A stretch of 64,000 bases of DNA, from positions 160,001 through 224,000 of IMG/VR virus record IMGVR_UViG_3300032254_000001; one strand, given 5' to 3'. This DNA comes from a virus (lineage: Duplodnaviria > Caudoviricetes). Positions 1 through 64,000 of the stretch are shown piece by piece; the first letter of the stretch is position 1; the number at the start of each line of letters is the position of its first letter. Below the pieces are notes generated by a model. That model was not told the origin of the DNA and searched no databases. It saw nothing but the letters and a program-made list of their open reading frames with translations. The position numbers and the translations under genes are program-made.

Positions 1-483
1 TTTATCGTTATCGGGTGCCCGAATAGCTTAGAGTACTTAAAGAGCTACGGCTTCAAAACGTTTGATACTATATGGAACGAACTGTACGATAAAGAATTAG
101 ACAGTACCAATCGCATGGAAATGATTATTGAGTTAATCGAAACTATTACAAGCTTAACAGATGATGAATACGATAGTATGTTAGCCTGTGTAGATGATAT
201 AGTAGAACACAATCACAAACACTTTTACAGTGAAGAATTCGAAAAGCAGATGCTTGATGAATTACATACTAATCTTGATAATGCTATAGAAGAACGTAAC
301 AATGAATATGAGTCAATGCCGGGTGGCACTTGGTTTATGTACTTGGATAAGTTGTACTTAGAAGGTCACGATATTACTGATTTTATTAGAACACGTAACG
401 AAGAAATTATAAAACATTTATTAACTAACGACCCAACAATGGGTCGTCAATTAATGATTAAGTACAGGCACTTACTGGAGTAA
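1..483 (+). CDS. 5'-truncated glycosyltransferase-like phage protein (paralog of 38061-39131 C-terminal domain)
   Basis: Frame is open from base 1 (FIVIGCPNSLEYLKSYGFKTFDTIWNELYD...IVEHNHKHF), matching the G..YL..L...GFKTF..I.DE.YD...HN pattern also seen at 38061-39131. Confidence 0.6.
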   Translation, partial: FIVIGCPNSLEYLKSYGFKTFDTIWNELYDKELDSTNRMEMIIELIETITSLTDDEYDSMLACVDDIVEHNHKHFYSEEFEKQMLDELHTNLDNAIEERNNEYESMPGGTWFMYLDKLYLEGHDITDFIRTRNEEIIKHLLTNDPTMGRQLMIKYRHLLE

Positions 484-768
484 ACCAAAGTGTCCTGCTG
501 CTGCTAGAGCTATAGCTAAAACAACAATTGCAATTCTAATAGCGTTCTTATTAGATTTCTTTGCTGGCTCAACTGGTAAACGTCTAGTAGGTACTACTGG
601 CGTTTCTGCTGGTGCTTTTAGCTTAACAGATTTCTTCTTAGCTGGAGCTTTCTTAGGTGCTGCTTTCTTTTTAGCAGGTGCCTTCTTAGCTGGAGCTTTC
701 TTAGGTGCTGCTTTCTTCTTAACCGGTGATTTTTTCTTAACCGGCTTTTCCTTCTTATCATCTGACAT
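472..768 (-). CDS. Lys/Ala/Pro-rich histone H1-like protein with C-terminal transmembrane helix
   Basis: KKAAPKKAPAKK repeats; C-terminal AIRIAIVVLAIALAAAGHFGLL; GGAGA SD upstream. Confidence 0.75.
   Translation of the reverse strand: MSDDKKEKPVKKKSPVKKKAAPKKAPAKKAPAKKKAAPKKAPAKKKSVKLKAPAETPVVPTRRLPVEPAKKSNKNAIRIAIVVLAIALAAAGHFGLLQ
634..717. repeat. 36-nt direct repeat (634-669, 682-717) encoding KKAAPKKAPAKK
   Basis: cttcttagctggagctttcttaggtgctgctttctt occurs twice, 48 nt apart. Confidence 0.9.
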
Positions 769-805
769 GTAAATTCTCCTTAGTCATGAATTGATTTCTT
801 GCCGA

Positions 806-1153
806 TCAGTTTGACAACCGACCCCAAGCCTTCACTGCCGCAAGCATTAATCCCTTGCGCCATCTCTTGATGAATAATGCATCAAGCTCTTGCTCGAACT
901 CTTTGTTCGCGCGTTTCCAATCACCGGCGGTGACTAAAATATAGTCATGTACAATGGCTGCACCAAAGTAACGTCCTGTTGGAGAAAATAACCAACGCAG
1001 GAAAAACGGAATGCTCGCGCCATCTGTTACAAATCCTGCTGGAACTTTAGTTCTGCCATTGGCAGACATATATTCTTCTTTTAATTCCCACTTAGCACGT
1101 TTGTACCATTTGTCAGCCGGAATAAATTTTACTACTACTGTATCTTGCATCAA
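806..1153 (-). CDS. DUF1353-family phage protein
   Basis: VPAGFVTDGASIP and AAIVHDY motifs. Confidence 0.8.
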   Translation of the reverse strand: MMQDTVVVKFIPADKWYKRAKWELKEEYMSANGRTKVPAGFVTDGASIPFFLRWLFSPTGRYFGAAIVHDYILVTAGDWKRANKEFEQELDALFIKRWRKGLMLAAVKAWGRLSN

Positions 1154-1168
1154 ACTTCCATCCTTTAT

Positions 1169-1441
1169 TTATTTTGGTTTCTTAGCACGTTTGGCTTTTC
1201 GTACTTTTCGAGCCTTCCTGGCTTCTTCTCGTTGTTGTTTAGCTTGTAAACGGTCTTTACGCTTTTTCTTATTAATACGAATAATATCTGCACTAGCGAC
1301 AACGTCACCAAATTTAGCTGCAATGATTGGTGCAAGGTCTGCAACTCCGCTAGCTCGTTCTTTTTCGATTTCGTGTATTTTTAGAAAGATGGTCTCTTCG
1401 TCTGAGTTCAGTACACCGTTTTCTTTTTCAAAATATATCAT
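1169..1441 (-). CDS. hypothetical protein with basic C-terminal tail
   Basis: ORF coupled to neighbours (ATGA overlap); K/R-rich end. Confidence 0.6.
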   Translation of the reverse strand: MIYFEKENGVLNSDEETIFLKIHEIEKERASGVADLAPIIAAKFGDVVASADIIRINKKKRKDRLQAKQQREEARKARKVRKAKRAKKPK

Positions 1442-1938
1442 TCAACACTTGTCCAAGTAATGGCTGCAACCGCTGTTGAATCAGCTGCAAGTAATACAGC
1501 GTCTTTCTTAGCTGTAAATTTCTGCAAGATCGATAATTTGATATTACGCCCATCTTGTAAAACTGTTTGCATTTGTGCATTTGTGTGCATTGTGTATGAC
1601 TTAGTGCCATCCTGTGCGTCGCGTACTGCATAATACATATCGTCGCCTGACGCAACTGAACCAATTAAGTTAAGTTGGTCTTCTGGTTCTGAATCGTACC
1701 AGTTTTCTGTTAAAAGAGCCGACGAAGGAAATCCGTTAACAATCTCATCCTCTGCTATTACAGACAATTCAATTATCTTTGCAGTTTTTTCAGCTGTTAG
1801 AGCTGCCGTAATAAGATCAGCTTCAGTAATAGGAACGCCAACCCATACTAGATCATTGTAAACGGTTGGGTCACCAGCACAAGAAACGATTGTTCCTGGA
1901 AAGTAATCACCTACTATTAAAACATAATTTATTGCCAT
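1438..1938 (-). CDS. DUF4376-like tail-fibre-associated protein
   Basis: DSEPEDQLNLIG...HTNAQMQTVLQDG pattern; directly follows fibre genes. Confidence 0.6.
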   Translation of the reverse strand: MAINYVLIVGDYFPGTIVSCAGDPTVYNDLVWVGVPITEADLITAALTAEKTAKIIELSVIAEDEIVNGFPSSALLTENWYDSEPEDQLNLIGSVASGDDMYYAVRDAQDGTKSYTMHTNAQMQTVLQDGRNIKLSILQKFTAKKDAVLLAADSTAVAAITWTSVE

Positions 1939-1947
1939 TGTTTAATC

Positions 1948-2736
1948 CTAAAGTTTTGTTTCAGTTATTATAAATTGTGAACCAGCTACAACCATGCCGC
2001 CAAAGTTCGCAGTTCCAATTGGATCATTTAAGTACCAGGTTCCGTTTGTAACACCAATTCGCCCACTGTATGTAACTTGCGATGTTGTGTTCGGTGTATC
2101 AACAATCTTCATCGAAACATTAGCGTTACCATCCTGGCTACCAGTTGATGGAGTTACTGTAGTTACCCCAATACAAGTCGTGTCTCTAAATATAGCAATA
2201 ACTATATCAGCTCCCCTATGAGAGGTACCAGCTACACAAGTGAATTCAACAGTTACATAATTTGTTGCTGCTGTTGGTGTAAGCGGAGCTGCACCCATCT
2301 GCGTACCTTCTGTTATCAACGGTACTGTATTATCGTACGGAATATGAGATGTACCACTTTGGGATGCAATAGTACCGTACATTGTCTGAACAAAGGCATT
2401 ATCATCTATTGTTATATCAACTGTGCCAGTGCCGCCATCTACTGCTGTTACGCCTTCGCCGATGAAGTTTAAGTTAGTGAACGGGCCGCCAGTTACTGTA
2501 ACGCCTTCATCTTCAATAATAACAGATGAGCCTGCATTTACACTGTCCATTATTTTCCAATCTACATCAGCTGTATCTACCTTGCGGTAAACAGAACCAT
2601 TTGTTCGTAGATATAATGAACCAACAGGTGCTTCATATCCTGCCCCTATTGTTGGATCAGCTGAGCCTTGGGTTAGAAGAACTGTGTCGTCTAACGCAAG
2701 TATCTCAGTACTAAATGCACCATCTATATTTGCCAT
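1948..2736 (-). CDS. virion fibre/decoration protein
   Basis: APVGSLYLRTNG motif; T/G/V-rich beta composition. Confidence 0.6.
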   Translation of the reverse strand: MANIDGAFSTEILALDDTVLLTQGSADPTIGAGYEAPVGSLYLRTNGSVYRKVDTADVDWKIMDSVNAGSSVIIEDEGVTVTGGPFTNLNFIGEGVTAVDGGTGTVDITIDDNAFVQTMYGTIASQSGTSHIPYDNTVPLITEGTQMGAAPLTPTAATNYVTVEFTCVAGTSHRGADIVIAIFRDTTCIGVTTVTPSTGSQDGNANVSMKIVDTPNTTSQVTYSGRIGVTNGTWYLNDPIGTANFGGMVVAGSQFIITETKL

Positions 2737-2759
2737 ATATTACTTCTTTCTTTTAGTTA

Positions 2760-4013
2760 TTAAATTAAGTTAGCTGCTAAACGTTTTACCGAAACATTAA
2801 CTGCCGCGCTTGCTGTTAATTGAAGGCGCATGTTGCTACTTGTTGCAACTACAGTAATATCATGATTGAAGTTTGTTCCAATTTTTAATGTCGAAAACTT
2901 ATTCCAATCAACTACACCAGTTGGTGTCGCGCCATTATTCATAGCATGAATTTCAGTGCTGTAACGTCTTGTTGGATCACTAACTAATTCAACTGTAACA
3001 ATCCACTTAGCAACATCTGTTGTCGCTACTGGAAGTATATCAATGTCTGTGATTGTTGTAACATTAGTATAGTTCTGTACAAGACTTTCGCCTAGTGCTG
3101 CATCTAATGCGTCGATGCTTGCTGCAATTGATTGGCCATCTGTAACAACATTGTCGCCAGTGTAAGAACGATCACCAATTGCATCGTTAATGTCGTTAAG
3201 TGCATCAGTAACTTCTAACGTACCTGCTGCGCCCCATGACATATCATCCGATAATGCATTGTTGCCGCCGTCGTTAGTAATCTCACCGTCGCCCATTGCA
3301 TTGTCTAATGCGCCGATTGCTGTTTCAAGATTAGATGCTTGTGATACAACATCAGTTGAACTGTATGTTGGCATCTCGCTGCCTGGACCAGACTTACCAA
3401 CGAATGAACGTAAGTAACCTAATTCAGCTGCGCCTGCGCCGGAACCAAACTGTACCCATACTGCGCCATCATATACCCACTGTTGCTCAGCATATGTACC
3501 TTGTTGTACTAATACCGCATCACCGTCTGTTGCAAGATTTGCTGGGTCTTCTGTGAATGTCCATGCGCCTGTAGAACCGCTAACGATATAAACGTTTTCG
3601 TTGCCTGTTGTTAAGTCAGTTAATAGTATTCTATCATCGACTGCAATGCCAACACCGTCTACTGTATCGCCAACGTTTGCTGCTGCTTCTGCTGCTGCAA
3701 TGTTAGCATAAGTTGTGTTGTCACGGACAAGAACAGGTTCACGCCATGAAAGGCCTGCTGCGATTGCATCTACGTATGCTTTGTCTGTTGCTTGTTTCCA
3801 GTCAGCTGAGCTGCTGCCTGCTAGTGAAAACTTCCAGTATATCTGTAAGCCGTCTGTTTCTGCGTTTGTACGTAAGTATACAGAACCAATTGGTGCTGCT
3901 ATATGATCGGCACCTGCGCCCGGAGCGCCGTCTCCGATTAGGACGTTTGCCGCCTGTCCAGCGTCTAGTTCTATGCCTAGTCCTTCGCTGATATTAAATA
4001 AGTCAAGTGCCAT
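2760..4013 (-). CDS. virion fibre/structural protein
   Basis: APIGSVYLRTN and GLSWREPV motifs; late promoter TAAATA at 4044-4049 and AGGAGA SD. Confidence 0.65.
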   Translation of the reverse strand: MALDLFNISEGLGIELDAGQAANVLIGDGAPGAGADHIAAPIGSVYLRTNAETDGLQIYWKFSLAGSSSADWKQATDKAYVDAIAAGLSWREPVLVRDNTTYANIAAAEAAANVGDTVDGVGIAVDDRILLTDLTTGNENVYIVSGSTGAWTFTEDPANLATDGDAVLVQQGTYAEQQWVYDGAVWVQFGSGAGAAELGYLRSFVGKSGPGSEMPTYSSTDVVSQASNLETAIGALDNAMGDGEITNDGGNNALSDDMSWGAAGTLEVTDALNDINDAIGDRSYTGDNVVTDGQSIAASIDALDAALGESLVQNYTNVTTITDIDILPVATTDVAKWIVTVELVSDPTRRYSTEIHAMNNGATPTGVVDWNKFSTLKIGTNFNHDITVVATSSNMRLQLTASAAVNVSVKRLAANLI

Positions 4014-4046
4014 GATTAAAATCTCCTGTTATAATTATGCTTGTAT

Positions 4047-5216
4047 TTATGCCGATAACATTGGAATTCTAGTGACACTAACTGTTATCGGATTGGTATC
4101 ATTATTCTTTACATTAAATTCTACATTCGGTGATGTAAATGCTAGGGATGGACTGTATTTTATCTTATCTCCAATCTTAGCATAGTGGTTGTGAGATACT
4201 ACGTCGCCGAGTTGCTTATACGAACCTAGCACTTCCGATGCTGCCACCTCACCCGTTACGGTATCAACTACCGAAACTATGTATTTCGTTCCTGCGTTTA
4301 AACTAGGAGCGAATGTTAATACTGTTGTTGTTGCGCCAGGTGCGATTGTTGCTGTTGCTTGTGTAATAAACGATGCGGCTAAGTTATATGGTTGTGCTAC
4401 ATCGTTAACGTCACCCATCCATATATGATTCTGTTCAATGTTCGGAACATCGTTTGATCTACCTGCACCAAATATTATCGCAGAGCCGTCTCGCACACCG
4501 GGGGCCGATGATGCTTTTAATACTTGTGCAATCTTTTGTATTTGGTTGTCTTTACCAGTTGGCTTTGCATTAACACCTGACCCAGTTGGGCCTACCCAAA
4601 CTTCGTCACCGACACTAAATGTCAGTGTATCAACATTTTTAAGTTCACCGTTGAATGCGACAAGTCCTGTTGCACCAACTGCTAGGTCTTCTTGTAGTAC
4701 ACCAAGTGCCGGCATACGTGTTGGGTCACCTGCTTCTGCTCGTATAATCTCAAGTACACCGTTAACGTCTTCGCCAACCGCATGTACAGGGTCAGTAAGA
4801 TTTAAAGGAATAGTATCAACGTTCTTAACTTCAATTGAGCCAACGTAAACATCTGCTTGGCCTGGCTGTGGAGTTCGTGCTGCTACTGTACCTATAAAGT
4901 TAAGTTTGTCAACGTCACCAACTAATGGAACGGTATCATTCTCAACAGAAAGACCTGAATCAAATTCGACACCTTCTGTATCTGTTCCTGTTCCTGTAGT
5001 ACATAATGAGTTATCCCAAAGATCCATAATATCTTCAAGAGCTGTATCCTCCGGACCGCTAAGTGCAACATCAAAAGTTACATCAACATTAACTCCGTCG
5101 TTAACTGTTACGATTTCACATACCGCTGTAATCAATGGATCAGCATTAATAGCATCCTTCATGCCCGTTGGGCACAAAACTATATCGTTAGCTACTTTTT
5201 GGACTATCACTGACAT
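4047..5216 (-). CDS. virion structural/fibre protein
   Basis: Beta-rich modules (LGVLQEDLAVGATGLVAFNG..FSVGDEVWVG); position in structural block. Confidence 0.55.
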   Translation of the reverse strand: MSVIVQKVANDIVLCPTGMKDAINADPLITAVCEIVTVNDGVNVDVTFDVALSGPEDTALEDIMDLWDNSLCTTGTGTDTEGVEFDSGLSVENDTVPLVGDVDKLNFIGTVAARTPQPGQADVYVGSIEVKNVDTIPLNLTDPVHAVGEDVNGVLEIIRAEAGDPTRMPALGVLQEDLAVGATGLVAFNGELKNVDTLTFSVGDEVWVGPTGSGVNAKPTGKDNQIQKIAQVLKASSAPGVRDGSAIIFGAGRSNDVPNIEQNHIWMGDVNDVAQPYNLAASFITQATATIAPGATTTVLTFAPSLNAGTKYIVSVVDTVTGEVAASEVLGSYKQLGDVVSHNHYAKIGDKIKYSPSLAFTSPNVEFNVKNNDTNPITVSVTRIPMLSA

Positions 5217-5217
5217 C

Positions 5218-5928
5218 TTATGCTACTCTCCAAAATTCTATTATTACTTCCCAAACGCTTGATGCAGTACCGAGGGTGTCTGTTCTAAAATCAAAATCGT
5301 ATGTATGTGTACCAGCTGTTAATGTGCTGTAATGTACTTTATGTGTGTACTGTCGCTGACTGGTACCTGTTGTACTAAATGCACCTGCGCTGTCTTTAGG
5401 TTCTTGTTTATGTATTTCACCAAGCACAACTGTATCTTCAAGGAACTGTGCCTCAAAGTCGCTACCTGCACTATCGTGGTTCCAACCATAACTGATTGCA
5501 ATACGATATGTACCTGCTGGTACTGAAGTAGTAGTAAACGATAACTTGTTTAAGAATGCAGTACTAGTGGTAGAAGTCACACCTGATGCTGTTGCTGTTT
5601 GAAATTCTGATCCAAATGTTGAACCACTTGCGCCACCTACACCTACGTATGCTGCACCATCCCATCTATATAAAAGGTTAGTGTCTAACGCGACATAAAT
5701 TATGCCTGCTTCGCCTGTTGCTGGAAAAGATGCAAGGTTTGCGAACTCTAAGACTTCAATTGAGCTGCCGCTTGCGCCGCCGCCACAAATAGGTTTACCA
5801 CCAGGTGTGCCGTCGTACATTCGCAGACAGCCTGTAACGATGTCATAGAATAGGTACGTTTCTTCACCGACGTAAACCGCTGAATCTACATTAACCAAAG
5901 AACCTTTGATTTTTCTAATAGCAGCCAT
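5218..5928 (-). CDS. fibre protein with Mtd_N/hyaluronidase-N-like head-binding segment
   Basis: GEETYLFYD..LRMYDGTPGG at N-terminus; FPATGEAGIIYVALDTNLLYRWDG module. Confidence 0.55.
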   Translation of the reverse strand: MAAIRKIKGSLVNVDSAVYVGEETYLFYDIVTGCLRMYDGTPGGKPICGGGASGSSIEVLEFANLASFPATGEAGIIYVALDTNLLYRWDGAAYVGVGGASGSTFGSEFQTATASGVTSTTSTAFLNKLSFTTTSVPAGTYRIAISYGWNHDSAGSDFEAQFLEDTVVLGEIHKQEPKDSAGAFSTTGTSQRQYTHKVHYSTLTAGTHTYDFDFRTDTLGTASSVWEVIIEFWRVA

Positions 5929-5939
5929 TCAAACGCTCC

Positions 5940-6473
5940 TTACTCTGAACCAGCTTTTCTTGAATTATGAAATGCCTGTGCGGCGTTCCTTCTTGGATTA
6001 AGTTGATCTTCTTTAGTGTCTTGGCCTTTTTGTTCTTCACCAATACCAGCTGATTTCTTCATTGCTGCAAGTTCACTGTTGTAACCTTGATCAGCTTCTT
6101 CAACTTCTTCTTCTGGCTTCTCGCTTGCCCAAGGTTGCTCTTCTGTAGTTGGTACCATCTTTTCATCTGGTTCTAGCTGAGGTTCCATGTGTGGATCTTC
6201 ATCGCCTGCAAACTCATCAACATTGTTATTAACACCTTGTGACTTTTTAAGTAACTCGTGTTCTTGTTGTAATGGTGATATCATTGTTGCTGGTTCTGAA
6301 CCGTCTGTGCTATCTACATCAACTGGTTCTAAATGAGTTACCGTAACATCAGCACCCATCTCATCCGATTGATCACACGGCTCACCTGCTTCACCCGGCA
6401 CTTCCTGGCCTGCTACAGTTTCAGTTTGATCAACTAAATCTGCTAATTGTCGTAATATTTCGCTAACTCGCAT
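5940..6473 (-). CDS. acidic low-complexity protein, candidate internal head protein
   Basis: MRVSEILRQL N-terminus; D/E-rich; late promoter TAAATA at 6498-6503. Confidence 0.6.
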   Translation of the reverse strand: MRVSEILRQLADLVDQTETVAGQEVPGEAGEPCDQSDEMGADVTVTHLEPVDVDSTDGSEPATMISPLQQEHELLKKSQGVNNNVDEFAGDEDPHMEPQLEPDEKMVPTTEEQPWASEKPEEEVEEADQGYNSELAAMKKSAGIGEEQKGQDTKEDQLNPRRNAAQAFHNSRKAGSE

Positions 6474-6504
6474 ATTATAATTCCTAATTGTTCTTTATAT
6501 TTAT

Positions 6505-6882
6505 TCAGAATGAACCCGTTTGTTCAGTTAAAATATTACCTGTCCAATCATCAGCTATTGTGGCATCCTCTAGTACTGCAATGCGATTGTTAAGCTCTGC
6601 ATAGAACGTATCTAACTCACCTTTAAAACTGCCAGTAAGGTGTCCAATTGCTTGTTTGCAATAATTCCAATTCTGTAGACGGTAGTTCTTTAAAAGATTA
6701 CCGTGTAGGTCTGCTATCTCATTAATCTTGTTAGCCTCTTGGGCTGCTATATGTTCGCTATCGACTACTGCAAATGTCCTTACCGTTTTACCGTCCGAAA
6801 ACTCTACGGTGTCCAATTCCATGACTAAATATTTAGAACGAAGAGAATCGATTGCGTTGTTGGTTTCATAAACTATGTACAT
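6505..6882 (-). CDS. hypothetical protein (start corrected from 7071 to 6882)
   Basis: AGGAGA SD 4 nt before ATG at 6882; the longer ORF overlaps the plus-strand gene. Confidence 0.7.
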   Translation of the reverse strand: MYIVYETNNAIDSLRSKYLVMELDTVEFSDGKTVRTFAVVDSEHIAAQEANKINEIADLHGNLLKNYRLQNWNYCKQAIGHLTGSFKGELDTFYAELNNRIAVLEDATIADDWTGNILTEQTGSF

Positions 6883-6917
6883 AATGTCTCCTATACTATA
6901 ATTATAAGAAAAACTAT

Positions 6918-7688
6918 ATGACAATAAATTTTGATTTAATAAGCGATTTGTATCTCGAAACACTAGATAACTTTTCATGGGAAAATAAGGCAACAAGTCT
7001 TTTTTGCATTGTAGCTGGAAACATCTCCAACGACCACGATGTATTATTTGACTTCCTAGAAGAGCTGTCAAAGTATTACGAAGCTGTATTCTTTATAGAC
7101 GGTGACTTAGAGCACGATAAGTTTGAAGGTGACTTTGATAGAAGTTACGCATCGTTACGAGATAACATAGGCGACATGGAAACAGTATTCTTCTTACACG
7201 AAAATATTATTATACTTCCTGGCGTAACGTTATTAGCTACTAATGGCTGGACAACATTTGATTTTACAAGTCAGCACACAATAGACGAAACACTAGACTT
7301 CCTCGAGGAGCACGAAGGTGTACCGATTGAAGTTTCAAACCAGATTTTTAAACTCGCAATAACAGATCAACATTATATGTACAATAGCATTGAGTCCGCA
7401 CAGGATATGGATGACGTTGAGGATATAATTGTTATAACCAACTCGGTACCTAATTCAGAGTTTGTAGTACACGACAACGATTATGATGGTACGCTACTAG
7501 GTGATACCTCAGGTAATGGTGGCATCCTACATTGTTTAGAAAATGACTACAAGAAGAAAGTAAAAACTTGGATCTTCGGGAAGTACACGGGTGACATTGA
7601 TTACGATATCGAAGGAGTTCGATATGTGAATAACCCGGGCCTACAAAAAGACCCGAGCATTTATTATCCAAAAATAATTAAAACTTAA
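6918..7688 (+). CDS. calcineurin-like metallophosphoesterase-fold protein with degenerate active site
   Basis: Motif positions SDLY / AGNI / DGDLEH / TNS / FGKYT correspond to DxH / GD / GNH / H / GHxH. Confidence 0.75.
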   Translation: MTINFDLISDLYLETLDNFSWENKATSLFCIVAGNISNDHDVLFDFLEELSKYYEAVFFIDGDLEHDKFEGDFDRSYASLRDNIGDMETVFFLHENIIILPGVTLLATNGWTTFDFTSQHTIDETLDFLEEHEGVPIEVSNQIFKLAITDQHYMYNSIESAQDMDDVEDIIVITNSVPNSEFVVHDNDYDGTLLGDTSGNGGILHCLENDYKKKVKTWIFGKYTGDIDYDIEGVRYVNNPGLQKDPSIYYPKIIKT

Positions 7689-7999
7689 TCGGTTTCTTGT
7701 TCGATTCGGATCTGTAACGGATAGCCCTGCTTACGTGCATCTACTGTTACTTCAATGCCTTTCTGCTCTGCTACCTCAAACGGTAATACCGCTGCAACTG
7801 CTGAACCAGCAGTATGTACGTCATTTGCTATTCGTTCAGCTGTGTTATTCACATAGCTAAAGTGCTCTACCAAGCTTTCTATAACAAACTGCATACTAGT
7901 CTTATTATCGTTTACATAAACAACCTTAAACATTGGTGGCTCTTTAAGATCTAATCGTGTTTTAATTGCAACTTCAGTTGACATTTTATTATCCTTCAT
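7685..7999 (-). CDS. clpS: ATP-dependent Clp protease adaptor ClpS (start 7999 or 7984)
   Basis: KEPPMFKVVYVNDNKT...DVHTAG...EVAEQK...GYPL signature. Confidence 0.92.
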   Translation of the reverse strand: MKDNKMSTEVAIKTRLDLKEPPMFKVVYVNDNKTSMQFVIESLVEHFSYVNNTAERIANDVHTAGSAVAAVLPFEVAEQKGIEVTVDARKQGYPLQIRIEQETD

Positions 8000-8023
8000 A
8001 TAAGTATTTAGTTATTGTATACA

Positions 8024-8051
8024 TTGTACACGGTTATTAGGCCGTGTACAA
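8024..8051 (-). terminator. 10-bp perfect stem-loop between hsp20 and clpS (terminator or processing site)
   Basis: ttgtacacgg / ccgtgtacaa inverted repeat; weak U-tract. Confidence 0.5.
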
Positions 8052-8065
8052 CAATATCGGTTAGG

Positions 8066-8512
8066 TTACTTTATTTCGATTTCTTTCGGTTTCATAGACT
8101 CCGGAACTAATCGTTCAAGTGTAACTGATAAAATGCCGTCAGTTATTTCAGCTTCTTTTACTTCAACATAATCTGCTAGTGCAAATGAGCGTCGAAATGT
8201 TCTAGCACTAATGCCTTGGTGTAGGTACGTAATTTCTTCTTCTTCGGTACCTTCAGAAAGACCACGTAGTCCTGTGATTTCCAGTTGATTGTTAGCAGTA
8301 GTAATCGCTATATCTGATTTTCTAAAACCAGCTACTGCTAGTTCAATTATGTAGTTATCGTCATCAACTTCAATAATGTTGTATGGTGGATAATTACCTG
8401 TGTTTGTATTGTCAATACGGTTTATCATTGCATTCATGTATCGTTCAACGCCGATTGCGTTGCGTAGGAATGGATCAAGATTGATAGAGGTGAGGTGTTT
8501 GCTTTTAGTCAT
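8066..8512 (-). CDS. small heat-shock protein Hsp20/IbpA-like (start at MTKSK, 8512)
   Basis: NYPPYNI, IELAVAGF, YLHQGISARTFRRSFALAD, GILSVTL; AAGGAG SD before 8512. Confidence 0.93.
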   Translation of the reverse strand: MTKSKHLTSINLDPFLRNAIGVERYMNAMINRIDNTNTGNYPPYNIIEVDDDNYIIELAVAGFRKSDIAITTANNQLEITGLRGLSEGTEEEEITYLHQGISARTFRRSFALADYVEVKEAEITDGILSVTLERLVPESMKPKEIEIK

Positions 8513-8584
8513 AATAGTCTCCTTAATATTAAGCAAGATTTAAATGTAAGACCCGCCTTATGCAGCATCTTACTTGTTTATTTA
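8513..8584 (-). promoter_or_regulatory. late promoter (8579-8584) plus two-hairpin 5'UTR with ROSE-type RNA thermometer over the hsp20 SD
   Basis: Minus strand TAAATA, hairpin GUAAGA..UCUUAC (8546-8573), then UCUUGCUUA-AUAU-UAAGGAGA (8518-8538) with UUGCU pairing AGGA and a bulged G. Confidence 0.75.
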
Positions 8585-8602
8585 TCTATATAATATGACA
8601 CT

Positions 8603-8625
8603 TAACGACTTTTCACAAGTCGTTA
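8603..8625 (-). terminator. 9-bp stem-loop just downstream of rpsU
   Basis: taacgactt / aagtcgtta inverted repeat; no clear U-tract. Confidence 0.45.
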
Positions 8626-8632
8626 GGCAAAA

Positions 8633-8845
8633 TTAGCGTCTACGTTGTGGAACTAATTCCTCAGTACGAAGCTTTTTGCGATAACGTGCTTTTGCTGCGG
8701 CTGCTTTACGCTGTCGCTTTGTTGATGGTTTCTCGAAAGTTTGACGACCACGAATTTCCTCAAGGATTCGTTCGTTAGAAACTTTCTTTTTAAATTTTCT
8801 AAGGGCTTTCTCAAACTGTCCCTCGTATACTCTTACTGATGGCAT
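8633..8845 (-). CDS. rpsU: phage-encoded ribosomal protein bS21
   Basis: FEKALRKFKKKV...ILEEIRGRQTFEKPSTKR; 70 aa, basic. Confidence 0.92.
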   Translation of the reverse strand: MPSVRVYEGQFEKALRKFKKKVSNERILEEIRGRQTFEKPSTKRQRKAAAAKARYRKKLRTEELVPQRRR

Positions 8846-10005
8846 TACTTTTTCTTTACCTCCGTTGGGTGATTAATTAGCGATTTAGTGATCCGCACCT
8901 TATTTATGTCATTTCTTGTATACTTGTTAATATTGAACATGTGTGGTAACAATGCTGTTTCCATTATTGAGCGTAAACTACGCGCTCCTGTCTTTTTCCC
9001 TATTGCAATGTTAACAACCTGTTTTAATGCTTCTTTATCGAATGTTAAACGTACATCATTATATTTAAATAGATGCTTGTACTGTGATACCAAGTTATTT
9101 TCTACATCCATTAATACATTTAACATATCATCTTGTGTTAGTTCTTGCACTTCTGCAACTATTGGAAATCTACTAACAAATTCTGGTATTAACCCAAACT
9201 CAATAAGGTCTGTTGGTTCAGCATCTTTAATGTATCTGTTATCGACGTCAGCTGTATAACCAATCTGCGATGGTTGTTGCTTACGTTTCTTAATCTTATC
9301 AAGTCCTACGAATGCGCCACTAGCAATAAACAAGATATTATTTGTGTTAATTTCTATTGTGTTTTCTTCGCGTCTACCAAGATCAATTGTAAAGGTTGAA
9401 CCTTCAACTAATTTCAATAGTGCTTGCTGTACGCCTTCTCCGCCTGGTTCCTTGCCGTTAGTAGATGAACCAGACTTTGCAATTTTATCAATCTCGTCTA
9501 AGAAGATAATGCCACGTTCGGCTTTATCAACATCGCCACCTGCTGCACTTAATAGCTTAACTAGTATCGAATCAACGTCTTCGCCAACATAACCAGACTC
9601 AGTTAATGTAGTTGCATCTGCGATTACAAACGGTACTTCTAAGTACCCTGCTATTGTCTTTGCAAGTAACGTCTTGCCCGAACCTGTCGGTCCTAGTAAC
9701 ATTACATTACTTTTATCTAGTGTTGCCTTATCTGTGTTAAGTCGTTTAACATGGTTAGCAACTGCTACACTTAAAATAGTTTTTGCGGAATCTTGACTTG
9801 TTACGTAGAGGTCTAAGTAATCCTTTAATTCCATTGGGTTGATGTCGTCTAGCTTAGGCATTTCTCGTTTTTCATCGCCTGCTTCACTTGCTAGTATTCC
9901 TAAACATACATCAATACATGCATCGCATATGCCTACTTTTTCACCTAGTACTAACTTATTAACTTGGTGCTGTGTTCTATTACAAAAATTACATTGTTCT
10001 GTCAT
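8845..10005 (-). CDS. clpX: ClpX-like AAA+ unfoldase
   Basis: N-terminal C4 zinc finger, GPTGSGKT, GYVGEDV, IFLDEIDK, GEGVQQALLK, IGY loop, GARSLR. Confidence 0.93.
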   Translation of the reverse strand: MTEQCNFCNRTQHQVNKLVLGEKVGICDACIDVCLGILASEAGDEKREMPKLDDINPMELKDYLDLYVTSQDSAKTILSVAVANHVKRLNTDKATLDKSNVMLLGPTGSGKTLLAKTIAGYLEVPFVIADATTLTESGYVGEDVDSILVKLLSAAGGDVDKAERGIIFLDEIDKIAKSGSSTNGKEPGGEGVQQALLKLVEGSTFTIDLGRREENTIEINTNNILFIASGAFVGLDKIKKRKQQPSQIGYTADVDNRYIKDAEPTDLIEFGLIPEFVSRFPIVAEVQELTQDDMLNVLMDVENNLVSQYKHLFKYNDVRLTFDKEALKQVVNIAIGKKTGARSLRSIMETALLPHMFNINKYTRNDINKVRITKSLINHPTEVKKK

Positions 10006-10016
10006 CGCGTTACCTC

Positions 10017-11936
10017 TTAATCACGACCCAGCAGATCCTCGATGTGTTGTTTCTCTGCTTCGTTCAATAGCCCCGGATTATACGTGCCATTGCCGACCCT
10101 TTTAATTAACGCTTTGATGTATTCATGACTATAAGCGGTAAAGTTTAAAACATTTTTATCTATTCCATCCCAGTCACGACCATTAAAGATATACAGGTGT
10201 GTTGGGTCTAGGTCAGTACGTAAAAACATCCTGCCTAGCGTGTTATTTGTCACTGGAAACTCAGTGCCAGATTTTACTTCTTGTTCAAAGTCAAATTTAA
10301 TTGACGGGAACGACTGGATGAGTGCTTCAGTCCTAAACACCTTCCCGTTGAAATTAATATAGTTCTCGCCAACTTTAGTTAAGGAAATCTTACCATCTAA
10401 TGTATGTGGTAAATCACGCAAGTCTTTTGCAATATCACTTAACTCATTAAGGTCCTTCCATGGGCCTTCGTTTATACTATGTGCTTCTTCCGGCTCTGGT
10501 TCTTCAACCTTAACTTCTTCTATATCTTCGTCAAAGCCATGTGTTGCTTCGTATACACCATTCTCTGCATCTTCCCAATCAATTTGTTCTTTTGATGCGA
10601 AGTTAACTTTACTTACCTCGGTCTCAACAGGTGGTTCAGGTGGTTCAGGTTCAAGTGGTTCAACAAGCTCCTCCACAGGATAGTCTTTTAAAAGTTCATC
10701 CATTGTGTATTTTGGTTCTTCTTTGTCTGCAAGTTCTTTGAGTTCTGCACGGCCTCTATCAAATGAGTGTTGTGCTGCAATCAATAGCAATACTGCAAAT
10801 GGATCGAATACAAATATAATAAGGATGATTAACCACGTAACTGCTTTTTCAAGTAAGTTAGCATCTGCTTCTTGTCCGTACACAAACTCTGCTATGTACT
10901 TGATCGGACCAACTTCAGCTTCTAGTTTACGTGTGCTTGCCTCAAGCTCGTACTTCTGTTCTGTTAAAGTATCAAGTTCGGCATTTGCTTGTTTGTTCTT
11001 TTTGTGTTCAGCTGCAATTAAAGTTTCGATATCGTTCGCATTGGACTTGCCCATACGCGCTCGCAAACTCTTAATGGTTGCATTGCTTTCGTCTATTTCT
11101 GTTTGTACAGATGCACGGATACGATTGATTTCTTGTTGTGCTGCTGCTGTTGCTGCGGAAGGTGTGCCCCTAATGTCATCAATTTTTCCTAATAGGAAAT
11201 CACGCCTTGCTTCGTTGCGCTCTCTAAATGCTTTAATAGCTTTTTCTGTTTCGCCTTTGTACGAACCATCTGGCTTAGTACCTACTATGCCTTGCGCTGT
11301 TCTAATCTGACGTTTGTTAAGTGCTGTCTGTAAATCACCTAGCTGTTTGTTAATTGCATCAAGCTCAGACTTATAAGGTACGGTACGTCCTTCTGTCTTT
11401 GTTTCATCTGTTGCAATGATATCAAGCTGTACTTGTATGACTGGCTTAACACGATCATACGCTGAATCAATACGCTGCTGTTCTTTATCAATTTGAGCAT
11501 TAAGTCCGGCATCAACACCGCTACCGTTATCCTCGTAGCCTCTAATCTTTTGTTCAGAGCGAGCAATGATAGCATTATTCCTGGCTATCTCTGCTTCAAT
11601 GCGATCAACCTGTGCTACGCTTTCCTGTGATTGTGCTGTTTGTTCAACGTGGGATTTAGATAGATATCCAAAGATACCCATAGATGTGATAAACATGACA
11701 CCTGCTACAATAAGCGCCATTCCGAATACTAACAATCGGTTCTTATCCTTGTAATTGTAATGTAACCAAATGACTGCAACTAGCTTGCCAACTTCAATGG
11801 ATGTGCCCATTACTATAATCGATGTAGCATACGCGCTGAAAATAGCTGCTAAACCAGCTACACTAAAATAGATTGCAATGCTACTAATGAACAGAGCCGA
11901 AATTAAGGCAATATAGCCCAGTCTTATATTCAACAT
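10017..11936 (-). CDS. multi-pass membrane protein with long coiled coil and acidic tail
   Basis: About 3 N-terminal TM helices, heptad region, TM at VTWLIILIIFVFDPFAVLLLIAA. Confidence 0.8.
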   Translation of the reverse strand: MLNIRLGYIALISALFISSIAIYFSVAGLAAIFSAYATSIIVMGTSIEVGKLVAVIWLHYNYKDKNRLLVFGMALIVAGVMFITSMGIFGYLSKSHVEQTAQSQESVAQVDRIEAEIARNNAIIARSEQKIRGYEDNGSGVDAGLNAQIDKEQQRIDSAYDRVKPVIQVQLDIIATDETKTEGRTVPYKSELDAINKQLGDLQTALNKRQIRTAQGIVGTKPDGSYKGETEKAIKAFRERNEARRDFLLGKIDDIRGTPSAATAAAQQEINRIRASVQTEIDESNATIKSLRARMGKSNANDIETLIAAEHKKNKQANAELDTLTEQKYELEASTRKLEAEVGPIKYIAEFVYGQEADANLLEKAVTWLIILIIFVFDPFAVLLLIAAQHSFDRGRAELKELADKEEPKYTMDELLKDYPVEELVEPLEPEPPEPPVETEVSKVNFASKEQIDWEDAENGVYEATHGFDEDIEEVKVEEPEPEEAHSINEGPWKDLNELSDIAKDLRDLPHTLDGKISLTKVGENYINFNGKVFRTEALIQSFPSIKFDFEQEVKSGTEFPVTNNTLGRMFLRTDLDPTHLYIFNGRDWDGIDKNVLNFTAYSHEYIKALIKRVGNGTYNPGLLNEAEKQHIEDLLGRD

Positions 11937-11951
11937 ATTATATATTTATGG

Positions 11952-12647
11952 TTAGGTAGGGTTCAGCTCCTGAGTTCTTGTGTAGTGCTCAAGAAACTCT
12001 TCGTCTGCTGCCTTGACAGTGGGATCCTCCCACTTGAAACGATGGGGTAGTAAGAAAGGAGTCTCTCTGTAGTACTTATTATGTAACTTAGCCCAGATCT
12101 CCTTTCGTTCTTCTTCTTTTTCATGCGCTGCAATCGCAGCCATAATCGTGTCCTGAATGCCCGGGAAATCCTGCGCAAAGAAACGATAGTCCCAGCTGAA
12201 GCAGTGAACGGTTGGGTAATTGCGGTTAAACAAATCAGGCACAAGCTTACGGGTTTGGTACTCTGCTGAGCAGATTTGCTTCCAAATGCCATCGTACGCA
12301 CCACCGCCACCGGAGCCTGTGTACGTCAGTGAACGGTTGAAATTACCGCTGCTACCAAAGGTATCCTTGCAACGGTTAGCATAGCGGATCCACACACGAC
12401 CACCAAAACCTGGGTATCCGCGAAGATTGCCCTCACCGTCAGTATTTTTACCACTCCAGTTTGAGTAACCGTCAATTGGAGCATTGTGTGAGTTTGACAC
12501 CATTTTTTGGTATTTGATATCCCAAGCAAAACCAACAACAGGATCCTTCTCGTTAATTACTGCAATAACAGACTCAGCAATCTCGTCAAGGGTCTCTGGG
12601 GTTTTACCATAAATGTCTTTAATCTTTTGCTGCTTAGGATGTAACAT
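11952..12647 (-). CDS. hypothetical protein (probably early)
   Basis: 231-aa ORF with GGAGA SD, downstream of ligase. Confidence 0.75.
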   Translation of the reverse strand: MLHPKQQKIKDIYGKTPETLDEIAESVIAVINEKDPVVGFAWDIKYQKMVSNSHNAPIDGYSNWSGKNTDGEGNLRGYPGFGGRVWIRYANRCKDTFGSSGNFNRSLTYTGSGGGGAYDGIWKQICSAEYQTRKLVPDLFNRNYPTVHCFSWDYRFFAQDFPGIQDTIMAAIAAHEKEEERKEIWAKLHNKYYRETPFLLPHRFKWEDPTVKAADEEFLEHYTRTQELNPT

Positions 12648-12673
12648 ACTATCTCCAGATACAAATTAAAAGG

Positions 12674-14041
12674 TTATATCTTTTCGCCTGGGGCAAAACC
12701 GCGGAAGCCTACGAAGCGAGGGAATCTTAAACTATAAGTATCCTCTGAGTCTTCAGCTTGTGTAACTACGTCAGCTTTAACTTCTGCAATGAAGCCAAGT
12801 AGCTCCTTACGTCTATTCCAAAAATCATCACGTTGTGCATCACTAAAACCGCCGCCTACGTTAACTCGTATAAAACGACCGTCGTCTGTGCCTTCACATA
12901 CAAATGCACCAAGTCTGCCTAAGTTGCGACCTGTGCCTTCTTCAACATCAACTACTGCCAAGTCAACTGTAATAGTTGGCTTCCACTTCATCCATGCTGT
13001 ACGGCGTTTGCATACATAAGGAGCATCCGGATCCTTAATCATAATGCCTTCATAACCAAGTTCGATTTGATCTTTTGCAAAGCGGTCCATAACACTGCGA
13101 CCGTCTGCTGTATCAAGATCTACTTCAATACCACTAATGATATGTAAGCTAGAACATGTTTGGTTAACACGGTCCTTAATAGAACCAAGCCAATCATTTG
13201 AACGAACGCTTTGTGGCATTGTCCACAGACCTTTGTTAAACTTGTCTAATGGGATAATGTCAAAAATAGTAAACACTGCATTGGCTGTATCAATATCAGA
13301 CTTGCGTTGTGCTTGCTTCATTAATGCTTGGAAGTTCTCACTGATGATTTCTCCATCTAGTACGAACTTAGTAATTCTGTTTTCAGTCCAAGGACTGTTC
13401 GTGTACAGTTTAACGCATTCTGTTAATTGGTCTTCAATATGCGGAAAGTTGTTAAATGGTTTGCCGTTACGACTAAACAACTGTACCTTAGTTTTCTCAG
13501 GAAAAGAAATATCAACAATAGCTAAACAGCGTATACCATCTAGCTTTGGTTCAAGTATCTTTTTACCTGAAACTTTCTTTGGGTGTTTCGCGCTGTCTGT
13601 TGCTAGCTGCGATTCAAAAATGGGTATTTCGTATTTGGTACCTTTAAGTACTTTGTTGAATGAACTAATGGTTGCCCCAACACGTAGATCTTTAAGTATA
13701 ACTGGACGAAGTAAGTTGTTCCAAAGATCACTAGTGTAATCCATGCTAGCACGTTCTAATTCAGCTACGGCAGCATTGCCGGTAAATTCACGTGCTTGCA
13801 ATGCTTGGAGCAATGTTACAAAATCTTTGATTGTTGCTGTATTAGTATTTACAGCTATTGTCTCAGGTACTTTCTTAGTGTTGTAAACGTTAAATGGGTT
13901 CAGGGCATACCAAGCCATAATAAGGAACTCATCTGCATCCTTTGCACCAATATTAGCAGCTTCTAATGCTTGCTTAATTACATCAAGTTTGTGTAACTTG
14001 CTGTTAGATTCGTTCAGTTTGTTTATCCAATTGTGTGGCAT
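12674..14041 (-). CDS. ATP-dependent DNA ligase (gp30-like)
   Basis: EPKLDGIR (motif I), LDGEI, EGIMIK, KWKP, OB domain, SLRFPRF. Confidence 0.95.
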   Translation of the reverse strand: MPHNWINKLNESNSKLHKLDVIKQALEAANIGAKDADEFLIMAWYALNPFNVYNTKKVPETIAVNTNTATIKDFVTLLQALQAREFTGNAAVAELERASMDYTSDLWNNLLRPVILKDLRVGATISSFNKVLKGTKYEIPIFESQLATDSAKHPKKVSGKKILEPKLDGIRCLAIVDISFPEKTKVQLFSRNGKPFNNFPHIEDQLTECVKLYTNSPWTENRITKFVLDGEIISENFQALMKQAQRKSDIDTANAVFTIFDIIPLDKFNKGLWTMPQSVRSNDWLGSIKDRVNQTCSSLHIISGIEVDLDTADGRSVMDRFAKDQIELGYEGIMIKDPDAPYVCKRRTAWMKWKPTITVDLAVVDVEEGTGRNLGRLGAFVCEGTDDGRFIRVNVGGGFSDAQRDDFWNRRKELLGFIAEVKADVVTQAEDSEDTYSLRFPRFVGFRGFAPGEKI

Positions 14042-14068
14042 GCAGGGTGATCTCCAGTTATTTAAGTA

Positions 14069-14097
14069 ATTATAACGGAATTATCCAGAAAGGTCAA
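14069..14097 (-). promoter_or_regulatory. sigma70-type early promoter for the ligase
   Basis: GG-TTGACC-N17-TATAAT. Confidence 0.8.
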
Positions 14098-14114
14098 CCT
14101 ATTTTTGCTGATTT

Positions 14115-16022
14115 TTACGAAATATTGCCCGGTTCTACAGTAGATGGCTGGTCATTTATCAGGTTATCTGAGGATACATTAGCTTCATTCAGCTTATCCA
14201 AATTCCTGCCCTCACGCATTGCCCCAATTATGGCATCGCCGCCCTGGGTGTCTGTAGCTAGTATTTCGAGTATTTCAGCAACATCGCCCTTGCTTGTCTT
14301 CTTACCGTGTTGATGTAAGTTTTCAGCAAAGGCTAGAGTGGTCTTTTTGTTTGCTGGTATTCCGTTGCGTAGCGGATCGGCTGTTTCAAAGCCTGGTAGG
14401 TAAGTAACTTCGAATCTAACTTCCGATTCCCAAAGTTGCTCAAGTTCTGTTTTAATGCTCGTTATTGATCCAATGTATGCTGCGGTTGCATCAGCATGAT
14501 CAGTTAGGTTCGCATCAGTTAAAACAGTAATACCGTCTGGTAGTACCGTGTCTATCAAATCTACTAACGCTGCTGTCTTGTCAGCATGTATTCCGTTGCC
14601 CGGAATACTTGGATCAACTGCATGTGGGTTAGGTATTTCAACATGATATGTTTGTGGGTCTGGCGGTGTTGGTGGTGGATCAGCAACTGTGTACACACCG
14701 GCGACAACGTCTCGTATAACTTCCAGCGTGTAATGAATCCAATCTAGTTCACCGGTTGTTTCCCAAGTACTAATCACTGAGTTCAGTGTTGCCTGGTTTG
14801 CAACATGTGGTACGCCTGCTGGAGTACCTACTAGGTCGGTAAGATAAAACGTTCCGTCTGGTCCTGTGCCACCGCCCATCTCTGCTAAGAAGAATGCAGA
14901 TGTTGATGCTGGTAGTGCTTCTGTTAATGCGCTGGTATTAGTCAGTCCGCTATTACTTTCAATCGCTGTTGCTGCTTCGCCAAGTTGCTGAGGTGAAGAG
15001 TTTATAATACCTTTTATCTGTCCTAACGAAATTGCAAATGCAATATTGGCTCTTGTTTGATCAGGTGGCATAACTGCCGGTGCTGCAAGATCATATGCTG
15101 CAACATACGGTGCGATGTCAGTAGCATTAATGTAAATGTTCTCAAGTGTTCCATTGTTTGGAGCAGTAAGAGTGGTATAGGTAGTAGGGAATATTTTAGT
15201 TAAGTCTAATAAGTCCGATAATGCAGTGATACCTGTTGTTGTGAACTGCATTACTGATAGAATTTGTTCTAGCTTGGCACCTGTCACTGTTACGAATGCA
15301 TCATAGCAACGTTTCTGCGCTGCTGGTTTTAATATTGATTCAGGGTTATCATTAATTGCAGCTTGTAAGTCAAACATGTCAACACCTTGTGCTTCAAGTT
15401 CATCTGCAATTGTCGCTATCATGTTTATACTCATCAACGACTCTAGCAATGCTTGTGGTGTGCCAATGTTATCTACTTTCGTAAAACTAAACAAGAAGCC
15501 AGTGTTAACCAACTCAGTCGCAAAGGCATGTACATCTGTGCTAAGTGCTGTGATGTTACCCGACATTAATGCATCGCCTGATGTAAAGGTTTGCTCAGTT
15601 AATGCAGCACCGTTGACGGCACTGTTAACATATGTGTTTGCTACATCCATGTGACCCATTGCAATTTGCAGGTAAGTTATATATTGTCCTACACTAGGAA
15701 ACATATTATCTATGTGCGTATTAAGAAAGGTATCATAGTAATGTGTATCAATGCCTTGCGCCAATGGGTTTACATTAGTCAAGTAAGGTGCGGTAGTATC
15801 AAGTGCGTATATAAACGAATCGATAAGCGCCTGTGAGATACCATCTGGATTAGTTGTTACATCGTAAAGGTCAGACTCAAGCACTGCAACGGTATTAAGA
15901 TAATCAAGTACAATAGCTTGATTAGCATATGTACTAACGTCTAAATCAGTGTTAAGTTCAATGGCTGTTTCGTTTAAAAGGCCTTCGCCTGCCATCATTA
16001 TTAATGGAGTAAGTGAACCCAT
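14115..16022 (-). CDS. large virion structural protein, probably baseplate/tail-associated
   Basis: 635 aa, A/T-rich, immediately downstream of PAAR. Confidence 0.55.
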   Translation of the reverse strand: MGSLTPLIMMAGEGLLNETAIELNTDLDVSTYANQAIVLDYLNTVAVLESDLYDVTTNPDGISQALIDSFIYALDTTAPYLTNVNPLAQGIDTHYYDTFLNTHIDNMFPSVGQYITYLQIAMGHMDVANTYVNSAVNGAALTEQTFTSGDALMSGNITALSTDVHAFATELVNTGFLFSFTKVDNIGTPQALLESLMSINMIATIADELEAQGVDMFDLQAAINDNPESILKPAAQKRCYDAFVTVTGAKLEQILSVMQFTTTGITALSDLLDLTKIFPTTYTTLTAPNNGTLENIYINATDIAPYVAAYDLAAPAVMPPDQTRANIAFAISLGQIKGIINSSPQQLGEAATAIESNSGLTNTSALTEALPASTSAFFLAEMGGGTGPDGTFYLTDLVGTPAGVPHVANQATLNSVISTWETTGELDWIHYTLEVIRDVVAGVYTVADPPPTPPDPQTYHVEIPNPHAVDPSIPGNGIHADKTAALVDLIDTVLPDGITVLTDANLTDHADATAAYIGSITSIKTELEQLWESEVRFEVTYLPGFETADPLRNGIPANKKTTLAFAENLHQHGKKTSKGDVAEILEILATDTQGGDAIIGAMREGRNLDKLNEANVSSDNLINDQPSTVEPGNIS

Positions 16023-16023
16023 G

Positions 16024-16311
16024 TTATGCGCCTACAAATACAGTAGCGGCAAATGTTCTGCGATTGTGTCCGCATGAATCAATTGTACCGTTATGTAGTA
16101 CAGGCCTTCCCTCACACAAAACAGTTGAGCTACCGCCTACTGTTTTTGCTGAACAATGCGAACTACACCCCGGAGCACCGCAACATGGATGTGGCGTCAC
16201 AGGTTCGCCGGGCAGCATCACTGGTGCGCCTTCGGCAAAAACAGTACCGGCGCCACCAAGTGCGACACCGCCTGCTACATTAATATCTCCTTTCCTTACT
16301 ACGTTTGGCAT
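16024..16311 (-). CDS. PAAR-domain tail spike tip protein
   Basis: VVRKGD...GAGTVFAEG...H..CC...H...GSSTVLCEGRPVLHNG..SCGH. Confidence 0.9.
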   Translation of the reverse strand: MPNVVRKGDINVAGGVALGGAGTVFAEGAPVMLPGEPVTPHPCCGAPGCSSHCSAKTVGGSSTVLCEGRPVLHNGTIDSCGHNRRTFAATVFVGA

Positions 16312-16318
16312 GTAGTAT

Positions 16319-16639
16319 TTATCCAGTAATTATTTGCTTCGGACCAGGTGTGATAATACCTGACTTTTCTTCCTGTGGCTTAACTGATTCGATATATGCT
16401 TCTTTAACATCTTCGCGGCAAGGTAATGCTAGTGCTACACCAATATAGTGTAATAAGCCCTTTGTGCCAAATTCTGCTGTGAACATAACTGGCAGGAATT
16501 CCATACCATTTTGACCTTGGCCAATTGTTAGCGGTGCGTCTAAGTGATAACCTTCTTCGGCAATCTCTAATACTTTAGCTACTACTTCCTGACCACATGT
16601 TAGTTTAAATGAATAAATCTCGTCTGCTTTAATTTCCAT
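16319..16639 (-). CDS. conserved small beta-barrel (Sm-like) phage protein
   Basis: FKLTCGQEVVAKV N-terminus; GIITPGPK C-terminus. Confidence 0.6.
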   Translation of the reverse strand: MEIKADEIYSFKLTCGQEVVAKVLEIAEEGYHLDAPLTIGQGQNGMEFLPVMFTAEFGTKGLLHYIGVALALPCREDVKEAYIESVKPQEEKSGIITPGPKQIITG

Positions 16640-16889
16640 TAATTTCTCTAATTCTCAATGCTATTTGCTTTGTAGTCATTTTGTTAAGACCATCAAAGCC
16701 ACCTTCTACTAGAAGGGTTTCGGATACGTATAATTGTGGAACTGTTTTATGTCCGTTGCCTTTTAAAAAGCCTCGTGCATCGTCGTCTAAATCAATACGT
16801 ACTTCTTCGTACTGGTAACCGTGCTGCGATAATAGTGCTTTCGCTTTATCGCAATACGGACAACCTTCTTTACTAAAAACTCTAATCAT
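16629..16889 (-). CDS. glutaredoxin
   Basis: CPYC, TVPQ, GGFD; next to nrdAB. Confidence 0.93.
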   Translation of the reverse strand: MIRVFSKEGCPYCDKAKALLSQHGYQYEEVRIDLDDDARGFLKGNGHKTVPQLYVSETLLVEGGFDGLNKMTTKQIALRIREINGN

Positions 16890-16905
16890 TTATGTTTCCT
16901 TCGTG

Positions 16906-17124
16906 TTAAAAACTAGCGGCATCGGAATGCCAAAATAACTCTGCTAGTGCTGCTCTAAGCTTATCGTCGTCGACGTCCCAGTCTTTTTGCCATACTGCAA
17001 AGATACCCATATCACCCTCAGGGCGTTCTACTTGGTACTTGTCCTTTAAGAGCTGCATGATTTCATCATACGCTGCCTGTGATCTAATTACTGCAAATTC
17101 TTTACTTGGTCCCATTGCTGGCAT
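16906..17124 (-). CDS. hypothetical protein
   Basis: Own TATAAATA late promoter (17143-17150) and CAGGAG SD. Confidence 0.7.
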   Translation of the reverse strand: MPAMGPSKEFAVIRSQAAYDEIMQLLKDKYQVERPEGDMGIFAVWQKDWDVDDDKLRAALAELFWHSDAASF

Positions 17125-17153
17125 GTTGAGCTCCTGTTTTCATATTTATATAC

Positions 17154-18272
17154 CTACAGATCAAAGCCTTTAAATGTATCTCCGTCTACGTCTTGCTTGG
17201 TGCCGCCTACGATGTAACTCGAAAGCTGTACTTCCTGTGGTGCTACTTGTACGTCACCACCTGCAATCCATTTCTGGGTCCACGGTAATGGATTTGATCC
17301 ACCTTGGTATGGACTATCGATGCCCAGTGTTTGCATACGCTTATGGGCAATCCACTGTACGTAGTCTGTTAATAGGGCTTTGTTTAAACCAATCATCGAA
17401 CCATCTTTAAACAGGTACTCTGCCCATTCAATTTCTTGCTGAACAGCATCAGTAAACATTTTCTGTACTTCGTCTGCACATTCTTCTTTAATCTTAATAA
17501 AGTCCGGATCATCCTTAGGTAACAGCTTAAGCATTGTTTGAGTAAAGCCTAGGTGTAGGTTCTCGTCGCGGCAAATTAATTTGATTTCTTTTGCGTTGCC
17601 TTCCATTTGTTTTAATTCTGCGAATGCCCAGCTACATGCAAACGATACATAAAAGCGTATGCCTTCTAGTACGTTAACGCTGTTCATTACTAACCAGATC
17701 TTTTTCTTAATGTCGTATTCATCGACAACTACTTTCTTACCGTTGACTGTATGTGTGCCGAGTCCAAGCATTTGGTACGCTATCGCTACATCGTGTAACT
17801 CATCGTAGTACTTTGTAATTGCATCACTACAATCAACAATCTCTTTAATAGTAAGCAACTCGTCAAACACAATAGATGGATCTGAGTACACGTTACGAAT
17901 AACATGCGTGTATGCTCTGCTATGCAAGGATTCGTTTTCAGTCCACTTAGTCATCCAGTTTTCAAGTTCTGGTATACTAACAAGTGGTAACAATGTTAGT
18001 GAAGGCGAACGGCCTTGTACACTATCTAATAGGATTTGACGTTTAAGGTTTGATGTAAAGATGTGCTGTTCGCTAGCTGTAAGATTCTTAAAATCATTAC
18101 TATCTTTGCTTAAGTCAACTTCAGTCGGTTGCCAAAAGAAACCAAGCTGACGTTCGGTCATCTTATCAATTGCTTTGTACTTCAAGTCATCATAACGTTG
18201 TATGTCCACTTGACCGTCTAAGAACATTTTACGATCTGTTGCTGCTTTTTTGTTTACTTTAAATACGCTCAT
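17154..18272 (-). CDS. nrdB: class Ia ribonucleotide reductase beta subunit
   Basis: FFWQPTEV, LDSVQGR, ESLHSRAY, LEGIRFYVSF, RDENLH. Confidence 0.97.
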   Translation of the reverse strand: MSVFKVNKKAATDRKMFLDGQVDIQRYDDLKYKAIDKMTERQLGFFWQPTEVDLSKDSNDFKNLTASEQHIFTSNLKRQILLDSVQGRSPSLTLLPLVSIPELENWMTKWTENESLHSRAYTHVIRNVYSDPSIVFDELLTIKEIVDCSDAITKYYDELHDVAIAYQMLGLGTHTVNGKKVVVDEYDIKKKIWLVMNSVNVLEGIRFYVSFACSWAFAELKQMEGNAKEIKLICRDENLHLGFTQTMLKLLPKDDPDFIKIKEECADEVQKMFTDAVQQEIEWAEYLFKDGSMIGLNKALLTDYVQWIAHKRMQTLGIDSPYQGGSNPLPWTQKWIAGGDVQVAPQEVQLSSYIVGGTKQDVDGDTFKGFDL

Positions 18273-18284
18273 CTTTCTGCCTTA

Positions 18285-20549
18285 TTATATTGAACATGTG
18301 TCGCAGACTTCATCTAAGTCTGTTGTGTCTACTTCGCCCTGGCCATCAAAGGTTTGACAATAATAGAGCGTCTTCAGACCAAACTTGTATGCCAGCAACA
18401 TATCTTGTAACAATGTACTCATCGGAATCTGCTCGTCTTCAAAATGCTGCGGATTGTAAGAAGTATTAGCACTAATAGTTTGGTCAATGTACTTCTGCAA
18501 TACAGCCATTATCTGTAAGTATCCTTGTGGAGACTTTTGATCCCACAGCAATTCATACTTGTTCTTCAGTCGTCTGTACTCTGGAACTACCTGTGTAAGT
18601 ACGCCGTCCTTGCTTTGCTTAATTGAAACATAACTGCGCGGTGGTTCAATACCGTTTGTTGCATTTGCAATCTGTGCTGATGTCTCTGCAGGCATAAGCG
18701 CCATTACAGTACTGTTTCGTATGCCAGTTTTCTTTAACTGTTTACGTAAGCCTTTCCAGTCAACTTTGTTTTTGTGCTTAACAAGTTCGTCTACTTCTTT
18801 CTTGTAAGTGTCAACTGGTAGTATACCTTCGCTGTACTTTGTTTCATCGTTACCTGGGCAAGCACCAAAATCTTGTGCTAAGTCTGCGCTAGCTTTGATT
18901 AAGTAGTACGACCAATGTTGCGCCCATGTATCAACTAATTCTAATGCACTGCCATCGCTGTACTTCACATCGTGTTTAGCTAGGAAGTAAGCAAAGTTAA
19001 TAATACCTACGCCTAGTGGCCTACGTTTTTCTGTTCCCATTTGCGCTGCAATAACAGGATAGTTCTGATAGCTTAGTAAAGCATCGAGTCCACGTACTGC
19101 TAAGGTACATGCCTTTTCCATATCTTCTGGCTTCTTAAATGCACCCCAGTTCATTGCGCTTAAAGTACATAATGATATTTCGCCCTCTGGGTCTGCAATA
19201 TGTTCCAGTGGAGTCGTTGGCAATGTAATCTCTAAACATAAGTTAGACATTGTAATTGGTGCAACATCTGGCTTGAACGAACTGTGTGTATTGCAGTGGT
19301 CTACGTTCATTAAATAAATGCGGCCTGTGTCCTTACGCTCTTGCATGAACTGTTTAAATAGTTCTGCTGCCGGAATAGTCTTTTTGCGAACCTTTGTGCT
19401 ACGTTCTGCTTTTTCATACAGTTCGCGGAACTTGTCTTGGTCGCTATAGAATGCATCGTACAGACCAGGAACATCGTTAGGACTAAACAGTGTAATGTCT
19501 TCGCCTTTAATTAAACGCTCGTACATTAGCTTATTAAACTGTACGGCATAATCCATATCACGTACACGGTTCTCGTCGATGCCTTTGTTGTTTTTAAGAA
19601 CAAGTAAGTCTTCAACTTCCAAGTGCCATAATGGATAATACACTGTAGCAGAACCTTTACGTATGCCACCTTGGCTGCAACTGTTTACCGCACTTTCGAA
19701 ATACTTTAGGAACGGAACCATCCCAGTGTGGTAAGCATCCCCTCCACGTATAGGAGAACCTAGTGCGCGAATCTTGCCTACGTTAATACCAATGCCTGCA
19801 CGTTGTGACACGTACTTAACAATCGACGATGCTGTTGCATTAATGCTGTCTAAGCTATCTGCTGAGTCAATTAATACACAAGAGCTGAACTGTCGTTGCG
19901 TAGTACGCACACCAGCCATGATAGGTGTTGGCAAACTGAATTGGTGTGTACTGATTGCGTCGTAATATTCTTTAGCCCAATGCAAGCGAACTTCTTTCGG
20001 ATAGTGTGCAAACAATGAAACAGCGATCAAAGCATAAGCGATCTGCGGTGTTTCGTATATTTGTTTTGTTACCCTGTTCTGTACTAGGTACTTGCCACGC
20101 ATCTGTTCCATAGCTGCATATGTAAGGGATTCATCACGATCGTGCTTAATAAAGTTATTAATGGTATCCCATTCGTCATCATCGTAATTTGTACCTAAAT
20201 CAGCATCATACAGACCAAGCTCAATGTTTTGATCTACTAGCTGTTTAACGTGCCATGGCTTAAATGATCCATATACTCCCTTGCGGAGATGATAAGCAAT
20301 TAGTCTGCCAGCAACATGTTGATAGTTTGGAGTCTCTTCACTAATCAAATCAGCTGCTGACTTAATTAATGTTTCCTGTATCTCTGATGTTTTTATTTTG
20401 TTGTAAAATTGAATGTGACTTCGTATTTCTACTTCACTTGCTGATGTACCTGTTGTTGCTTCCGTTGCCCAAAGTGTTACTTTGTGTAGCTTCTCAATGT
20501 CGAGCGGCTCGACTTGACCATTGCGTTTGGTCACTAATATTTCAGACAT
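18285..20549 (-). CDS. nrdA: class Ia ribonucleotide reductase alpha subunit with ATP cone (start corrected to 20549)
   Basis: VTKRNG ATP cone, FSSCVL, SNLCLEI, LMPAETS, C-terminal CDTC; no intron or intein. Confidence 0.97.
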   Translation of the reverse strand: MSEILVTKRNGQVEPLDIEKLHKVTLWATEATTGTSASEVEIRSHIQFYNKIKTSEIQETLIKSAADLISEETPNYQHVAGRLIAYHLRKGVYGSFKPWHVKQLVDQNIELGLYDADLGTNYDDDEWDTINNFIKHDRDESLTYAAMEQMRGKYLVQNRVTKQIYETPQIAYALIAVSLFAHYPKEVRLHWAKEYYDAISTHQFSLPTPIMAGVRTTQRQFSSCVLIDSADSLDSINATASSIVKYVSQRAGIGINVGKIRALGSPIRGGDAYHTGMVPFLKYFESAVNSCSQGGIRKGSATVYYPLWHLEVEDLLVLKNNKGIDENRVRDMDYAVQFNKLMYERLIKGEDITLFSPNDVPGLYDAFYSDQDKFRELYEKAERSTKVRKKTIPAAELFKQFMQERKDTGRIYLMNVDHCNTHSSFKPDVAPITMSNLCLEITLPTTPLEHIADPEGEISLCTLSAMNWGAFKKPEDMEKACTLAVRGLDALLSYQNYPVIAAQMGTEKRRPLGVGIINFAYFLAKHDVKYSDGSALELVDTWAQHWSYYLIKASADLAQDFGACPGNDETKYSEGILPVDTYKKEVDELVKHKNKVDWKGLRKQLKKTGIRNSTVMALMPAETSAQIANATNGIEPPRSYVSIKQSKDGVLTQVVPEYRRLKNKYELLWDQKSPQGYLQIMAVLQKYIDQTISANTSYNPQHFEDEQIPMSTLLQDMLLAYKFGLKTLYYCQTFDGQGEVDTTDLDEVCDTCSI

Positions 20550-21000
20550 TTTTATCCTTCTTCTTTTTCTTATTCCACCTAGCCTTTTGCGATGCTGCAA
20601 TTGCGGCCTTGTGTTCTTGAGACATTGCTCCTATTTTCCGACCTTTTGTTGCCGCGGAAAGTTTTGCTTTATGCTCTGGAGTAAAAGGCTTTCGCTTAAC
20701 TCCAACTCTACTGTTTGCTATTTTCTTTTTAGTTTCTTCTGAATGTGTATATCCAAAAACTCTACCACCAACTCTAATAAAATTGCCGGTGGTTGCGTCA
20801 CCACGCAACCGATGTATAGAAACATGGTCATCTGGGTGAAGTGCAATTAAATTTCGCGGATGATGTGCGCGTGGGTCGTCTTTAAAAAGACTTTTTGGTT
20901 TTATGTGGTGTACATGAAACCCCTTAGGAATATTCCAATCCGGATAAAATTGGCGCCAGTATTGAATAAGATTTTTACGATAATTAGTCGGATGATACAT
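20542..21000 (-). mobile_element. free-standing HNH homing endonuclease with NUMOD3-like repeats
   Basis: HVHHIKP...NLIALHPDDH; HSEETKKKI; overlaps nrdA start. Confidence 0.85.
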
Positions 21001-21013
21001 ACCGATATTTATA

Positions 21014-21445
21014 TTATCTCAATAATGGTTTTAAATTCTCACAATCAAACGTAAATTTAACACGAAGATCAGACTGATCTGCGGTGATTGATCCCGGCTC
21101 ATCATTTAATGTGTACTGACCTTTATTAACTTGCACCAGCGTGTAGTTGTCGGTCTGTACCATATGCAGAGAGTTTATATCTTCGTGCTGTACTAGTAGG
21201 ATAGTATAACATAAGCCAAGACATTTAGCAACATCACAATAGGCGGGCTGAGCCAGAAGATCCCACGGAAGTGGCCAATTGTCAGGGTCAGTAAAATGAA
21301 TTGTGTTATTCACGATTGGTGCTGTATCCCACCAATCGTGTATCAAAGTTAGGGCTTCGTCAAGTGGTAGTTCAGAAGCTTGGGTTCTTAAGTCGGACCA
21401 TTCTCTAAGAAGGTTAGTATAATCGGTAGTCCACATATTATACAA
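21014..21445 (-). CDS. conserved hypothetical phage protein
   Basis: 143 aa; ATGA overlap with upstream gene. Confidence 0.7.
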   Translation of the reverse strand: MYNMWTTDYTNLLREWSDLRTQASELPLDEALTLIHDWWDTAPIVNNTIHFTDPDNWPLPWDLLAQPAYCDVAKCLGLCYTILLVQHEDINSLHMVQTDNYTLVQVNKGQYTLNDEPGSITADQSDLRVKFTFDCENLKPLLR

Positions 21446-23303
21446 ACTTCTCTATAGAGTAGTTAAGAATTGCGGTTTCCCCTGCGGTTGTTGTAAATTG
21501 GAATTCAGACGAAGTATCAGCACCCGGGCTAGTTACACTAAGAACTACACCAGTGTCACCAGACTCTGTGTATTCATCATTGTATAGCACTGCTGAACCG
21601 TCATTAGAAACACATATAGTTCCCATTCTAGTTTCAAAGTTAAGACCTACGCTACGCTTAATATTGTAGTCTACTTTATACGAGTTCACATCAGTGTCAT
21701 TCATTACAAAGATTGATTTAGGTACAGTTATGTTGTCAGGTACTTCACATTCAATACCAATTTGTCTTTCATATGAACCTAAGTGAATTGAGTGTGTACC
21801 ATCAATTGCAATACCACCATTGCCTGCAAGGGAGATACGAGAGAATGTACTTTCGTCCTCACGAGAGAATAAATCACCAACACTAGTGCATTGGTCTGTG
21901 TCGAATCTAATAACTGGGGATACTGCGACAGCTCCAAGATTGTTACCAACATTATAAAATACGTTATAGCCTGAGCTGTTAAACAATGTATTATGGAAAT
22001 GTATTCCTTCAAATGCAATGTTATCAAATATGTTACGTGATACAACTACACCAGTTGGACCTGGATCATCCATTGATACAACTGTACCTGTACCAGTTAA
22101 CGGACCACTTGCTGTAAATGTTTCGCCGCGACGGTTAAATGTTGCTGCTGGAGTGAAATCTGTTGTTCCAATTTCGATAATTTTATATCTGCCGTTTAAT
22201 TCTAATGCTGTTGCTTGGATAAGATCATTGTGTATATGTACGCCCTGGTAGTGGAAATCTAATCCACTGTTCTCTAATACAACGCCTCGTGCTTCGCCAG
22301 CTACTCTAAGGCCGTATGTTGTGCCATGTGTATCAAGTTTAGTCATTGTAACATCATTAGTTGGTGCTACACTGCTGGCTATTTCAACTGCTGATGTTCT
22401 GTAACCAAGTGATGTTGCATCTGTGTTAGGACCATGCAAGCCTAAGTAATTAAAGCCACTATTTGTAACACTGTCTAATTTTAAAAGTGTGTTCTCTTCT
22501 GTTGAGTAAATTGCCATAGAAGTTAACTCAATACCAGTCGGTGCTTCTGCGCCATTGTTGCCAATGTTTGCACCTGTTTGTTGTAAGCTGTCTGATGTTT
22601 CAACTACTTGTTCTGTTACGCCACGTACTAGACCTGCGCCTACACCTGCTGCGGTTGCAGTAAACACGATATCAACTGTGTTAGATGCTGCGCCAATTGA
22701 TGTGAAGTCCGAACCGTTAATAGCTGATATTGCATAACGTGTACCTGGTACAATATCTGTAATAAGAACATCGTCTGCGCTAACAAACTTAATAATAGAA
22801 CTTGTTAAGCCTTCGCCCCATAGTCTAGCATGTGGAGGTACTTTGATTGTTTCAGATACTTTGTAAGTTCCTGCTGGGAAGAATAAACTACGTCTAACTT
22901 CAACGTTTGATTCACGACAAAATAATTCGTACAATGCTCTGTTAATTGCATCTGTGTCGTCTGTTTCACCGTCGCCAACTGCGCCGAAATCTTTAACACT
23001 AGCTATGTCATCAAACTTACCTTGCAAGCTTCGAACAATTGCTTCTTCGTTTTCACCAGTGCCAACAACATATCCTGCTGCCTCACCTTTGTATGTGTAC
23101 GTAGACGACAATGCTAAAATATCACTGAATTCTGTTAATATTTCTGTGTTGCCAATTACTGGTGCGCCGTCTACTAGTGTACCATTACCGATAAACAATC
23201 TACGTTCATCAAGTACCCAACCAAACTCTGCTCCAGCTAATTGTGGAAGGTTTTCACTTAAACCTTTTCTGTGAGTTATTCTAGACAATTGCAGGATCGC
23301 GAT
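21438..23303 (-). CDS. pectate-lyase-like beta-helix tail spike/fibre; probable AUC start at 23303
   Basis: SVKDFGAVGDGETDDTDAINRA, LFFPAGTY; AAGGAG SD 8 nt before ATC GCG ATC CTG CAA TTG. Confidence 0.8.
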   Translation of the reverse strand: MAILQLSRITHRKGLSENLPQLAGAEFGWVLDERRLFIGNGTLVDGAPVIGNTEILTEFSDILALSSTYTYKGEAAGYVVGTGENEEAIVRSLQGKFDDIASVKDFGAVGDGETDDTDAINRALYELFCRESNVEVRRSLFFPAGTYKVSETIKVPPHARLWGEGLTSSIIKFVSADDVLITDIVPGTRYAISAINGSDFTSIGAASNTVDIVFTATAAGVGAGLVRGVTEQVVETSDSLQQTGANIGNNGAEAPTGIELTSMAIYSTEENTLLKLDSVTNSGFNYLGLHGPNTDATSLGYRTSAVEIASSVAPTNDVTMTKLDTHGTTYGLRVAGEARGVVLENSGLDFHYQGVHIHNDLIQATALELNGRYKIIEIGTTDFTPAATFNRRGETFTASGPLTGTGTVVSMDDPGPTGVVVSRNIFDNIAFEGIHFHNTLFNSSGYNVFYNVGNNLGAVAVSPVIRFDTDQCTSVGDLFSREDESTFSRISLAGNGGIAIDGTHSIHLGSYERQIGIECEVPDNITVPKSIFVMNDTDVNSYKVDYNIKRSVGLNFETRMGTICVSNDGSAVLYNDEYTESGDTGVVLSVTSPGADTSSEFQFTTTAGETAILNYSIEKFV

Positions 23304-23308
23304 ATGCC

Positions 23309-24085
23309 TTACTCCTTTTCAAACCAAACCCGCGTACCGTCTACGAGTTTCCATGTTTTGCCTTTGCAAGCTACATTCTTATGCCCAATTTTTCTTTTAT
23401 CTGTGTACGGGGGCAACTGTGGATCTCCATCTTTGCGGAATCTCCATCCTTTCGGCGATTTGCCATAATTTTTAGATTCAGGGTTTGCTACACTTGATGC
23501 ATACCCATCATCAACATTGTTATTTATGCACCATTCTTTTAAGTTAAGTACATAAAATTCGTTAATTGAATTATCTTTTTTGCTAACCCACCAACCCTTA
23601 CATCTCTTAAGTGATTGGCGTTTGTGCATTGCTGTTTGTTCTTCTCTACTTAGCGACTTAAACCACTTAGTGGCTCCGGCAAAACTATCTGATTGGTTCC
23701 CACGCTTTTTGTATATCTTATTTATTTCTTCTTGAGTCTTAAAATTACTCCAGTGGAAATTCTTATATCTTTGCTTAATACGCTCATATGTATGTGATGA
23801 AAATTTATTTTTACCATTAAACATTCTAACAAGTGCATAAAACATCTTAGACCTATTTTCGCTAACCGTTGCTTTTTCTAACAATAAATGACATACAAAA
23901 TGCTCGCGATATGTTAGATGCACACCGTTCCAATTGTATTCTTTAAGATTTGCGTACTCGGGAAATATAGATTCAGGTAGAATGTGATGATGCTCTGTCT
24001 TACCTTTAATTTGTTTGTCGCTGGCCTTCAGAATAATACCTAAATACCAACGATAATACTTATTGTCTATAAATTCATTGATCAT
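23309..24085 (-). mobile_element. free-standing HNH homing endonuclease
   Basis: YYRWYLGII...EHHHILPES...LTYREHFVCHLLL. Confidence 0.8.
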
Positions 24086-24102
24086 ATTACTATTTATGGC
24101 TT

Positions 24103-24789
24103 TTACATCTCAAAGTATTGTTCTACTCGGTTCCACCAGCGTCTACGGTGCTTATCAAAGTCTTCTAAGTCAATAATAAACTCCTGGTATTCAAAGTCCT
24201 TGCTACACATCATAATAACACCCTTGCGAATGTTAGTGCCGTAAAGTGCATTATGAGCTTCGCCATAGGCTGCAAGCTGTAAGTAGTAGTCCTGAATCCA
24301 TTCTTCTTTCTTAGGTTTATTGGTTTGCTTAAAGTCAATAATAGCTTCGCCACCTTTGTGTACACCGACGCAATCTGTTGTACCTGCATAGATGTTCGGA
24401 TGACAAACTGGAACTTCTGTTCCCCATATTTCATCTACATTAATCATGCCTTTGTCGATGATAATGCTTGCCATGTGGTTAGCTTGCTTTGCATATGGAT
24501 TTGAACCTGGGATAGCGAGCTCGTCTGTTATGCAATAGTCTTCAAGGTATTTGTGCATACGAGTGCCACGACTAGCTGCTTCGGTTGTTATTGCCTGCGC
24601 TCGTTGAGCACCGACATTCTTGCGCCAATTCGCTAATGCTTCGCGGTCGTCTGCTGGTTTGGTTTTGTCTAGTACTGTTGTGACGGACGGCATAGGTGCG
24701 TATTCTGCACTACCTTCAAGTAGGTAATGTCGCTTGCCGTTTACGTTTTGTCGTTTAAGGGATTTGTAATCGTATTTCTGAGTTATCAT
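24103..24789 (-). CDS. PD-(D/E)XK exonuclease (Cas4/MGME1-like phage family)
   Basis: PSVTTVL, GTRMH, AGTTDC, IIDFKQ, YYLQLAAY. Confidence 0.88.
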   Translation of the reverse strand: MITQKYDYKSLKRQNVNGKRHYLLEGSAEYAPMPSVTTVLDKTKPADDREALANWRKNVGAQRAQAITTEAASRGTRMHKYLEDYCITDELAIPGSNPYAKQANHMASIIIDKGMINVDEIWGTEVPVCHPNIYAGTTDCVGVHKGGEAIIDFKQTNKPKKEEWIQDYYLQLAAYGEAHNALYGTNIRKGVIMMCSKDFEYQEFIIDLEDFDKHRRRWWNRVEQYFEM

Positions 24790-24795
24790 CTAGCT

Positions 24796-24824
24796 AGTAT
24801 AGCAAAGATGATATTTTATGTCAA
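24796..24824 (-). promoter_or_regulatory. sigma70 promoter; -10 box 6 nt from the ATG (leaderless)
   Basis: TTGACA-N17-TATACT-agctag-ATG. Confidence 0.8.
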
Positions 24825-25048
24825 CCGCGTACTTGTGCGTTCATGTATGAAGTGTACAGCCCTTTAAGTTCTTCAAATGACTGTTGTATGTCTTCGATGT
24901 CACCATCTGTAATTGAACTATCAAGCATTTCAATCTCATCTCTAAGTCCACGCATTAAAGATCTAAGCATATCATCGCTACTTCTAAATGTCATGTTTTC
25001 TTTAATTTGTTCTGGCATGTGTTGTTTTATAAAATCTAAATCATCCAT
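24821..25048 (-). CDS. small acidic protein
   Basis: TAATG-coupled; MDDLDFIK N-terminus resembles that of 59039-59272. Confidence 0.65.
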   Translation of the reverse strand: MDDLDFIKQHMPEQIKENMTFRSSDDMLRSLMRGLRDEIEMLDSSITDGDIEDIQQSFEELKGLYTSYMNAQVRG

Positions 25049-25644
25049 TACTTTTTAATTCCTTTATTTGCTGCACGTTTTGCCATACCGTCAACTACTC
25101 TTTTAGCTTTATCGACTGACATTTGACCTGGATCAACTTCTCCCTGGCCTTTGAAATGAACTTCTTCTTCGTTAGCATCTTTAATAATACTTTCGAGGCT
25201 ACCTTTTTCAATAAGATCAAACAATGTATCTTTAGTTAATGGAAGTCCCATCTTGTTTACAATACCAATAAATGCTTCGGTACTAAGCTTTGATGGAGAG
25301 TTTTCATCTTCTGTACGATCTGCAATCAACTGACTAATAGCTGCAATCTGGTCTTCGTTCTCAGCTTCTTCTTCAGTAATCTTATTCATTAACTGACGCA
25401 TGTCTGGATACTTGCTTTCGTTTGTTGCACTGTGGTCTGCGACGTCAATCTTTTGTCCACAATGATTGCACGGTTGCATAGGATAGTAATGCGATGCATG
25501 AGAACGCATATCGGTATATGCAAATACAGGTTTTGCTTTTGATGGATCGATTTTGTTATGCACACCACAATTCCCACACTCAAACGAGCCTGTCTTTGTT
25601 TTATGTATAACTGGTTCCGGTAACTTGTACTTGCCTTCGTTCAT
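25048..25644 (-). CDS. zinc-ribbon plus helical-domain protein
   Basis: CGNCG...CNHCG; coupled to neighbours. Confidence 0.7.
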   Translation of the reverse strand: MNEGKYKLPEPVIHKTKTGSFECGNCGVHNKIDPSKAKPVFAYTDMRSHASHYYPMQPCNHCGQKIDVADHSATNESKYPDMRQLMNKITEEEAENEDQIAAISQLIADRTEDENSPSKLSTEAFIGIVNKMGLPLTKDTLFDLIEKGSLESIIKDANEEEVHFKGQGEVDPGQMSVDKAKRVVDGMAKRAANKGIKK

Positions 25645-26057
25645 TACTGGCCGCCCATTTCCTGTTTGATAGCTTCGTATTCGTCCATTAACTCTTCAAT
25701 TAACGAACCAATGTTTTTATCATTCGATGCAAACTCTTCAGAGCCAGCTACAATAGATAGTTGGGCTAAGCCGTATGACTTCCAGTACGAATGTTGGCGT
25801 GGAGCATATGCACGAATTGCATCATTTAAACGTTCTATAACTTCGAATAGTTCTTGCTGTATGCCCTGGAACTCGTCAATGCCATCACGCATATTTTCAA
25901 GTTCGTTTTCTAGCTGACCTAAATTGTCAGGAGCTTCTTCAAGTTCAGTGTATGTTTCAACAACTTCTTCTGCTTCAGCACCAATACAAAACGGATCGTC
26001 TGATTCTTCAATAGCTTTCATTTTATCAAAAGCTTCATTAAGTATTTTATCTGACAT
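25644..26057 (-). CDS. acidic coiled-coil candidate internal head protein
   Basis: MSDKILNEAF N-terminus. Confidence 0.7.
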   Translation of the reverse strand: MSDKILNEAFDKMKAIEESDDPFCIGAEAEEVVETYTELEEAPDNLGQLENELENMRDGIDEFQGIQQELFEVIERLNDAIRAYAPRQHSYWKSYGLAQLSIVAGSEEFASNDKNIGSLIEELMDEYEAIKQEMGGQ

Positions 26058-26332
26058 TAATCTTCTCCTCGTACTTGCATTTCCAATCCTGGAAGTGTGT
26101 CACCAAGATCATCCATTAGAGCTGAGAGCCTAGCTTGGATTGCCTTGCGATCACCATCATAACCTAGCGCATCCATTTGACGGCCAAGCTGCCCTAATTC
26201 AAGGCGCTCATACATAGCTTCCGTGTTATCAAAAAGCTTAGCCAATGCTCTAAAAACCATCTTATCTGCATTGCCTTCTTCTTCGAGCTGGGATAGTCTA
26301 TTAAAAGCTTCATTAAGTATTTTATCTGACAT
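26028..26332. repeat. identical 30-nt direct repeat (26028-26057, 26303-26332) covering the first 10 codons of two adjacent genes
   Basis: aaaagcttcattaagtattttatctgacat occurs twice. Confidence 0.92.
26057..26332 (-). CDS. small candidate internal head protein
   Basis: MSDKILNEAF N-terminus. Confidence 0.7.
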   Translation of the reverse strand: MSDKILNEAFNRLSQLEEEGNADKMVFRALAKLFDNTEAMYERLELGQLGRQMDALGYDGDRKAIQARLSALMDDLGDTLPGLEMQVRGED

Positions 26333-26333
26333 A

Positions 26334-27248
26334 TTAACGACGCTCGCGACCTAAGTCGATTTCCTCGTCGTCTGCTTCAAGATCTAAATCAAACTCATCG
26401 CCGCCTAGTTCATCGCCACCAAGCTCGTCGCCCATGTCGCCCATGCCTAAGTCTAGTTCTTCTTCGCCGCCCATTTCATCACCGCCGTCGAATGAGTCTA
26501 AGTCTAAATCGCCATCACCCATTGCTACTTCTTGTCCAGTTAACGATGCTACTGCATTGTTAACATCGCCTTTAGCCTGTTCAAGTGAAGAAGTTAATGC
26601 GTCAAGTGAAGAGCTAACCGAAGTGTTAAATGATTCTGCTGACTCTACACCTTGTGCATCACGGATGCTATCGTGTAATGCTGGTAATGATTTGTACTTA
26701 ATGTCTGCAAACTTTTCAATCATTGACTGAATTTGATCTGCGATATCTTGTGCTGCAATTGTGGTTTGAGCCTGTCCGATTTCATTTTCCAAAAGTTTCT
26801 TAGCTTTCTTGCTTTCAACAATCTTCTTCATGAAAGTTTGTGCTGTCTTTTGGTTGCGTAGGACTGATTGCATATCTTCTGATATACGTAGTGCTTGCAA
26901 TTGACCTTCTGAAAGAGTGCCACCTAATGCAGCAATCTTAAGAGCTTTGTTTAATAATTTGTTGTTCATTTCAGATTCCTGTATTTGTTTGCTTGTAGTT
27001 AGTTCTGCTGCTCTTTTATCAGCTGCCTCGTTTACCATAAGCAATTTCATATACGATGCGTTATTTTCGCTCGAATATAGATCGTTCTTCTGCTTAAACT
27101 CAACAAGCAACTTGTCTGTGTTATTAAGAAGCTTAACCGACTCTTTCAAGTTCAGTTTTTCTATGTTATAATTAGTACCAAATTGGGCTTTAATTAAATC
27201 AGCAACTGCCGTGGCGTCCACTGGTTTTGATAAGTCATCTAAGTTCAT
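26334..27248 (-). CDS. putative prohead core/scaffold protein
   Basis: Helical with IxE/LxE sites; GGDEL acidic repeats; late promoter 27275-27280. Confidence 0.5.
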   Translation of the reverse strand: MNLDDLSKPVDATAVADLIKAQFGTNYNIEKLNLKESVKLLNNTDKLLVEFKQKNDLYSSENNASYMKLLMVNEAADKRAAELTTSKQIQESEMNNKLLNKALKIAALGGTLSEGQLQALRISEDMQSVLRNQKTAQTFMKKIVESKKAKKLLENEIGQAQTTIAAQDIADQIQSMIEKFADIKYKSLPALHDSIRDAQGVESAESFNTSVSSSLDALTSSLEQAKGDVNNAVASLTGQEVAMGDGDLDLDSFDGGDEMGGEEELDLGMGDMGDELGGDELGGDEFDLDLEADDEEIDLGRERR

Positions 27249-27303
27249 GTGAGTTCATTCCTCTAATTTGTATGTATTTAGCCGATTTAGTCAAAATGAA
27301 TAA

Positions 27304-27774
27304 TTACTTGTTTCTGCGCTTTTTGAGCTTAAGAGCCTTGGCGCTGTCTACGCATCCTGCTAGTTGTTTCTTAAAAATTTGTCTGTTGTTGATGTCTTCT
27401 GTTAACCGTGCTAATAATATTGCTCGGTCATCTAGCTTATTAACATGTTCCAGCATATGAGTTAATACGTCAACATCAATCTGCTTTGCATTAACTTGTG
27501 AATCAAGGAATTGCATCTTGTTTGCTAAAACGTGGTTGCCTGCTTTACATGCAATACACCATGCTAGTGCCACTTTAGCTGTATTGAAGATTAATGGTTC
27601 GTCCCCTAACAGTGTAGTAACTTGCCAGCCCAGTGGAGTCTCCTCAATTGAGTAAGCACCGTAGGCTTGATATGTATTACCTTTCTGTATAATGATCTGC
27701 TGTTCTAGATCATCTTGTGTCAATGTTTTGTTGGCTATTCTGCGTAGGGATTTACTAACGTCTTTATACTTCAT
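27304..27774 (-). CDS. hypothetical protein
   Basis: 156 aa; overlaps upstream stop. Confidence 0.7.
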   Translation of the reverse strand: MKYKDVSKSLRRIANKTLTQDDLEQQIIIQKGNTYQAYGAYSIEETPLGWQVTTLLGDEPLIFNTAKVALAWCIACKAGNHVLANKMQFLDSQVNAKQIDVDVLTHMLEHVNKLDDRAILLARLTEDINNRQIFKKQLAGCVDSAKALKLKKRRNK

Positions 27775-28174
27775 AGGTTTCGAACCTCATGTTCGGTGCA
27801 TAGTTTTCATTAGTTAATTCTAAATCTTTCTTTTCATCTAAGCCTGTCAGCAGTGGCACATTTTCAATATCTTCTTGTAACAACCCTAACGGGTTGCCAT
27901 TCTTTCTGAATACATCAATATGCTCGATGTCAAACTCAAGAGTCCAATCTAACTCATTAACAATCGTACGGATGTTATATGGTTGAGTACGCAACGAAAT
28001 AATTTGAATTAGAGTTTCCCAGTTTGTTTGCTGGCGCCTGCAATGAATCCATTCTTCTTCTGTATGGATTAGCTGTCCGTTAATTTTTGCTGGTAATAAA
28101 TTCTTTTTAAAGTTACGCACCACACCTGTATTTGTTATATCAAAGTCTGTATGAATCTTGATGTGTTGTGGCAT
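27764..28174 (-). CDS. hypothetical protein (leaderless late)
   Basis: TAAATA 4 nt before ATG. Confidence 0.7.
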   Translation of the reverse strand: MPQHIKIHTDFDITNTGVVRNFKKNLLPAKINGQLIHTEEEWIHCRRQQTNWETLIQIISLRTQPYNIRTIVNELDWTLEFDIEHIDVFRKNGNPLGLLQEDIENVPLLTGLDEKKDLELTNENYAPNMRFETYEV

Positions 28175-28206
28175 GTTGTATTTAACTAGCTAGAAACTCA
28201 GGCCAT

Positions 28207-28235
28207 AAAAAAGCCCCTAATGAAAGAGGCTTTTT
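28207..28235 (-). terminator. rho-independent terminator
   Basis: AAAAAGCCTCT-TTCATT-AGGGGCTTTTTT. Confidence 0.85.
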
Positions 28236-28253
28236 AATAATACTAAGTTATAC

Positions 28254-28598
28254 TTAGATTGCGAAAGCTGCTACTGTTTCACCAGTTAATTCAGCTAACT
28301 TCTCATAGATAGTCATATCATATGTGTTCTGACCAGCTGACTTATACTTGTCGCCAACTGCATCAACACCTTCGATGATCATGTTAACTTCTGTATCTGT
28401 TGCTGCGAAAGCACCAACTACTGAAATTGTGCAAATAGTTTCAATTGCTAAAACTGCTGCATCAAGCTCAGGCCATGCTGCTGTTACGCCAGCGCCTGCT
28501 GGTGCTGCTGTCATTGCTGATACGTTAATACCTACAATAGTACGACCAAAAAATTGATCTGCTTCTGTATAACCGTTTACTTTTGTTACGCCTGCCAT
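28254..28598 (-). CDS. small, probably abundant virion protein (own promoter and terminator)
   Basis: Late promoter 28647-28652, AGGAGA SD, A/T/V-rich, dedicated terminator. Confidence 0.6.
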   Translation of the reverse strand: MAGVTKVNGYTEADQFFGRTIVGINVSAMTAAPAGAGVTAAWPELDAAVLAIETICTISVVGAFAATDTEVNMIIEGVDAVGDKYKSAGQNTYDMTIYEKLAELTGETVAAFAI

Positions 28599-28678
28599 TT
28601 TAATTCTCCTAATTTATGTGGGTGTCTTATGTTATCCCGTTGTAATTATTTATCTCTCTTGGAAGATTTTTAATCGTT

Positions 28679-30628
28679 TTATCTATGCAAAGCACGATTT
28701 GCGGCAGTAAATTTGTGTCTTGATACTAATTTTACTGGTCCATCAGCGGTCTTTACTACATATCCTTCGCCGCCTTTCTCACCACCAATTGACTGTTGTA
28801 CATCAGTTGGGTGGGAATCAAATTCGTCTACTAACCAATCTTTAAGCTTCATTACGCCTCTGATTAGCGTCCATAATGCATTAACACCTTTCTTGTGGTT
28901 CGTTAAGTATGCACCGATATTAGCACGTTTCTTGTCTGTTAACTTTTCTGTGTTTAACCACTGAGCAAAGTCGTTGCCTAAGTTTTCAAGTCCTGTGTCA
29001 ACACTGTTGTTGATGTACTTGTAGAACAATTGATGTATGTTAGCAATACCTTTAAGGCCTGCTGGATCAAACAATGCTTTGATTTCTGCTGCATGTTTGT
29101 TAGCAAATGCTTCTAACTTATCAATCGGACCTGTGTTAATCTTAGATGGCTGTTGCACATACACAGGAGGAATAATAAGTACTTCATTACCTTGTAGATG
29201 CTTAATAGCTTCTTCTGTTGTGTTGAACTGATCACCTATGTACTTGTGTACAGTGATGCCTGTCTTACTCGCACCAATAGCTTTGCCTAGCTTAGAGTCT
29301 TTGTTTACTTCATAACGCACTACGTTAGGTTGGAACACGTATCCTACATGATCCTCTAACCCAGGAGTATTAAAGTACATTAAATCTCCGCTTAGGAAAC
29401 CGCGGAAATCCTTCGGTGTTGCTTTTTCGTACTCATCAAATATGTCACCCATGTTAGTTATAAACTGCTGGCGTGACTGATCCATTGACGGACTTCTGTT
29501 TGTTAGCATCTTCTGTAATTCTTTAGCCGACTTTGATTTACCATCGTAGCCTTTAGCTGCAAAACCAGACTTATCAGTTAACATAAACTGACCGTTTTCA
29601 TCGCGGCCAAATACAATAGCAGGACTTCCATCCCACTTAATAGTTGTTTCGGAGTGTGCTGAACCTTCTGCAAATGCACGTAGAGTTTTTATTGCTTTGT
29701 ACAGTCCGCTTGGACCTTCATCTAAGACTAAGTCTTCAAGATGGTTCATGTCGCGAAGTTTACCTTCAGCTACATATTCTTTGTAAGCTGGCTCAGTGTT
29801 ATCAAACAGTGGCTCCATATCCATATTAACTATTCTGTCACGTAAACGTGCAAGGAAGTATTCGTCCGGATCATTTGATTCGTGTACTTCTGTCTGTTCT
29901 GGCATTGGTAATTGAACACCATAATGTTCTGCTAGTGTTGCCACTGCTTCGCCAATAAGAGCTTCAATTTTGTCGGGCTGTCCCTTGTACTTTTTGTATA
30001 CATATTCTAAGATGCTGTTTACGCTTAAGTCCATTGGGTTAGCTGAATAGCCTGGTAGTAACTTACGCACAATCTCTTTTGGATCCTGCGAAATTGTTTC
30101 GTTTGTAGCACGATTAACTAGGCCTTCTTTGTAAGACCACTTCATGCCTTGTGCTTTTGCAATGCTTGCCATAATGATATGTCTATGCATACCTTTAAAT
30201 TCACCAGGTTCGCCACGCATTGACCAAGCCTGAAAATGTGGGTTACCAAACATTAAATCTAGTTGTGCAAACTCGCCTGTTTCTCTACCATTCTCGTCTC
30301 GGATAGGAGTTTTAAAGTGTACGTTGTCGCCACTTAATTTAACCCATGCGCCCGGAGTTTGACCTTGTTGCTTTGCCCAAGCTTTTAGTGTATTAGCAAC
30401 TTCTTTCTTATCGTGTACACTGCTGTCCACAGATACGTCTATGTCGCCGCTTGATGCTTTTTTGCCTGTTGTACCAAGCCATTGATCTAACTTGAAGCCA
30501 AGTATCTTTTCTACAAATTTAAGTGAAGAAGCAATGCTTTCTTTAGGAATACGTACTGTTACAGGCTTCTTGTCTGGTCCCTTAAAGACGTTGCCGCCCT
30601 CAAATAGCTTATAGTATGAGCTTAACAT
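28679..30628 (-). CDS. Pol-beta-type nucleotidyltransferase fused to KxDG ligase-like domain (start corrected to 30628)
   Basis: GTTGKKASSGDIDVSVD...QLDLMF; TIKWDGSPAIVFG...GDLMY...EGYVV...VKLVSR. Confidence 0.7.
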   Translation of the reverse strand: MLSSYYKLFEGGNVFKGPDKKPVTVRIPKESIASSLKFVEKILGFKLDQWLGTTGKKASSGDIDVSVDSSVHDKKEVANTLKAWAKQQGQTPGAWVKLSGDNVHFKTPIRDENGRETGEFAQLDLMFGNPHFQAWSMRGEPGEFKGMHRHIIMASIAKAQGMKWSYKEGLVNRATNETISQDPKEIVRKLLPGYSANPMDLSVNSILEYVYKKYKGQPDKIEALIGEAVATLAEHYGVQLPMPEQTEVHESNDPDEYFLARLRDRIVNMDMEPLFDNTEPAYKEYVAEGKLRDMNHLEDLVLDEGPSGLYKAIKTLRAFAEGSAHSETTIKWDGSPAIVFGRDENGQFMLTDKSGFAAKGYDGKSKSAKELQKMLTNRSPSMDQSRQQFITNMGDIFDEYEKATPKDFRGFLSGDLMYFNTPGLEDHVGYVFQPNVVRYEVNKDSKLGKAIGASKTGITVHKYIGDQFNTTEEAIKHLQGNEVLIIPPVYVQQPSKINTGPIDKLEAFANKHAAEIKALFDPAGLKGIANIHQLFYKYINNSVDTGLENLGNDFAQWLNTEKLTDKKRANIGAYLTNHKKGVNALWTLIRGVMKLKDWLVDEFDSHPTDVQQSIGGEKGGEGYVVKTADGPVKLVSRHKFTAANRALHR

Positions 30629-31041
30629 TATGCGTCCTCTGATTCGTCGTAACGAGAATAGCCCATTGACCACAATGTCATAGCTTCAATATTATGTGCT
30701 ATAGATACATCTTTCTTAATGTTGCCTGGATTGGCCATTACGCTATCTATTATTTCTCGTGCTGGGCCTTTTAAATCGCCCTTGTATGGATCTACTTTTA
30801 ATGTTTTCTTCAAGACGTTTATTACAAGTCTTGCTAGATCGTTTTGCGTCATTTCTGTCTCAGACGCATCTGCTCTGCCCAAAGCATTGTTTACTTTGTT
30901 TGCTAGTAGCTGATGGATGGCTTTTGCTATCTTTGGTACGTTGGCTTTCTGTGCTTTAGAATGGCGCTTGGCAATTGATGCCCTGGATGTTTTATCAAAC
31001 CAGTCGCCTATTCCTTCGTTAACAAATTCACTTGCTTTCAT
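30628..31041 (-). CDS. candidate internal head protein
   Basis: MKASEFVNE-G N-terminus resembles a T4 capsid-targeting sequence. Confidence 0.6.
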   Translation of the reverse strand: MKASEFVNEGIGDWFDKTSRASIAKRHSKAQKANVPKIAKAIHQLLANKVNNALGRADASETEMTQNDLARLVINVLKKTLKVDPYKGDLKGPAREIIDSVMANPGNIKKDVSIAHNIEAMTLWSMGYSRYDESEDA

Positions 31042-31276
31042 TTACTCGTCCTAAACTTCTTTTGAATTTTAACGAGTCTTTTTGCTTAATAGAGTTTAGA
31101 AGCTTGCGGGTAAGATCCTCAACTTCTTCACTAGTGTATGTTTCTTCCATTAAATCTATTAGATTGATAGCACTTGCGATAATATTTTCGGCACGTGTCT
31201 CAATCACATACCGCGAATCGCGAGCATTATGCATTAGTTCAAGTTCTTCTAATATACTTCGTGTATGCTTTTTCAT
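31028..31276 (-). CDS. conserved small helical phage protein
   Basis: Late promoter 31304-31309. Confidence 0.7.
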   Translation of the reverse strand: MKKHTRSILEELELMHNARDSRYVIETRAENIIASAINLIDLMEETYTSEEVEDLTRKLLNSIKQKDSLKFKRSLGRVNESK

Positions 31277-31306
31277 TAAGTAATTCTCGTTTATACTATC
31301 TTATAT

Positions 31307-32395
31307 TTATGGTGATTTGTAAAATGAAAGAAACTCTGGAAAGTATTTACTAATGTCCATGTTCCTTTTATTATCTTGATCCGTGACAAAATCAACTATT
31401 TCGCCGACTGTATCGCTTGCTGCGGGCTTAGGAATTTGGTCTAATACTGCTGGATGATGTAATTCAAGCCACTGGTAGTGTGCTTTTGAAATCCTGTGTA
31501 ACCCAAATTTGCCGCCAGCTGCATGTCGAACAATATAGCTAGCATCGCCAGATTTATTAGTTCTAATTATACTGTTATTAAACCAATCCGTTAACTTATG
31601 CATTCTGTGTATATTTAATAGACTAAGTGTCTGCTCAATTTTAAACATAACATTGCCCGGCATAGTACTGTAAAATGTTTCAATCTGCTCCTCAATGCTT
31701 TTCCACTTAGTTGGAAAACGTTGGTATTCGTACGCATCTTCAACATCATCTATACTAATATATAGCTCAACTAATTTGAACTCGTTGAATAATTCCAGCA
31801 CACGCTTCGATGGTTGTACTGTGCCATTGGTATGATACATTAAATTAATCTTGCTAGTATCACAGTGTTCTTTTATGTATTCAAGGAACAATACATTACG
31901 AGATGAAAGGAATGGCTCGCCACCCTTAAATTGTATCTTCTTTAAAATTGATAGATCGAAATTATCCAGTGACTTCTGTATAACTTCAAAATCATTAGTT
32001 AACGGCATCGGAGACTTATCTGCGAATTTGGTCCAATACGAACTGTGTAATGGACCACAAATCATACATGCTGAATTGCATGTAAAGTCTAGTGTCACTT
32101 CAATGTACTCAGGACCAACTGCATCGTATATACGGTCATCCCATTGCATGTTAGCTGCTAGTCGTTTGCTTTGCCTGTTATGTGCTTCATCGTGAATGCA
32201 TCTACGACAAAGTGTTTCGTTAAGTGGTGCGTTGTTCTTATTGTCGTTGCGCATAGTACTAAACAATGAATTGAAATCTTCGCTGTTGTACGGTGTAACT
32301 TCACCTACTAGGCAACACGGCTGGACTTTGATTTCGTCGCCATAGCACATTATGTGAATTGACGAATGTATATCTCTGCAATAGTTATCAGCCAT
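31307..32395 (-). CDS. radical SAM protein with N-terminal Cys-rich auxiliary (Twitch/SPASM-like) domain
   Basis: CNSACMIC (Cx3Cx2C), FKGGEPF, PCC...CRRC. Confidence 0.88.
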   Translation of the reverse strand: MADNYCRDIHSSIHIMCYGDEIKVQPCCLVGEVTPYNSEDFNSLFSTMRNDNKNNAPLNETLCRRCIHDEAHNRQSKRLAANMQWDDRIYDAVGPEYIEVTLDFTCNSACMICGPLHSSYWTKFADKSPMPLTNDFEVIQKSLDNFDLSILKKIQFKGGEPFLSSRNVLFLEYIKEHCDTSKINLMYHTNGTVQPSKRVLELFNEFKLVELYISIDDVEDAYEYQRFPTKWKSIEEQIETFYSTMPGNVMFKIEQTLSLLNIHRMHKLTDWFNNSIIRTNKSGDASYIVRHAAGGKFGLHRISKAHYQWLELHHPAVLDQIPKPAASDTVGEIVDFVTDQDNKRNMDISKYFPEFLSFYKSP

Positions 32396-33771
32396 TACTT
32401 CTTAATCTTATTAAGCAACGAATTCAATTTACTTGAATCAACTGTGCCTGATACCTTACCTTCATCTGGTGCATTTGAAATTGTAGATTTTGCTTTAATG
32501 TTATTCAAGATGTTCGAAGGCGATGCACTATGCCCGTGCCCTGGTTGACCGTTGTCTACAATACGCAATGTATCTACATCAAACTCTAAATCAATCTTTT
32601 GTCCTACACCTGCTGAACTACGTGTTTTCATTAACTGCAATTGGTACTTGCCACGTTCGCGCATTGCACGTGATGTGAATATACCAAACACGTTATCAGC
32701 TGTATTAATTTTAGAAATACCGCCGGAGATCATGCTGTGGTCAAACTCTACTTCTTCTACTGCTGAACGGTTAAGCTGTGATGCTGTTACCATTACAATA
32801 TCAAGTTCCTTAGCTAAGTTACGTATTTCTTCTGATACGTACTTGTCCTTAACGAACAAGTCGTTTGGACTAACCTTTGCAGTTACAGGCATTAGCAGAT
32901 CCAAGTAATCAATGCACATGAAGTCTATCTTCTTACCTGTCTTAACTTGTAATTCCTTTACGAATGCACGAACATCGTTGATGTTGCTTTGAGCTGGGAA
33001 GTATTTAATCTGTAGATCGCCTGCTGACTTAGCCTTCATCTTAACTTTCATTTCAACATCGTCTATATTTTTAAATATAGCTTTGCTCGGCGTGCCTGTC
33101 ATCATACTGTCAAGTCGCATTGCACACAAGTCTTCACTAAGCTCAAGTGTTACAAAGATTCCGTTCTTGCCCATCTCTGTCCAGTTAACCGCTAAGTTCT
33201 GCATGAATAATGATTTACCAGAACCAGAACCACCTGCAAAGATTTGCAGCTCGCCCCTGTTAAAGCCGCCGTACAGCTTGGCATCCATTGTTGCCCAACC
33301 AGTAGACGTTTGTCCGTTGTTATCCTTAATAGCTTTTAAACGTGCTTTTGGATCTTCAAAGTAATCAGTACCCATATCTTTTAACAGGCTGATTTCTACT
33401 GCCGCTTTTATCAATGGCAATACTGGTTCAAACTCGCCCTTGTCAAGTAAGTCTGCCGATTGCAGCACTGCTCGTTCAAGTTCTTGTCGTTTAGTAAAGC
33501 TTTCAAACTCTTCAAAGAACCACTCGTAATGCCCTTCATTAATTTCTTCCGGCAGTCCGTCAAGTGTAATTTCCGTCATTGCTTTTAGCTGTGCTAGCTC
33601 AGGCAAAGTGCCGTACTTAGTAGAATGCTTTTCTATAAAGTCAGCTGCGGGCTTTAGCTCGGGGTGGAAGTTTTCAACATTAAAAATATTTTGTATACGC
33701 ACGAATGTCGCTGCGTCTGCTATCATCATTTCTAAGAAGAGCTTCTGGATTTGATACGTGTATTCAATCAT
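32395..33771 (-). CDS. replicative DnaB-like helicase (gp41-like)
   Basis: AGGSGSGKS, FVTLELS, CIDYLDL, TASQLNR, KTRSS. Confidence 0.93.
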   Translation of the reverse strand: MIEYTYQIQKLFLEMMIADAATFVRIQNIFNVENFHPELKPAADFIEKHSTKYGTLPELAQLKAMTEITLDGLPEEINEGHYEWFFEEFESFTKRQELERAVLQSADLLDKGEFEPVLPLIKAAVEISLLKDMGTDYFEDPKARLKAIKDNNGQTSTGWATMDAKLYGGFNRGELQIFAGGSGSGKSLFMQNLAVNWTEMGKNGIFVTLELSEDLCAMRLDSMMTGTPSKAIFKNIDDVEMKVKMKAKSAGDLQIKYFPAQSNINDVRAFVKELQVKTGKKIDFMCIDYLDLLMPVTAKVSPNDLFVKDKYVSEEIRNLAKELDIVMVTASQLNRSAVEEVEFDHSMISGGISKINTADNVFGIFTSRAMRERGKYQLQLMKTRSSAGVGQKIDLEFDVDTLRIVDNGQPGHGHSASPSNILNNIKAKSTISNAPDEGKVSGTVDSSKLNSLLNKIKK

Positions 33772-34771
33772 TTAATTTTATCTTTCTCCGTGAAGCGAGA
33801 TTATTAATCATAATCCTCGCCTTTACTTTACTTGATGTCTTTGCAGCAACTATACTTAACAATACACCAAGTCTGCCGTATTCTTTTGTGGCGTCGTTTA
33901 CATCTTTAATGTGAGCTGGCCAGTTTGGTATGCTTATACTAAACCCTGCCTCTAACGCTTGCTCAGCTAATACCATGCCTGCTTTATCCTGGTCAGGTAC
34001 TACAATAACTTCCTTGCCTTGGCGTCGAAGTATTGCTTGCTGCTGTTCACTTAATTCATTATGCAGTACTGCAACACCCCTGATACTAACAGCACAGAAG
34101 GTTCCTTCTACTACTATTATAAAATCCCAATCGGGTTTTTGCATCTCTAAGCCAAACACATAACCAGGTTGTTGATGCTCATTAACGTACTTCGGAAACT
34201 TACCATCTAAGTAACGTGACGTCCAACCTACAATGTCTTCACCGTACATATACGGTATTAGTATACGCTGCTTATTACGTCCTTTGTCCGACGGTGTAAT
34301 CTTAAAAGGATAATCATGATAGTCTAGTCCACGTTCATCCCTTAAGTAATCAATTGCCCATTTATCGCATGTCATAATGTTACGTGCTGTAGATGGTAGC
34401 TTTTGTTTCTTAAAGAATATATTGCGTTGAATAATTTCATCACGTGAATTAGTGCGATCCTTAGCAATATCATATATCTTTTTATTCTTAAGACTATCTA
34501 AATTAATCTTCTGTATAGTATCTGGTGGTACGCCCATCCATTGCAAAAGCTTTTTAGATTTTAAACTAAGTTGCTGTCCGTTTACAAATCGTGTTTTGAA
34601 ACCACAATTAAAACACGAGAAACTCCAGTCCTCGCCATCGAGAATTACGCCACCACGTTTTCTTTTGTCTGGAGTTTCGCCATTGTGGATACACGCCGGA
34701 CAATTAAAGCTGTACCACCCCGCTGGTGATTTTTTTGTTCTCGGAGGGAGGTACTGTAAAATATCAAACAT
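33764..34771 (-). CDS. DNA primase (gp61-like)
   Basis: CPAC...CFNC zinc finger; TOPRIM VVEG...VPDQD...KDVND. Confidence 0.9.
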   Translation of the reverse strand: MFDILQYLPPRTKKSPAGWYSFNCPACIHNGETPDKRKRGGVILDGEDWSFSCFNCGFKTRFVNGQQLSLKSKKLLQWMGVPPDTIQKINLDSLKNKKIYDIAKDRTNSRDEIIQRNIFFKKQKLPSTARNIMTCDKWAIDYLRDERGLDYHDYPFKITPSDKGRNKQRILIPYMYGEDIVGWTSRYLDGKFPKYVNEHQQPGYVFGLEMQKPDWDFIIVVEGTFCAVSIRGVAVLHNELSEQQQAILRRQGKEVIVVPDQDKAGMVLAEQALEAGFSISIPNWPAHIKDVNDATKEYGRLGVLLSIVAAKTSSKVKARIMINNLASRRKIKLND

Positions 34772-35445
34772 CGATTCGTGTTACCTTCCAGTGATTTTCA
34801 TTTTTATACTTTTTCTTATTTGGTGTATTTTTATAACATTTTCTATAGGCATTAAACAAAGACCAATAACTAATACCAATTTCATCCGCAAAGTCTTCTG
34901 CAAATTGCTGTAAGCCTAGTTTTGTTTGCCACTGTCTACCAGCCGGAGACTCAATTAAATATTCGCCTCTGTGAGATATACGCTTGCGTTCTTTAGTTTC
35001 GTAGGTGTCACCTGCATTTTTATATCTCTGTGTTTGACCTAAACTGCAACCCTTGCTTCGTATTTTTTTCTGCTCAGTGGTTTGATTTTTATAATAGTCA
35101 AGGGCATATTTTCTTGCGGTTTGCGAATCAACTCCTTCTCCACCTTTTGTTATATTGTAACCCATGCACCTATCCCTACTTAGTAGGGATTCAATCCACT
35201 TGGTTTCGGCACTATTTAATTCTTGCTTTGTCCAGTTATCGTTGCGTTCGATTATTTCAAACACCATATTTTCCCAACCATATTTCTTTATAGCATTTAT
35301 AATGTATCGGTTTGATGAGTCCTGGCGGCGGGCCGCTGCGGCCCGCCGCGAATTTATACGATTGTTTCTTTTTATGCTCAGAGATTGTTGCCTGACCAAT
35401 ATAATACTTACCAGACGGTGATGTTATTTTATAGACATATCTCAT
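34764..35445 (-). pseudogene. frameshifted GIY-YIG homing endonuclease
   Basis: YVYKITSPSGKYYIGQ in one frame; AIKKYGWENMVFEII..E in the +1 frame; break at a GC palindrome. Confidence 0.85.
35325..35349. repeat. perfect 12-bp all-GC inverted repeat with 1-nt spacer
   Basis: gcggcgggccgc-t-gcggcccgccgc. Confidence 0.95.
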
Positions 35446-36194
35446 TTATCAATTATAACAGATTCTATCTTGTCAATCAAGAATTCTGATATAATAGCAT
35501 GACCTTTTTCGTTTGGATGCATTCCTTTACAGAACAAAGGATCCTTGCGAGGCTTGTCTCGTATTACGAGCATTTCTAATGCAGACGATGATTCAATTAA
35601 AGTAGGCACTTTAATTTTATGGTTTTGTGTTAGCACGTTCATCTGCAACATATTAATATTGTTACGCGCTGCAATACCGTCAAACGCTCTAACGGTTGTA
35701 TTGTAATTTGCTTGACGCCATTCTTCACTGTCAGATAATGTGTAGTGTAGCTTATGCAGTGTACGCCAATGATCCATACGATCTTCTTCGCCCCATATGT
35801 CACAGTCCTTATTGATCCAAACAGAATGTACATGTTGGTGACATGGGTGTTGTGCTGTACGTTGCGAGTCTAAGTAGTTTACATTGTGCCAACTGATACG
35901 TGACTCATCAGTTAAACCAATAACAACTAAAGATTCTGCAATGTGTTCCGGTGTGCTATTGTCCAACCAGTGGTTGAAGTTCCATAGCATTGACTGTAAG
36001 CTTGCACCATTCCATGAGAGGTCCTCGTATGTCCAGCCGTAGTGTTTAGCTACTAGACCTGCATATGCATGTGACTTGCGGTAATCGTCATTTTCCCAAT
36101 TGAATGGTTCTATGCCTTTGGCTTCAAGTTCTGGATCGATAAGCTCGTCGCCATACGTCCAGCTACAACCAAATGAAACTAAATTCTTAATCAT
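35442..36194 (-). CDS. SGNH-hydrolase-like protein
   Basis: FGCSWTYGD block I; GMHPNEKGH block V; late promoter 36216-36221. Confidence 0.75.
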   Translation of the reverse strand: MIKNLVSFGCSWTYGDELIDPELEAKGIEPFNWENDDYRKSHAYAGLVAKHYGWTYEDLSWNGASLQSMLWNFNHWLDNSTPEHIAESLVVIGLTDESRISWHNVNYLDSQRTAQHPCHQHVHSVWINKDCDIWGEEDRMDHWRTLHKLHYTLSDSEEWRQANYNTTVRAFDGIAARNNINMLQMNVLTQNHKIKVPTLIESSSALEMLVIRDKPRKDPLFCKGMHPNEKGHAIISEFLIDKIESVIIDK

Positions 36195-36259
36195 AATTAT
36201 TCCTATCTTTGCTACTATTTAACCGCTGAAAATTACTGTGTGAATATTTCGTAGACCAA

Positions 36260-36997
36260 TTATCTGTGCTGTATTTGGTCTACTGTACCTGATACTTCTG
36301 TAATGTTGAACCTAATGTAAGGATGATATCCGCTAACATTAATCGTATGAAGATCGCTTAATGCAAGACTTTCTGTTTGAATTGTGTACCACAACCCGTC
36401 AGTATCTGCTGCACCTTGTACTTCGATGTCGCCGCTGAACTGATCCATATCAAATTGGAATGTATGTAGATCTGTTGCGTCAGTATTTAAAATACTTGAG
36501 TTATACGGATTAGTTGTAGGTGTTGGTATTGTTACTATCTCGCTCGCAATAAACGTAGGCATGATGCTATCTACAACATCAATAAGGCCACGTGCGCCTG
36601 CGTTGTCAGCTACGTATACTGGCTCATATGGGTTACCTGTTGATACCTGCTCAACACTAAAACCTACTAGGCCTGGACCCATTGTGTCTAGTTCCTGCTC
36701 AGTTAGTACTAACTTGGTTTGGCCGACTAATTCATTCACCATTGTTAATGGCTTTTCTAGTAGTAGACGATTGCCATCGTGTGATATCAGTCTGCATGTA
36801 AACTCCATGTCAGTAACGTCAACACGCTTTTGGTCCTGGTTTACAAATTCTATCAGAATCTGGTTATCTGTGCCCCTATGAGCAATTAATGTCTTTGTGT
36901 ACACTTGATTATACCTTCTTGAAAAAAATGCACCTGTGGTATCTAACAAGATAACCCGGTGACGTTGGTGGTATAGGAATATCTTAGTTGTCATCAT
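36260..36997 (-). CDS. conserved beta-rich, probably structural protein
   Basis: 245 aa beta-sandwich-like sequence. Confidence 0.6.
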   Translation of the reverse strand: MMTTKIFLYHQRHRVILLDTTGAFFSRRYNQVYTKTLIAHRGTDNQILIEFVNQDQKRVDVTDMEFTCRLISHDGNRLLLEKPLTMVNELVGQTKLVLTEQELDTMGPGLVGFSVEQVSTGNPYEPVYVADNAGARGLIDVVDSIMPTFIASEIVTIPTPTTNPYNSSILNTDATDLHTFQFDMDQFSGDIEVQGAADTDGLWYTIQTESLALSDLHTINVSGYHPYIRFNITEVSGTVDQIQHR

Positions 36998-37649
36998 GCA
37001 ATTTTCTTCCTAAGATAAATCCTGCTGGCTGCTCTCCTGCAATATATCTATTTGCAGTAGTGCCATTAGTATACCATCGCAATCCTTTACCTGATTTTGC
37101 TTTTTCTGCTGCGGATTTTGAGTGGTATGTTGCCTTTTGTTTTTGAATTAATCGTTCTTTTTCTGCTGCTGGTCTAGTTGCATGTATTTTGGTTACTGCA
37201 ACCGACAAACGAGCCGACGTTATCATACTTTCTTGCTTGGTTTTATTCTTAACAGTATTTCGCATTTTATTGTAGATTGCTGCTTTTTCAGCTGCTGATT
37301 TATTTAAGCGAATGTCTGAAATCTTTTTATTTGACTCAATTGATGGTATAATTTTTCCAGCTATATTAGCATTGATCCATCTATCATCGTGTAACACTTT
37401 GCATCGTCTAAGAACTTTAGTCTCCCAATCTGTAGCTTTCCTGGGAGTTTCAAACACTTTACGTATTTCAAATTCAAAACTATCAGTGCCGTACTTTGTG
37501 ATTAAATTTTTTACTTTTGTACTGCTAGTAAAGTATTTTGTCCATAAATCTTCTGCAATGGGAATTTTCTTCTTGACGTTTTGATACCGCACACCGTAAT
37601 AGTATGTATTGGTCGGTATGTGTTTTAAAAGGTATGTGTACGGTTTCAT
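36984..37649 (-). mobile_element. free-standing GIY-YIG (Seg-like) homing endonuclease (start corrected to 37649)
   Basis: PYTYLL...YYYGVRY...YFTSS...YGTDSFEFEI; TAAATA 5 nt before ATG. Confidence 0.8.
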
Positions 37650-37702
37650 AGTACTATTTATCCTTTTTAGCGACAAGCTGTGCAACGTTATAAATACATT
37701 AA

Positions 37703-38089
37703 ATGGAAAATAACAACAACGTGTTCGAAAAATTAACAGAAAAGTACCCATTCCTAACGGTGTGTAGGTACGCTGACGAAGAGTTTGTAGGTATTATACA
37801 AAATCGCGATGCAACCATTACAAGTTTATACAACTTTGGTGCATTACCTAGTACCGAGCTAAAGGAACTATTCCTAGAACTTGGAGAAACATGGTGGTGG
37901 GAATCGAATAGATCCATTCCAATTAACATATTCTTACGCCAGGAATGGGTAGTATTCAAACCGTATACTAAGACATTCATTAACAAATCCCTCCAAATCT
38001 TAAGCGGTCCAGCTACTAGCTTAAACGAAATAGTCCACAAGAAGAAGAAACGTAAGAGCATCACGCTAGTACGCAAGATGGAAGACTAG
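37703..38089 (+). CDS. conserved hypothetical protein (solitary plus-strand late gene)
   Basis: Canonical TATAAATA at 37689-37696, 6 nt before ATG. Confidence 0.8.
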   Translation: MENNNNVFEKLTEKYPFLTVCRYADEEFVGIIQNRDATITSLYNFGALPSTELKELFLELGETWWWESNRSIPINIFLRQEWVVFKPYTKTFINKSLQILSGPATSLNEIVHKKKKRKSITLVRKMED

Positions 38090-39131
38090 CTACATACTCT
38101 TCCACATAACGCTCAAGCACAAAGTACGGGTATTGCAGTTTAATTAACTGCTCCTGATTATGTGCAAATATATGAGCACATCGCTGAAGCACTTCAGCCT
38201 GTTCCAACTTACTTAATTTCACAGCTTCATCTATAGCTGCTTTCCATCTGGTATGATCGTCTTCAATTTGATCATAGGATTCATCTATAATACTGCCAAA
38301 TGTTTTAAACCCAAGCTCATGTAATCCCTGTAAGTACTTCCACCCACTTATTGCTATAAACAGTCTGCCAGCGATCATAGGCTTTGCTATTTTTTCTGTT
38401 GGGAACATGAACTGGTTTCTGTAGTCGGTTTCGCATACTACGCTGTAAGCTGTTTTGTTATAGACTTTGGATGGTATTACTTGTGACGCCATCATATCAA
38501 CACCAAGGTATGTTACTACGTCTAGTTCGTCGTTACGTACTACGCCATCCTGCCAAAAGATGTCAGATGGGTTACCGTACGAATCATTATGCACCGAGTT
38601 TGTTTCTAAGAACTTAGACTCAAGGAATGCTGGATTTGAATTAATACAATCCCTTACGAAGCGCCTGTGTGGTTTATCTACTCCGTACAGTACTTCAAAC
38701 GGAATATCTTTTGTGCGGCACATATCAAAGTTAACATTAAACGTATTGTAATCGCTTAAGTAGAAATTCGCAGTTGCTTTGAGCCAGTACGAATCGTAAA
38801 CTATTTTTGCTTTTGTCGGCTTTCGCTCTGGGACGTATCCCAGGAAGAATACAAAATTAGATCGATCAGTATGTTGCACAATAGCGTCAACATTAGTGTT
38901 CCCTTCAATTGATTTAAAAATAACTAGGTCTGCAAATGCAAGGCTTTCTAGTCTATCAATAGTCGACCTTACTTGTGAAGTGTCACAGTAATCGTATTCA
39001 ACTATTGCAATCTTTGTGGCATCTGCATCTCTAAACTTATCAAAGTCGCTTGTCATATGTAACAATGCGTTTGGAGTTAAGCCCAATGGATCCAGATCGT
39101 AATTGTAAGTATAAATTAATACATCTCTCAT
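38061..39131 (-). CDS. glycosyltransferase-like phage protein
   Basis: YSVVCET...PTEKIAKP...G..YL..L...GFKTF...DESYD; paralog of 1-483. Confidence 0.6.
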   Translation of the reverse strand: MRDVLIYTYNYDLDPLGLTPNALLHMTSDFDKFRDADATKIAIVEYDYCDTSQVRSTIDRLESLAFADLVIFKSIEGNTNVDAIVQHTDRSNFVFFLGYVPERKPTKAKIVYDSYWLKATANFYLSDYNTFNVNFDMCRTKDIPFEVLYGVDKPHRRFVRDCINSNPAFLESKFLETNSVHNDSYGNPSDIFWQDGVVRNDELDVVTYLGVDMMASQVIPSKVYNKTAYSVVCETDYRNQFMFPTEKIAKPMIAGRLFIAISGWKYLQGLHELGFKTFGSIIDESYDQIEDDHTRWKAAIDEAVKLSKLEQAEVLQRCAHIFAHNQEQLIKLQYPYFVLERYVEEYVASLPSCVLA

Positions 39132-39694
39132 GACATAGTATCAACTATATTCATGTGCAATGCAACTAATACCGCATAGCTAACTGAGTGTGATTGCTTG
39201 AATGAATACTCATCGTCATCTAACCTATCCCAAATAGTTTCAGCCATTTCTTTCCAGGGCTTGCCAAGCAAATGTTTCTTACCTGGGCGCAATGCTGCAA
39301 GGAACATAGCCATACGTGGAATAGTGTCTGGCATACATTGTGCAAGCTGCTTGTGATAGTTTGCAATGTGTATAATCTGCTCAACAAACTCAGGTTCTTT
39401 AAGTCTGTGCCAAGGTGGAGTACGGTTTAATAATTCCTGGTAGTGTGCTTCATCTTTAATGTGCTGATAAACAGATACATTAAGGAAGTCAATTTTAAAA
39501 TAGCCACGCTTGTCTGCGTCTTTGAAGTGCAATGCCGAAGCGTCAAGCATTGGGTCGTAAGGAATAGGCTGTACATAAACGCCACTATTATGTCGTTCAG
39601 GTTTGCCCTTGTGTAGTTTACGTGCCGAAACATGTTTGATATGTTGTAAAATATCTGCTCTGTTTCCAAAGTCTATATCAATATCAGCTGACAT
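39128..39694 (-). CDS. miniature family-C DNA polymerase (DnaE-like) catalytic core
   Basis: ADIDIDF, HNSGVY, YFKIDFL, LAALRPG, YSFKQSHSVSY in 188 aa. Confidence 0.8.
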   Translation of the reverse strand: MSADIDIDFGNRADILQHIKHVSARKLHKGKPERHNSGVYVQPIPYDPMLDASALHFKDADKRGYFKIDFLNVSVYQHIKDEAHYQELLNRTPPWHRLKEPEFVEQIIHIANYHKQLAQCMPDTIPRMAMFLAALRPGKKHLLGKPWKEMAETIWDRLDDDEYSFKQSHSVSYAVLVALHMNIVDTMS

Positions 39695-39806
39695 TAAAGA
39701 AACTCCATGCTATCATACCTATGTTAAAATACACTGCCGCACCAATGAACAATAGTAAGTATATGGTCCACTTATAGAATCTTGTTGCATTACCATCCTG
39801 CTGCAC
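39684..39806 (-). CDS. 40-aa single-pass membrane peptide (absent from the ORF track)
   Basis: GAGGAG SD 7 nt before GTG; MQQDGNATRFYKWTIYLLLFIGAAVYFNIGMIAWSFFNVS; fills the gap between neighbours. Confidence 0.55.
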   Translation of the reverse strand: MQQDGNATRFYKWTIYLLLFIGAAVYFNIGMIAWSFFNVS

Positions 39807-40488
39807 TTAACATCTCCTCTGCGTATTTAACATCTGCTATTTTCTTTTCGAAAATAGGTTGCCATTGATCTGGGTCAATTACTGGCCAAACCATTTGCAT
39901 CTGTTCCGATGTTAGTTGAGCTAAGAACTCTTGCCCGCTTTGTGATTGATAAATTACCCACGGACTTATCCTACCTGTTACTATAGCATGACATAGTCTG
40001 TTGCTGCTACCGTAACGCATTACATCTTCAGGGCGCATTTCTTTTTCTTCAGCCCACGCTATGCTGTATTCAACTGCTCTAGTTAATGCATCGTTGACGT
40101 TCTCAGTCCTTAGTGCTGTTTCAAGGAATTGTGTGTACGTTGCATCTGTTGCCCACTTGTCTAGTTTAATACCTGACGCAACAATCCAATCTACAAATCG
40201 ATTAGTCTTAATGCATTTTGTATTAATGCAGTAGTTACCAAACTTTACGAATGCAGTGTAGTACGGACTTGTTGCAAAGTCAGCAAACGTCCTAGTCTTA
40301 GCTTGATTTTGATTGTACTGATAGAACTTAACATACGTATGCATGCCAAGTGTTACACCTTTCTCGTCCTTAGCTAACCACCTGCGCTTTTGCTCACAGG
40401 CATGCACTAAAAGGGTACGCTCACTCTTAAATTCTTTATGGCAGTACTGACATTCTAGCGTGTCTGTTTTCTCTGTGGACTTCAACAT
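39790..40488 (-). CDS. C2H2-like zinc-finger protein, replication-associated
   Basis: CQYC...F..E..L..H.C. Confidence 0.7.
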   Translation of the reverse strand: MLKSTEKTDTLECQYCHKEFKSERTLLVHACEQKRRWLAKDEKGVTLGMHTYVKFYQYNQNQAKTRTFADFATSPYYTAFVKFGNYCINTKCIKTNRFVDWIVASGIKLDKWATDATYTQFLETALRTENVNDALTRAVEYSIAWAEEKEMRPEDVMRYGSSNRLCHAIVTGRISPWVIYQSQSGQEFLAQLTSEQMQMVWPVIDPDQWQPIFEKKIADVKYAEEMLSAAGW

Positions 40489-41198
40489 AAAATCTCGTTT
40501 GTGTTAATGTGCTCGTGTAGAAAGTTATTTAAAAACTTATGCTCACCTGGTGCTATGTGGCGGCTACTCAATGGAATGTCTCGTTTTATATCTTCCGGAA
40601 CTGACTTGGCACCTTGTGCATGTTGCCAGCTCACCGATTGCCATTGCAATCGATCAATTATTTCTGCATTGTAATTGTCTAAAAATTTAACATCGTTTGG
40701 ATCTAAGAACTCAGCTTCGTCCATCATTGTCTCTGCTGTGTTGAACACTACAATTTTATGACCGCGTGATTTAACACTGTCGATCATCATAGCTAGTTGC
40801 AGATATAAAGCATATGCATGTTCTTTAACACTGTTAATACTGTATTGCAAATGCAGATTTACATAACTTTCTAAATCAACTACACAATCATCGTACTCTC
40901 TTGCACCTATCGGTGTTGAGTTTCCAAATGATCCCCACTTCTCATTGTTTACTTTCTTAAGTACAGGCAATTCAAAGCGGTGTAAAAATGTTGTGCCAAC
41001 AACATATAATGTTGGCTCAGCTTGCATACTGTCAGCTACTGTCAATCTAATTATAGCACTGTTAGACTGTCCGTATTGTGACAACGAATCGTAATGTTCT
41101 ATGCCTAGCTGTTGTGCTAAGTCTTTATGCCCATCGCCCATTGCGTGGTGCTTCATATAGCTGCAACCAGATGTTACAAGTCTGTTAACTTTCGCCAT
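40482..41198 (-). CDS. SGNH-hydrolase-like protein
   Basis: TSGCSY...GQSN...H.APGEH. Confidence 0.65.
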   Translation of the reverse strand: MAKVNRLVTSGCSYMKHHAMGDGHKDLAQQLGIEHYDSLSQYGQSNSAIIRLTVADSMQAEPTLYVVGTTFLHRFELPVLKKVNNEKWGSFGNSTPIGAREYDDCVVDLESYVNLHLQYSINSVKEHAYALYLQLAMMIDSVKSRGHKIVVFNTAETMMDEAEFLDPNDVKFLDNYNAEIIDRLQWQSVSWQHAQGAKSVPEDIKRDIPLSSRHIAPGEHKFLNNFLHEHINTNEILC

Positions 41199-41655
41199 GG
41201 TCTTTAATGTACTGATTAAGCTCTTTCTTTGTTAGCATTGTACTGAGTGCTTCTACGTCTGCTTCCTTCATCGTAGGGAACAATTCTAAAAGCTGTTTCT
41301 TAATCGGACCTGATACATTCTTAGGCTTCGGCTTTTGTTTAATCCATTTGTGATTCTGTGATCCTGCTCCTGGGCTAGCTGCTGTGAGCATCAGCCATTG
41401 TAACTTTGGATGTTTAGCAAGATCAAACATGTTCACATTAGCATAGTAATTCGTACTAGCTATATAATAGTGTTCCATGCCTGGAGTTGATTGTACAGAT
41501 GCACTGTACTTCAGCATAAGGAATGGACTAAACTTCTTCTTTAGTTCATCATCGAGGTTGTCGTAAAAATCTCTGTCTTTACGATCCATTGCTGATAGTA
41601 TTTGTCCTAGTGGTATTTGTGGAGCTGCCATGTTACCATAAAATTCCGTAATCAA
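41185..41655 (-). CDS. possible clamp-loader small subunit (gp62-like)
   Basis: KKFSPFLMLKY...TN..N...KHPKLQW pattern; replication context. Confidence 0.4.
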   Translation of the reverse strand: MITEFYGNMAAPQIPLGQILSAMDRKDRDFYDNLDDELKKKFSPFLMLKYSASVQSTPGMEHYYIASTNYYANVNMFDLAKHPKLQWLMLTAASPGAGSQNHKWIKQKPKPKNVSGPIKKQLLELFPTMKEADVEALSTMLTKKELNQYIKDHGES

Positions 41656-42133
41656 TCACTTCGCAGTTACGCGAAATTTCTTTAATGAAGTACACGCATT
41701 TTGGGTTCGGGCCTTCTTCAATTGGTACTGCAAGAAACTGCCCGTTCTTTAGTTTAGGAGCGTACCAGTTTACTTCGCTGTACACATCGATTATCTCAAT
41801 GGGTTCGAATGTTGGTCTGTATGCTGACAAACTATTAAACTGAAATGCACTAAAGTCTCTATCGTTAATGGATGTAAGCGGAAGTGATTCGAGATCACCA
41901 ACGTCATCTTCACCAATTACAATTTCCCAATCAACTGGCATCTTAATTTTATGATTGCCTATCTTTAGTACTAGTGCTGGACTAGTAAAACTCTCTAAGA
42001 AGATTAACGGAATGTACATGAAGTCTGGTTCAGCTGGGTTGCTGTTATCCAAAATAGCAAACCGCATGTCGTCTATCTCTTCCGGGAGCGTGTTAAGTTC
42101 GAAACTTGTATCGTTAAGTGTATGTATTCTCAT
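41633..42133 (-). CDS. conserved beta-rich hypothetical protein
   Basis: Own sigma70 promoter; coupled to downstream gene. Confidence 0.7.
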   Translation of the reverse strand: MRIHTLNDTSFELNTLPEEIDDMRFAILDNSNPAEPDFMYIPLIFLESFTSPALVLKIGNHKIKMPVDWEIVIGEDDVGDLESLPLTSINDRDFSAFQFNSLSAYRPTFEPIEIIDVYSEVNWYAPKLKNGQFLAVPIEEGPNPKCVYFIKEISRNCEVIDYGILW

Positions 42134-42139
42134 AGTTGT

Positions 42140-42168
42140 ATTATATAGCCTTTAGCTGTGTTTGTCTA
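42140..42168 (-). promoter_or_regulatory. sigma70 promoter, leaderless
   Basis: TAGACA-N17-TATAAT-acaact-ATG. Confidence 0.75.
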
Positions 42169-42408
42169 GTTTTTCATAAGGTAGAACGTAACTAACTGGT
42201 TGTCTACCTTAACTAATTCGTTGCTGTATCGCAACTTTCCTTTTTTAGCTTTGTCTGTCTTTGCATTAGCTCTCGCAATGCGAACCATCTTAGGTGTAAT
42301 CTTTAAAACTTTATATAGTTCAAGTGCGTGACCTGTTCCGCCAACGACATAGTCGCCAATGGCAAGAGGTTGCTCAAAAAGATCCTTTGGGCTTTCGTTA
42401 TTGTCCAT
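42166..42408 (-). CDS. small SH3/KOW-like hypothetical protein
   Basis: LAIGDYVV...YKVLKITPKMVRI. Confidence 0.65.
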   Translation of the reverse strand: MDNNESPKDLFEQPLAIGDYVVGGTGHALELYKVLKITPKMVRIARANAKTDKAKKGKLRYSNELVKVDNQLVTFYLMKN

Positions 42409-42868
42409 TGAACTTTAGCTTCCAGAATGTAGCTTGGTCTTCTTTCATGTATACAGCAAATCTAAATACTGTAGTGAACTGTGCCGGATCTCTGTGTCGT
42501 TGTATGTACACACCGTCAAATGAATTATCCATTGCCCATTCAACTTCAGGACGACGTACGACTGTGCTAATATAATCTAGCTCTTCAGAGTTAAACATTC
42601 GCTCATTATACGCATCACTTTCTGCCATGCCAATGTCTATGTTATCCCTATGCACTGTGACTAATGTGTATGCATGATGTTCGAGTTGCATTGGATGCTC
42701 TTGCCCATTCATGCAATCATATCGATACTGAGCTTGTGTGGGTTTCTTTTTTGTTACCATAATATTCCTTGGTACGGACCTGGTGATTTCTTCCACTGCG
42801 GTTTCCTCCAATCTAGAATCTAGACGTAACACTGGAGTCTCACCGTAGTAGGTTCTACTCATTGCCAA
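42398..42868 (-). CDS. hypothetical protein
   Basis: Coupled ORF. Confidence 0.65.
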   Translation of the reverse strand: MAMSRTYYGETPVLRLDSRLEETAVEEITRSVPRNIMVTKKKPTQAQYRYDCMNGQEHPMQLEHHAYTLVTVHRDNIDIGMAESDAYNERMFNSEELDYISTVVRRPEVEWAMDNSFDGVYIQRHRDPAQFTTVFRFAVYMKEDQATFWKLKFNGQ

Positions 42869-44322
42869 TGTATCTTCTCCACCTTAAACGGATACTCCGC
42901 TTCCCTGTAGAACTGTTTACGTTTTGTAAGGTGTCGCTTTGCAAACTTACAATTACTAGTTATATCGTAAATGTCTGCGTAGTCTTTATCTTCTGCAACA
43001 CGTAAGCTTCTGCCTATGCTTTGTATTACACGTACAAAAGACTTGCCTGGTTCAATTAAAACAAGATTAAAGATACGTGGAATGTTAAGTCCTACCGCTG
43101 CGACACCGTATGTCGCAATGATCATTTTATCATCATTGTCTGCTACTTCGTCATATTCTTCTTTACGCTTATCTACTTTGACTTTACCTGTTACAACAGA
43201 TACACGGTCTGGCGGTAGCCGCAATGCGAGTTCACTTGCTGCACTTACCCTATCCACAAGTACCAAAGTATTACCTGTCAGGGATTGACCTATTATCATC
43301 TCTGCAATCTGATCAAGTCTGTCGCCGTCAGTTAATAAGTATTTTAATTCTGCTTGATAGTTACCTAAGTCTCTGTTGTCTTGTAGCTGCTTAATGTGTA
43401 CATGACAGCTAGAAAGGATGCCAAGCTTCTGTAGCTCTGCCGCGGATACTTGTCCTATAACTTTGCCTATGGTGCATTCAATTACCATGCGCTCATGCTT
43501 TTCTTTTGGCACTGTGCCTGTTAATCCCCACCTTAATGGTATGTGGGCCATTGGGTCTGTTAACATTGCTTTCAATGCATCAGCTTTGGCACTGTGGACT
43601 TCGTCTACAATAACGCAACCTACATCCTCAATGAAGTCATCAAATGTAAGTGTTGCCTTGCCAGACTTGCTATCCTTAAACAACTGGTTAAGACTTTGCC
43701 ATGTGCATATCGTATGCGTCTTATTCCATTCCTTGCGGTTGCCGTAGTACACACCAACGTCCAGACCCATGTTAATGTAGTCTTCTTCTGTCTGTGTCAC
43801 AAGCGACTTATTAGGTACAATGATAACACTGCGTCCGTATGGCTCTGCAAATAAACTCAAGGCGGCGGTTATAAGTGTCTTACCTGCGCCCGTAGCTATC
43901 TCTTGCATACACTGTGGGTTCTGCAGATAGTTGTTTATTGCTGTGACCTGATGGTCGTTCAGTATAATAGGTTCGCCTTCAAAGCGATGCCCTTCCGGCC
44001 ATGTAATGTGCGCGAACGTTTGATTAGTTACTGTGGGGAATTCAAAATGTGAACTGTAGTTACGTCTGTCGTCAAGCTGTATGTCGTACCCTTCCTTAAT
44101 AAGTTCCGGAAGTATTTCGTCAAGCAAGTTGATGTAGGTTGCGCCACCCAATTGTACAAACGCAACTTTCCCATCCCAGCGTCCTAATTTAAAAGCTGGC
44201 ATGTGTCTTGCAGACGGTATATCAACCTTAAATTTCTTAACTAATTTTTGTCTTGTGTCTAAATCTAGCCCTAATAGTTTGCAGTTTACTTCATCTTTAA
44301 TTTGGATTGTACATGTACTCAT
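42859..44322 (-). CDS. uvsW: UvsW-like superfamily 2 helicase
   Basis: ATGAGKT, VDEVH, GLTGT, QSIGRSLR. Confidence 0.9.
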   Translation of the reverse strand: MSTCTIQIKDEVNCKLLGLDLDTRQKLVKKFKVDIPSARHMPAFKLGRWDGKVAFVQLGGATYINLLDEILPELIKEGYDIQLDDRRNYSSHFEFPTVTNQTFAHITWPEGHRFEGEPIILNDHQVTAINNYLQNPQCMQEIATGAGKTLITAALSLFAEPYGRSVIIVPNKSLVTQTEEDYINMGLDVGVYYGNRKEWNKTHTICTWQSLNQLFKDSKSGKATLTFDDFIEDVGCVIVDEVHSAKADALKAMLTDPMAHIPLRWGLTGTVPKEKHERMVIECTIGKVIGQVSAAELQKLGILSSCHVHIKQLQDNRDLGNYQAELKYLLTDGDRLDQIAEMIIGQSLTGNTLVLVDRVSAASELALRLPPDRVSVVTGKVKVDKRKEEYDEVADNDDKMIIATYGVAAVGLNIPRIFNLVLIEPGKSFVRVIQSIGRSLRVAEDKDYADIYDITSNCKFAKRHLTKRKQFYREAEYPFKVEKIHWQ

Positions 44323-44896
44323 TATATTTACATTTATCTCCGTGATTCTTTTTATAATTTCCTAGGTCAAAACTGCGATAGCAGTGAGGGCATTCAGTCT
44401 TGGGTAATATCCTACCCTTGGCTTTTGCACTTATTTTGTCTTTGGTTTCTTGTTTTAATGTTGTTCCAAGTCTTGCGAGTCTGATATTTTCGGCGTGTTC
44501 TTTTGTTTTAGGTTTTCTCATCCGTTGCTTAGTTACATCAGATTTTTTACGACCTTTACCTACACTGATTCCTTTATTCCATGCTGTCTTTCCTTTATTG
44601 GCTTGGCTTATCTTTTTCTTAGTCTCTTCAGTGTGTGGTTGCTTCTTTTGTCCAATAACGTTTATAAATGGCCAATTGACATTCTTGTCTCCTCGTAATC
44701 TGTGGATAGTCCAGTGGTCATCTTTGTGCAAAGCTATTAAATTAGACGGGTGATGAATTTTTGGGTTGCTAGGGTCTTCAAATGTACACTTAGGTTTTAT
44801 ATGATGTACATGAAAGCCTTCGGGTATTTCCCAATTTGGATAAAATTGTCTCCAGTATAATCGTAAGTTACTTCTCGGATTATTATTATATGTCAC
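44297..44896 (-). mobile_element. free-standing HNH homing endonuclease (paralog of 20542-21000)
   Basis: YWRQFYP.W.IP.GFHVHHIKPK...HP.NLIALH.DDH..IHRLRGD; NUMOD3 repeats. Confidence 0.87.
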
Positions 44897-46104
44897 GTTT
44901 TCCCTGCTATTGAAAGGTATATTACTTTGTCTGCTGCAAGAGCAAACTTACCAATCGATTCCTGTGAGTGGAATAGGTTGGTTATAGGCGTGGTAGATAT
45001 TAACGTATTATACCCTTCTGCAAGCAATTTGTCAACCATGGCTTCATCTCTAAAGTCAGTATGGTCAAGTCGCTTAACATCTAAGTCCCAGTCTTCAACT
45101 TCTGATAGCTTCTCAAATGCGACAAGCGGCTTAGCTGGTGATGTTGGAATCCAGGAATGGGTATATAAAACAACCTTACGGCCGCTTTCTTTAATGTAAT
45201 TCTTTATGTCGTTAACGTCTGGTGCATCCATTACGTTGTGCTTGGTAGCAGGCGATACGCTATTAACGTACTGAGCAATATCTGCTAACTCCGGAGGTGC
45301 TATTAAGCCGAGCTTAGTTAGACGTTCAATGTTAACTATTGATAGATCACAAGGATCTATATCGTTTAGTATCGGAAGCATGGTTTCTGTTATGTGGCTA
45401 ACGTACAACCTGCCATTCACTATGCGTACTCCAGGTGTCCATTCTTCTTCTGTGCCAACAGCTTCTATGCCGCTAACTAATTCAGTAACCGAGTCGTCTA
45501 GTTTTACATCAATGCGATTCGCAAAGTCGTACACACCTTTGAATAGGTACAAGTTGAACGGGCCGGACCAAGTCTTGTCAGTATTGTTCCAATTGAAATT
45601 GTACTTCTGGCCGTTACCAAAGCTCTCACGGACACCACCATTTAAATGAACGCCAGCATCGTCGTGAACTATTGCACGGACTTCTTCAATCTGATTCTTA
45701 TTAAAATTGAAATATAACTGTATCTCAGGAGTGCCTTCATTATCGGCAAGCCTTAGATATGTTTTTTGATTAAGTGTTTCGAGTGCAATGATACCGTTCT
45801 TCCAATTTAATGCAAGAACATCTCTGTAGTTTACACTTAACTTCCTAAGCTGCTTCCTGTACTTGTGTACAATCTTTTCATACAAATCATTTTGACCTGG
45901 ACTAAGCGGCTTGTCTTTTGTTAAGTACTGCACCGAAATGTTTGACATGAACTTTAGATCATATCGGTTAAGCCTGACTTTAGTCATCAAGTCATGGTGT
46001 AACATGTCTCGATTTTCAGGCAGGCTAATAGATTCTTTCACCGGTTTAGTCACTGACTTAGTTGTCATAGTAGTTCCAATTTGTAAGATGTCTGATAAGT
46101 CCAT
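44893..46104 (-). CDS. hypothetical protein (start corrected to 46104, leaderless)
   Basis: TG-C-TATAAT extended -10 at 46111-46119, 6 nt before ATG. Confidence 0.75.
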   Translation of the reverse strand: MDLSDILQIGTTMTTKSVTKPVKESISLPENRDMLHHDLMTKVRLNRYDLKFMSNISVQYLTKDKPLSPGQNDLYEKIVHKYRKQLRKLSVNYRDVLALNWKNGIIALETLNQKTYLRLADNEGTPEIQLYFNFNKNQIEEVRAIVHDDAGVHLNGGVRESFGNGQKYNFNWNNTDKTWSGPFNLYLFKGVYDFANRIDVKLDDSVTELVSGIEAVGTEEEWTPGVRIVNGRLYVSHITETMLPILNDIDPCDLSIVNIERLTKLGLIAPPELADIAQYVNSVSPATKHNVMDAPDVNDIKNYIKESGRKVVLYTHSWIPTSPAKPLVAFEKLSEVEDWDLDVKRLDHTDFRDEAMVDKLLAEGYNTLISTTPITNLFHSQESIGKFALAADKVIYLSIAGKT

Positions 46105-46132
46105 ATGTATATTATAGCACACTTTTGTGATT

Positions 46133-46155
46133 AAAAAAGCCCCTTACGGGGCTTT
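46133..46155 (-). terminator. rho-independent terminator after the ATPase gene
   Basis: AAAGCCCC-GTAA-GGGGCTTTTTT. Confidence 0.9.
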
Positions 46156-46217
46156 CGAGTAAATGGACGTTTTACAGGAGTTCAACATATTTTTTAAACG
46201 TCCAATCTTCTCTAAAC

Positions 46218-47252
46218 TTAGAAACTGTTTTTCATAACAGTTGACTCTGCTAGTCGCTGCCAATTAGGAGTAACTTTGATTAAGTCCGCTATCTTCACTG
46301 CCATACGTAGCGAGATTTCACGTAAACGGTCCTTATTGTCTTCCATGTACTGTACGATCTCGTTACCTTCATTGTTCTCAAAACGGTAGTGACCAAACAG
46401 TTCACCTGTTTGATGAATTTGACGAATACGTAACATACGATCACGCATTGTATTCATTGTAAGATCTAAGTAATGACAACGTGACTGAAGAGCTTGCAAG
46501 TGGTCCTGCAACTTCTTAGAGCGGATGTTATCAAACTGGATGTTAGTGATGAAGATAACGCTGCCTTTAAAGTCAAAGCTATCTGGAATACCTTCGTTGC
46601 GAAGTGTATGTGATTCTGCGTTCCAGCAAATTCGACGCTTCTTGCCACTGTCCAGTGCCGCTTTCAGCAAGTTAAGAGACAAGTCGTCCATTAAAATTGA
46701 GTCACAATCATCAAACACAACCACTTGGTTGGCTTCATTATTGTTATATAGTTTCTGGTATAAACCAATTGGAGTCATTGCACCCTTAACGATGTCGTAT
46801 TTAGGGCTGCGGTTAGCAACTTGATCAAATAAATGTGCTTTTTCTAACTGACGGATAACACCGTATGACTTACCAACACCTGGAGGACCTACAACAATCA
46901 TGCCGCGTACTTGGCCTGCAATTGCAGCACTTGTCATCTCTTCAAGTATTTCAAAGCGGTCTGCAATACGTGCCATAACCTCTTCATCGGATTCTTCTTT
47001 AACTGGAACGGCTGCTTTTACAGCGGCAGCAACTGGAGTGGTTGCTGGAAGTGTAACGCCTTCTGGCATTAGTACACATTCTGGATTTGGAACATTAACG
47101 CGAATTTTATCACGTCCTACACCAATTTCACTATTTGGACGAACGGTAATGAACCAACCCTTCGCGCCATTTTTTAATTCGTTTACTACTTCAAAGCTCT
47201 GATTATGTACTTCTTCGCCTCGGTATGTACCTTCTAATATAGTTACTTGCAT
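46218..47252 (-). CDS. P-loop AAA+ ATPase (early gene)
   Basis: GPPGVGKS, VVFDDCDS, FITN, LQSRC. Confidence 0.85.
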   Translation of the reverse strand: MQVTILEGTYRGEEVHNQSFEVVNELKNGAKGWFITVRPNSEIGVGRDKIRVNVPNPECVLMPEGVTLPATTPVAAAVKAAVPVKEESDEEVMARIADRFEILEEMTSAAIAGQVRGMIVVGPPGVGKSYGVIRQLEKAHLFDQVANRSPKYDIVKGAMTPIGLYQKLYNNNEANQVVVFDDCDSILMDDLSLNLLKAALDSGKKRRICWNAESHTLRNEGIPDSFDFKGSVIFITNIQFDNIRSKKLQDHLQALQSRCHYLDLTMNTMRDRMLRIRQIHQTGELFGHYRFENNEGNEIVQYMEDNKDRLREISLRMAVKIADLIKVTPNWQRLAESTVMKNSF

Positions 47253-47316
47253 TCTGTGAACTCCTGTGTAAGTTCGGTTTTAATAGTAGTTAAGTCTTTG
47301 CCTAACTGTTCTAAGT

Positions 47317-47345
47317 ATTATATGATTATCTAGCCCAAAGGTCTA
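47317..47345 (-). promoter_or_regulatory. sigma70-type early promoter, closely similar to the ligase promoter
   Basis: AAAAAAGG-TAGACC-N17-TATAAT. Confidence 0.75.
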
Positions 47346-47367
47346 CCTTTTTTTGCATTATCTACGG

Positions 47368-47454
47368 TTGTAAGTTGTTGATTTATATAGGATTAGTAAA
47401 ATAATTGTAAGTCATTGATTTTACTAGGATTGTAAGTCATTGATTTTATTAGGA
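47368..47454. repeat. three 25-nt direct repeats TTGTAAGTYRTTGATTTWNWTAGGA
   Basis: Copies at 47368-47392, 47405-47429 and 47430-47454; the last two differ at 1 position. Confidence 0.9.
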
Positions 47455-47457
47455 TTC

Positions 47458-47486
47458 AAAAAAATACCCGCTTTCACGGGTATTTT
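47458..47486 (-). terminator. rho-independent terminator
   Basis: AAAATACCCG-TGAAAG-CGGGTATTTTTTT. Confidence 0.9.
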
Positions 47487-47513
47487 GTTCACATTGTGTA
47501 CTAAAATGTCTAG

Positions 47514-48128
47514 TTATATAGCACGAAATACTGAGCCTGTGCCTGAGCCGGCGATTGTACATGTAAATTCAGTACCTTGCAAGCTATTAGCTGATCCCAT
47601 TGCTGTAAAATCTGTATCGCCTGGACGAGAAATTACGTATCTTGTACCAGGAACACATGAGTCTGCTGCTACCCTAATATGGCCTGGAACGTTTCCAAGT
47701 GGCACAGGGAAGTTAAAATCAACTTCGATTGTTGCACCATCATTAACTTCGTAATGATAACCTGGCGATGGTTCTACTGCATCAATTAAAACCGAATCTA
47801 TCTTAATGTTTGTTTTTAAGCCTGGCTCTGATTCCCAAAACTCAATAAATTGTGCAAGATTTGAAGGTAGCATTTTGTTCGCTGCTAAACCTGCGATCAT
47901 AACAGTACCACCATTAATCTCGAATGAACTTGGTACGCCGTCTGCAATCAGTGTATCATCTACATCAAATTCAATTAATGCAACAACTTCGCCACCTACT
48001 ACCGGTGCCGAAGCTACAGTTGGTACTACGCCGTCGTGAACTAATTCACCATTGAATGAAGCAGTAATTGATACATCACCACTTTCTGAATATGCCAGTC
48101 CAAGGACTTGAATTGTACGTAACCCCAT
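47514..48128 (-). CDS. monocistronic late structural protein with C-terminal G..Y.I...TDFT module
   Basis: Own late promoter (48154-48159), AGGAGA SD and terminator. Confidence 0.65.
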   Translation of the reverse strand: MGLRTIQVLGLAYSESGDVSITASFNGELVHDGVVPTVASAPVVGGEVVALIEFDVDDTLIADGVPSSFEINGGTVMIAGLAANKMLPSNLAQFIEFWESEPGLKTNIKIDSVLIDAVEPSPGYHYEVNDGATIEVDFNFPVPLGNVPGHIRVAADSCVPGTRYVISRPGDTDFTAMGSANSLQGTEFTCTIAGSGTGSVFRAI

Positions 48129-48184
48129 TTGTGTATCTCCTAATATTTAACTTTATTTATCTATTTTGCCAAACAATGTCAGAT

Positions 48185-48262
48185 TCATTGCATTGCTAAG
48201 TGTCCGGAATGTAGCGGATCAAATCCGCCGGACACTAAACCTATTCCATCACTGTTGTCCAT
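48185..48262 (-). pseudogene. 25-codon relic of a HIGH-motif cytidylyltransferase
   Basis: MDNSDGIGLVSGGFDPLHSGHLAMQ*. Confidence 0.75.
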
Positions 48263-49022
48263 AATCTCGTTTGCTCTTGTTGAGCCACGGCAATACTAAA
48301 TCACGCTGTCTAACATGGCCGCAGCGGTTAATACTTTCTTCTGCACTAGATGGTAGTAGACCTTTTTCTGCAAGGTCTACCCACTTAGTAGTACGAGGGT
48401 CCATAGGTTCGTGCGATGACTTATACACCATTGCATGTATCCAGGGGTCTTCGTAGTTCTTTTTAAAGAAGCCTGCATTACAATCAAAACCCGACATTGC
48501 AAGCATATGAATTAGACTCACTAATGTGTAGTTAAAGAATTGTCCGTCAAGCTGATCGAACTCTTGTTTATGATATACCACGTTTGTAGTCTGTGGCACT
48601 ACTATACAAAGCATGCCATCGTCCTTTAACATCTTGTGAAAGTTTGCAAGTGTGTTGAGAGGGTTAACTGCATACTGGAATGCATCATGACACCACAACA
48701 CATCGTATTCGTTTGTTTTAAACGGATCCTTTTCGAAGTCGTGCCTTTCATATCTAATGTTGTGATGTGTTATTGCAGATTTCAACTCAGGTAAAGTATC
48801 GATGCCTGTGCATTTAATATCTAACGGGATAGGATTGTCGTCGTCATCGTCGATAGTACGTGTTGCCCACCATTCTAAATCTTTACCGGTGCCGCAACCT
48901 ACATCACAAAGTGTATCAATACTTCGCATGAAATCAATATAGTTTGATAATAGTTCAAGTGTTTCTAACGCATGTTCGTGGCTTGCATCCGGTGATGGAA
49001 AAGCAATTGGATTGCCTAACAT
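48249..49022 (-). CDS. class I SAM-dependent methyltransferase
   Basis: LCDVGCGTG, GID, YDVLWCHD. Confidence 0.85.
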   Translation of the reverse strand: MLGNPIAFPSPDASHEHALETLELLSNYIDFMRSIDTLCDVGCGTGKDLEWWATRTIDDDDDNPIPLDIKCTGIDTLPELKSAITHHNIRYERHDFEKDPFKTNEYDVLWCHDAFQYAVNPLNTLANFHKMLKDDGMLCIVVPQTTNVVYHKQEFDQLDGQFFNYTLVSLIHMLAMSGFDCNAGFFKKNYEDPWIHAMVYKSSHEPMDPRTTKWVDLAEKGLLPSSAEESINRCGHVRQRDLVLPWLNKSKRDYGQQ

Positions 49023-49031
49023 TAATGCTCC

Positions 49032-49487
49032 TTAGACGCTGATGTCTTCTAAACCTGCTGTACGCAAGCGAGTAATATGTCCTAGCTGGAAGTTCTTAGA
49101 TTCTAATGCTTTTAATATTCCAAGGTACTTGTTACGAAGTAATGCAACTTCGTTTATTAATACTTCTTCGTCGATTATATCATCTTCGGCATCTGCATAT
49201 ATCTGAGCGTCACGACTTGTTAGTGCTTTAGCATAACCCTCAAGATATTTCTTATAATGTTTGTGCCTTGTCTTCCTAAGCTGTACATTTAAAAAGTTAA
49301 GCAGTGCTTCAACTTCTTGTAATTGATTAAAACGATGCTCAGTGATACCTGGCAGGTCTCGGAGTTGTTTCTCGACACTTCCGTGTATCTTTACATCGTC
49401 CCTTGCAGTCTCTAACTCCCTTTCATAATATAATATGAAATTAGGAAGAAGAGCTAGATTAACTACAACCTGATTGTATCGAACCAT
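49032..49487 (-). CDS. uvsY: UvsY-like recombination mediator
   Basis: Y..ALTSRDAQIYADAE...LRNKYLGILKALESKNFQL; near uvsX. Confidence 0.75.
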   Translation of the reverse strand: MVRYNQVVVNLALLPNFILYYERELETARDDVKIHGSVEKQLRDLPGITEHRFNQLQEVEALLNFLNVQLRKTRHKHYKKYLEGYAKALTSRDAQIYADAEDDIIDEEVLINEVALLRNKYLGILKALESKNFQLGHITRLRTAGLEDISV

Positions 49488-49490
49488 TGG

Positions 49491-49742
49491 TTAGCCCTCG
49501 ACGTGTTCGTCGCCCCATTCATCTTCCAGTTCTTCTTCGTCGAAGTGTTCTTCATCTGCAAGATCTCGTAGAGCTGATTTTAAATGACTATCAACACCAA
49601 ATGCAATTATTTCATTTGCGTCAATACCGTGCTCTAACAGCACATGCATAAAGTCATCTGCTGCTGCATCTACATCACCACCTAGTAAATGTGGTTTTAA
49701 TTCTTTCCAAATTTGTAAAAGTATTTCTATATCGTGTTCCAT
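49491..49742 (-). CDS. small acidic conserved protein
   Basis: 83 aa; GAGA SD. Confidence 0.7.
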   Translation of the reverse strand: MEHDIEILLQIWKELKPHLLGGDVDAAADDFMHVLLEHGIDANEIIAFGVDSHLKSALRDLADEEHFDEEELEDEWGDEHVEG

Positions 49743-49759
49743 TAAATCTTCTCTTATTA

Positions 49760-50497
49760 TTATATTGTTACGTCTTCACCGCGGAGACGTGCTTGTATGT
49801 GTGCTGGATGCAACGATACCCAATGATCGACATGGTCTGCTACGTCTTGGGTATGTGCAATGTGCAATGCATCGCATACGCATTTGAACTTAGTATTTAC
49901 TACATCCTGTAATAGGAAACAATGATCAACAAATTCGTTTGCAGATGCTGCTGTGTCTAAAACTTGTAAGCCGTTAACTGTGGTACTAGTCTTAAGTCGT
50001 TCATGGTATAACCAATCTGCGTAGCTACTTAGCTCTTTAGGAAAGTCGAATACATTTATTAACTCTTCTTTAATCCAGTCTGGCAATTTATCAAAGTCTT
50101 CAAAAGACGTGACCTCAGGCCAACTTGGATCTCCTACTGCTTTGTAGTTATGTATGACTTCTTCAACGAATAGGTCAAACATTCCGTTCGATTTATTAAA
50201 GAAAGCTGCGTTCTTGTAATGTGCTAAATCTATTTGGGTTTTTAAGTCAGTATACAAGCCTATTGAGGTTGCATCGTCATGTGGTTCTGGTCTGTTACAA
50301 TATAGTTTTATATCGTTTAATCGAAGCTCTGGGTCAAACAGACAAAAGGTTTCACTTTCCTTCCATCTAGATGGGTCTTGAATGTCCCAGTTCTCCTCTA
50401 TTAATTCTTTAACATCATACCCCAGGGCGAGCTGGAGGCTATAAAAAAACATAAAGCCGCCGCTGCCGCCACTGTAGTATATGCTATACCGACTCAT
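49760..50497 (-). CDS. hypothetical protein, possibly sulfotransferase-like
   Basis: YYSGGSGG N-terminal loop; GDPSWP..DF..LP..IKEE module. Confidence 0.45.
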   Translation of the reverse strand: MSRYSIYYSGGSGGFMFFYSLQLALGYDVKELIEENWDIQDPSRWKESETFCLFDPELRLNDIKLYCNRPEPHDDATSIGLYTDLKTQIDLAHYKNAAFFNKSNGMFDLFVEEVIHNYKAVGDPSWPEVTSFEDFDKLPDWIKEELINVFDFPKELSSYADWLYHERLKTSTTVNGLQVLDTAASANEFVDHCFLLQDVVNTKFKCVCDALHIAHTQDVADHVDHWVSLHPAHIQARLRGEDVTI

Positions 50498-51639
50498 TAC
50501 TTAGCGGTATCACCTTCCATAGACTCTGCCATTTGATCAACAACATCGTCTAAGTCAGCGTCAGATATATTATCTGGGTCGAACTTGTCATCAACTACTT
50601 CAAGTAGCTCTGCTTCGTCAGCCATAGCAATATCTGCCATCATTGTGTCTAAGCAACCGTCATCGTTCTTTTCCCATTTCTTGCGGAACTTTTTAATTAG
50701 TTCGCCTTCTTTGGTAATATAAACATAGCTGTTACCTTCTTTCTTAACAAGCTCTTTCTGCTCTGCTAAGTCAAATAAACCACTGTAAGGGTTCATACCA
50801 GTTTTATAAGGAATCTTAACCTGGATATTTTCAAACGGTTTTGCGTAACGAGTTTTCATTACCTTACAGCCTGCACGTATACCGTGAACTGCTGAAGTCT
50901 TGTTACCGTCTTCATCTTCCTTAAGCTTCATCTTCTTCATTGCAATTACAATTGATGATGCAAATATAAATCCGCGTCCACCACTTATAACTTCGTCTGG
51001 GTTGAACATATCCTGGCTTTCATATGTATGGTTAGTACATACCATGCCTACGTTATACGCACCAAACATGTTTACAGTGTTACGAACTAATGCTGTTAAT
51101 GCTTTAGGCTTACGACCTAAGTCACCTTTCATGTCACCGTCGTCAAACTGTTTAACGTCTGTTGGTGTTAATAACATGCCAAGCGAATCAACTACGAATA
51201 AAACCTTTGGTCTTTCTTCTTCGTCCATTGCTTTGTAGTCTTTCATGAACGTACTAATTGCTTTAGCTACGTCATCAATCATTGACATTGACAGTTTGAT
51301 TAACTTGTCTTCGCTTGTGTCAACACCTAATGCATGTAACCAAGTTTCGTCAAGTGCATTTTCAGTATCGATAAGAACAACAAAGATACCTTGTTCTTGT
51401 GCTGACTTTACAATGTTACCAGATGCAAAGTAAGATTTACCTGCGCCCGATTCACCTGCAAAAATTGTAACCTTACCTAGTGGAACACCTCTGTTGAAGT
51501 CTCCGCTAACAAGATAGTTTAATGCATAGTTACCTGTTGAGATCCAGTCTTTTGGATCGTGAAAGCCTGTTGAAAGGCCATCAATTGATTTTGTTATTGA
51601 TTTTCTAAATTTTGAAACGTCAAATGGCTTCGTGCTCAT
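50497..51639 (-). CDS. uvsX: UvsX/RecA recombinase
   Basis: AGESGAGKS, IDTENA, VVDSLG, TNHTY, SGGRG, KTR. Confidence 0.93.
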   Translation of the reverse strand: MSTKPFDVSKFRKSITKSIDGLSTGFHDPKDWISTGNYALNYLVSGDFNRGVPLGKVTIFAGESGAGKSYFASGNIVKSAQEQGIFVVLIDTENALDETWLHALGVDTSEDKLIKLSMSMIDDVAKAISTFMKDYKAMDEEERPKVLFVVDSLGMLLTPTDVKQFDDGDMKGDLGRKPKALTALVRNTVNMFGAYNVGMVCTNHTYESQDMFNPDEVISGGRGFIFASSIVIAMKKMKLKEDEDGNKTSAVHGIRAGCKVMKTRYAKPFENIQVKIPYKTGMNPYSGLFDLAEQKELVKKEGNSYVYITKEGELIKKFRKKWEKNDDGCLDTMMADIAMADEAELLEVVDDKFDPDNISDADLDDVVDQMAESMEGDTAK

Positions 51640-51649
51640 TTATGATCTC

Positions 51650-52543
51650 CTAAATATATAGTTCGCAATGATCATCATTAACTAAGTTTCTGTAGACTAT
51701 TTGTCTATAGTTAGTAATGTTATCCCATATGTTTGTTAAATTACCTAAGTTTAAGTAATCTCCAGTTGGGACTCTATTGCGACTTTCACACCATGCTATG
51801 TACTCCTTACTCAATGGAATAGTTTGTGGTTGTGATAGATTAAGTTCTATTCTGCTTGATTGCGTGTCATGGTTGTTTTCATCTGGATACTCTAAATCCA
51901 TATCGTAAAATGCAAACTTGTTATACAGTGTCCTACCTTTAACATGGAATGAAACCTTTAAATTACAAATGTCGTTTGACATAACCGAATCGCCAAATTT
52001 ATTAGCAACTGAATAATATTCAGATTTGTTTCCTTCGAGGATAATACCTTTGAACGAAGCTTCTAACGCATGTATGTCTGTGTTAATCTTTTCGTACAAT
52101 TTAAGTTTGCCTCGTTGTTGCAATAGCCCAGACAAAGACACATCACGTATCTCGTCTGGGTATAGCTCATGCACTTTATCAAACTCAGCTCTAACAGCTG
52201 GATCTGTGTGCTTACGCATTGCATCAATGTTAAGTATAACTTCATGTGACAACGCCCAATCAGCATGGTATTTGTTTAGCAAAGCCTGATCGAGATACTC
52301 TTCTATCTGATAAACATCTAACTTCTTGCCGCGGTACAGATGTATGTACTCGTTAATACCAAGGATGGTATCTTGCAAGTTGTTTAATAATGTTGTGATA
52401 GTGTCGATGCTTGATCCAATCTTAGCAAAGTCGTTTATACTAGCTGAATTAACTTCTTGTATATAATACTCTACTAAGTTTGGATTTACTGCCGTAAACG
52501 GCAGTACATCTCCAGATCTCTTGAAGACTAAACTAAACTCCAT
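51650..52543 (-). CDS. hypothetical protein
   Basis: 297-aa ORF between gp32 and uvsX. Confidence 0.75.
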   Translation of the reverse strand: MEFSLVFKRSGDVLPFTAVNPNLVEYYIQEVNSASINDFAKIGSSIDTITTLLNNLQDTILGINEYIHLYRGKKLDVYQIEEYLDQALLNKYHADWALSHEVILNIDAMRKHTDPAVRAEFDKVHELYPDEIRDVSLSGLLQQRGKLKLYEKINTDIHALEASFKGIILEGNKSEYYSVANKFGDSVMSNDICNLKVSFHVKGRTLYNKFAFYDMDLEYPDENNHDTQSSRIELNLSQPQTIPLSKEYIAWCESRNRVPTGDYLNLGNLTNIWDNITNYRQIVYRNLVNDDHCELYI

Positions 52544-52549
52544 GTTAAC

Positions 52550-53581
52550 TTAGTCTGTCTGACGTGAACGAATCATTGCAAGAATGTCTTGCGCTTTCTG
52601 AGTGTTCGCTGCTGGCACTTCTTCTGTTGTTGCTGCTGCTTCAACTGGTGCTGCTTCAACTGGTGCTGCTTCAACTACAGGCTCTGTAACCGGTGCTACG
52701 TCGGCTTGTGCTGCTGTTTCAACTGTTGGTTCTACTGTTTCAGTAGCTGCTGGAGTTGTTGCTGCTGGTTTTGCTGCATCATCGCCGCCAGTTTTAGAAA
52801 CGCCTGGTGGAGTAAAGTATGCACCCCAACGCTCTAAGTCGTACGGTTCGCCTTCAACAGATGCTTCAAACATTTCACGTATAACCTTCTGAGCTTCTTC
52901 AGATGGCTTTGGTGGTAAGAAATCAGCTAAGTTGCTTAGTGAATGAGTTTCAATTGCTGCCGCTTCGTCATCAGTAAGTGCTGATTCTTTACGTGCCCAA
53001 CTTGAGTTAGTGTAATCTGCATATCCGCCTTTCATCTGCTTCATAATGCGGAAGTCTAAACCGGCATTAGTATCAGTTGGAAGGTTTTCAATTTCTGGAT
53101 CCATTAAGCTGTTCTTAATTAATGTAAAGATCTGTGGGCTAATCATGAAACGACGAATTGGGTTTTCTGGAGTTGGACCATTTTTAGGATCCTGGCGAAC
53201 AAAACCTTGGAATAAGTATGTACGTTTCTTCCAGTACTTACGTCCCATTTCTTCTAGTGAAGCATCTTTGAACCAACCACGTACTTCATCAAGTACTGCA
53301 TCTTTCTCGCCATACATTTCCATACATGGAACCTGAACTATGATGTTGCTTGAAGCTGTTGGATCGCCTTTAATACCATTGAATGGGAATTTAAACATCG
53401 CGCGTTCAACCCAAAAGTAAGGGTTATCTGTGTTACCGTCGTTTAAGAAACGAACAATAGCTGTATCACCTTCGTCGATGTTCCAGTGTGGATATACAGG
53501 GCCTTCGCCGTCTGTAAAAGTTTTGTTTTTCTTGTTGTCTTGTGCTGCTAAACGAGCACGAATATCTGCTAATGAGGCCAT
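52550..53581 (-). CDS. single-stranded DNA-binding protein (gp32-like)
   Basis: IVRFL.DG...FW, YWKKRTY, GLDFRI..KGGYADY..S.W; A/E-rich linker. Confidence 0.9.
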   Translation of the reverse strand: MASLADIRARLAAQDNKKNKTFTDGEGPVYPHWNIDEGDTAIVRFLNDGNTDNPYFWVERAMFKFPFNGIKGDPTASSNIIVQVPCMEMYGEKDAVLDEVRGWFKDASLEEMGRKYWKKRTYLFQGFVRQDPKNGPTPENPIRRFMISPQIFTLIKNSLMDPEIENLPTDTNAGLDFRIMKQMKGGYADYTNSSWARKESALTDDEAAAIETHSLSNLADFLPPKPSEEAQKVIREMFEASVEGEPYDLERWGAYFTPPGVSKTGGDDAAKPAATTPAATETVEPTVETAAQADVAPVTEPVVEAAPVEAAPVEAAATTEEVPAANTQKAQDILAMIRSRQTD

Positions 53582-53650
53582 AATAGTTTTCTCCTTGTAA
53601 TGTCCTAAATCTACCTAACTCTTCTCGAGCGTATAGAATATCTAACCTGA

Positions 53651-53777
53651 TACTACGCAACCTTCGCGGCGTGTTGTAGTATACGATTATTTATCATCGT
53701 TTTACGATAGTCGGAATTTTTAATTATAATAGTTGCGACTACCTGTGTATTATAAGGCATCGCAGGGAAAATTGCAA
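53651..53777 (-). promoter_or_regulatory. tandem early (53749-53777) and late (53688-53693) promoters plus 5' hairpin of the gp32 leader
   Basis: TTGCAA-N17-TATAAT; TAAATA; TACTAC..GTAGTA hairpin at 53651-53681. Confidence 0.7.
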
Positions 53778-53796
53778 GTGAAATGGCTTCCAAAAA

Positions 53797-53817
53797 TAAA
53801 ACGACTTTCGCCGTTTT
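53797..53817 (-). terminator. rho-independent terminator
   Basis: AAAACGGC-GAAA-GTCGTTTTATTT. Confidence 0.8.
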
Positions 53818-53842
53818 AAATTTTAAACATCTAGAGGAATGT

Positions 53843-55567
53843 TTATTTCTTTAAAAGGAAATTGGTACGTTGCATTAAATCTTTAAGATCAGTTTGATTG
53901 TCCATTGCAACATGTAATGGCATACCGGATTCGGTTACTTCTTCTTTTTCTTCAGCTTCATCGACTTCTTCAACAGCCTCATCGACTTCTTCAACTGCTT
54001 CGTCAATCGCTTCTTCGACTTCTGCTTCTGTCTCAGCGACATATTCTGTAAATGGTTTCATATTGATATCCTCATCATTTGATTCTTTTCGTATGTATGC
54101 GTCCACGTCTCTGTTAACACTAGCATGTAAATGGGTTTCATCGTCAGCATCAAGCTCGCTCTCTAACCCTTCCTGTACACCCTTTATTGCCATTTTAAGA
54201 TTTTGCATTACATTTGGGTTACTAAATTCTAATTTATTTCGAATAGCTTCTCTGATCCAATTGATAACAATCGGACGCGCATCAGCGTCTGGATCACTTT
54301 CAGCTACTTCAGATAATGCATCAAATAAATCATCGTCCCCAATAATATTGTATAATGCATCCGACGCATTCATTGCGTCAAGGCCGAGCGGTTGTTCAGT
54401 TGATAAAAATGCTCTAAGTGCTTTAACTTGTTTTGGTGTTTCTGGAACTGCCCAGGTACCTTCGACAATATTGTCTGCCCACTCTTCAAATTCCTTTATC
54501 TCATTCATGTCGTCGTCCCTGCCAGGATATGGCATTTCATCGTCATCATCGTCTTCCCAATCGCCTTGCTCCGGATGTGTATCTCCAGGAAATTGTTTAC
54601 CCTTAACTTCTTCTGGCCATTCAATCTGAGCTTCTGCCATCTTTTGCAATCTAGCTAATAAAGGTAACGCTTCTTCGGTACGTGTGTTGACTGTTTTCTC
54701 TGTGAATAATTTACGGATAGCTGATGTATCTGTGTCCATCTCTGTAATTTCAGATGGTTCCCAACCTTCCTTATATGTGCTGTAACCACGCTTGCCAGCT
54801 ATTTGCTTTAGGCCCTTACGTAGTGATGTATAATGTGTGCGGCCTGTTTCAACCAAAGCCATTGCTTCGTCGTTGCCTTCGTACATTTTTGAACGTCTAA
54901 CAAATCCGCCCAATGTGTTAATATCTTTAACCATTTCGCAGATGTGTATACCAAATAAATCGTAAGGATTACCGCCTTCGGTAACGTGGCGAGCCATTGC
55001 TCTAGCTCCTGTTAATTTGGTAAATGGTAATTTGAAACGTTCACCTGATGCATTTTCAATAAACAACGAACTGATGTTACGGAAACGCTTTTCGTCTTCG
55101 CCTAATGCTCTAGTATGTTTAATGATGATTTTAGCTTTGCCTTGTGGGCTGTAGCTTGTTTTGGATGTACCGTAATACCCTTCGAAGATATTGCGATAGC
55201 TTTCTGTAATGTCTGTTATATTAGATAAGTCGTACTTTAAATCTGATGTGTGTTTTAAACTAAAACCTAATCTGTTGCTACGAGCGTAGGTGCTTAAATG
55301 TTCTATTAAGTTCTCCCACTTTTTCTTAGCGTCTGGATCAAGTGACTTGCTGGTGTTGTCACCATAGTACACTTCAAGGTTATCCTTAGCACTTAATAAT
55401 ATTACAACTGGGCCGTAATTACGTGAGTTAACAAGAAAGTCAAAACTAAACATTTCAATTTCTTCCATGTCTGTTGTTTCTTTACCTGTTGAGTCTAGTG
55501 TTTTGATATCTGTATTATCGAACTTTGTGCCGAGAATGTTATACAATTTTTCTGCTACATTTTCCAT
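53843..55567 (-). CDS. large conserved protein with acidic C-terminus, candidate prohead core/internal protein
   Basis: VEEA.DE repeats, many [ILV]xE sites; leaderless late promoter 55573-55578. Confidence 0.6.
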   Translation of the reverse strand: MENVAEKLYNILGTKFDNTDIKTLDSTGKETTDMEEIEMFSFDFLVNSRNYGPVVILLSAKDNLEVYYGDNTSKSLDPDAKKKWENLIEHLSTYARSNRLGFSLKHTSDLKYDLSNITDITESYRNIFEGYYGTSKTSYSPQGKAKIIIKHTRALGEDEKRFRNISSLFIENASGERFKLPFTKLTGARAMARHVTEGGNPYDLFGIHICEMVKDINTLGGFVRRSKMYEGNDEAMALVETGRTHYTSLRKGLKQIAGKRGYSTYKEGWEPSEITEMDTDTSAIRKLFTEKTVNTRTEEALPLLARLQKMAEAQIEWPEEVKGKQFPGDTHPEQGDWEDDDDDEMPYPGRDDDMNEIKEFEEWADNIVEGTWAVPETPKQVKALRAFLSTEQPLGLDAMNASDALYNIIGDDDLFDALSEVAESDPDADARPIVINWIREAIRNKLEFSNPNVMQNLKMAIKGVQEGLESELDADDETHLHASVNRDVDAYIRKESNDEDINMKPFTEYVAETEAEVEEAIDEAVEEVDEAVEEVDEAEEKEEVTESGMPLHVAMDNQTDLKDLMQRTNFLLKK

Positions 55568-55587
55568 GCAAGTATTTACCTTAGAAG

Positions 55588-57171
55588 TTAGAACATCGCA
55601 ATGAATGGCATCGGTTCAACGACGTCATCACCGTAATCACGTAGTTGGCCAGTTAGCTCTTTGTGATAATCTTTTAGTACTGCGAACATGCGAATAGTTA
55701 GTAATAGTGACATAACTAAGTCATCGTGTTCGCCTGGTTTTGCAGCAAAGCTCGCGCCTAGTGCTACAAAGTGTTTGAATTCAGTTATTAATGGCTTACT
55801 ACTAACTGTCATCTTTTTAGTTTCAACTAAGTTCTTTAACTTAGCACATGCTGAAATCTTACTTTTGTTTGTTGTGTTAAAACCTTTGCGGTAACGTCTA
55901 TTAGTTGTACCGCTACCGCGCAACTTAGGCTCACTTAAAAATACGCCTGCGATGTTTTGTTCGCCGTATTCATCTATGCTTATAAGTGCGGCTTCGCCTA
56001 GTGTATTATTCTCTACACTGTAATACACATTATTTGTGTTCTGACATTTGTCTGACACTTCCTTAACAATATCCGCAAAGACTCGTATCTGCATGGGTAT
56101 AGGAGTTTTGTTGTGCTTCCACTCCGCGACTTGCTTAGTAGTGTTAGCTTCGAATACTTGAATGGCTGCTGGGTCTCCACCCGTGCCGAGGCTCGGGTCT
56201 AATGCCACTGTGTAAATCTTTCCGGGCTTCGGTTCTGAGTACCAGCGTACCTGGCCGGACTTGCGAATAGGTTCAACTCCGGCCATTTCAATTAGTGTTG
56301 TTGCCGCGATAAGTGTTTCGTCGAAGATTAAGAATTCGTTTAAATGCTCACGACGGAAACGTTCTTCGCCTATACGCCCCTTCTCTTCTTCAGCCCATTG
56401 GTCGTCGCGATCAGGATGTGCTTTCCAGTCAGCTTCATATGCTTTGAAACCGTTCTGTCCAAGGCCGCCTTCGCGCTCGTTACCGTATTCGTCTTCTGTT
56501 TTGTTTGCGCCTTTCCATAATAATGCAAACTGATCTTCATCACTGTTCGGTGTTGAAGTAATAATTGCACCGCCACCTGTTGATAGTGTAGGAGATATTG
56601 ATGTCCAAAATTCTTTCGCAATGTTAGGTCTTACAAATGCAAATTCGTCTAAGTACAATAATGTAATAGACATACCACGTCCAGTGTTTTCTGTCGTTGC
56701 CTGTGCAACTATACGTGAGCCATTGTCAAACTCCATCGATCCTTTATTATACGATGTCACACCCGCTCGGATGTGGTCTGGACATAATTCATATGCATAG
56801 CGAATACGCTGCATAATTTCTTGCACACCACTATACTTGTGGGCTGCAATAAGGATTGTGCTATCAGGTTTGAACATTGCGTACCATAGAAGATAGCCTG
56901 CCGCGGTGGTTGTTTTACCAGTTTGCCTACTAAGTAGGTTAATGCTAAAACGATAGTTTACATAACTGTCTATTAATCCCTTTTGGAATTCATATGGATT
57001 GTATTGTAACCTACCTTCAAGAGGGTGTTGGATATAGAAAAAGTGCGTTAAGAAATACATTGGACCGGTGTCGGGGTCTGCACATTTTGCAAAATCAAAC
57101 AGATGTTGCTCATCATAATGAGCTTTGCTATGTGCTTTCTTTACTAATACACCTTCTAGTGATTTGGACAT
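55588..57171 (-). CDS. terminase large subunit (gp17-like)
   Basis: SRQTGKTT, LYLDEFAF, ITSTPN, ALDPSLG, HDDLVM. Confidence 0.96.
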   Translation of the reverse strand: MSKSLEGVLVKKAHSKAHYDEQHLFDFAKCADPDTGPMYFLTHFFYIQHPLEGRLQYNPYEFQKGLIDSYVNYRFSINLLSRQTGKTTTAAGYLLWYAMFKPDSTILIAAHKYSGVQEIMQRIRYAYELCPDHIRAGVTSYNKGSMEFDNGSRIVAQATTENTGRGMSITLLYLDEFAFVRPNIAKEFWTSISPTLSTGGGAIITSTPNSDEDQFALLWKGANKTEDEYGNEREGGLGQNGFKAYEADWKAHPDRDDQWAEEEKGRIGEERFRREHLNEFLIFDETLIAATTLIEMAGVEPIRKSGQVRWYSEPKPGKIYTVALDPSLGTGGDPAAIQVFEANTTKQVAEWKHNKTPIPMQIRVFADIVKEVSDKCQNTNNVYYSVENNTLGEAALISIDEYGEQNIAGVFLSEPKLRGSGTTNRRYRKGFNTTNKSKISACAKLKNLVETKKMTVSSKPLITEFKHFVALGASFAAKPGEHDDLVMSLLLTIRMFAVLKDYHKELTGQLRDYGDDVVEPMPFIAMF

Positions 57172-57212
57172 AGTTGTATTTACTCCAAAATCACAATTAC
57201 GGACAAAATGTT

Positions 57213-58223
57213 TTAGGGTTTACCGCATGAATCCTGGCATATAACTAACATTCCGTCGTCAAAAGAGCTATGCTGCCATGTATTAGCAACATCATCGAAC
57301 CATTTAATGCAATCTACTAGACTATTTTCTATTGCATTGTTATTGGCAACCATGTGCTTGAATTGGTTGTTTGCTGCACTGTGATAGCCTGATTCGTATG
57401 TCTTAGGCTCAAAACCTAAGTAACAACACGGATATACATCGCCTTGCGCTGATATATAAATCTCTTTGCGTCGTTGTGCTTCGCAGTCAATCTGCTTACA
57501 TTCTTTTCCATTTGTTATATCTTCAAGCAATATAACGTTCTCTTGTTTAAACTGTTGCAATTCTTCTACAGTAGTAAAGTTAAGTGGTGAATCATCAGTA
57601 CCGTCTATGTCACACACCTTACCATCTTCATTGAACACTGGCAAGTGACCTCTAGTGTTCTTAATTGCTTTAAACTCAGTAAACCCAATTCGCAATAAGA
57701 ATAGTTTTAATTTGTGTTCTTGTGTTGCATTGTGCTTGAACTGTATAAACTGACAATGAGCTTCGCCGCCAGCTTTTATATATGCTTTGGCATTTTTAAG
57801 TACGGTATTAAATGAAGTGCCGCGCCTGTATATTTCATGTGTACCAAAGATACCATCAATGTCAAACGATACAATAACACCTAGTGTTCCTAGTTCTTCC
57901 CAAAACTCTACCTTCTGTGCTGATGCATTGGTACTAATATTAATTACTATGTCTGGGTTTTCTGATTTCATCCATTTAATAATATCAATACTATGCGGGT
58001 TCATTACAAAGTCACCAAAGTTACCATTGATTCTAAGATTCGTTATTTGTTGTAGGAAGTTATCTTTAAAGATTGATTTAATGTCTGCTAGTGTTAAGTT
58101 ACGTTCGATATATCCGCCGTTGAACTTCTGCCCGTAAAAGTTGCGTGGGCAGCCAGGGCACTTTGCATTGCAATACGAACTTAGTTCTAGGTGTATTTTG
58201 CTAACTGTGTCTATGTTGAACAT
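57213..58223 (-). CDS. radical SAM protein with C-terminal Twitch/SPASM-like domain (start probably MFNID, 58223)
   Basis: CNAKCPGC, NGNFGD, YISAQGDVYPCCY...C...C; TAAGTA 5 nt before ATG. Confidence 0.88.
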   Translation of the reverse strand: MFNIDTVSKIHLELSSYCNAKCPGCPRNFYGQKFNGGYIERNLTLADIKSIFKDNFLQQITNLRINGNFGDFVMNPHSIDIIKWMKSENPDIVINISTNASAQKVEFWEELGTLGVIVSFDIDGIFGTHEIYRRGTSFNTVLKNAKAYIKAGGEAHCQFIQFKHNATQEHKLKLFLLRIGFTEFKAIKNTRGHLPVFNEDGKVCDIDGTDDSPLNFTTVEELQQFKQENVILLEDITNGKECKQIDCEAQRRKEIYISAQGDVYPCCYLGFEPKTYESGYHSAANNQFKHMVANNNAIENSLVDCIKWFDDVANTWQHSSFDDGMLVICQDSCGKP

Positions 58224-58257
58224 GCTGGTACTTATAAGTGAAGATGCAGGACTCAAT

Positions 58258-58280
58258 AAAAAACAGCCCGAGAGCTGTTT
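58258..58280 (-). terminator. rho-independent terminator
   Basis: AAACAGC-TCTCGG-GCTGTTTTTT. Confidence 0.85.
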
Positions 58281-58292
58281 CTTAATTACTAT

Positions 58293-58345
58293 GCAGTTTT
58301 AGGTAGCGAATCTAGTAAACTGCGGCCGTAACACCATAACGGTCC
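58293..58345 (-). ncRNA. candidate structured RNA of two abutting hairpins
   Basis: GGACCGU..ACGGCC followed with no spacer by GCAGUUU-AC-UAGAUUCGCUACCUA-AAACUGC. Confidence 0.4.
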
Positions 58346-58360
58346 TAAGACGTTATTCGT

Positions 58361-58696
58361 TTAAACATGTGACCAGTTAACTCCAACTTTACGCATCGGC
58401 GACGGTTCAGCTGGTACACGTACATGAATATCTTGCATGTTACCGTACCACTCATTAACTAATTTTGTCATTTCTTCTAGTGAAACACCGTTTGTTTGCC
58501 AAGTATATGCATCGCCTGCGTGACGCATCTGTTTGCTGTCGTGTTTACTCATGAACACTTTAAGTTGATGAGTAGCTGCACTATTTTGCTGTGCTCTGTG
58601 AGCTGCAATACTAACTTCAACATCACCGTAATTTGCATTAGGTGGAATGTCTGACACTGCTTCCATTAAGTTACGTAGCTGATCTATTTCTTTCAT
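58361..58696 (-). CDS. candidate internal head protein
   Basis: MKEIDQLRNLME-A N-terminus. Confidence 0.6.
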   Translation of the reverse strand: MKEIDQLRNLMEAVSDIPPNANYGDVEVSIAAHRAQQNSAATHQLKVFMSKHDSKQMRHAGDAYTWQTNGVSLEEMTKLVNEWYGNMQDIHVRVPAEPSPMRKVGVNWSHV

Positions 58697-58697
58697 T

Positions 58698-59045
58698 TTA
58701 ATATCCCTTAAAGCCTTGCGTAGGGCTAACTGTGTTTATTGGATCTGGTTCTTTACTTGAAGTATTTATGTGTTCTTCGTAGTTTATACCCATTTCCTTA
58801 AATGCAGCCTTGACCATTTTCTTTTCTTCATCAGTGTAAGTAACAATCATTGGACGTCCAGTTACGAAACTGTACGGGTCAATGTCATTACAATGTCCTG
58901 GAAGTCGTGCCATCAACTGTGATGCACGATATAAGTCAAGGAAACCGTCTGCTGTAAATGCTACGCCAGGAGACACTGCGGCTTGAGCCTTTAATGGCTT
59001 ACCACGTTTTGCCTCTGTGACGAATTCGCTAGCTCTCATTACCAA
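58698..59045 (-). CDS. candidate internal head protein
   Basis: MRASEFVTE-A N-terminus. Confidence 0.65.
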   Translation of the reverse strand: MVMRASEFVTEAKRGKPLKAQAAVSPGVAFTADGFLDLYRASQLMARLPGHCNDIDPYSFVTGRPMIVTYTDEEKKMVKAAFKEMGINYEEHINTSSKEPDPINTVSPTQGFKGY

Positions 59046-59272
59046 CTCATCTTATCAATGTAATTTGCTAACTGACGTGCTTCTTCTGTTGCACCGATCT
59101 TTTTAAGTACGTTAACTACTGTGTACCCTTCTTTCGAATCTGGATCACGTTCTACTGCGGCCTTACCTGCCGGAAGTAAATGCTTAACAATAAAGTACAC
59201 TTCGTCATCAGTAAAAGAACCTGCTGACTCATCTAAGCCAGCGTGTTTCTTAATAAGATCCAAATCGTCCAT
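59039..59272 (-). CDS. small protein
   Basis: MDDLDLIKKHAGLDE-S; coupled to neighbours. Confidence 0.6.
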   Translation of the reverse strand: MDDLDLIKKHAGLDESAGSFTDDEVYFIVKHLLPAGKAAVERDPDSKEGYTVVNVLKKIGATEEARQLANYIDKMSW

Positions 59273-61080
59273 TATTTCTTCTCGCCTCGGATACTAAACT
59301 CTTTATAAAGATCTAAGAAGCCATCAACACTTTCGTGTTCATTTTTAAAATAAGATTCTTCAACTTCTTCTTTCTTATCTTCATCTTCTTCTTTGTCATC
59401 TTCCTTGTCGTCTTTTTCCCAAGGCTTCTGCCATTCTTTCTTTTCTTCAGCTTCATCAACTTCTTCGTCGATAACTTCTTCTTCTTTCATTGCATCTTCG
59501 AACATGCCGTCTAACATTGATATTAATTCCGACATTGGATTGTCTCCGCCAGCTGCTGGTTTGTGCATACGCTTAGGCTTATTAAGGCCACCGCTTGTAC
59601 CATGTGTTACCATGTCTACACCAGCTTCTTTTTCATTTGGTGTGTTAGCATGTTCGATGTCACGCTCTTCGCCAATTGATTTTGCATTGTCAACGTAGTC
59701 TCTAACATCATCACCAAAGCGATCAAATAACCATTCACTTGGATCACCTGTACGTGCTTTCTGTGTACCATAAGGCATGTCTTCAATGCTGTAGTCCATA
59801 AGTGCTTCGTCAACTGCGTCATTACCGTTTGATAACCATTGCATTAAGTCTTCAGTACTGAACTGTGATAATATTTTATCTACGCCGTGGTCTTCGTTGC
59901 TAGCCATTGCTTGGGCACGTGTCATTGGAGTGTGTACTGGTATTTCGTTATCGTACAGCTCGTAATCATCATCGTCGTTGCCAAATTCAATTGCATCTAA
60001 GTCGGCGTTTGAAGGTTCAACATCGCCCCTTGGAGCAAAATCATCTTCATCGTCGTCTTCCATTTCGCTCATGCCGCAAGATGCATTTGCATTAAGCTCT
60101 TGTGGTTCTGCATCTGGTACTGGTAATTCTGTTGTTTGCATTGGCTCTGCTGGCATTTGCGCAGGTTCGCCTGTATCAATCATGCTAGCTTCATCGTCCA
60201 TGCTAGAATAGTCACCTGGGTTTAAACCTGCATTCTGCATCATTGCTGCTAACTCTTCGCCTGCACCTGGACCAACTGCTGTTACAGTAGTTGTATCATT
60301 TGCTGGGTTTTCTAAGTTAGTAGTCTGAGTCATTGTAATGTCTTCAGCTAGTAATGCATCGAAGTTAATGTTGAATTCTTCGTATACAGAGTTATTAGTA
60401 ATGTCTGCTGAAACAATGTCACTTAAATGTACTTTAACTGTCTTGCCGTCACAATCACGAACGACTGTGCCGTAATGTCCACTTGGACTACGGTTAATGA
60501 ATATGCCTCTGCGATCACCGTCTGGGTCTGAACAAATTTCAGGACTTAATACAACTGGTGTACCACGCTGTAAACGTTTACGGTGTGCTTCGTTTTCACT
60601 ATCGAAAGTTGAAAACTCTAAATCATCACCTTTGCTCATTGCTATTTCAGCACCTGGAGAAGCACCTAGCGAAAACTCGTCTAGCTTAGTTGACTCTCCT
60701 AATTCATCGTCATCGTCATCTGGGCTACCAATCATTTCGTCTGGATCATCACCGTCATGGCCCATTGCGCTAGACCATTCATCTTCATCAGACTCTTTAG
60801 ACTCTGTAGCAAAGCTGTTTTCGTCGTCGTCAACGCCCATAAATGCTGCGGCTGTTTCTTCATCGTCAAATTCTGTAGTGTTACCATCAGTTGTAACTTT
60901 TACTTTATTGCCCATGCTCTGTACTTTAGTTTGTGTTTCGCCTACACCTTGTGCTTGGCGTGACTTAACTCGTCCACTAATACGTTCTGCTGCGCCTTCT
61001 TCAACTGGTGTAAGTTTATCAGCAGCCGATTCAAGGTTGTCAAACGTCTCTAAAATGTTATAAAGTTTCATATCACTCAT
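59272..61080 (-). CDS. very acidic, largely disordered candidate prohead core/internal protein
   Basis: D/E runs; xxE-S/A sites; SGGLNKPK motif. Confidence 0.6.
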   Translation of the reverse strand: MSDMKLYNILETFDNLESAADKLTPVEEGAAERISGRVKSRQAQGVGETQTKVQSMGNKVKVTTDGNTTEFDDEETAAAFMGVDDDENSFATESKESDEDEWSSAMGHDGDDPDEMIGSPDDDDDELGESTKLDEFSLGASPGAEIAMSKGDDLEFSTFDSENEAHRKRLQRGTPVVLSPEICSDPDGDRRGIFINRSPSGHYGTVVRDCDGKTVKVHLSDIVSADITNNSVYEEFNINFDALLAEDITMTQTTNLENPANDTTTVTAVGPGAGEELAAMMQNAGLNPGDYSSMDDEASMIDTGEPAQMPAEPMQTTELPVPDAEPQELNANASCGMSEMEDDDEDDFAPRGDVEPSNADLDAIEFGNDDDDYELYDNEIPVHTPMTRAQAMASNEDHGVDKILSQFSTEDLMQWLSNGNDAVDEALMDYSIEDMPYGTQKARTGDPSEWLFDRFGDDVRDYVDNAKSIGEERDIEHANTPNEKEAGVDMVTHGTSGGLNKPKRMHKPAAGGDNPMSELISMLDGMFEDAMKEEEVIDEEVDEAEEKKEWQKPWEKDDKEDDKEEDEDKKEEVEESYFKNEHESVDGFLDLYKEFSIRGEKK

Positions 61081-61670
61081 TATATTATGTCCTTAATTTT
61101 TAAACGCTTGACCTTTGATAGTGGGCTATCTTTGTCTTCGTCTGTATCTGTTGAATATTGCGCTGCTGGTGTTGTTTCACCTGCTATTTCAAAGTCTGTG
61201 TCTGCTTCGCCTGCAAACTCTCTAGCTGCTGTTTCGTAGCTGTCTGCATATGCATCGCTAGCGTCTTTCTGCTCTGAGGTTTGATCTGGGTATTCAGGAG
61301 TTTCTAAACGTGTACCGTCTTCAACACCTTCTAACTCTTTAGTCATGCTATCGTTAAAATCTTTACAAAGCACAACTATCTTAGCTGGATCAATGCCACA
61401 CTGTTTAGCAAGTTCTGTGATTTGCTCTGCACTTCCCGGATAATTTAAAGTAACGTCAAATATATTAATCTCTTCGTTCTTTAAACCTGGAAAGCCGTGT
61501 GGGTCAGCTTGTATTGGGGTTTTCTTAGGCTTGGTGCAGTTATCTACATCAAACATATCCAATGCTGCTGCCAGCTTGTCGTAGTTCTCTTTAGGTAATT
61601 CGCCAGCAACTTTAATACGATAAACATATTGTTTAGCTGACGATGTAAAGTATTCATTTAGTGTTTTCAT
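61080..61670 (-). CDS. conserved protein with MKTLNEY N-terminus (start probably 61670)
   Basis: Late promoter 61699-61704; CTS-like start. Confidence 0.65.
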   Translation of the reverse strand: MKTLNEYFTSSAKQYVYRIKVAGELPKENYDKLAAALDMFDVDNCTKPKKTPIQADPHGFPGLKNEEINIFDVTLNYPGSAEQITELAKQCGIDPAKIVVLCKDFNDSMTKELEGVEDGTRLETPEYPDQTSEQKDASDAYADSYETAAREFAGEADTDFEIAGETTPAAQYSTDTDEDKDSPLSKVKRLKIKDII

Positions 61671-61709
61671 AAAGTGTTTATCTCGCAATATTTTTATGTA
61701 TTTATCGAT

Positions 61710-62213
61710 TCAATCAGTTTTGTCTTGATCTTGTTTTGCTGCGTTCGCTTGCTTTAGTACTTCTGCAAGTAACTCATTTCGATCTAACATCTTGCCTTCC
61801 CCAGGTGTAGCATCTGGGTCACCGCTATCTTGATCTAGCTTTGCTTTCTTAAGCTGTAGGTCAAGCATCTTTAACTTTTTATTAATCTTAGCGTTTTTGG
61901 CTGTAATAGCGTGTCCTAGGAACTGACTTGCTGAGCCTAATATCTCGCTTGCCACTCTAGCTTCAACATTCATGCCCAAGTCCATAAGGTCCTTGTAGCT
62001 GTCAATAGCTAGCTGAGCTATATCGTCCATTTCCTTATCAGCTGCATCAAGCCCTTTAATAGCAGGCAACGCACTATCAATCTTTTCTAGATTGTGCATT
62101 GTTTCTTGTGTAACTATTTCAGTGGATGGTTGCTCAGGTTGAGCATCTTCACCGACATCATCTGTGTCAGTATCTTGTGGTAAATCGAATAACTCTGATA
62201 GTTTTTTTGTCAT
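61710..62213 (-). CDS. possible terminase small subunit
   Basis: Helical/coiled-coil 167 aa; next to head completion gene; leaderless late. Confidence 0.45.
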   Translation of the reverse strand: MTKKLSELFDLPQDTDTDDVGEDAQPEQPSTEIVTQETMHNLEKIDSALPAIKGLDAADKEMDDIAQLAIDSYKDLMDLGMNVEARVASEILGSASQFLGHAITAKNAKINKKLKMLDLQLKKAKLDQDSGDPDATPGEGKMLDRNELLAEVLKQANAAKQDQDKTD

Positions 62214-62258
62214 ACACGTATTTAGTCACAGACCAAAGTGTATAAGAATTAGGATAGG

Positions 62259-62711
62259 CTATCGTCTGCCCTTTTGTGCGAAAATGTCGTGTTCTGTAAT
62301 AACTCTGAATAAAATGCCTTGCTTACGTGCCCATTTTTCAGCCATTTGCCATTTAGCCATATTCACTGCTACTGTTGCACGTTGATTTTGGTTCATGCCT
62401 TCCTTTAAAGCACTTTGATTAGCTGGCTTAATTTCAATTAATTCAGTTATAATTTTATTGTTTTTGGTTCTGTATCGTATCAGGAAATCAGGTACGTATG
62501 TTGTTTGCTTACCTGTAATTGGATGTCTGTACGGTATACGAACTGCTTCGCTAGCCCATTCAAGTATGTGATCATTGGTGTCACAAAAAATACAAAAGTG
62601 ATTCTCCCAAGAGCTTCTATAAATTATTTTGCCCTTGCCGATATACTTGTCTGGATTGCGTGGAGTGTATACACCTTGTGAGAATTTAGAGCTGCCTCTG
62701 CGTCCTGCCAT
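62259..62711 (-). CDS. head completion nuclease (gp4-like, TnsA-type PD-(D/E)XK)
   Basis: YRSSWE, WASE..IPY, YVPDFLI, LIEIKP..Q. Confidence 0.9.
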   Translation of the reverse strand: MAGRRGSSKFSQGVYTPRNPDKYIGKGKIIYRSSWENHFCIFCDTNDHILEWASEAVRIPYRHPITGKQTTYVPDFLIRYRTKNNKIITELIEIKPANQSALKEGMNQNQRATVAVNMAKWQMAEKWARKQGILFRVITEHDIFAQKGRR

Positions 62712-62713
62712 GT

Positions 62714-63085
62714 TTAACTCAATACATTTCGACCAGCATAATAATTTGGTCTAATAGGATTTTGCACACCGTACATTGTCGACGGAGAATTAATACCGTT
62801 TAAGTAATACGCCATTGATGTATTCAACGTCATTTCACTTGTTACATCTAGTGATTCGAGAAGTGTAAGCACATTTAAGCTAGTAACTCGTGCTATTTTG
62901 TATAATGACTGCGTGAAGTTTAAAGCTGCGCCTTCATCTTTCATAACGCCAGTGAACACACTTAATACATGATCATATTCATTACCAACAGATGGCTGCG
63001 GCTGTGACTCACGATTAACTGCTCGTGTTATGTTAGCGTCCGAGTACTGCGTGTCGTTTATTGTGTTTCTATTATTACTAGCCAT
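62714..63085 (-). CDS. hypothetical protein
   Basis: GGAG SD; position in morphogenesis block. Confidence 0.7.
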   Translation of the reverse strand: MASNNRNTINDTQYSDANITRAVNRESQPQPSVGNEYDHVLSVFTGVMKDEGAALNFTQSLYKIARVTSLNVLTLLESLDVTSEMTLNTSMAYYLNGINSPSTMYGVQNPIRPNYYAGRNVLS

Positions 63086-63087
63086 TG

Positions 63088-63999
63088 TTACTCCGAAGAC
63101 TTAGTCGGCGATGCCGTTGTGTTCGTTACATTAGAGTTGTCGCCCGGTGAAGGGAAATTCAATAATCTATCCGGCGCTCTTAAAGTATCTAGTACTGAAC
63201 TAGTCGCGTCTTGAATAGTATCTGTTGTAACTACATTAGCTAAGTTCTCAGCACTACCAAATGTAGTTACAGAAGCGCCTGCTTTTTGTACTGCGCCTAA
63301 TATATTGCCACTAGCTAAGTCTGTTCCAACAGCGTCAAACGTATCAGTAATGCCGCCCTGACCGAATGTTGATGATGTACTACCTGGACCTAGTGCGCCT
63401 GGTTCTGTATCGTAACGATTTGCTTCACCAAAGCCTGGAATATTCTCACCGCCTGGGCCAACATCACCGAAGCCGTACTTAACAGCTTCGTACTGAATTT
63501 GCATCTCATGTTCCATCACACCAGCGGATTCCGCATAATCATATGTGTCGTGACGCCACGACGTTATAACAGGATTAATTAATGTATACGAAGTGTACTT
63601 GCCGCCTGACATACCATATACTGTTATGTCTTTAAAGAACGCAGGTTTAGCACCTTGATCTGCATTTGATGAAATTGTCTTACCCCAGCCTGCTGCTTGA
63701 CGTGACCTTGTAGGACTGTAAATATCGCGACTATTGTAAGTTGTTTTACCGGTTGTATTTTGTTCAGGTGCACCTTCACTATAATGATAAGATGAATCTG
63801 CAAAATAATATGTGTAGTAACTATTCCATAATGCTAGAACATTGTTAGAGCTATCATCATGTAGTTTTATAGTTACTGGTTCATAATTAATTCTATTATG
63901 AACTAATCGCTTTCTGTTGTACTGGACGTATTCGCCTGTGTCCAATTTAAATGAAGGTAATTGTATTGTCTTAACCAGAGCACCAATAAGACCTTTGTC
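63088..63999 (-). CDS. tail-tube-like/baseplate (gp19/gp48/gp54-fold) protein, start beyond window
   Basis: VKTIQLPSF...PVTIKLHDD...NPVITSW.HD.YDY...MQIQYE; frame open to window end. Confidence 0.75.
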   Translation of the reverse strand, partial: DKGLIGALVKTIQLPSFKLDTGEYVQYNRKRLVHNRINYEPVTIKLHDDSSNNVLALWNSYYTYYFADSSYHYSEGAPEQNTTGKTTYNSRDIYSPTRSRQAAGWGKTISSNADQGAKPAFFKDITVYGMSGGKYTSYTLINPVITSWRHDTYDYAESAGVMEHEMQIQYEAVKYGFGDVGPGGENIPGFGEANRYDTEPGALGPGSTSSTFGQGGITDTFDAVGTDLASGNILGAVQKAGASVTTFGSAENLANVVTTDTIQDATSSVLDTLRAPDRLLNFPSPGDNSNVTNTTASPTKSSE

Positions 64000-64000
64000 A

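Follow-up and report, generated by a model that had tools for sequence, protein, structure and literature searches.

Late promoters and leaderless mRNAs in described systems

Late genes of phage T4 are transcribed with the gp55 sigma factor, the gp33 co-activator and the gp45 clamp from promoters that carry the octamer TATAAATA at -13 to -6 and no conserved -35 element, which leaves a gap of five nucleotides between box and transcription start (PMC1524935). The T4 literature that we examined describes no leaderless layout for T4 late genes. There is a T4 case in which a late promoter near the start region decides whether a transcript can be translated, with homing endonuclease genes as prominent users; in that case an RNA hairpin hides the Shine-Dalgarno (SD) sequence in longer transcripts. 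Leaderless mRNAs, such as lambda cI from PRM and those that are widespread in Mycobacterium, Deinococcus and haloarchaea and are modelled by GeneMarkS-2, have a 5'-terminal AUG, no SD, low 5' structure and a fixed short distance between -10 box and start, and bacterial leaderless genes are predicted by these criteria (PMC3160421, PMC6028130, PMC8459731). Neither of the two jumbo phages with mapped transcription starts that we checked has such mRNAs: phiKZ makes no leaderless transcripts (PMC8244752), and the 5' UTRs of AR9 are 26-491 nt long (PMC5312081). T4 late transcription and leaderless translation both belong to the textbooks, but they are not known to have been described in combination.

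We analysed a stretch of 64,000 nucleotides (the window) from the 344-kb genome of an uncultured T4-related giant phage, a microbial-mat jumbo phage. About one in ten of its genes begin exactly at a predicted promoter start, and their mRNAs probably lack a ribosome-binding leader and have the AUG as their 5' end. This promoter-on-ATG layout is statistically solid and common to relatives. As in T4, the core of the box is TAAATA, there is no conserved -35 element, and the genes behind the box include those for packaging, virion parts and lysis. The phage also encodes a gp55-family late sigma factor of 337 aa (G000 284984-285997; phrog_12791, 4.8e-76; phrog_234, 1.5e-22), which matches T4 gp55 itself only weakly. 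Unlike in T4, the ATG lies at +1 in ∼40% of the box-headed genes, whereas in T4 itself TAAATA-N5-ATG is not clearly in excess (10, compared with 5 for the reversed control). Another difference lies in the two bases that precede the core, which are G and A/C here and TA in T4. Of the other components of the T4 system, gp33 gave nothing below E = 3 in a phmmer search of all ORFs with a Syn9 gp33-like query, a miss that weighs little for a small, fast-evolving protein, and gp45 was matched neither by PF02916 nor by phmmer with the T4 query. A homologue of the clamp loader gp44 is present (phmmer, E = 1.7e-20), suggesting that the phage has a divergent clamp. The phage differs from known leaderless systems in that the layout is mostly found at late promoters of a gp55-type factor, and from the T4 hairpin case in that there is no SD to hide, so that translatability would come from the 5'-terminal AUG.

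Promoter boxes at a fixed distance from start codons

The sequence-only reading had listed 15 sites in the window at which a -10-like box ends 4-6 nt before an ATG, and we located box and gap at all of them. All lie on the minus strand except one of a divergent pair. A gap of five nucleotides separates TAAATA from the ATG in front of the ClpS-like gene 7685-7999 (box 8005-8010, ATG 7999, element 7997..8010), the HNH endonuclease gene 20542-21000 (box 21006-21011, ATG 21000, element 20998..21011), the homing endonuclease gene 23309-24085 (box 24091-24096, ATG 24085, element 24083..24096), the virion structural protein gene 53843-55567 (box 55573-55578, ATG 55567, element 55565..55578), the large terminase (TerL) gene 55588-57171 (box 57177-57182, ATG 57171, element 57169..57182) and a gene for a 167-aa protein, 61710-62213 (box 62219-62224, ATG 62213, element 62211..62224). 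The radical-SAM-like gene 57213-58223 has the variant TAAGTA at the same distance (58229-58234, ATG 58223), preceded by an intrinsic terminator (58221..58290). A 53-bp divergent gap (37647..37705, both strands) holds two back-to-back boxes, one at gap 5 for the minus-strand homing endonuclease gene 36984-37649 (box 37655-37660, ATG 37649) and one at gap 6 for the plus-strand gene 37703-38089 (128 aa; box 37691-37696, ATG 37703). The gap is 4 nt at the PAAR-like gene 16024-16311 (box 16316-16321, ATG 16311, element 16309..16321), where the TAA of the box doubles as the stop codon of the upstream gene, and at the gene for a 136-aa protein, 27764-28174, which follows an intrinsic terminator (box 28179-28184, ATG 28174, 28172..28240). 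It is 6 nt at the gene for a 639-aa protein, 10017-11936 (box 11943-11948, ATG 11936, element 11934..11948); this gene is the first of a co-directional run that contains the phage bS21 gene. The remaining three sites are sigma70-type promoters with the ATG 6 nt past the -10 box: TTGACA-17-TATACT at the exonuclease gene 24103-24789 (24787..24824, ATG 24789), TAGACA-17-TATAAT at the gene 41633-42133 (42131..42168, ATG 42133), and, after an intrinsic terminator, TGcTATAAT at the gene 44893-46104 (46102..46160, ATG 46104), where an extended -10 stands in place of the -35 hexamer.

Hence, gaps of 4, 5 and 6 nt all occur, as had been claimed, but the true enrichment is sharper and falls on TAAATA-N5-ATG. 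The window contains eight such cases against 1.66 +/- 1.37 in dinucleotide shuffles, none of 100 shuffles reaching eight. Positional statistics for the 344-kb genome give the same spike: 36 of 282 TAAATA have an ATG at gap 5, compared with a mean of 5.98 +/- 2.65 at other gaps (Poisson P = 7e-17) and five for the reversed pattern, and 31 of the 36 start an ORF of 50 aa or more. When hexamers are compared by position upstream of all ORF starts, TAAATA at gap 5 ranks first in enrichment, ahead of every SD hexamer. The core is invariant by construction of the search; the only signal seen upstream of it is a G at -2 and A/C at -1, with no sign of a -35 element, and the two bases that open the T4 octamer have no conserved counterpart here. 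Promoters of the sigma70 type (TTGACA-like -35 and TATAAT-like -10, 16-18 bp apart) number 105 genome-wide. They have 10 ATGs at gap 6 against a background of 1-2, and six genes have the ATG exactly 6 nt past the -10, including 24789 and 42133 in the window.

The two classes thus differ in their offset, and in each the offset equals the distance of the promoter type to +1, as a sigma70 -10 box occupies -12..-7 and leaves a gap of 6; +1 would therefore fall on the A of the ATG in both. We infer this start position from the geometry of T4 and E. coli promoters, with the box-to-start distance taken to be that of T4 (PMC1524935, PMC2988020, PMC7892883). The proposal that both early and late mRNAs are involved agrees with the presence of the layout at gp55-type boxes (offset 5) and at sigma70-type promoters (offset 6). 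We consider it likely that TAAATA is the core of a T4-type late promoter read by the gp55-family sigma, that some 30-35 genes are leaderless from a predicted +1 at the A of the ATG, and that a smaller sigma70-type set behaves likewise.

The layout recurs in 80 related viral contigs (1 Mb, duplicate contexts removed), in which TAAATA-N5-ATG occurs 121 times among 664 TAAATA (∼11 expected) and TAAGTA-N5-ATG 47 times (∼7 expected), while control hexamers stay flat. The spacing is constant in these relatives and the sequence of the spacer is variable. At TerL, 26 of 53 distinct orthologous loci retain the arrangement. We did not see the signature in T4, PA5oct, the cyanophages or the other jumbo phages examined.

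The start region and competing explanations

Other features of the start region are consistent with transcription from the A of the ATG. Bacterial RNA polymerase prefers a pyrimidine at -1 and a purine at +1. In keeping with this preference, the base at -1 is a pyrimidine at 27 of 30 sites (90%) compared with 206 of 478 other genes (P = 4e-7), and at 92% of the 121 sites in the relatives. ATG is the triplet at gap 5 in 36 cases, the next commonest triplets reaching at most nine, with GTG and TTG at background. An SD core within -18..-4 is found at one of 30 sites and in 187 of 478 other genes; the interval between box and ATG is just 4-6 nt. The first 30 nt are A-rich and have a mean MFE of -0.45 compared with -1.64 kcal/mol (Mann-Whitney P = 4e-5). 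The start calls are sound: 27 of 35 have no alternative in-frame start upstream and TerL orthologs with and without an SD leader share the same initial Met. Three boxes, those at 28174, 46104 and 58223, lie 19-25 nt downstream of a terminator, and several sites lie in divergent gaps of 27-56 bp, which excludes an SD-bearing transcript in these contexts. The claim that mRNAs begin at or next to the AUG is thus well supported as a prediction by promoter geometry, the flanking bases, the choice of start codon, the lack of structure at the 5' end, the sites next to terminators or in divergent gaps, and the recurrence of the layout in relatives.

Alternatively, TAAATA could be a promoter while translation proceeds mainly on longer read-through mRNAs, by termination-reinitiation or 70S scanning, and the spacing could reflect compaction of the genome into a minimal intergenic gap. 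Most sites do lie in co-directional runs without terminators. A terminator precedes only one of 35 TAAATA sites, 14 of 25 co-directional sites are no more than 20 nt from the stop codon of the preceding gene, which in some cases is formed by the TAA of the box itself, suggesting that read-through with termination-reinitiation could contribute to expression. As the main explanation we find it unlikely, since compaction alone predicts neither the exact spacing of each promoter class, 5 nt in one and 6 nt in the other, nor the -1 pyrimidine, the exclusive use of ATG and the unstructured 5' end, and since the layout also exists downstream of terminators and in divergent gaps, places that no ribosome from an upstream gene reaches.

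The bS21 gene of the phage (8633-8845, minus strand) had been linked to the leaderless genes, in that phage bS21 would make or tune ribosomes for two tiers of mRNA, one leaderless and one SD-led. The gene lies in a run headed by a TAAATA-N6-ATG gene, the sole cultured phage tested that has the signature, HTVC008M, encodes bS21 too, and none of five tested phages without bS21 shows the signature. However, co-occurrence does not support the link: PA5oct (also by an unbiased scan), Atu_ph07 and Phosso encode bS21 without the signature, and Fisher's exact test on the 2x2 table of bS21 and signature gives P of about 0.4 (hand calculation). Moreover, a preprint reports that the leaderless mRNA of lambda cI is translated better in E. 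coli by ribosomes that lack bS21 and uS2, and that leaderless translation is favoured by losing bS21 and not by having it (PMC10491246), and the bS21 phages of Bacteroidetes have been accounted for without leaderless mRNAs (PMC9723584). We regard the bS21 link as quite improbable.

It is also highly improbable that UAAAUA-N5-AUG acts at the RNA level, as an SD substitute or as the operator of a translational regulator, and not as a promoter. The fixed distance to the start codon and the absence of an SD would suit such a signal, and TAAATAGGAG directly precedes an SD in two places, the capsid gene and G000 250242. At the capsid gene, TAAATA directly adjoins the SD, and hence a transcription start 6 nt past the box would not serve the gene at every TAAATA. 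On the other hand, TAAATA occurs 7-100 nt upstream of 45 SD-led genes with the same flank, a G and then A/C before the box, and with an A at the sixth nucleotide after it in 64% of these leadered copies compared with 31% of copies inside genes, which argues that the box is a DNA signal independent of the ATG. Two of these leadered promoters, those of hsp20 (8066-8512; promoter 8513..8584, minus strand) and gp32 (52550-53581; promoter 53582..53693, minus strand), have a hairpin followed by the SD AAGGAG. The hairpins begin exactly at the sixth nucleotide after TAAATA, as the sequence-only reading had noted, but this is not general at leadered TAAATA sites, and the argument from hairpins to the start site holds for these two genes only. 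Together with the frequent A at that position, the two hairpins lend indirect support to a predicted transcription start at the sixth nucleotide. Some TerL orthologs retain the box despite an inserted 17-nt SD leader, the box fits the T4 late consensus in a phage that encodes a gp55 homologue, and the independent sigma70-type class has an analogous layout. If the promoter reading is right, the bases within 11 nt upstream of the AUG would be absent from the mRNA. Chance, base composition or paralogous spread of one cassette has a negligible probability: the genome is AT-rich and eight of the genes encode homing endonucleases, which could have spread with their upstream sequence, but counts stay at background in shuffles, at other gaps, for the reversed pattern and for one-mismatch variants, the enrichment persists under a composition-matched control, the flanks and spacers of the sites differ from each other, and the spike recurs in the 80 contigs after removal of duplicate contexts.

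Gene content and expected consequences

Returning to transcription from the A of the ATG, we propose that the gp55-family sigma reads TAAATA and that the first transcribed base would be this A, with the host-type TTGACA-17-TATAAT promoters placed one base further upstream according to their own geometry. The resulting mRNAs would have a 5'-terminal AUG, no SD and an A-rich, unstructured 5' end, and would be translated by the SD-independent leaderless route, in which a 70S ribosome or a 30S subunit binds the 5'-terminal AUG. On read-through transcripts from upstream genes, the same ORFs would lack any ribosome-binding site. The likely effect is that protein output would be modest and tied to the firing of the gene's own promoter. 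We infer leaderless translation and its regulatory benefit from the layout. The genes that carry it include TerL, virion parts, PAAR, a spanin and eight homing endonucleases. Modest output would suit such low-copy or potentially harmful products (TerL, the PAAR tip, the spanin, homing endonucleases), and high-copy products (capsid protein, gp32, UvsX, Hsp20) would keep SD leaders. Indeed, the major capsid protein, gp32, UvsX and Hsp20 genes retain theirs; the suggestion that abundant genes do so fits the cases checked, which are anecdotal.

On balance, we lean towards the broader view that in a widespread aquatic group of T4-related phages, which includes the jumbo phage analysed here, from a microbial mat, along with 80 or more related contigs and HTVC008M, a phage of SAR11, the minimal gp55-type late promoter has become a joint start signal for transcription and translation (box, five bases, AUG). 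If so, a tier of late genes and resident homing endonucleases would be made from leaderless mRNAs, with translation gated by promoter firing and not by a ribosome-binding site, and promoter use would set late protein levels. A systematic leaderless programme would then be described for the first time among T4-type phages, and a large, environmentally common group of them would express at least a tenth of its genes with no ribosome-binding site. The signal carried by homing endonucleases would be self-sufficient, a portable expression cassette of 14 bp that could serve mobile genes. Starts of this kind may be misplaced by gene callers that require an SD, and the takeover of translation by phages (bS21, tRNAs) would need to be interpreted with two mRNA classes in mind.

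The leaderless reading is directly testable, since the same signature is present in a cultured pair, HTVC008M and its Pelagibacter host, for which our literature search found no paper linking the phage with leaderless mRNAs. HTVC008M is a T4-like phage of 147 kb assigned in its record to another family, Kyanoviridae, and hence not a close relative. Its genome has 14 copies of TAAATA-N5-ATG, compared with a background of 3.3 (P = 1e-5); 12 of the 14 start an ORF of 85 aa or more, and the base at -1 is frequently T.

Spacing of promoter boxes and start codons

A sequence-only reading had listed 15 genes in the window whose ATG stands 4-6 nt after a TAAATA, TAAGTA or sigma70-type -10 box, and all 15 sites are present in the sequence. 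The stated range holds, yet the spacing proved tighter: seven of the 11 TAAATA boxes end 5 nt before the ATG (two end 4 nt and two 6 nt before it), and the gap is 5 nt at the TAAGTA site and 6 nt at each of the three TATAAT/TATACT sites. TAAATA-N5-ATG occurs eight times in the window compared with 1.66 ± 1.37 times in 100 dinucleotide-preserving shuffles, none of which reached eight, confirming the proposed enrichment over chance. Genome-wide, with other gaps and the reversed pattern as controls, an ATG follows 36 of 282 TAAATA copies at gap 5 (Poisson P = 7e-17); the other gaps from 0 to 40 have a mean of 5.98 ± 2.65 ATGs with a maximum of 13, and the reversed pattern occurs five times. Most gap-5 ATGs (31/36) begin an ORF of 50 aa or longer. 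When all hexamers were tallied without bias at all distances ahead of the ORFs, first place went to TAAATA at gap 5, above all Shine-Dalgarno (SD) hexamers. One-mismatch variants of the box stayed at background level across the genome except for a weak TAAGTA signal. Flanks and spacers vary among the gap-5 sites, which are therefore not duplicates of each other.

We scanned IMG/VR with the large terminase subunit TerL and gathered 80 related loci (65-87% identity, ∼1 Mb), removing duplicate contexts before counting. TAAATA-N5-ATG accounts for 121 of 664 TAAATA copies in these relatives versus ∼11 at other gaps, and TAAGTA-N5-ATG for 47 of 490 TAAGTA copies versus ∼7, while ten control hexamers gave a flat profile; 109 of the 121 ATGs begin ORFs of 50 aa or longer. 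Upstream of TerL itself, TAAATA or TAAGTA is found at gap 5 in 26 of 53 distinct loci, with differing spacer sequences. A few loci have a gap of 7-8 nt, two keep TAAATA with a 17-nt SD leader, and in others TerL is SD-led or overlaps with the preceding gene. Hence, a single ortholog family shows gain, loss and maintenance of the layout, and the box is separable from the ATG, which counts against the alternative that it acts at the RNA level as a substitute for an SD sequence.

Among cultured phages, T4, PA5oct, Phosso, Atu_ph07, GAP32, Syn9, P-SSM2 and KVP40 had the signature no more often than controls, and an unbiased hexamer-by-gap scan of PA5oct returned SD motifs only. The T4-like SAR11 phage HTVC008M (NC_020484) has TAAATA-N5-ATG 14 times versus a background of 3.3 (P = 1e-5), often as TAAATAGTAnTATG, and 12 of the 14 sites begin ORFs of 85 aa or longer. 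We also noticed TATAAT immediately before the ATG, at gap 0, seven times in our genome and six times in HTVC008M, and TATATT at gap 0 nine times in HTVC008M; this may reflect only an A/T-rich spacer after an SD.

The start codons themselves appear to be correctly placed. In 27 of the 35 genes with a box at gap 4-6 there is no alternative in-frame ATG, GTG or TTG between the upstream stop and the ATG, almost none of the 35 offers an SD-led in-frame start further downstream, and SD-led TerL orthologs start at the same Met-Ser-Lys as the box-headed ones. Two ORFs overlap at one site in the window. The plus-strand ORF (37703-38089) is the real gene there, with a codon-usage score of 0.21 that is typical of the genome (0.25 ± 0.15), and the overlapping minus-strand ORF (37699-38061), with a score of -0.11, is probably spurious.

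Predicted transcription start at the ATG

With TAAATA at positions -11 to -6, a 5-nt gap would put the transcription start (+1) on the A of the ATG, and a -10 hexamer at -12 to -7 followed by 6 nt would do the same. We searched the genome for sigma70-type promoters (TTGACA with up to 1 mismatch, 16-18 bp, TATAAT with up to 1 mismatch) and obtained 105 sites, whose -10-to-gene-start distance spikes at exactly 6 nt (six genes, or 10 ATGs when gene calls are ignored, versus 1-2 at other distances). In the 80 related loci there was no TATAAT spike at gap 6 without the -35 requirement. The layout is found in both phage late-type and host-type promoters, as had been suggested. Without selection for a 5'-terminal AUG, it is difficult to see why each of the two promoter types should have the offset that suits it.

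Several further features agree with this. A pyrimidine precedes the ATG at 27 of 30 sites compared with 43% of other genes (P = 4e-7), and at 92% of the 121 sites in relatives. Bacterial RNA polymerase prefers a pyrimidine at -1 and a purine at +1, with which this bias agrees. ATG is the only start codon enriched at gap 5, and an SD core precedes one of 30 sites as opposed to 187 of 478 other genes. Over their first 30 nt the genes are rich in A and have hardly any structure (-0.45 versus -1.64 kcal/mol, P = 4e-5), as efficient leaderless translation is known to require (PMC8459731). Taken as a whole, these features of the sequence uphold the earlier suggestion of leaderless translation: the predicted late-box mRNAs and some host-type ones are probably leaderless and begin with the AUG. 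They fit the computational definition used for leaderless genes of bacteria (PMC3160421, PMC6028130).

At some sites a leader supplied by a co-directional upstream transcript is impossible, owing to either a terminator or a divergent gap. Canonical intrinsic terminators end 19-25 nt before the box at window positions 28174, 46104 and 58223, and divergent gaps of 27-56 bp lie at the gene starts at window 37649/37703 and at genome positions 19881, 30852, 32319 and 70241. In the first of these gaps (window 37650-37702, 53 bp) two TAAATA boxes stand back to back, each separated by 5-6 nt from the ATG that it precedes. An upstream terminator is not a general feature, being present at only one of 35 TAAATA sites in addition to the sigma70-type site at 46104 and the TAAGTA site at 58223. 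Most sites lie in co-directional arrays without terminators, often at most 20 nt from the upstream stop, and therefore reinitiation on read-through transcripts may contribute to expression.

Relationship to T4-type late promoters

The T4 late promoter TATAAATA, located at -13 to -6 from the transcription start, has TAAATA as its invariant core (PMC1524935; PMC2988020); it is read by gp55 and has no -35 element (PMC7892883). The source contig (344,483 bp, direct terminal repeats, 40% G+C; the window covers bases 160001-224000) encodes the T4-type core genes Gp23 capsid protein, Gp20 portal, gp32, UvsX and gp44 clamp loader, and a gp55-family late sigma factor of 337 aa (phrog_12791 at 4.8e-76, phrog_234 at 1.5e-22). 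A second, short gp55-like ORF of 131 aa (genome positions 256009-256404) resembles the late sigma factor in its conserved core alone. With the core box and gp55 present, the promoter appears to belong with the T4-type late promoters; sequence searches of the genome detected no homologs of the co-activators gp33 and gp45. A 222-aa candidate leaderless gene adjoining the clamp loader (genome positions 134136-134804) was considered as the clamp and rejected, as it gave no PDB, Pfam or PHROG signal and has just two relatives. Pfam tail sheath and tube models had zero matches. The TerL is 53% identical to that of its nearest cultured phage, the Pseudomonas jumbo phage PA5oct, and 50-52% identical to those of Sinorhizobium phage Phosso and Agrobacterium phage Atu_ph07; megablast of the whole window found no match to cultured phages at the DNA level. 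Microbial-mat metagenome runs contain DNA of the window.

The box also occurs away from start codons. Whereas ∼30 copies adjoin an ATG, 45 intergenic copies sit 7-100 nt upstream of SD-led genes, and both groups share a G two bases and an A or C one base before the box; copies inside genes have unremarkable flanks. The sixth base after the box is an A in 64% of leadered copies versus 31% of within-gene copies. Judging from the shared flank and this preference for a +1 of its own, the box behaves as a DNA signal with or without an ATG present. Hairpins had been cited as independent markers of the start site. Those of hsp20 and gp32 do begin at exactly the sixth base after the box and fit a 5'-terminal stabilising stem, but this does not generalise, as stems start at scattered positions and at nucleotide 6 in only ∼3 of 29 leadered TAAATA sites. 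Ahead of the gene for the major capsid protein and of a second gene, GGAG comes straight after TAAATA ('TAAATAGGAG'; genome positions 265538-265553 and 250228-250262), and the latter region has a further TAAATA 15 nt upstream of the box abutting the SD.

Two jumbo phages with mapped transcription starts were consulted, phiKZ (PMC8244752) and AR9 (PMC5312081), and neither has leaderless transcripts, and we found no description of systematic promoter/start-codon fusion in T4-related phages in the literature searched. What is new is the combination, in a T4-related clade, of predicted gp55-type and some host-type promoters systematically fused to start codons, a layout that is well supported because the sequence statistics and the comparative data both favor it.

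Genes with the layout and phage bS21

Gene use was tallied over the annotation of ∼30 leaderless candidates. Eight homing/HNH endonucleases have TAAATA-N5-ATG, three in the window (20542-21000, 23309-24085 and 36984-37649) and five at genome positions 1862-2284, 19881-20570, 47275-47952, 53070-53792 and 61310-61999, and this signal of 14 bp may serve mobile genes as a portable expression cassette. Other box-headed genes encode TerL, PAAR, an Rz-like spanin, three virion structural proteins and proteins of ClpS-like and radical-SAM-like type; an exonuclease gene is among those with a sigma70-type promoter, and the rest of the candidates have no annotation. The SD-led genes include gp32, UvsX, Hsp20, a virion protein with a 26-nt leader, and the major capsid protein, where TAAATA abuts the GGAGA SD. 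The proposal that abundant products keep SD leaders fits gp32, UvsX, Hsp20 and the capsid protein among the listed genes. The list would fit a possible split in which modest-copy or potentially harmful products are leaderless and bulk products SD-led. In T4, translation of genes e, soc, 49 and I-TevI requires transcripts that start at a late promoter adjoining the ribosome-binding site, because a hairpin conceals the SD in longer ones (PMC3014915). Our phage may reach the same end by other means, as its longer transcripts would be without any ribosome-binding site.

A two-tier translation scheme had been suggested as the reason why the phage encodes bS21. The gene is real (window 8633-8845); the co-directional run to which it belongs begins with the TAAATA-N6-ATG gene at 11936. 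A tblastn search of bS21 against the phage collection gave no match, and homologs above the Pfam cut-off are present in the three cultured phages with the nearest TerL, PA5oct (170985-171143), Atu_ph07 (489120-489257) and Phosso (389762-389905). These three carry bS21 without the signature, HTVC008M has both (bS21 at 91237-91392), and five phages without bS21 lack the signature as well, so co-occurrence lends the suggested link no support. For the leaderless lambda cI mRNA, a preprint reports better handling by ribosomes lacking uS2 and bS21 (PMC10491246), and the role published for phage bS21 was proposed for Bacteroidetes hosts, with leaderless mRNAs playing no part in it (PMC9723584). We consider a functional link between bS21 and the leaderless genes very unlikely. 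The protein was also of no use for a host call, as its nearest cellular homologs, 40-52% identical, are scattered across many phyla. The bS21 ATG shares one base with the end of the upstream gene and is preceded by GGAGG at the unusually long spacing of 13 nt (window 8846-8870).

What the first reader, a model, noticed from the sequence alone, without database searches (positions are those of the whole stretch)
8513..8584. Phage late mRNA carrying a ROSE-type RNA thermometer over the hsp20 ribosome-binding site
Seen: on the minus strand a TAAATA late box (8579-8584) is followed 5 nt later by hairpin 1 (8546-8573), then by UCUUGCUUA-AUAU-UAAGGAGA (8518-8538) and the AUG at 8512. UUGCU pairs with the SD AGGA (U-A, U.G, bulged G, C-G, U-A). 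Established: U(U/C)GCU opposite the SD with a bulged G is the ROSE signature that controls proteobacterial small heat-shock genes such as ibpA. Inference: the phage gates its chaperone by temperature after transcription, on a phage late rather than a sigma32 promoter. I do not know of this being described in a phage.
Basis: partly seen in the sequence, partly recalled or inferred. Interest (0 to 1): 0.82.

Follow-up and report, generated by a model that had tools for sequence, protein, structure and literature searches.

The report
ROSE-type RNA thermometer on phage hsp20
A 344-kb jumbo phage controls its small heat-shock chaperone gene with the same ribosome-site-hiding RNA hairpin that bacteria use as a thermometer, but behind a phage late promoter, and 83 of the 91 phage hsp20 loci I examined carry it.

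Summary
On the minus strand lie a GATAAATA box (8586-8579), hairpin 1 (8573-8546), an SD hairpin in which UCUU-G-CUUA pairs with UAAGGAGA around a bulged G8534, and the AUG at 8512 of an Hsp20 gene.

Rfam ROSE_3, the short Pseudomonas ibpA thermometer, matches 8507-8574 over its full length. It scores 35.6 bits, below the cut-off of 43. A covariance model built from 69 other phage hsp20 leaders, with the window left out, hits the site at 52.6 bits (E 9e-10). It is the only strong hit in the 344-kb genome.

The same two-hairpin leader precedes 83 of 91 phage hsp20 loci examined. These include cyanophages, pelagiphages, Melnitz and Sinorhizobium phage Phosso. Covariation is strong and both bulged Gs are invariant.

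The late-promoter reading holds. ATAAATA boxes precede tail, baseplate and other virion genes, and the phage encodes a gp55-type late sigma factor.

Temperature dependence is not tested. The Hsp20 keeps the IbpA residues needed for self-repression through the leader, so feedback control is a live rival.

I found no paper describing this. The scan has flagged the motif before, in at least 63 other genomes. I class it as a new member of the ROSE family.

The parts
8579..8586 (-). Late-promoter box GATAAATA (core ATAAATA 8585-8579), a T4 gp55-type -10 element.
   Evidence: Sequence. Genome census of ATAAATA before virion genes. gp55-type sigma factor encoded. In 45 of 77 related leaders a TAAATA box lies -1 to 11 nt (43 of the 45 within -1 to 5 nt, mode 4) before hairpin 1.
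8573..8573 (-). Predicted transcription start. It is the sixth base after the box and the first paired base of hairpin 1. This is inferred, not measured.
   Evidence: T4 late-promoter geometry (established knowledge) applied. The ROSE_3 match starts at 8574 and the R1 match at 8573, so both begin at or one base before this position.
8546..8573 (-). Hairpin 1: 7-bp lower stem, invariant 5' bulged G8566, 4-bp upper stem, loop AUAAG.
   Evidence: RNAfold. All 10 modelled pairs show double-sided changes across 84 distinct leaders and 96% of cells are paired. The bulged G is present in 84 of 84.
8539..8545 (-). Single-stranded spacer AUUUAAA between the two hairpins.
8518..8538 (-). SD hairpin, the putative thermosensor. 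The anti-SD UCUU[G]CUUA pairs with UAAGGAGA. G8534 is bulged and the loop is AUAU.
   Evidence: The bulged G is invariant in 84 of 84. At the outermost modelled pair U-A (35 leaders) alternates with C-G (9), with 39 leaders unpaired there; U.G and C-G alternate next to the bulge. dG37 is -2.2 kcal/mol, like the validated type.
8518..8524 (-). Shine-Dalgarno AAGGAGA. All seven bases are paired in the hairpin.
8066..8512 (-). hsp20 coding sequence (148 aa, IbpA-like small heat-shock protein), AUG at 8512-8510.
   Evidence: ORF list. Pfam HSP20 E 1.6e-17. 42% identity to Salmonella IbpA, with the R93, R97 and Y34 equivalents kept.
8603..8625 (-). Stem-loop AACGACUU-GUGAAA-AGUCGUU after the rpsU stop, upstream of the box. 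It has no U-tract and may insulate against, or process, read-through from clpX-rpsU.
   Evidence: Sequence. The terminator scan does not call it.

Best explanation
This is a two-hairpin ROSE-family translational control element in the 5' leader of the phage's own hsp20 mRNA.

Transcription starts at a gp55-type late promoter (GATAAATA), probably at G8573. The roughly 61-nt leader folds into a stable 5' hairpin and a marginally stable 3' hairpin. In the 3' hairpin the conserved U(U/C)GCU anti-SD pairs with AAGGAGA around a bulged G, which hides the ribosome-binding site.

Warming melts the 3' hairpin and lets 30S subunits bind. Hsp20 synthesis late in infection therefore rises with temperature, as shown experimentally for the Pseudomonas ibpA leaders that Rfam ROSE_3 models.

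Shown here: the sequence, the fold, family similarity, covariation, the promoter type and uniqueness in the genome. Inferred: the start site, melting, and the effect on translation.

The gene and its leader were most likely taken together from a proteobacterial ibpA. The sigma32 promoter was then replaced by whatever promoter each phage lineage uses.
For: ROSE_3 aligns over all 69 model positions at 35.6 bits, E 1e-5. It is the only meaningful hit in the genome.

Over-threshold ROSE_3 hits in sampled Pseudomonadota are sigma32-driven ibpA leaders of the Pseudomonas type. That type is an experimentally validated two-hairpin thermometer (PMC3669281).

Model R1, built without the window, hits it at 52.6 bits, E 9e-10. 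It also hits 83 of 91 phage hsp20 loci, and the Pseudomonas-type leaders at 38-41 bits.

Covariation: 93.6% of cells are paired against 73.3% in shuffles (0 of 500 reach it), and 43-61% when partners are slid. 13 of 17 pairs show double-sided changes. Both bulged Gs are invariant.

The proteins behind these leaders are only 36-56% identical to the window's Hsp20, and the promoters differ, yet the leader is kept.

The SD hairpin has dG37 of -2.2 kcal/mol. Pseudomonas-type leaders have -2.7 and -3.3, and Salmonella ibpA has -4.1. Folding the leader alone gives the ROSE structure, with SD pairing falling from 0.98 at 5 C to 0.74 at 50 C.

Late promoter.
Against: There is no experimental or transcriptome evidence, because no RNA run holds this DNA.

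The ROSE_3 score is below Rfam's gathering threshold (35.6 against 43).

Folding energy is not better than shuffled sequence.

When 20 nt of coding sequence are included, an alternative UUGCUU/AAGCAA pairing competes and the predicted SD pairing becomes flat with temperature.

The hairpin lacks the upper G-C clamp. Loss of that clamp abolished repression in Pseudomonas putida (PMC3669281).

The same leader occurs in pelagiphages and cyanophages. From my own knowledge these live in cool, thermally stable seawater, where a heat switch has no obvious use.

Hairpin 1 keeps an invariant bulged G and a near-invariant upper stem. A pure melting model does not explain that.
Confidence: 0.65

Rival explanations
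1. The leader is mainly an operator for Hsp20 itself, giving IbpA-style negative feedback. Free Hsp20 oligomers bind the structured leader and block translation. When misfolded or aggregating proteins accumulate late in infection, for example overproduced virion proteins, they titrate Hsp20 away and translation resumes. Temperature would be only a secondary input. This can coexist with thermosensing, as it does in E. coli.
For: E. coli, Cedecea and Vibrio IbpA repress their own translation by binding the ibpA 5'UTR. This needs R93, a cationic residue at 97/98 and an aromatic residue at Y34. IbpB has no R93 and lacks the activity (PMC10474464).

In alignment A5 the R93 equivalent is present in the window's Hsp20 and in all seven other phage Hsp20s aligned, while IbpB has Q there. 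The window protein has R at the R97 position and Y in NYPPYN (also invariant R104).

This reading would explain two things. One is the conservation of the leader in phages of thermally stable seawater. The other is the sequence-invariant bulged-G motif in hairpin 1, which does not melt in the validated thermometers.
Against: Binding has never been tested for any phage Hsp20. R93 and its neighbours may be kept for chaperone or oligomer reasons. The K98 position is S in the window protein. The RNA determinants of IbpA binding are not defined, so no RNA-side test was possible.
Confidence: 0.2
2. The leader is a constitutive attenuator or stabiliser. The SD hairpin merely sets a low, fixed translation rate, and hairpin 1 protects the 5' end from RNases. 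No physiological signal is read.
For: The hairpin is weak: dG37 is -2.2 kcal/mol and z is -0.36 against shuffles. 5' hairpins commonly stabilise mRNAs (established knowledge). Across the family the nominal hairpin Tm ranges from below 0 to 67 C, so no common set point is evident.
Against: A simple attenuator would not need the invariant bulged G and the U(U/C)GCU sequence in 84 of 84 distinct leaders. Nor would it be expected to share a specific architecture with validated thermometers.
Confidence: 0.1
3. The resemblance is a chance product of an AT-rich leader, or a decaying remnant carried along when the gene was acquired. It has no present function.
For: The match is below the Rfam threshold, and folding energy is not significant.
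Against: The site is unique in the 344-kb genome. E is 9e-10 with a model built from other phages. Covariation and invariant positions persist across proteins diverged to 36-56% identity with the window's Hsp20 while the promoters were exchanged.
Confidence: 0.02

Closest known systems
Short ROSE-like RNA thermometers of Pseudomonas ibpA (Rfam ROSE_3, RF02523; Krajewski et al. 2013, PMC3669281)
   Same: Both have two hairpins in a leader of about 60 nt before an IbpA-type sHsp gene. Hairpin I has a 5' bulged G, with (A/G)UGCC pairing to GGGUC. Hairpin II has U(U/C)GCU opposite the SD with a bulged G, and the AUG is unpaired. The models match each other both ways.
   Different: The score is below the Rfam cut-off (35.6 against 43). 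The inner stem of hairpin II is all A-U, with no upper G-C clamp. The promoter is a gp55-type late box, not sigma32. The element lies on a virus genome.
ROSE_2 (RF01832), the enterobacterial ibpA thermometer
   Same: It has the same anti-SD/SD core, UCGCU opposite AGGAG with a bulged G, before an IbpA gene. The window's Hsp20 is 42% identical to Salmonella IbpA.
   Different: ROSE_2 does not match the window at E up to 10. The enterobacterial leader is longer with a different 5' part. Its SD hairpin is more stable, at dG37 of -4.1 kcal/mol.
RNA thermometers already reported in phages: lambda cIII, SPbeta blyA (fourU) and a sigma70-gene fourU in a gut Caudoviricetes (PMC11182007)
   Same: All are cis-acting leader structures on phage mRNAs that are thought to gate translation by temperature.
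   Different: They are unrelated structures, none of the ROSE type, on different genes, and each is confined to one phage or a few. The element here is conserved across many phage lineages.
IbpA self-repression through the ibpA 5'UTR (Miwa and Taguchi; Cheng et al. 2023, PMC10474464)
   Same: The leader class is the same, and the protein determinants R93, R97 and Y34 are kept in the phage Hsp20.
   Different: It has been shown only for gamma-proteobacterial IbpA. No binding data exist for phage proteins.

Membership tests
ROSE-type RNA thermometer | Conserved U(U/C)GCU anti-SD motif paired with the Shine-Dalgarno sequence | tested here: met
   UUGCU at 8536-8532 pairs with AGGA of AAGGAGA. The motif is present in the 84 distinct leaders aligned.
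ROSE-type RNA thermometer | Bulged G in the anti-SD strand opposite the SD | tested here: met
   G8534 is unpaired in the predicted fold. The column is G in 84 of 84 sequences. The solution structure was not tested.
ROSE-type RNA thermometer | Two to four hairpins, SD in the 3'-proximal one, start codon just outside it | tested here: met
   There are two hairpins, at 8573-8546 and 8538-8518, and the AUG at 8512 is unpaired.
ROSE-type RNA thermometer | Located in the 5' leader of a small heat-shock protein gene | tested here: met
   Pfam HSP20 E 1.6e-17. 42% identity to Salmonella IbpA.
ROSE-type RNA thermometer | Structure supported by covariation among homologous leaders | tested here: met
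   93.6% of cells are paired against 73.3% in shuffles (0 of 500 reach it). 13 of 17 pairs show double-sided changes. The alignment was fitted to the model, which favours the structure. The slid-partner control (43-61% paired) argues against an artefact.
ROSE-type RNA thermometer | Temperature-dependent melting of the SD hairpin and heat-induced translation | not testable with these tools
   Only nearest-neighbour predictions are available. dG37 is -2.2 kcal/mol. SD pairing falls from 0.98 at 5 C to 0.74 at 50 C for the leader alone, but is flat when coding sequence is added.
Rfam ROSE_3 (RF02523) | Score at or above the curated gathering threshold of 43 bits | tested here: not met
   The window scores 35.6 bits over the full model, positions 1-69. 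None of the phage leaders scanned with Rfam reaches 43; the best is 40.2.
Rfam ROSE_3 (RF02523) | G-C pairs flanking the SD/anti-SD core, with the upper G-C clamp needed for repression in Pseudomonas putida | tested here: not met
   Above C8533-G8522 the stem is U-A, U-A, A-U. The Pseudomonas-type leaders have G-C there. The requirement is described in PMC3669281.
Bacterial ROSE regulon context | Sigma32-dependent promoter on an alpha- or gamma-proteobacterial chromosome | tested here: not met
   The record is a virus with terminal repeats. No CTTGAAA/CCCCAT-type promoter is present; GATAAATA is there instead. Bacterial relatives L018, L025 to L028 and L030 do have sigma32-type boxes.
T4-type (gp55) late promoter | TATAAATA-like -10 box without a -35 element | tested here: met
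   GATAAATA matches 7 of 8 positions. Genome-wide the box is NATAAATA, preceded by C 36, G 23, A 16 and T 13 times. A weak sigma70-like TTGTGA-17-TATTAT upstream is no more than shuffles give.
T4-type (gp55) late promoter | The same box precedes virion structural genes | tested here: met
   64 of 88 ATAAATA sites lie within -90 to +150 of a same-strand ORF start. Downstream genes include tail tube, baseplate wedge, head-tail adaptor, tail fibres and virion proteins.
T4-type (gp55) late promoter | The phage encodes a gp55-family late sigma factor | tested here: met
   T4 gp55 matches genome positions 285131-285406(-) at E 5.8e-6. The 343-aa ORF hits phrog_12791, 'sigma factor for late transcription', at E 5e-76. 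A second 131-aa ORF hits phrog_234 at E 1e-16.
T4-type (gp55) late promoter | Transcript starts about 6 nt after the box, late in infection | not testable with these tools
   No RNA run holds this DNA. The geometry predicts +1 at G8573.
IbpA-type self-repression via own 5'UTR | Arg at the R93 position, a cationic residue at 97/98, an aromatic residue at Y34 | tested here: met
   The window protein reads GISARTFRRSF and NYPPYN. The R93 equivalent is conserved in all phage Hsp20s aligned and is Q in IbpB. R97 is R and position 98 is S. The residues are defined in PMC10474464.
IbpA-type self-repression via own 5'UTR | The protein binds its leader RNA and lowers translation | not testable with these tools
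   This needs a filter-binding or PURE-system assay.

The most novel reading that the evidence does not exclude
Phage hsp20 leaders form their own promoter-independent subfamily of ROSE elements, spread across T4-like marine phages, podoviruses and jumbo phages. Its main job would be proteostasis feedback rather than heat sensing. Hsp20 would bind its own leader, perhaps through the invariant bulged-G motifs of both hairpins and the conserved R93-type arginine. Misfolded virion proteins late in infection would titrate it off, so the virus makes holdase in proportion to its own assembly stress.
Probability: 0.25. Interest if true: 0.8.

Novelty: new member of a known kind. Interest (0 to 1): 0.62.

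Why it matters
ROSE elements are textbook thermometers, thought to be confined to sHsp genes of alpha- and gamma-proteobacteria under sigma32. This work shows the same RNA on a virus, behind a late promoter. It is conserved with covariation across most phage hsp20 genes I could collect. Those include cyanophages and pelagiphages, whose hosts, to my knowledge, are not known to use ROSE.

hsp20 is a core cyanomyovirus gene whose role is still only guessed at (PMC3037559). A conserved sensor in its leader says its dose matters and is conditional.

A 2024 paper counted only three RNA thermometers in phages (PMC11182007). This would add a large, testable family that Rfam's threshold currently misses. 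It also offers cultured systems for experiments: Phosso with Sinorhizobium, Melnitz with OM43, and cyanophages.

Tried and rejected
1. Nucleotide search of 7600-9000 against cultured phages found nothing.

2. RNAalifold on a plain MAFFT alignment of leaders predicted no pairs, because hairpin 1 was misaligned. I replaced it with a hand-anchored structure and a covariance-model alignment.

3. The Hsp20 scan of bacterial genomes returned only five loci, and only one was a close relative. No phylogeny of the gene's origin was attempted.

4. I looked for a possible anti-anti-SD, AGCAA downstream of the SD. It occurs in 6 of 74 other leaders plus the window, which I roughly estimate at about twice chance. 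I dropped it as a conserved feature, though it does distort the window's fold when coding sequence is included.

5. Two other weak hits of the phage model look like chance. One is at window 33766-33854, 17 bits, with no SD. The other is at genome 28480-28494, 12.5 bits.

6. A sigma70-like promoter, TTGTGA-17-TATTAT at 8618-8590, is no better than shuffles give.

7. The search for sequencing runs found two DNA runs from microbial mats and no RNA. Expression and the 5' end could not be examined, and read laying was not used.

8. Searches for papers on ROSE or RNA thermometers together with phage hsp20 found nothing relevant.

Full report
**Setting.** The window is positions 160001-224000 of a 344,483-bp virus record with direct terminal repeats. 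GC content is 40%. The DNA is held by microbial mat metagenomes. The baseplate wedge protein is about 33% identical to those of the Rak2, Atu_ph07, SCTP-2 and Phosso group of jumbo myoviruses. Around the finding, the minus strand carries clpX (8845-10005), rpsU for bS21 (8633-8845), hsp20 (8066-8512) and clpS (7685-7999).

**The observation.**
- The TAAATA box is part of GATAAATAAA (8586-8577).
- Five bases later hairpin 1 begins at G8573: lower stem GUAAGAU/GUCUUAC, bulged G8566, upper stem CUGC/GCGG, loop AUAAG.
- A 7-nt spacer follows.
- The second hairpin pairs UCUU[G]CUUA (8538-8530) with UAAGGAGA (8525-8518) around the loop AUAU, with G8534 bulged. This buries the whole Shine-Dalgarno sequence.
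- The AUG is at 8512.

RNAfold gives exactly this two-hairpin fold for the leader. Energy alone is unremarkable: z is -1.48 for the leader and -0.36 for the SD hairpin.

**Family similarity.** Against all of Rfam, the only meaningful match in 8300-8800 is ROSE_3 (RF02523) at 8507-8574(-). It aligns over all 69 model positions, covering both hairpins, the bulged Gs and the AUG. It scores 35.6 bits with E 1e-5, below the gathering score of 43. In the whole 344-kb genome it is the only hit of note, at E 1.6e-6.

I checked what ROSE_3 stands for by scanning 151 Pseudomonadota genomes. The two over-threshold hits (77 and 66.6 bits) lie behind sigma32-type promoters. The gene behind the second encodes an IbpA that begins MSNVLSLAPLFRQSVGFDRFNDLFE, which I recognise from memory as the Pseudomonas type. 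Krajewski et al. showed by reporter assays, toeprinting and structure probing that these short two-hairpin leaders are thermometers. Hairpin II melts while hairpin I stays closed (PMC3669281).

**Comparative evidence.** The nearest IMG/VR relatives of the Hsp20 are 39-53% identical at the protein level. All carry a (G/T)ATAAATA box, a first hairpin of different sequence and a U(U/C)GCU/SD hairpin.

So do cultured phages: Methylophilales phage Melnitz, Sinorhizobium phage Phosso, Pelagibacter phages HTVC008M and HTVC103P, and the cyanophages Sf-FR1, P-RSM1 and S-CAM22.

A profile-based scan gave 80 more viral hsp20 loci. I located start codons and parsed the leaders. Of 88 leaders, 84 have the bulged-G SD hairpin, and 79 have a first hairpin with the same 5' bulged-G design.

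I then built covariance model R1 from 69 of these leaders, leaving the window out.
- It hits the window at 8507-8573 with 52.6 bits, E 9e-10. This is the only strong hit in the window and in the genome.
- It hits 83 of 91 phage loci at E of 0.01 or better.
- It hits the Pseudomonas-type ibpA leaders at 38-41 bits, so the similarity runs both ways.

On the resulting alignment, 93.6% of cells form standard pairs against 73.3% in shuffles (0 of 500 reach the observed value). With slid partners the figure is 43-61%. All 10 pairs of helix 1 and 3 of 7 pairs of the SD helix show changes on both sides. The other SD-helix pairs vary on one side only, for example U.G (66) against C-G (18) next to the bulge. 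Both bulged Gs are G in 84 of 84 distinct sequences. The alignment is fitted to the model and so leans towards the structure. My independent hand parse shows the same compensatory stems.

**Specificity.** In the phage's own genome a loose pattern for the ROSE core, an SD and a start codon finds eight ORF starts. Only hsp20 forms the full hairpin.

**Promoter.** ATAAATA occurs 88 times in the genome, and 61% of sites lie in the 8.5% of DNA that is intergenic. 64 sites lie just upstream of a same-strand ORF start. Nine genes I sampled behind such boxes include tail tube, baseplate wedge, head-tail adaptor, tail fibre and virion proteins.

The genome encodes a gp55-type late sigma factor. T4 gp55 matches at E 5.8e-6, and the ORF hits phrog_12791 at E 5e-76. 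A second, shorter paralogue is also present.

By the T4 rule, which is established knowledge, the start lies six bases after the box. That puts +1 at G8573, the first base of hairpin 1. In 45 of 77 non-redundant related leaders a TAAATA box lies -1 to 11 nt before hairpin 1; 43 of the 45 fall within -1 to 5 nt, with a mode of 4.

The leader is not tied to late promoters, however. Fifteen of those boxes also have a -35-like element, as in TTGACA-N14-TGTATAAAT. Other leaders follow plain sigma70-type promoters such as TTGAC-N17-TATAAT, or sigma32-like boxes such as CCCTTGAAA. The RNA has been kept while the promoters were exchanged.

**Mechanism.** I consider a ROSE-type temperature gate on translation the best reading. 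The SD hairpin has dG37 of -2.2 kcal/mol and a nominal Tm of 53 C. That is the same marginal range as the Pseudomonas-type leaders (-2.7 and -3.3; 53-58 C) and weaker than Salmonella ibpA (-4.1; 68 C). For the leader alone, predicted SD pairing falls from 0.98 at 5 C to 0.88 at 37 C and 0.74 at 50 C.

Against this:
- With 20 nt of coding sequence a competing UUGCUU/AAGCAA pairing flattens the curve.
- The hairpin lacks the upper G-C clamp that mattered in P. putida.
- The same leader occurs in pelagiphages and cyanophages, which I know as phages of cool, stable seawater.
- Hairpin 1 carries an invariant bulged G that melting does not explain.

These points feed the main rival, IbpA-style feedback. 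Gamma-proteobacterial IbpA binds its own 5'UTR and represses translation. This needs R93, a cationic residue at 97/98 and an aromatic residue at Y34. IbpB lacks R93 and lacks the activity (PMC10474464). The window's Hsp20 and every phage Hsp20 I aligned keep the R93 equivalent, while IbpB has Q there. The window protein has R at the R97 position and Y in NYPPYN. The two mechanisms coexist in E. coli and may do so here.

**Novelty.** Open-literature searches found no description of a ROSE-type element on a phage gene. A 2024 paper counts only lambda cIII, SPbeta blyA and one sigma70-gene fourU as phage thermometers (PMC11182007). None of the phage leaders I scanned with Rfam reaches the ROSE_3 threshold, the best being 40.2 bits. 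That would explain why routine annotation misses them.

The scan itself has noted the motif before. First-reader notes, all unchecked, number 83 in at least 63 other genomes, and some also report it on phage dnaK, groES or pyrD. In this genome only hsp20 has it.

I file it as a new member of the known ROSE kind, forming a phage subfamily in a new genomic and transcriptional context. It is not a new mechanism.

**Verdict.** The caveat is that temperature dependence and the 5' end are inferred.

Noticed in passing
Own genome, e.g. window 21012, 24097 and 11949 (genome 181012, 184097, 171949), and about ten more sites outside the window: Twelve genes have ATAAATA followed by exactly 5 nt and then ATG, with no SD. 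A few more have 4-7 nt. With a T4-type start six bases after the box, these late mRNAs would be leaderless. The phage also encodes ribosomal protein bS21 (8633-8845).
   Followed up: partly
Window 8603-8625 (-) and 8024-8051 (-): Perfect stem-loops without U-tracts sit after rpsU and after hsp20, just upstream of the next gene's TAAATA box. They may be insulators or processing sites. The terminator scan does not call them.
   Followed up: no
L053:342-399 and L103:287-344; also L071 and L073: In some phages the ROSE leader precedes a small ORF of 63 or 70 aa that is followed by hsp20, forming a two-gene unit. In L071 a similar small ORF also lies directly before hsp20, but R1 gave no hit there. 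In L073 hsp20 directly follows what looks like a DnaK C-terminus with no leader of its own.
   Followed up: partly
Genome 28494 (-), outside the window (L125): A second UUGCUUAACUAAGGA core lies 9 nt before the ATG of a 66-aa ORF, but has no hairpin 1. The phage model scores it only 12.5 bits. It is probably chance.
   Followed up: partly
Alignment A4, columns 7-10 and 20-23 (window 8567-8564 and 8555-8552): The upper part of hairpin 1 is nearly invariant in sequence from phages to Pseudomonas: (U/C)-[G]-C-(C/U) pairing with (G/A)-G-G. In validated ROSE_3 leaders this hairpin does not melt. The reason for the conservation is unexplained; it may be a protein-binding site.
   Followed up: partly
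Genome 284984-286015 (-) and 256009-256404 (-), outside the window: The genome has two gp55-family late sigma factor genes in one phage: a 343-aa form (phrog_12791) and a 131-aa form (phrog_234).
   Followed up: partly
Alignment A4, columns 94-96 (window 8509-8507): The second codon is ACN (Thr) in most phage hsp20 genes: A in 65 and C in 60 of 84. The start region AUGAC is therefore conserved at the nucleotide level beyond the leader.
   Followed up: no
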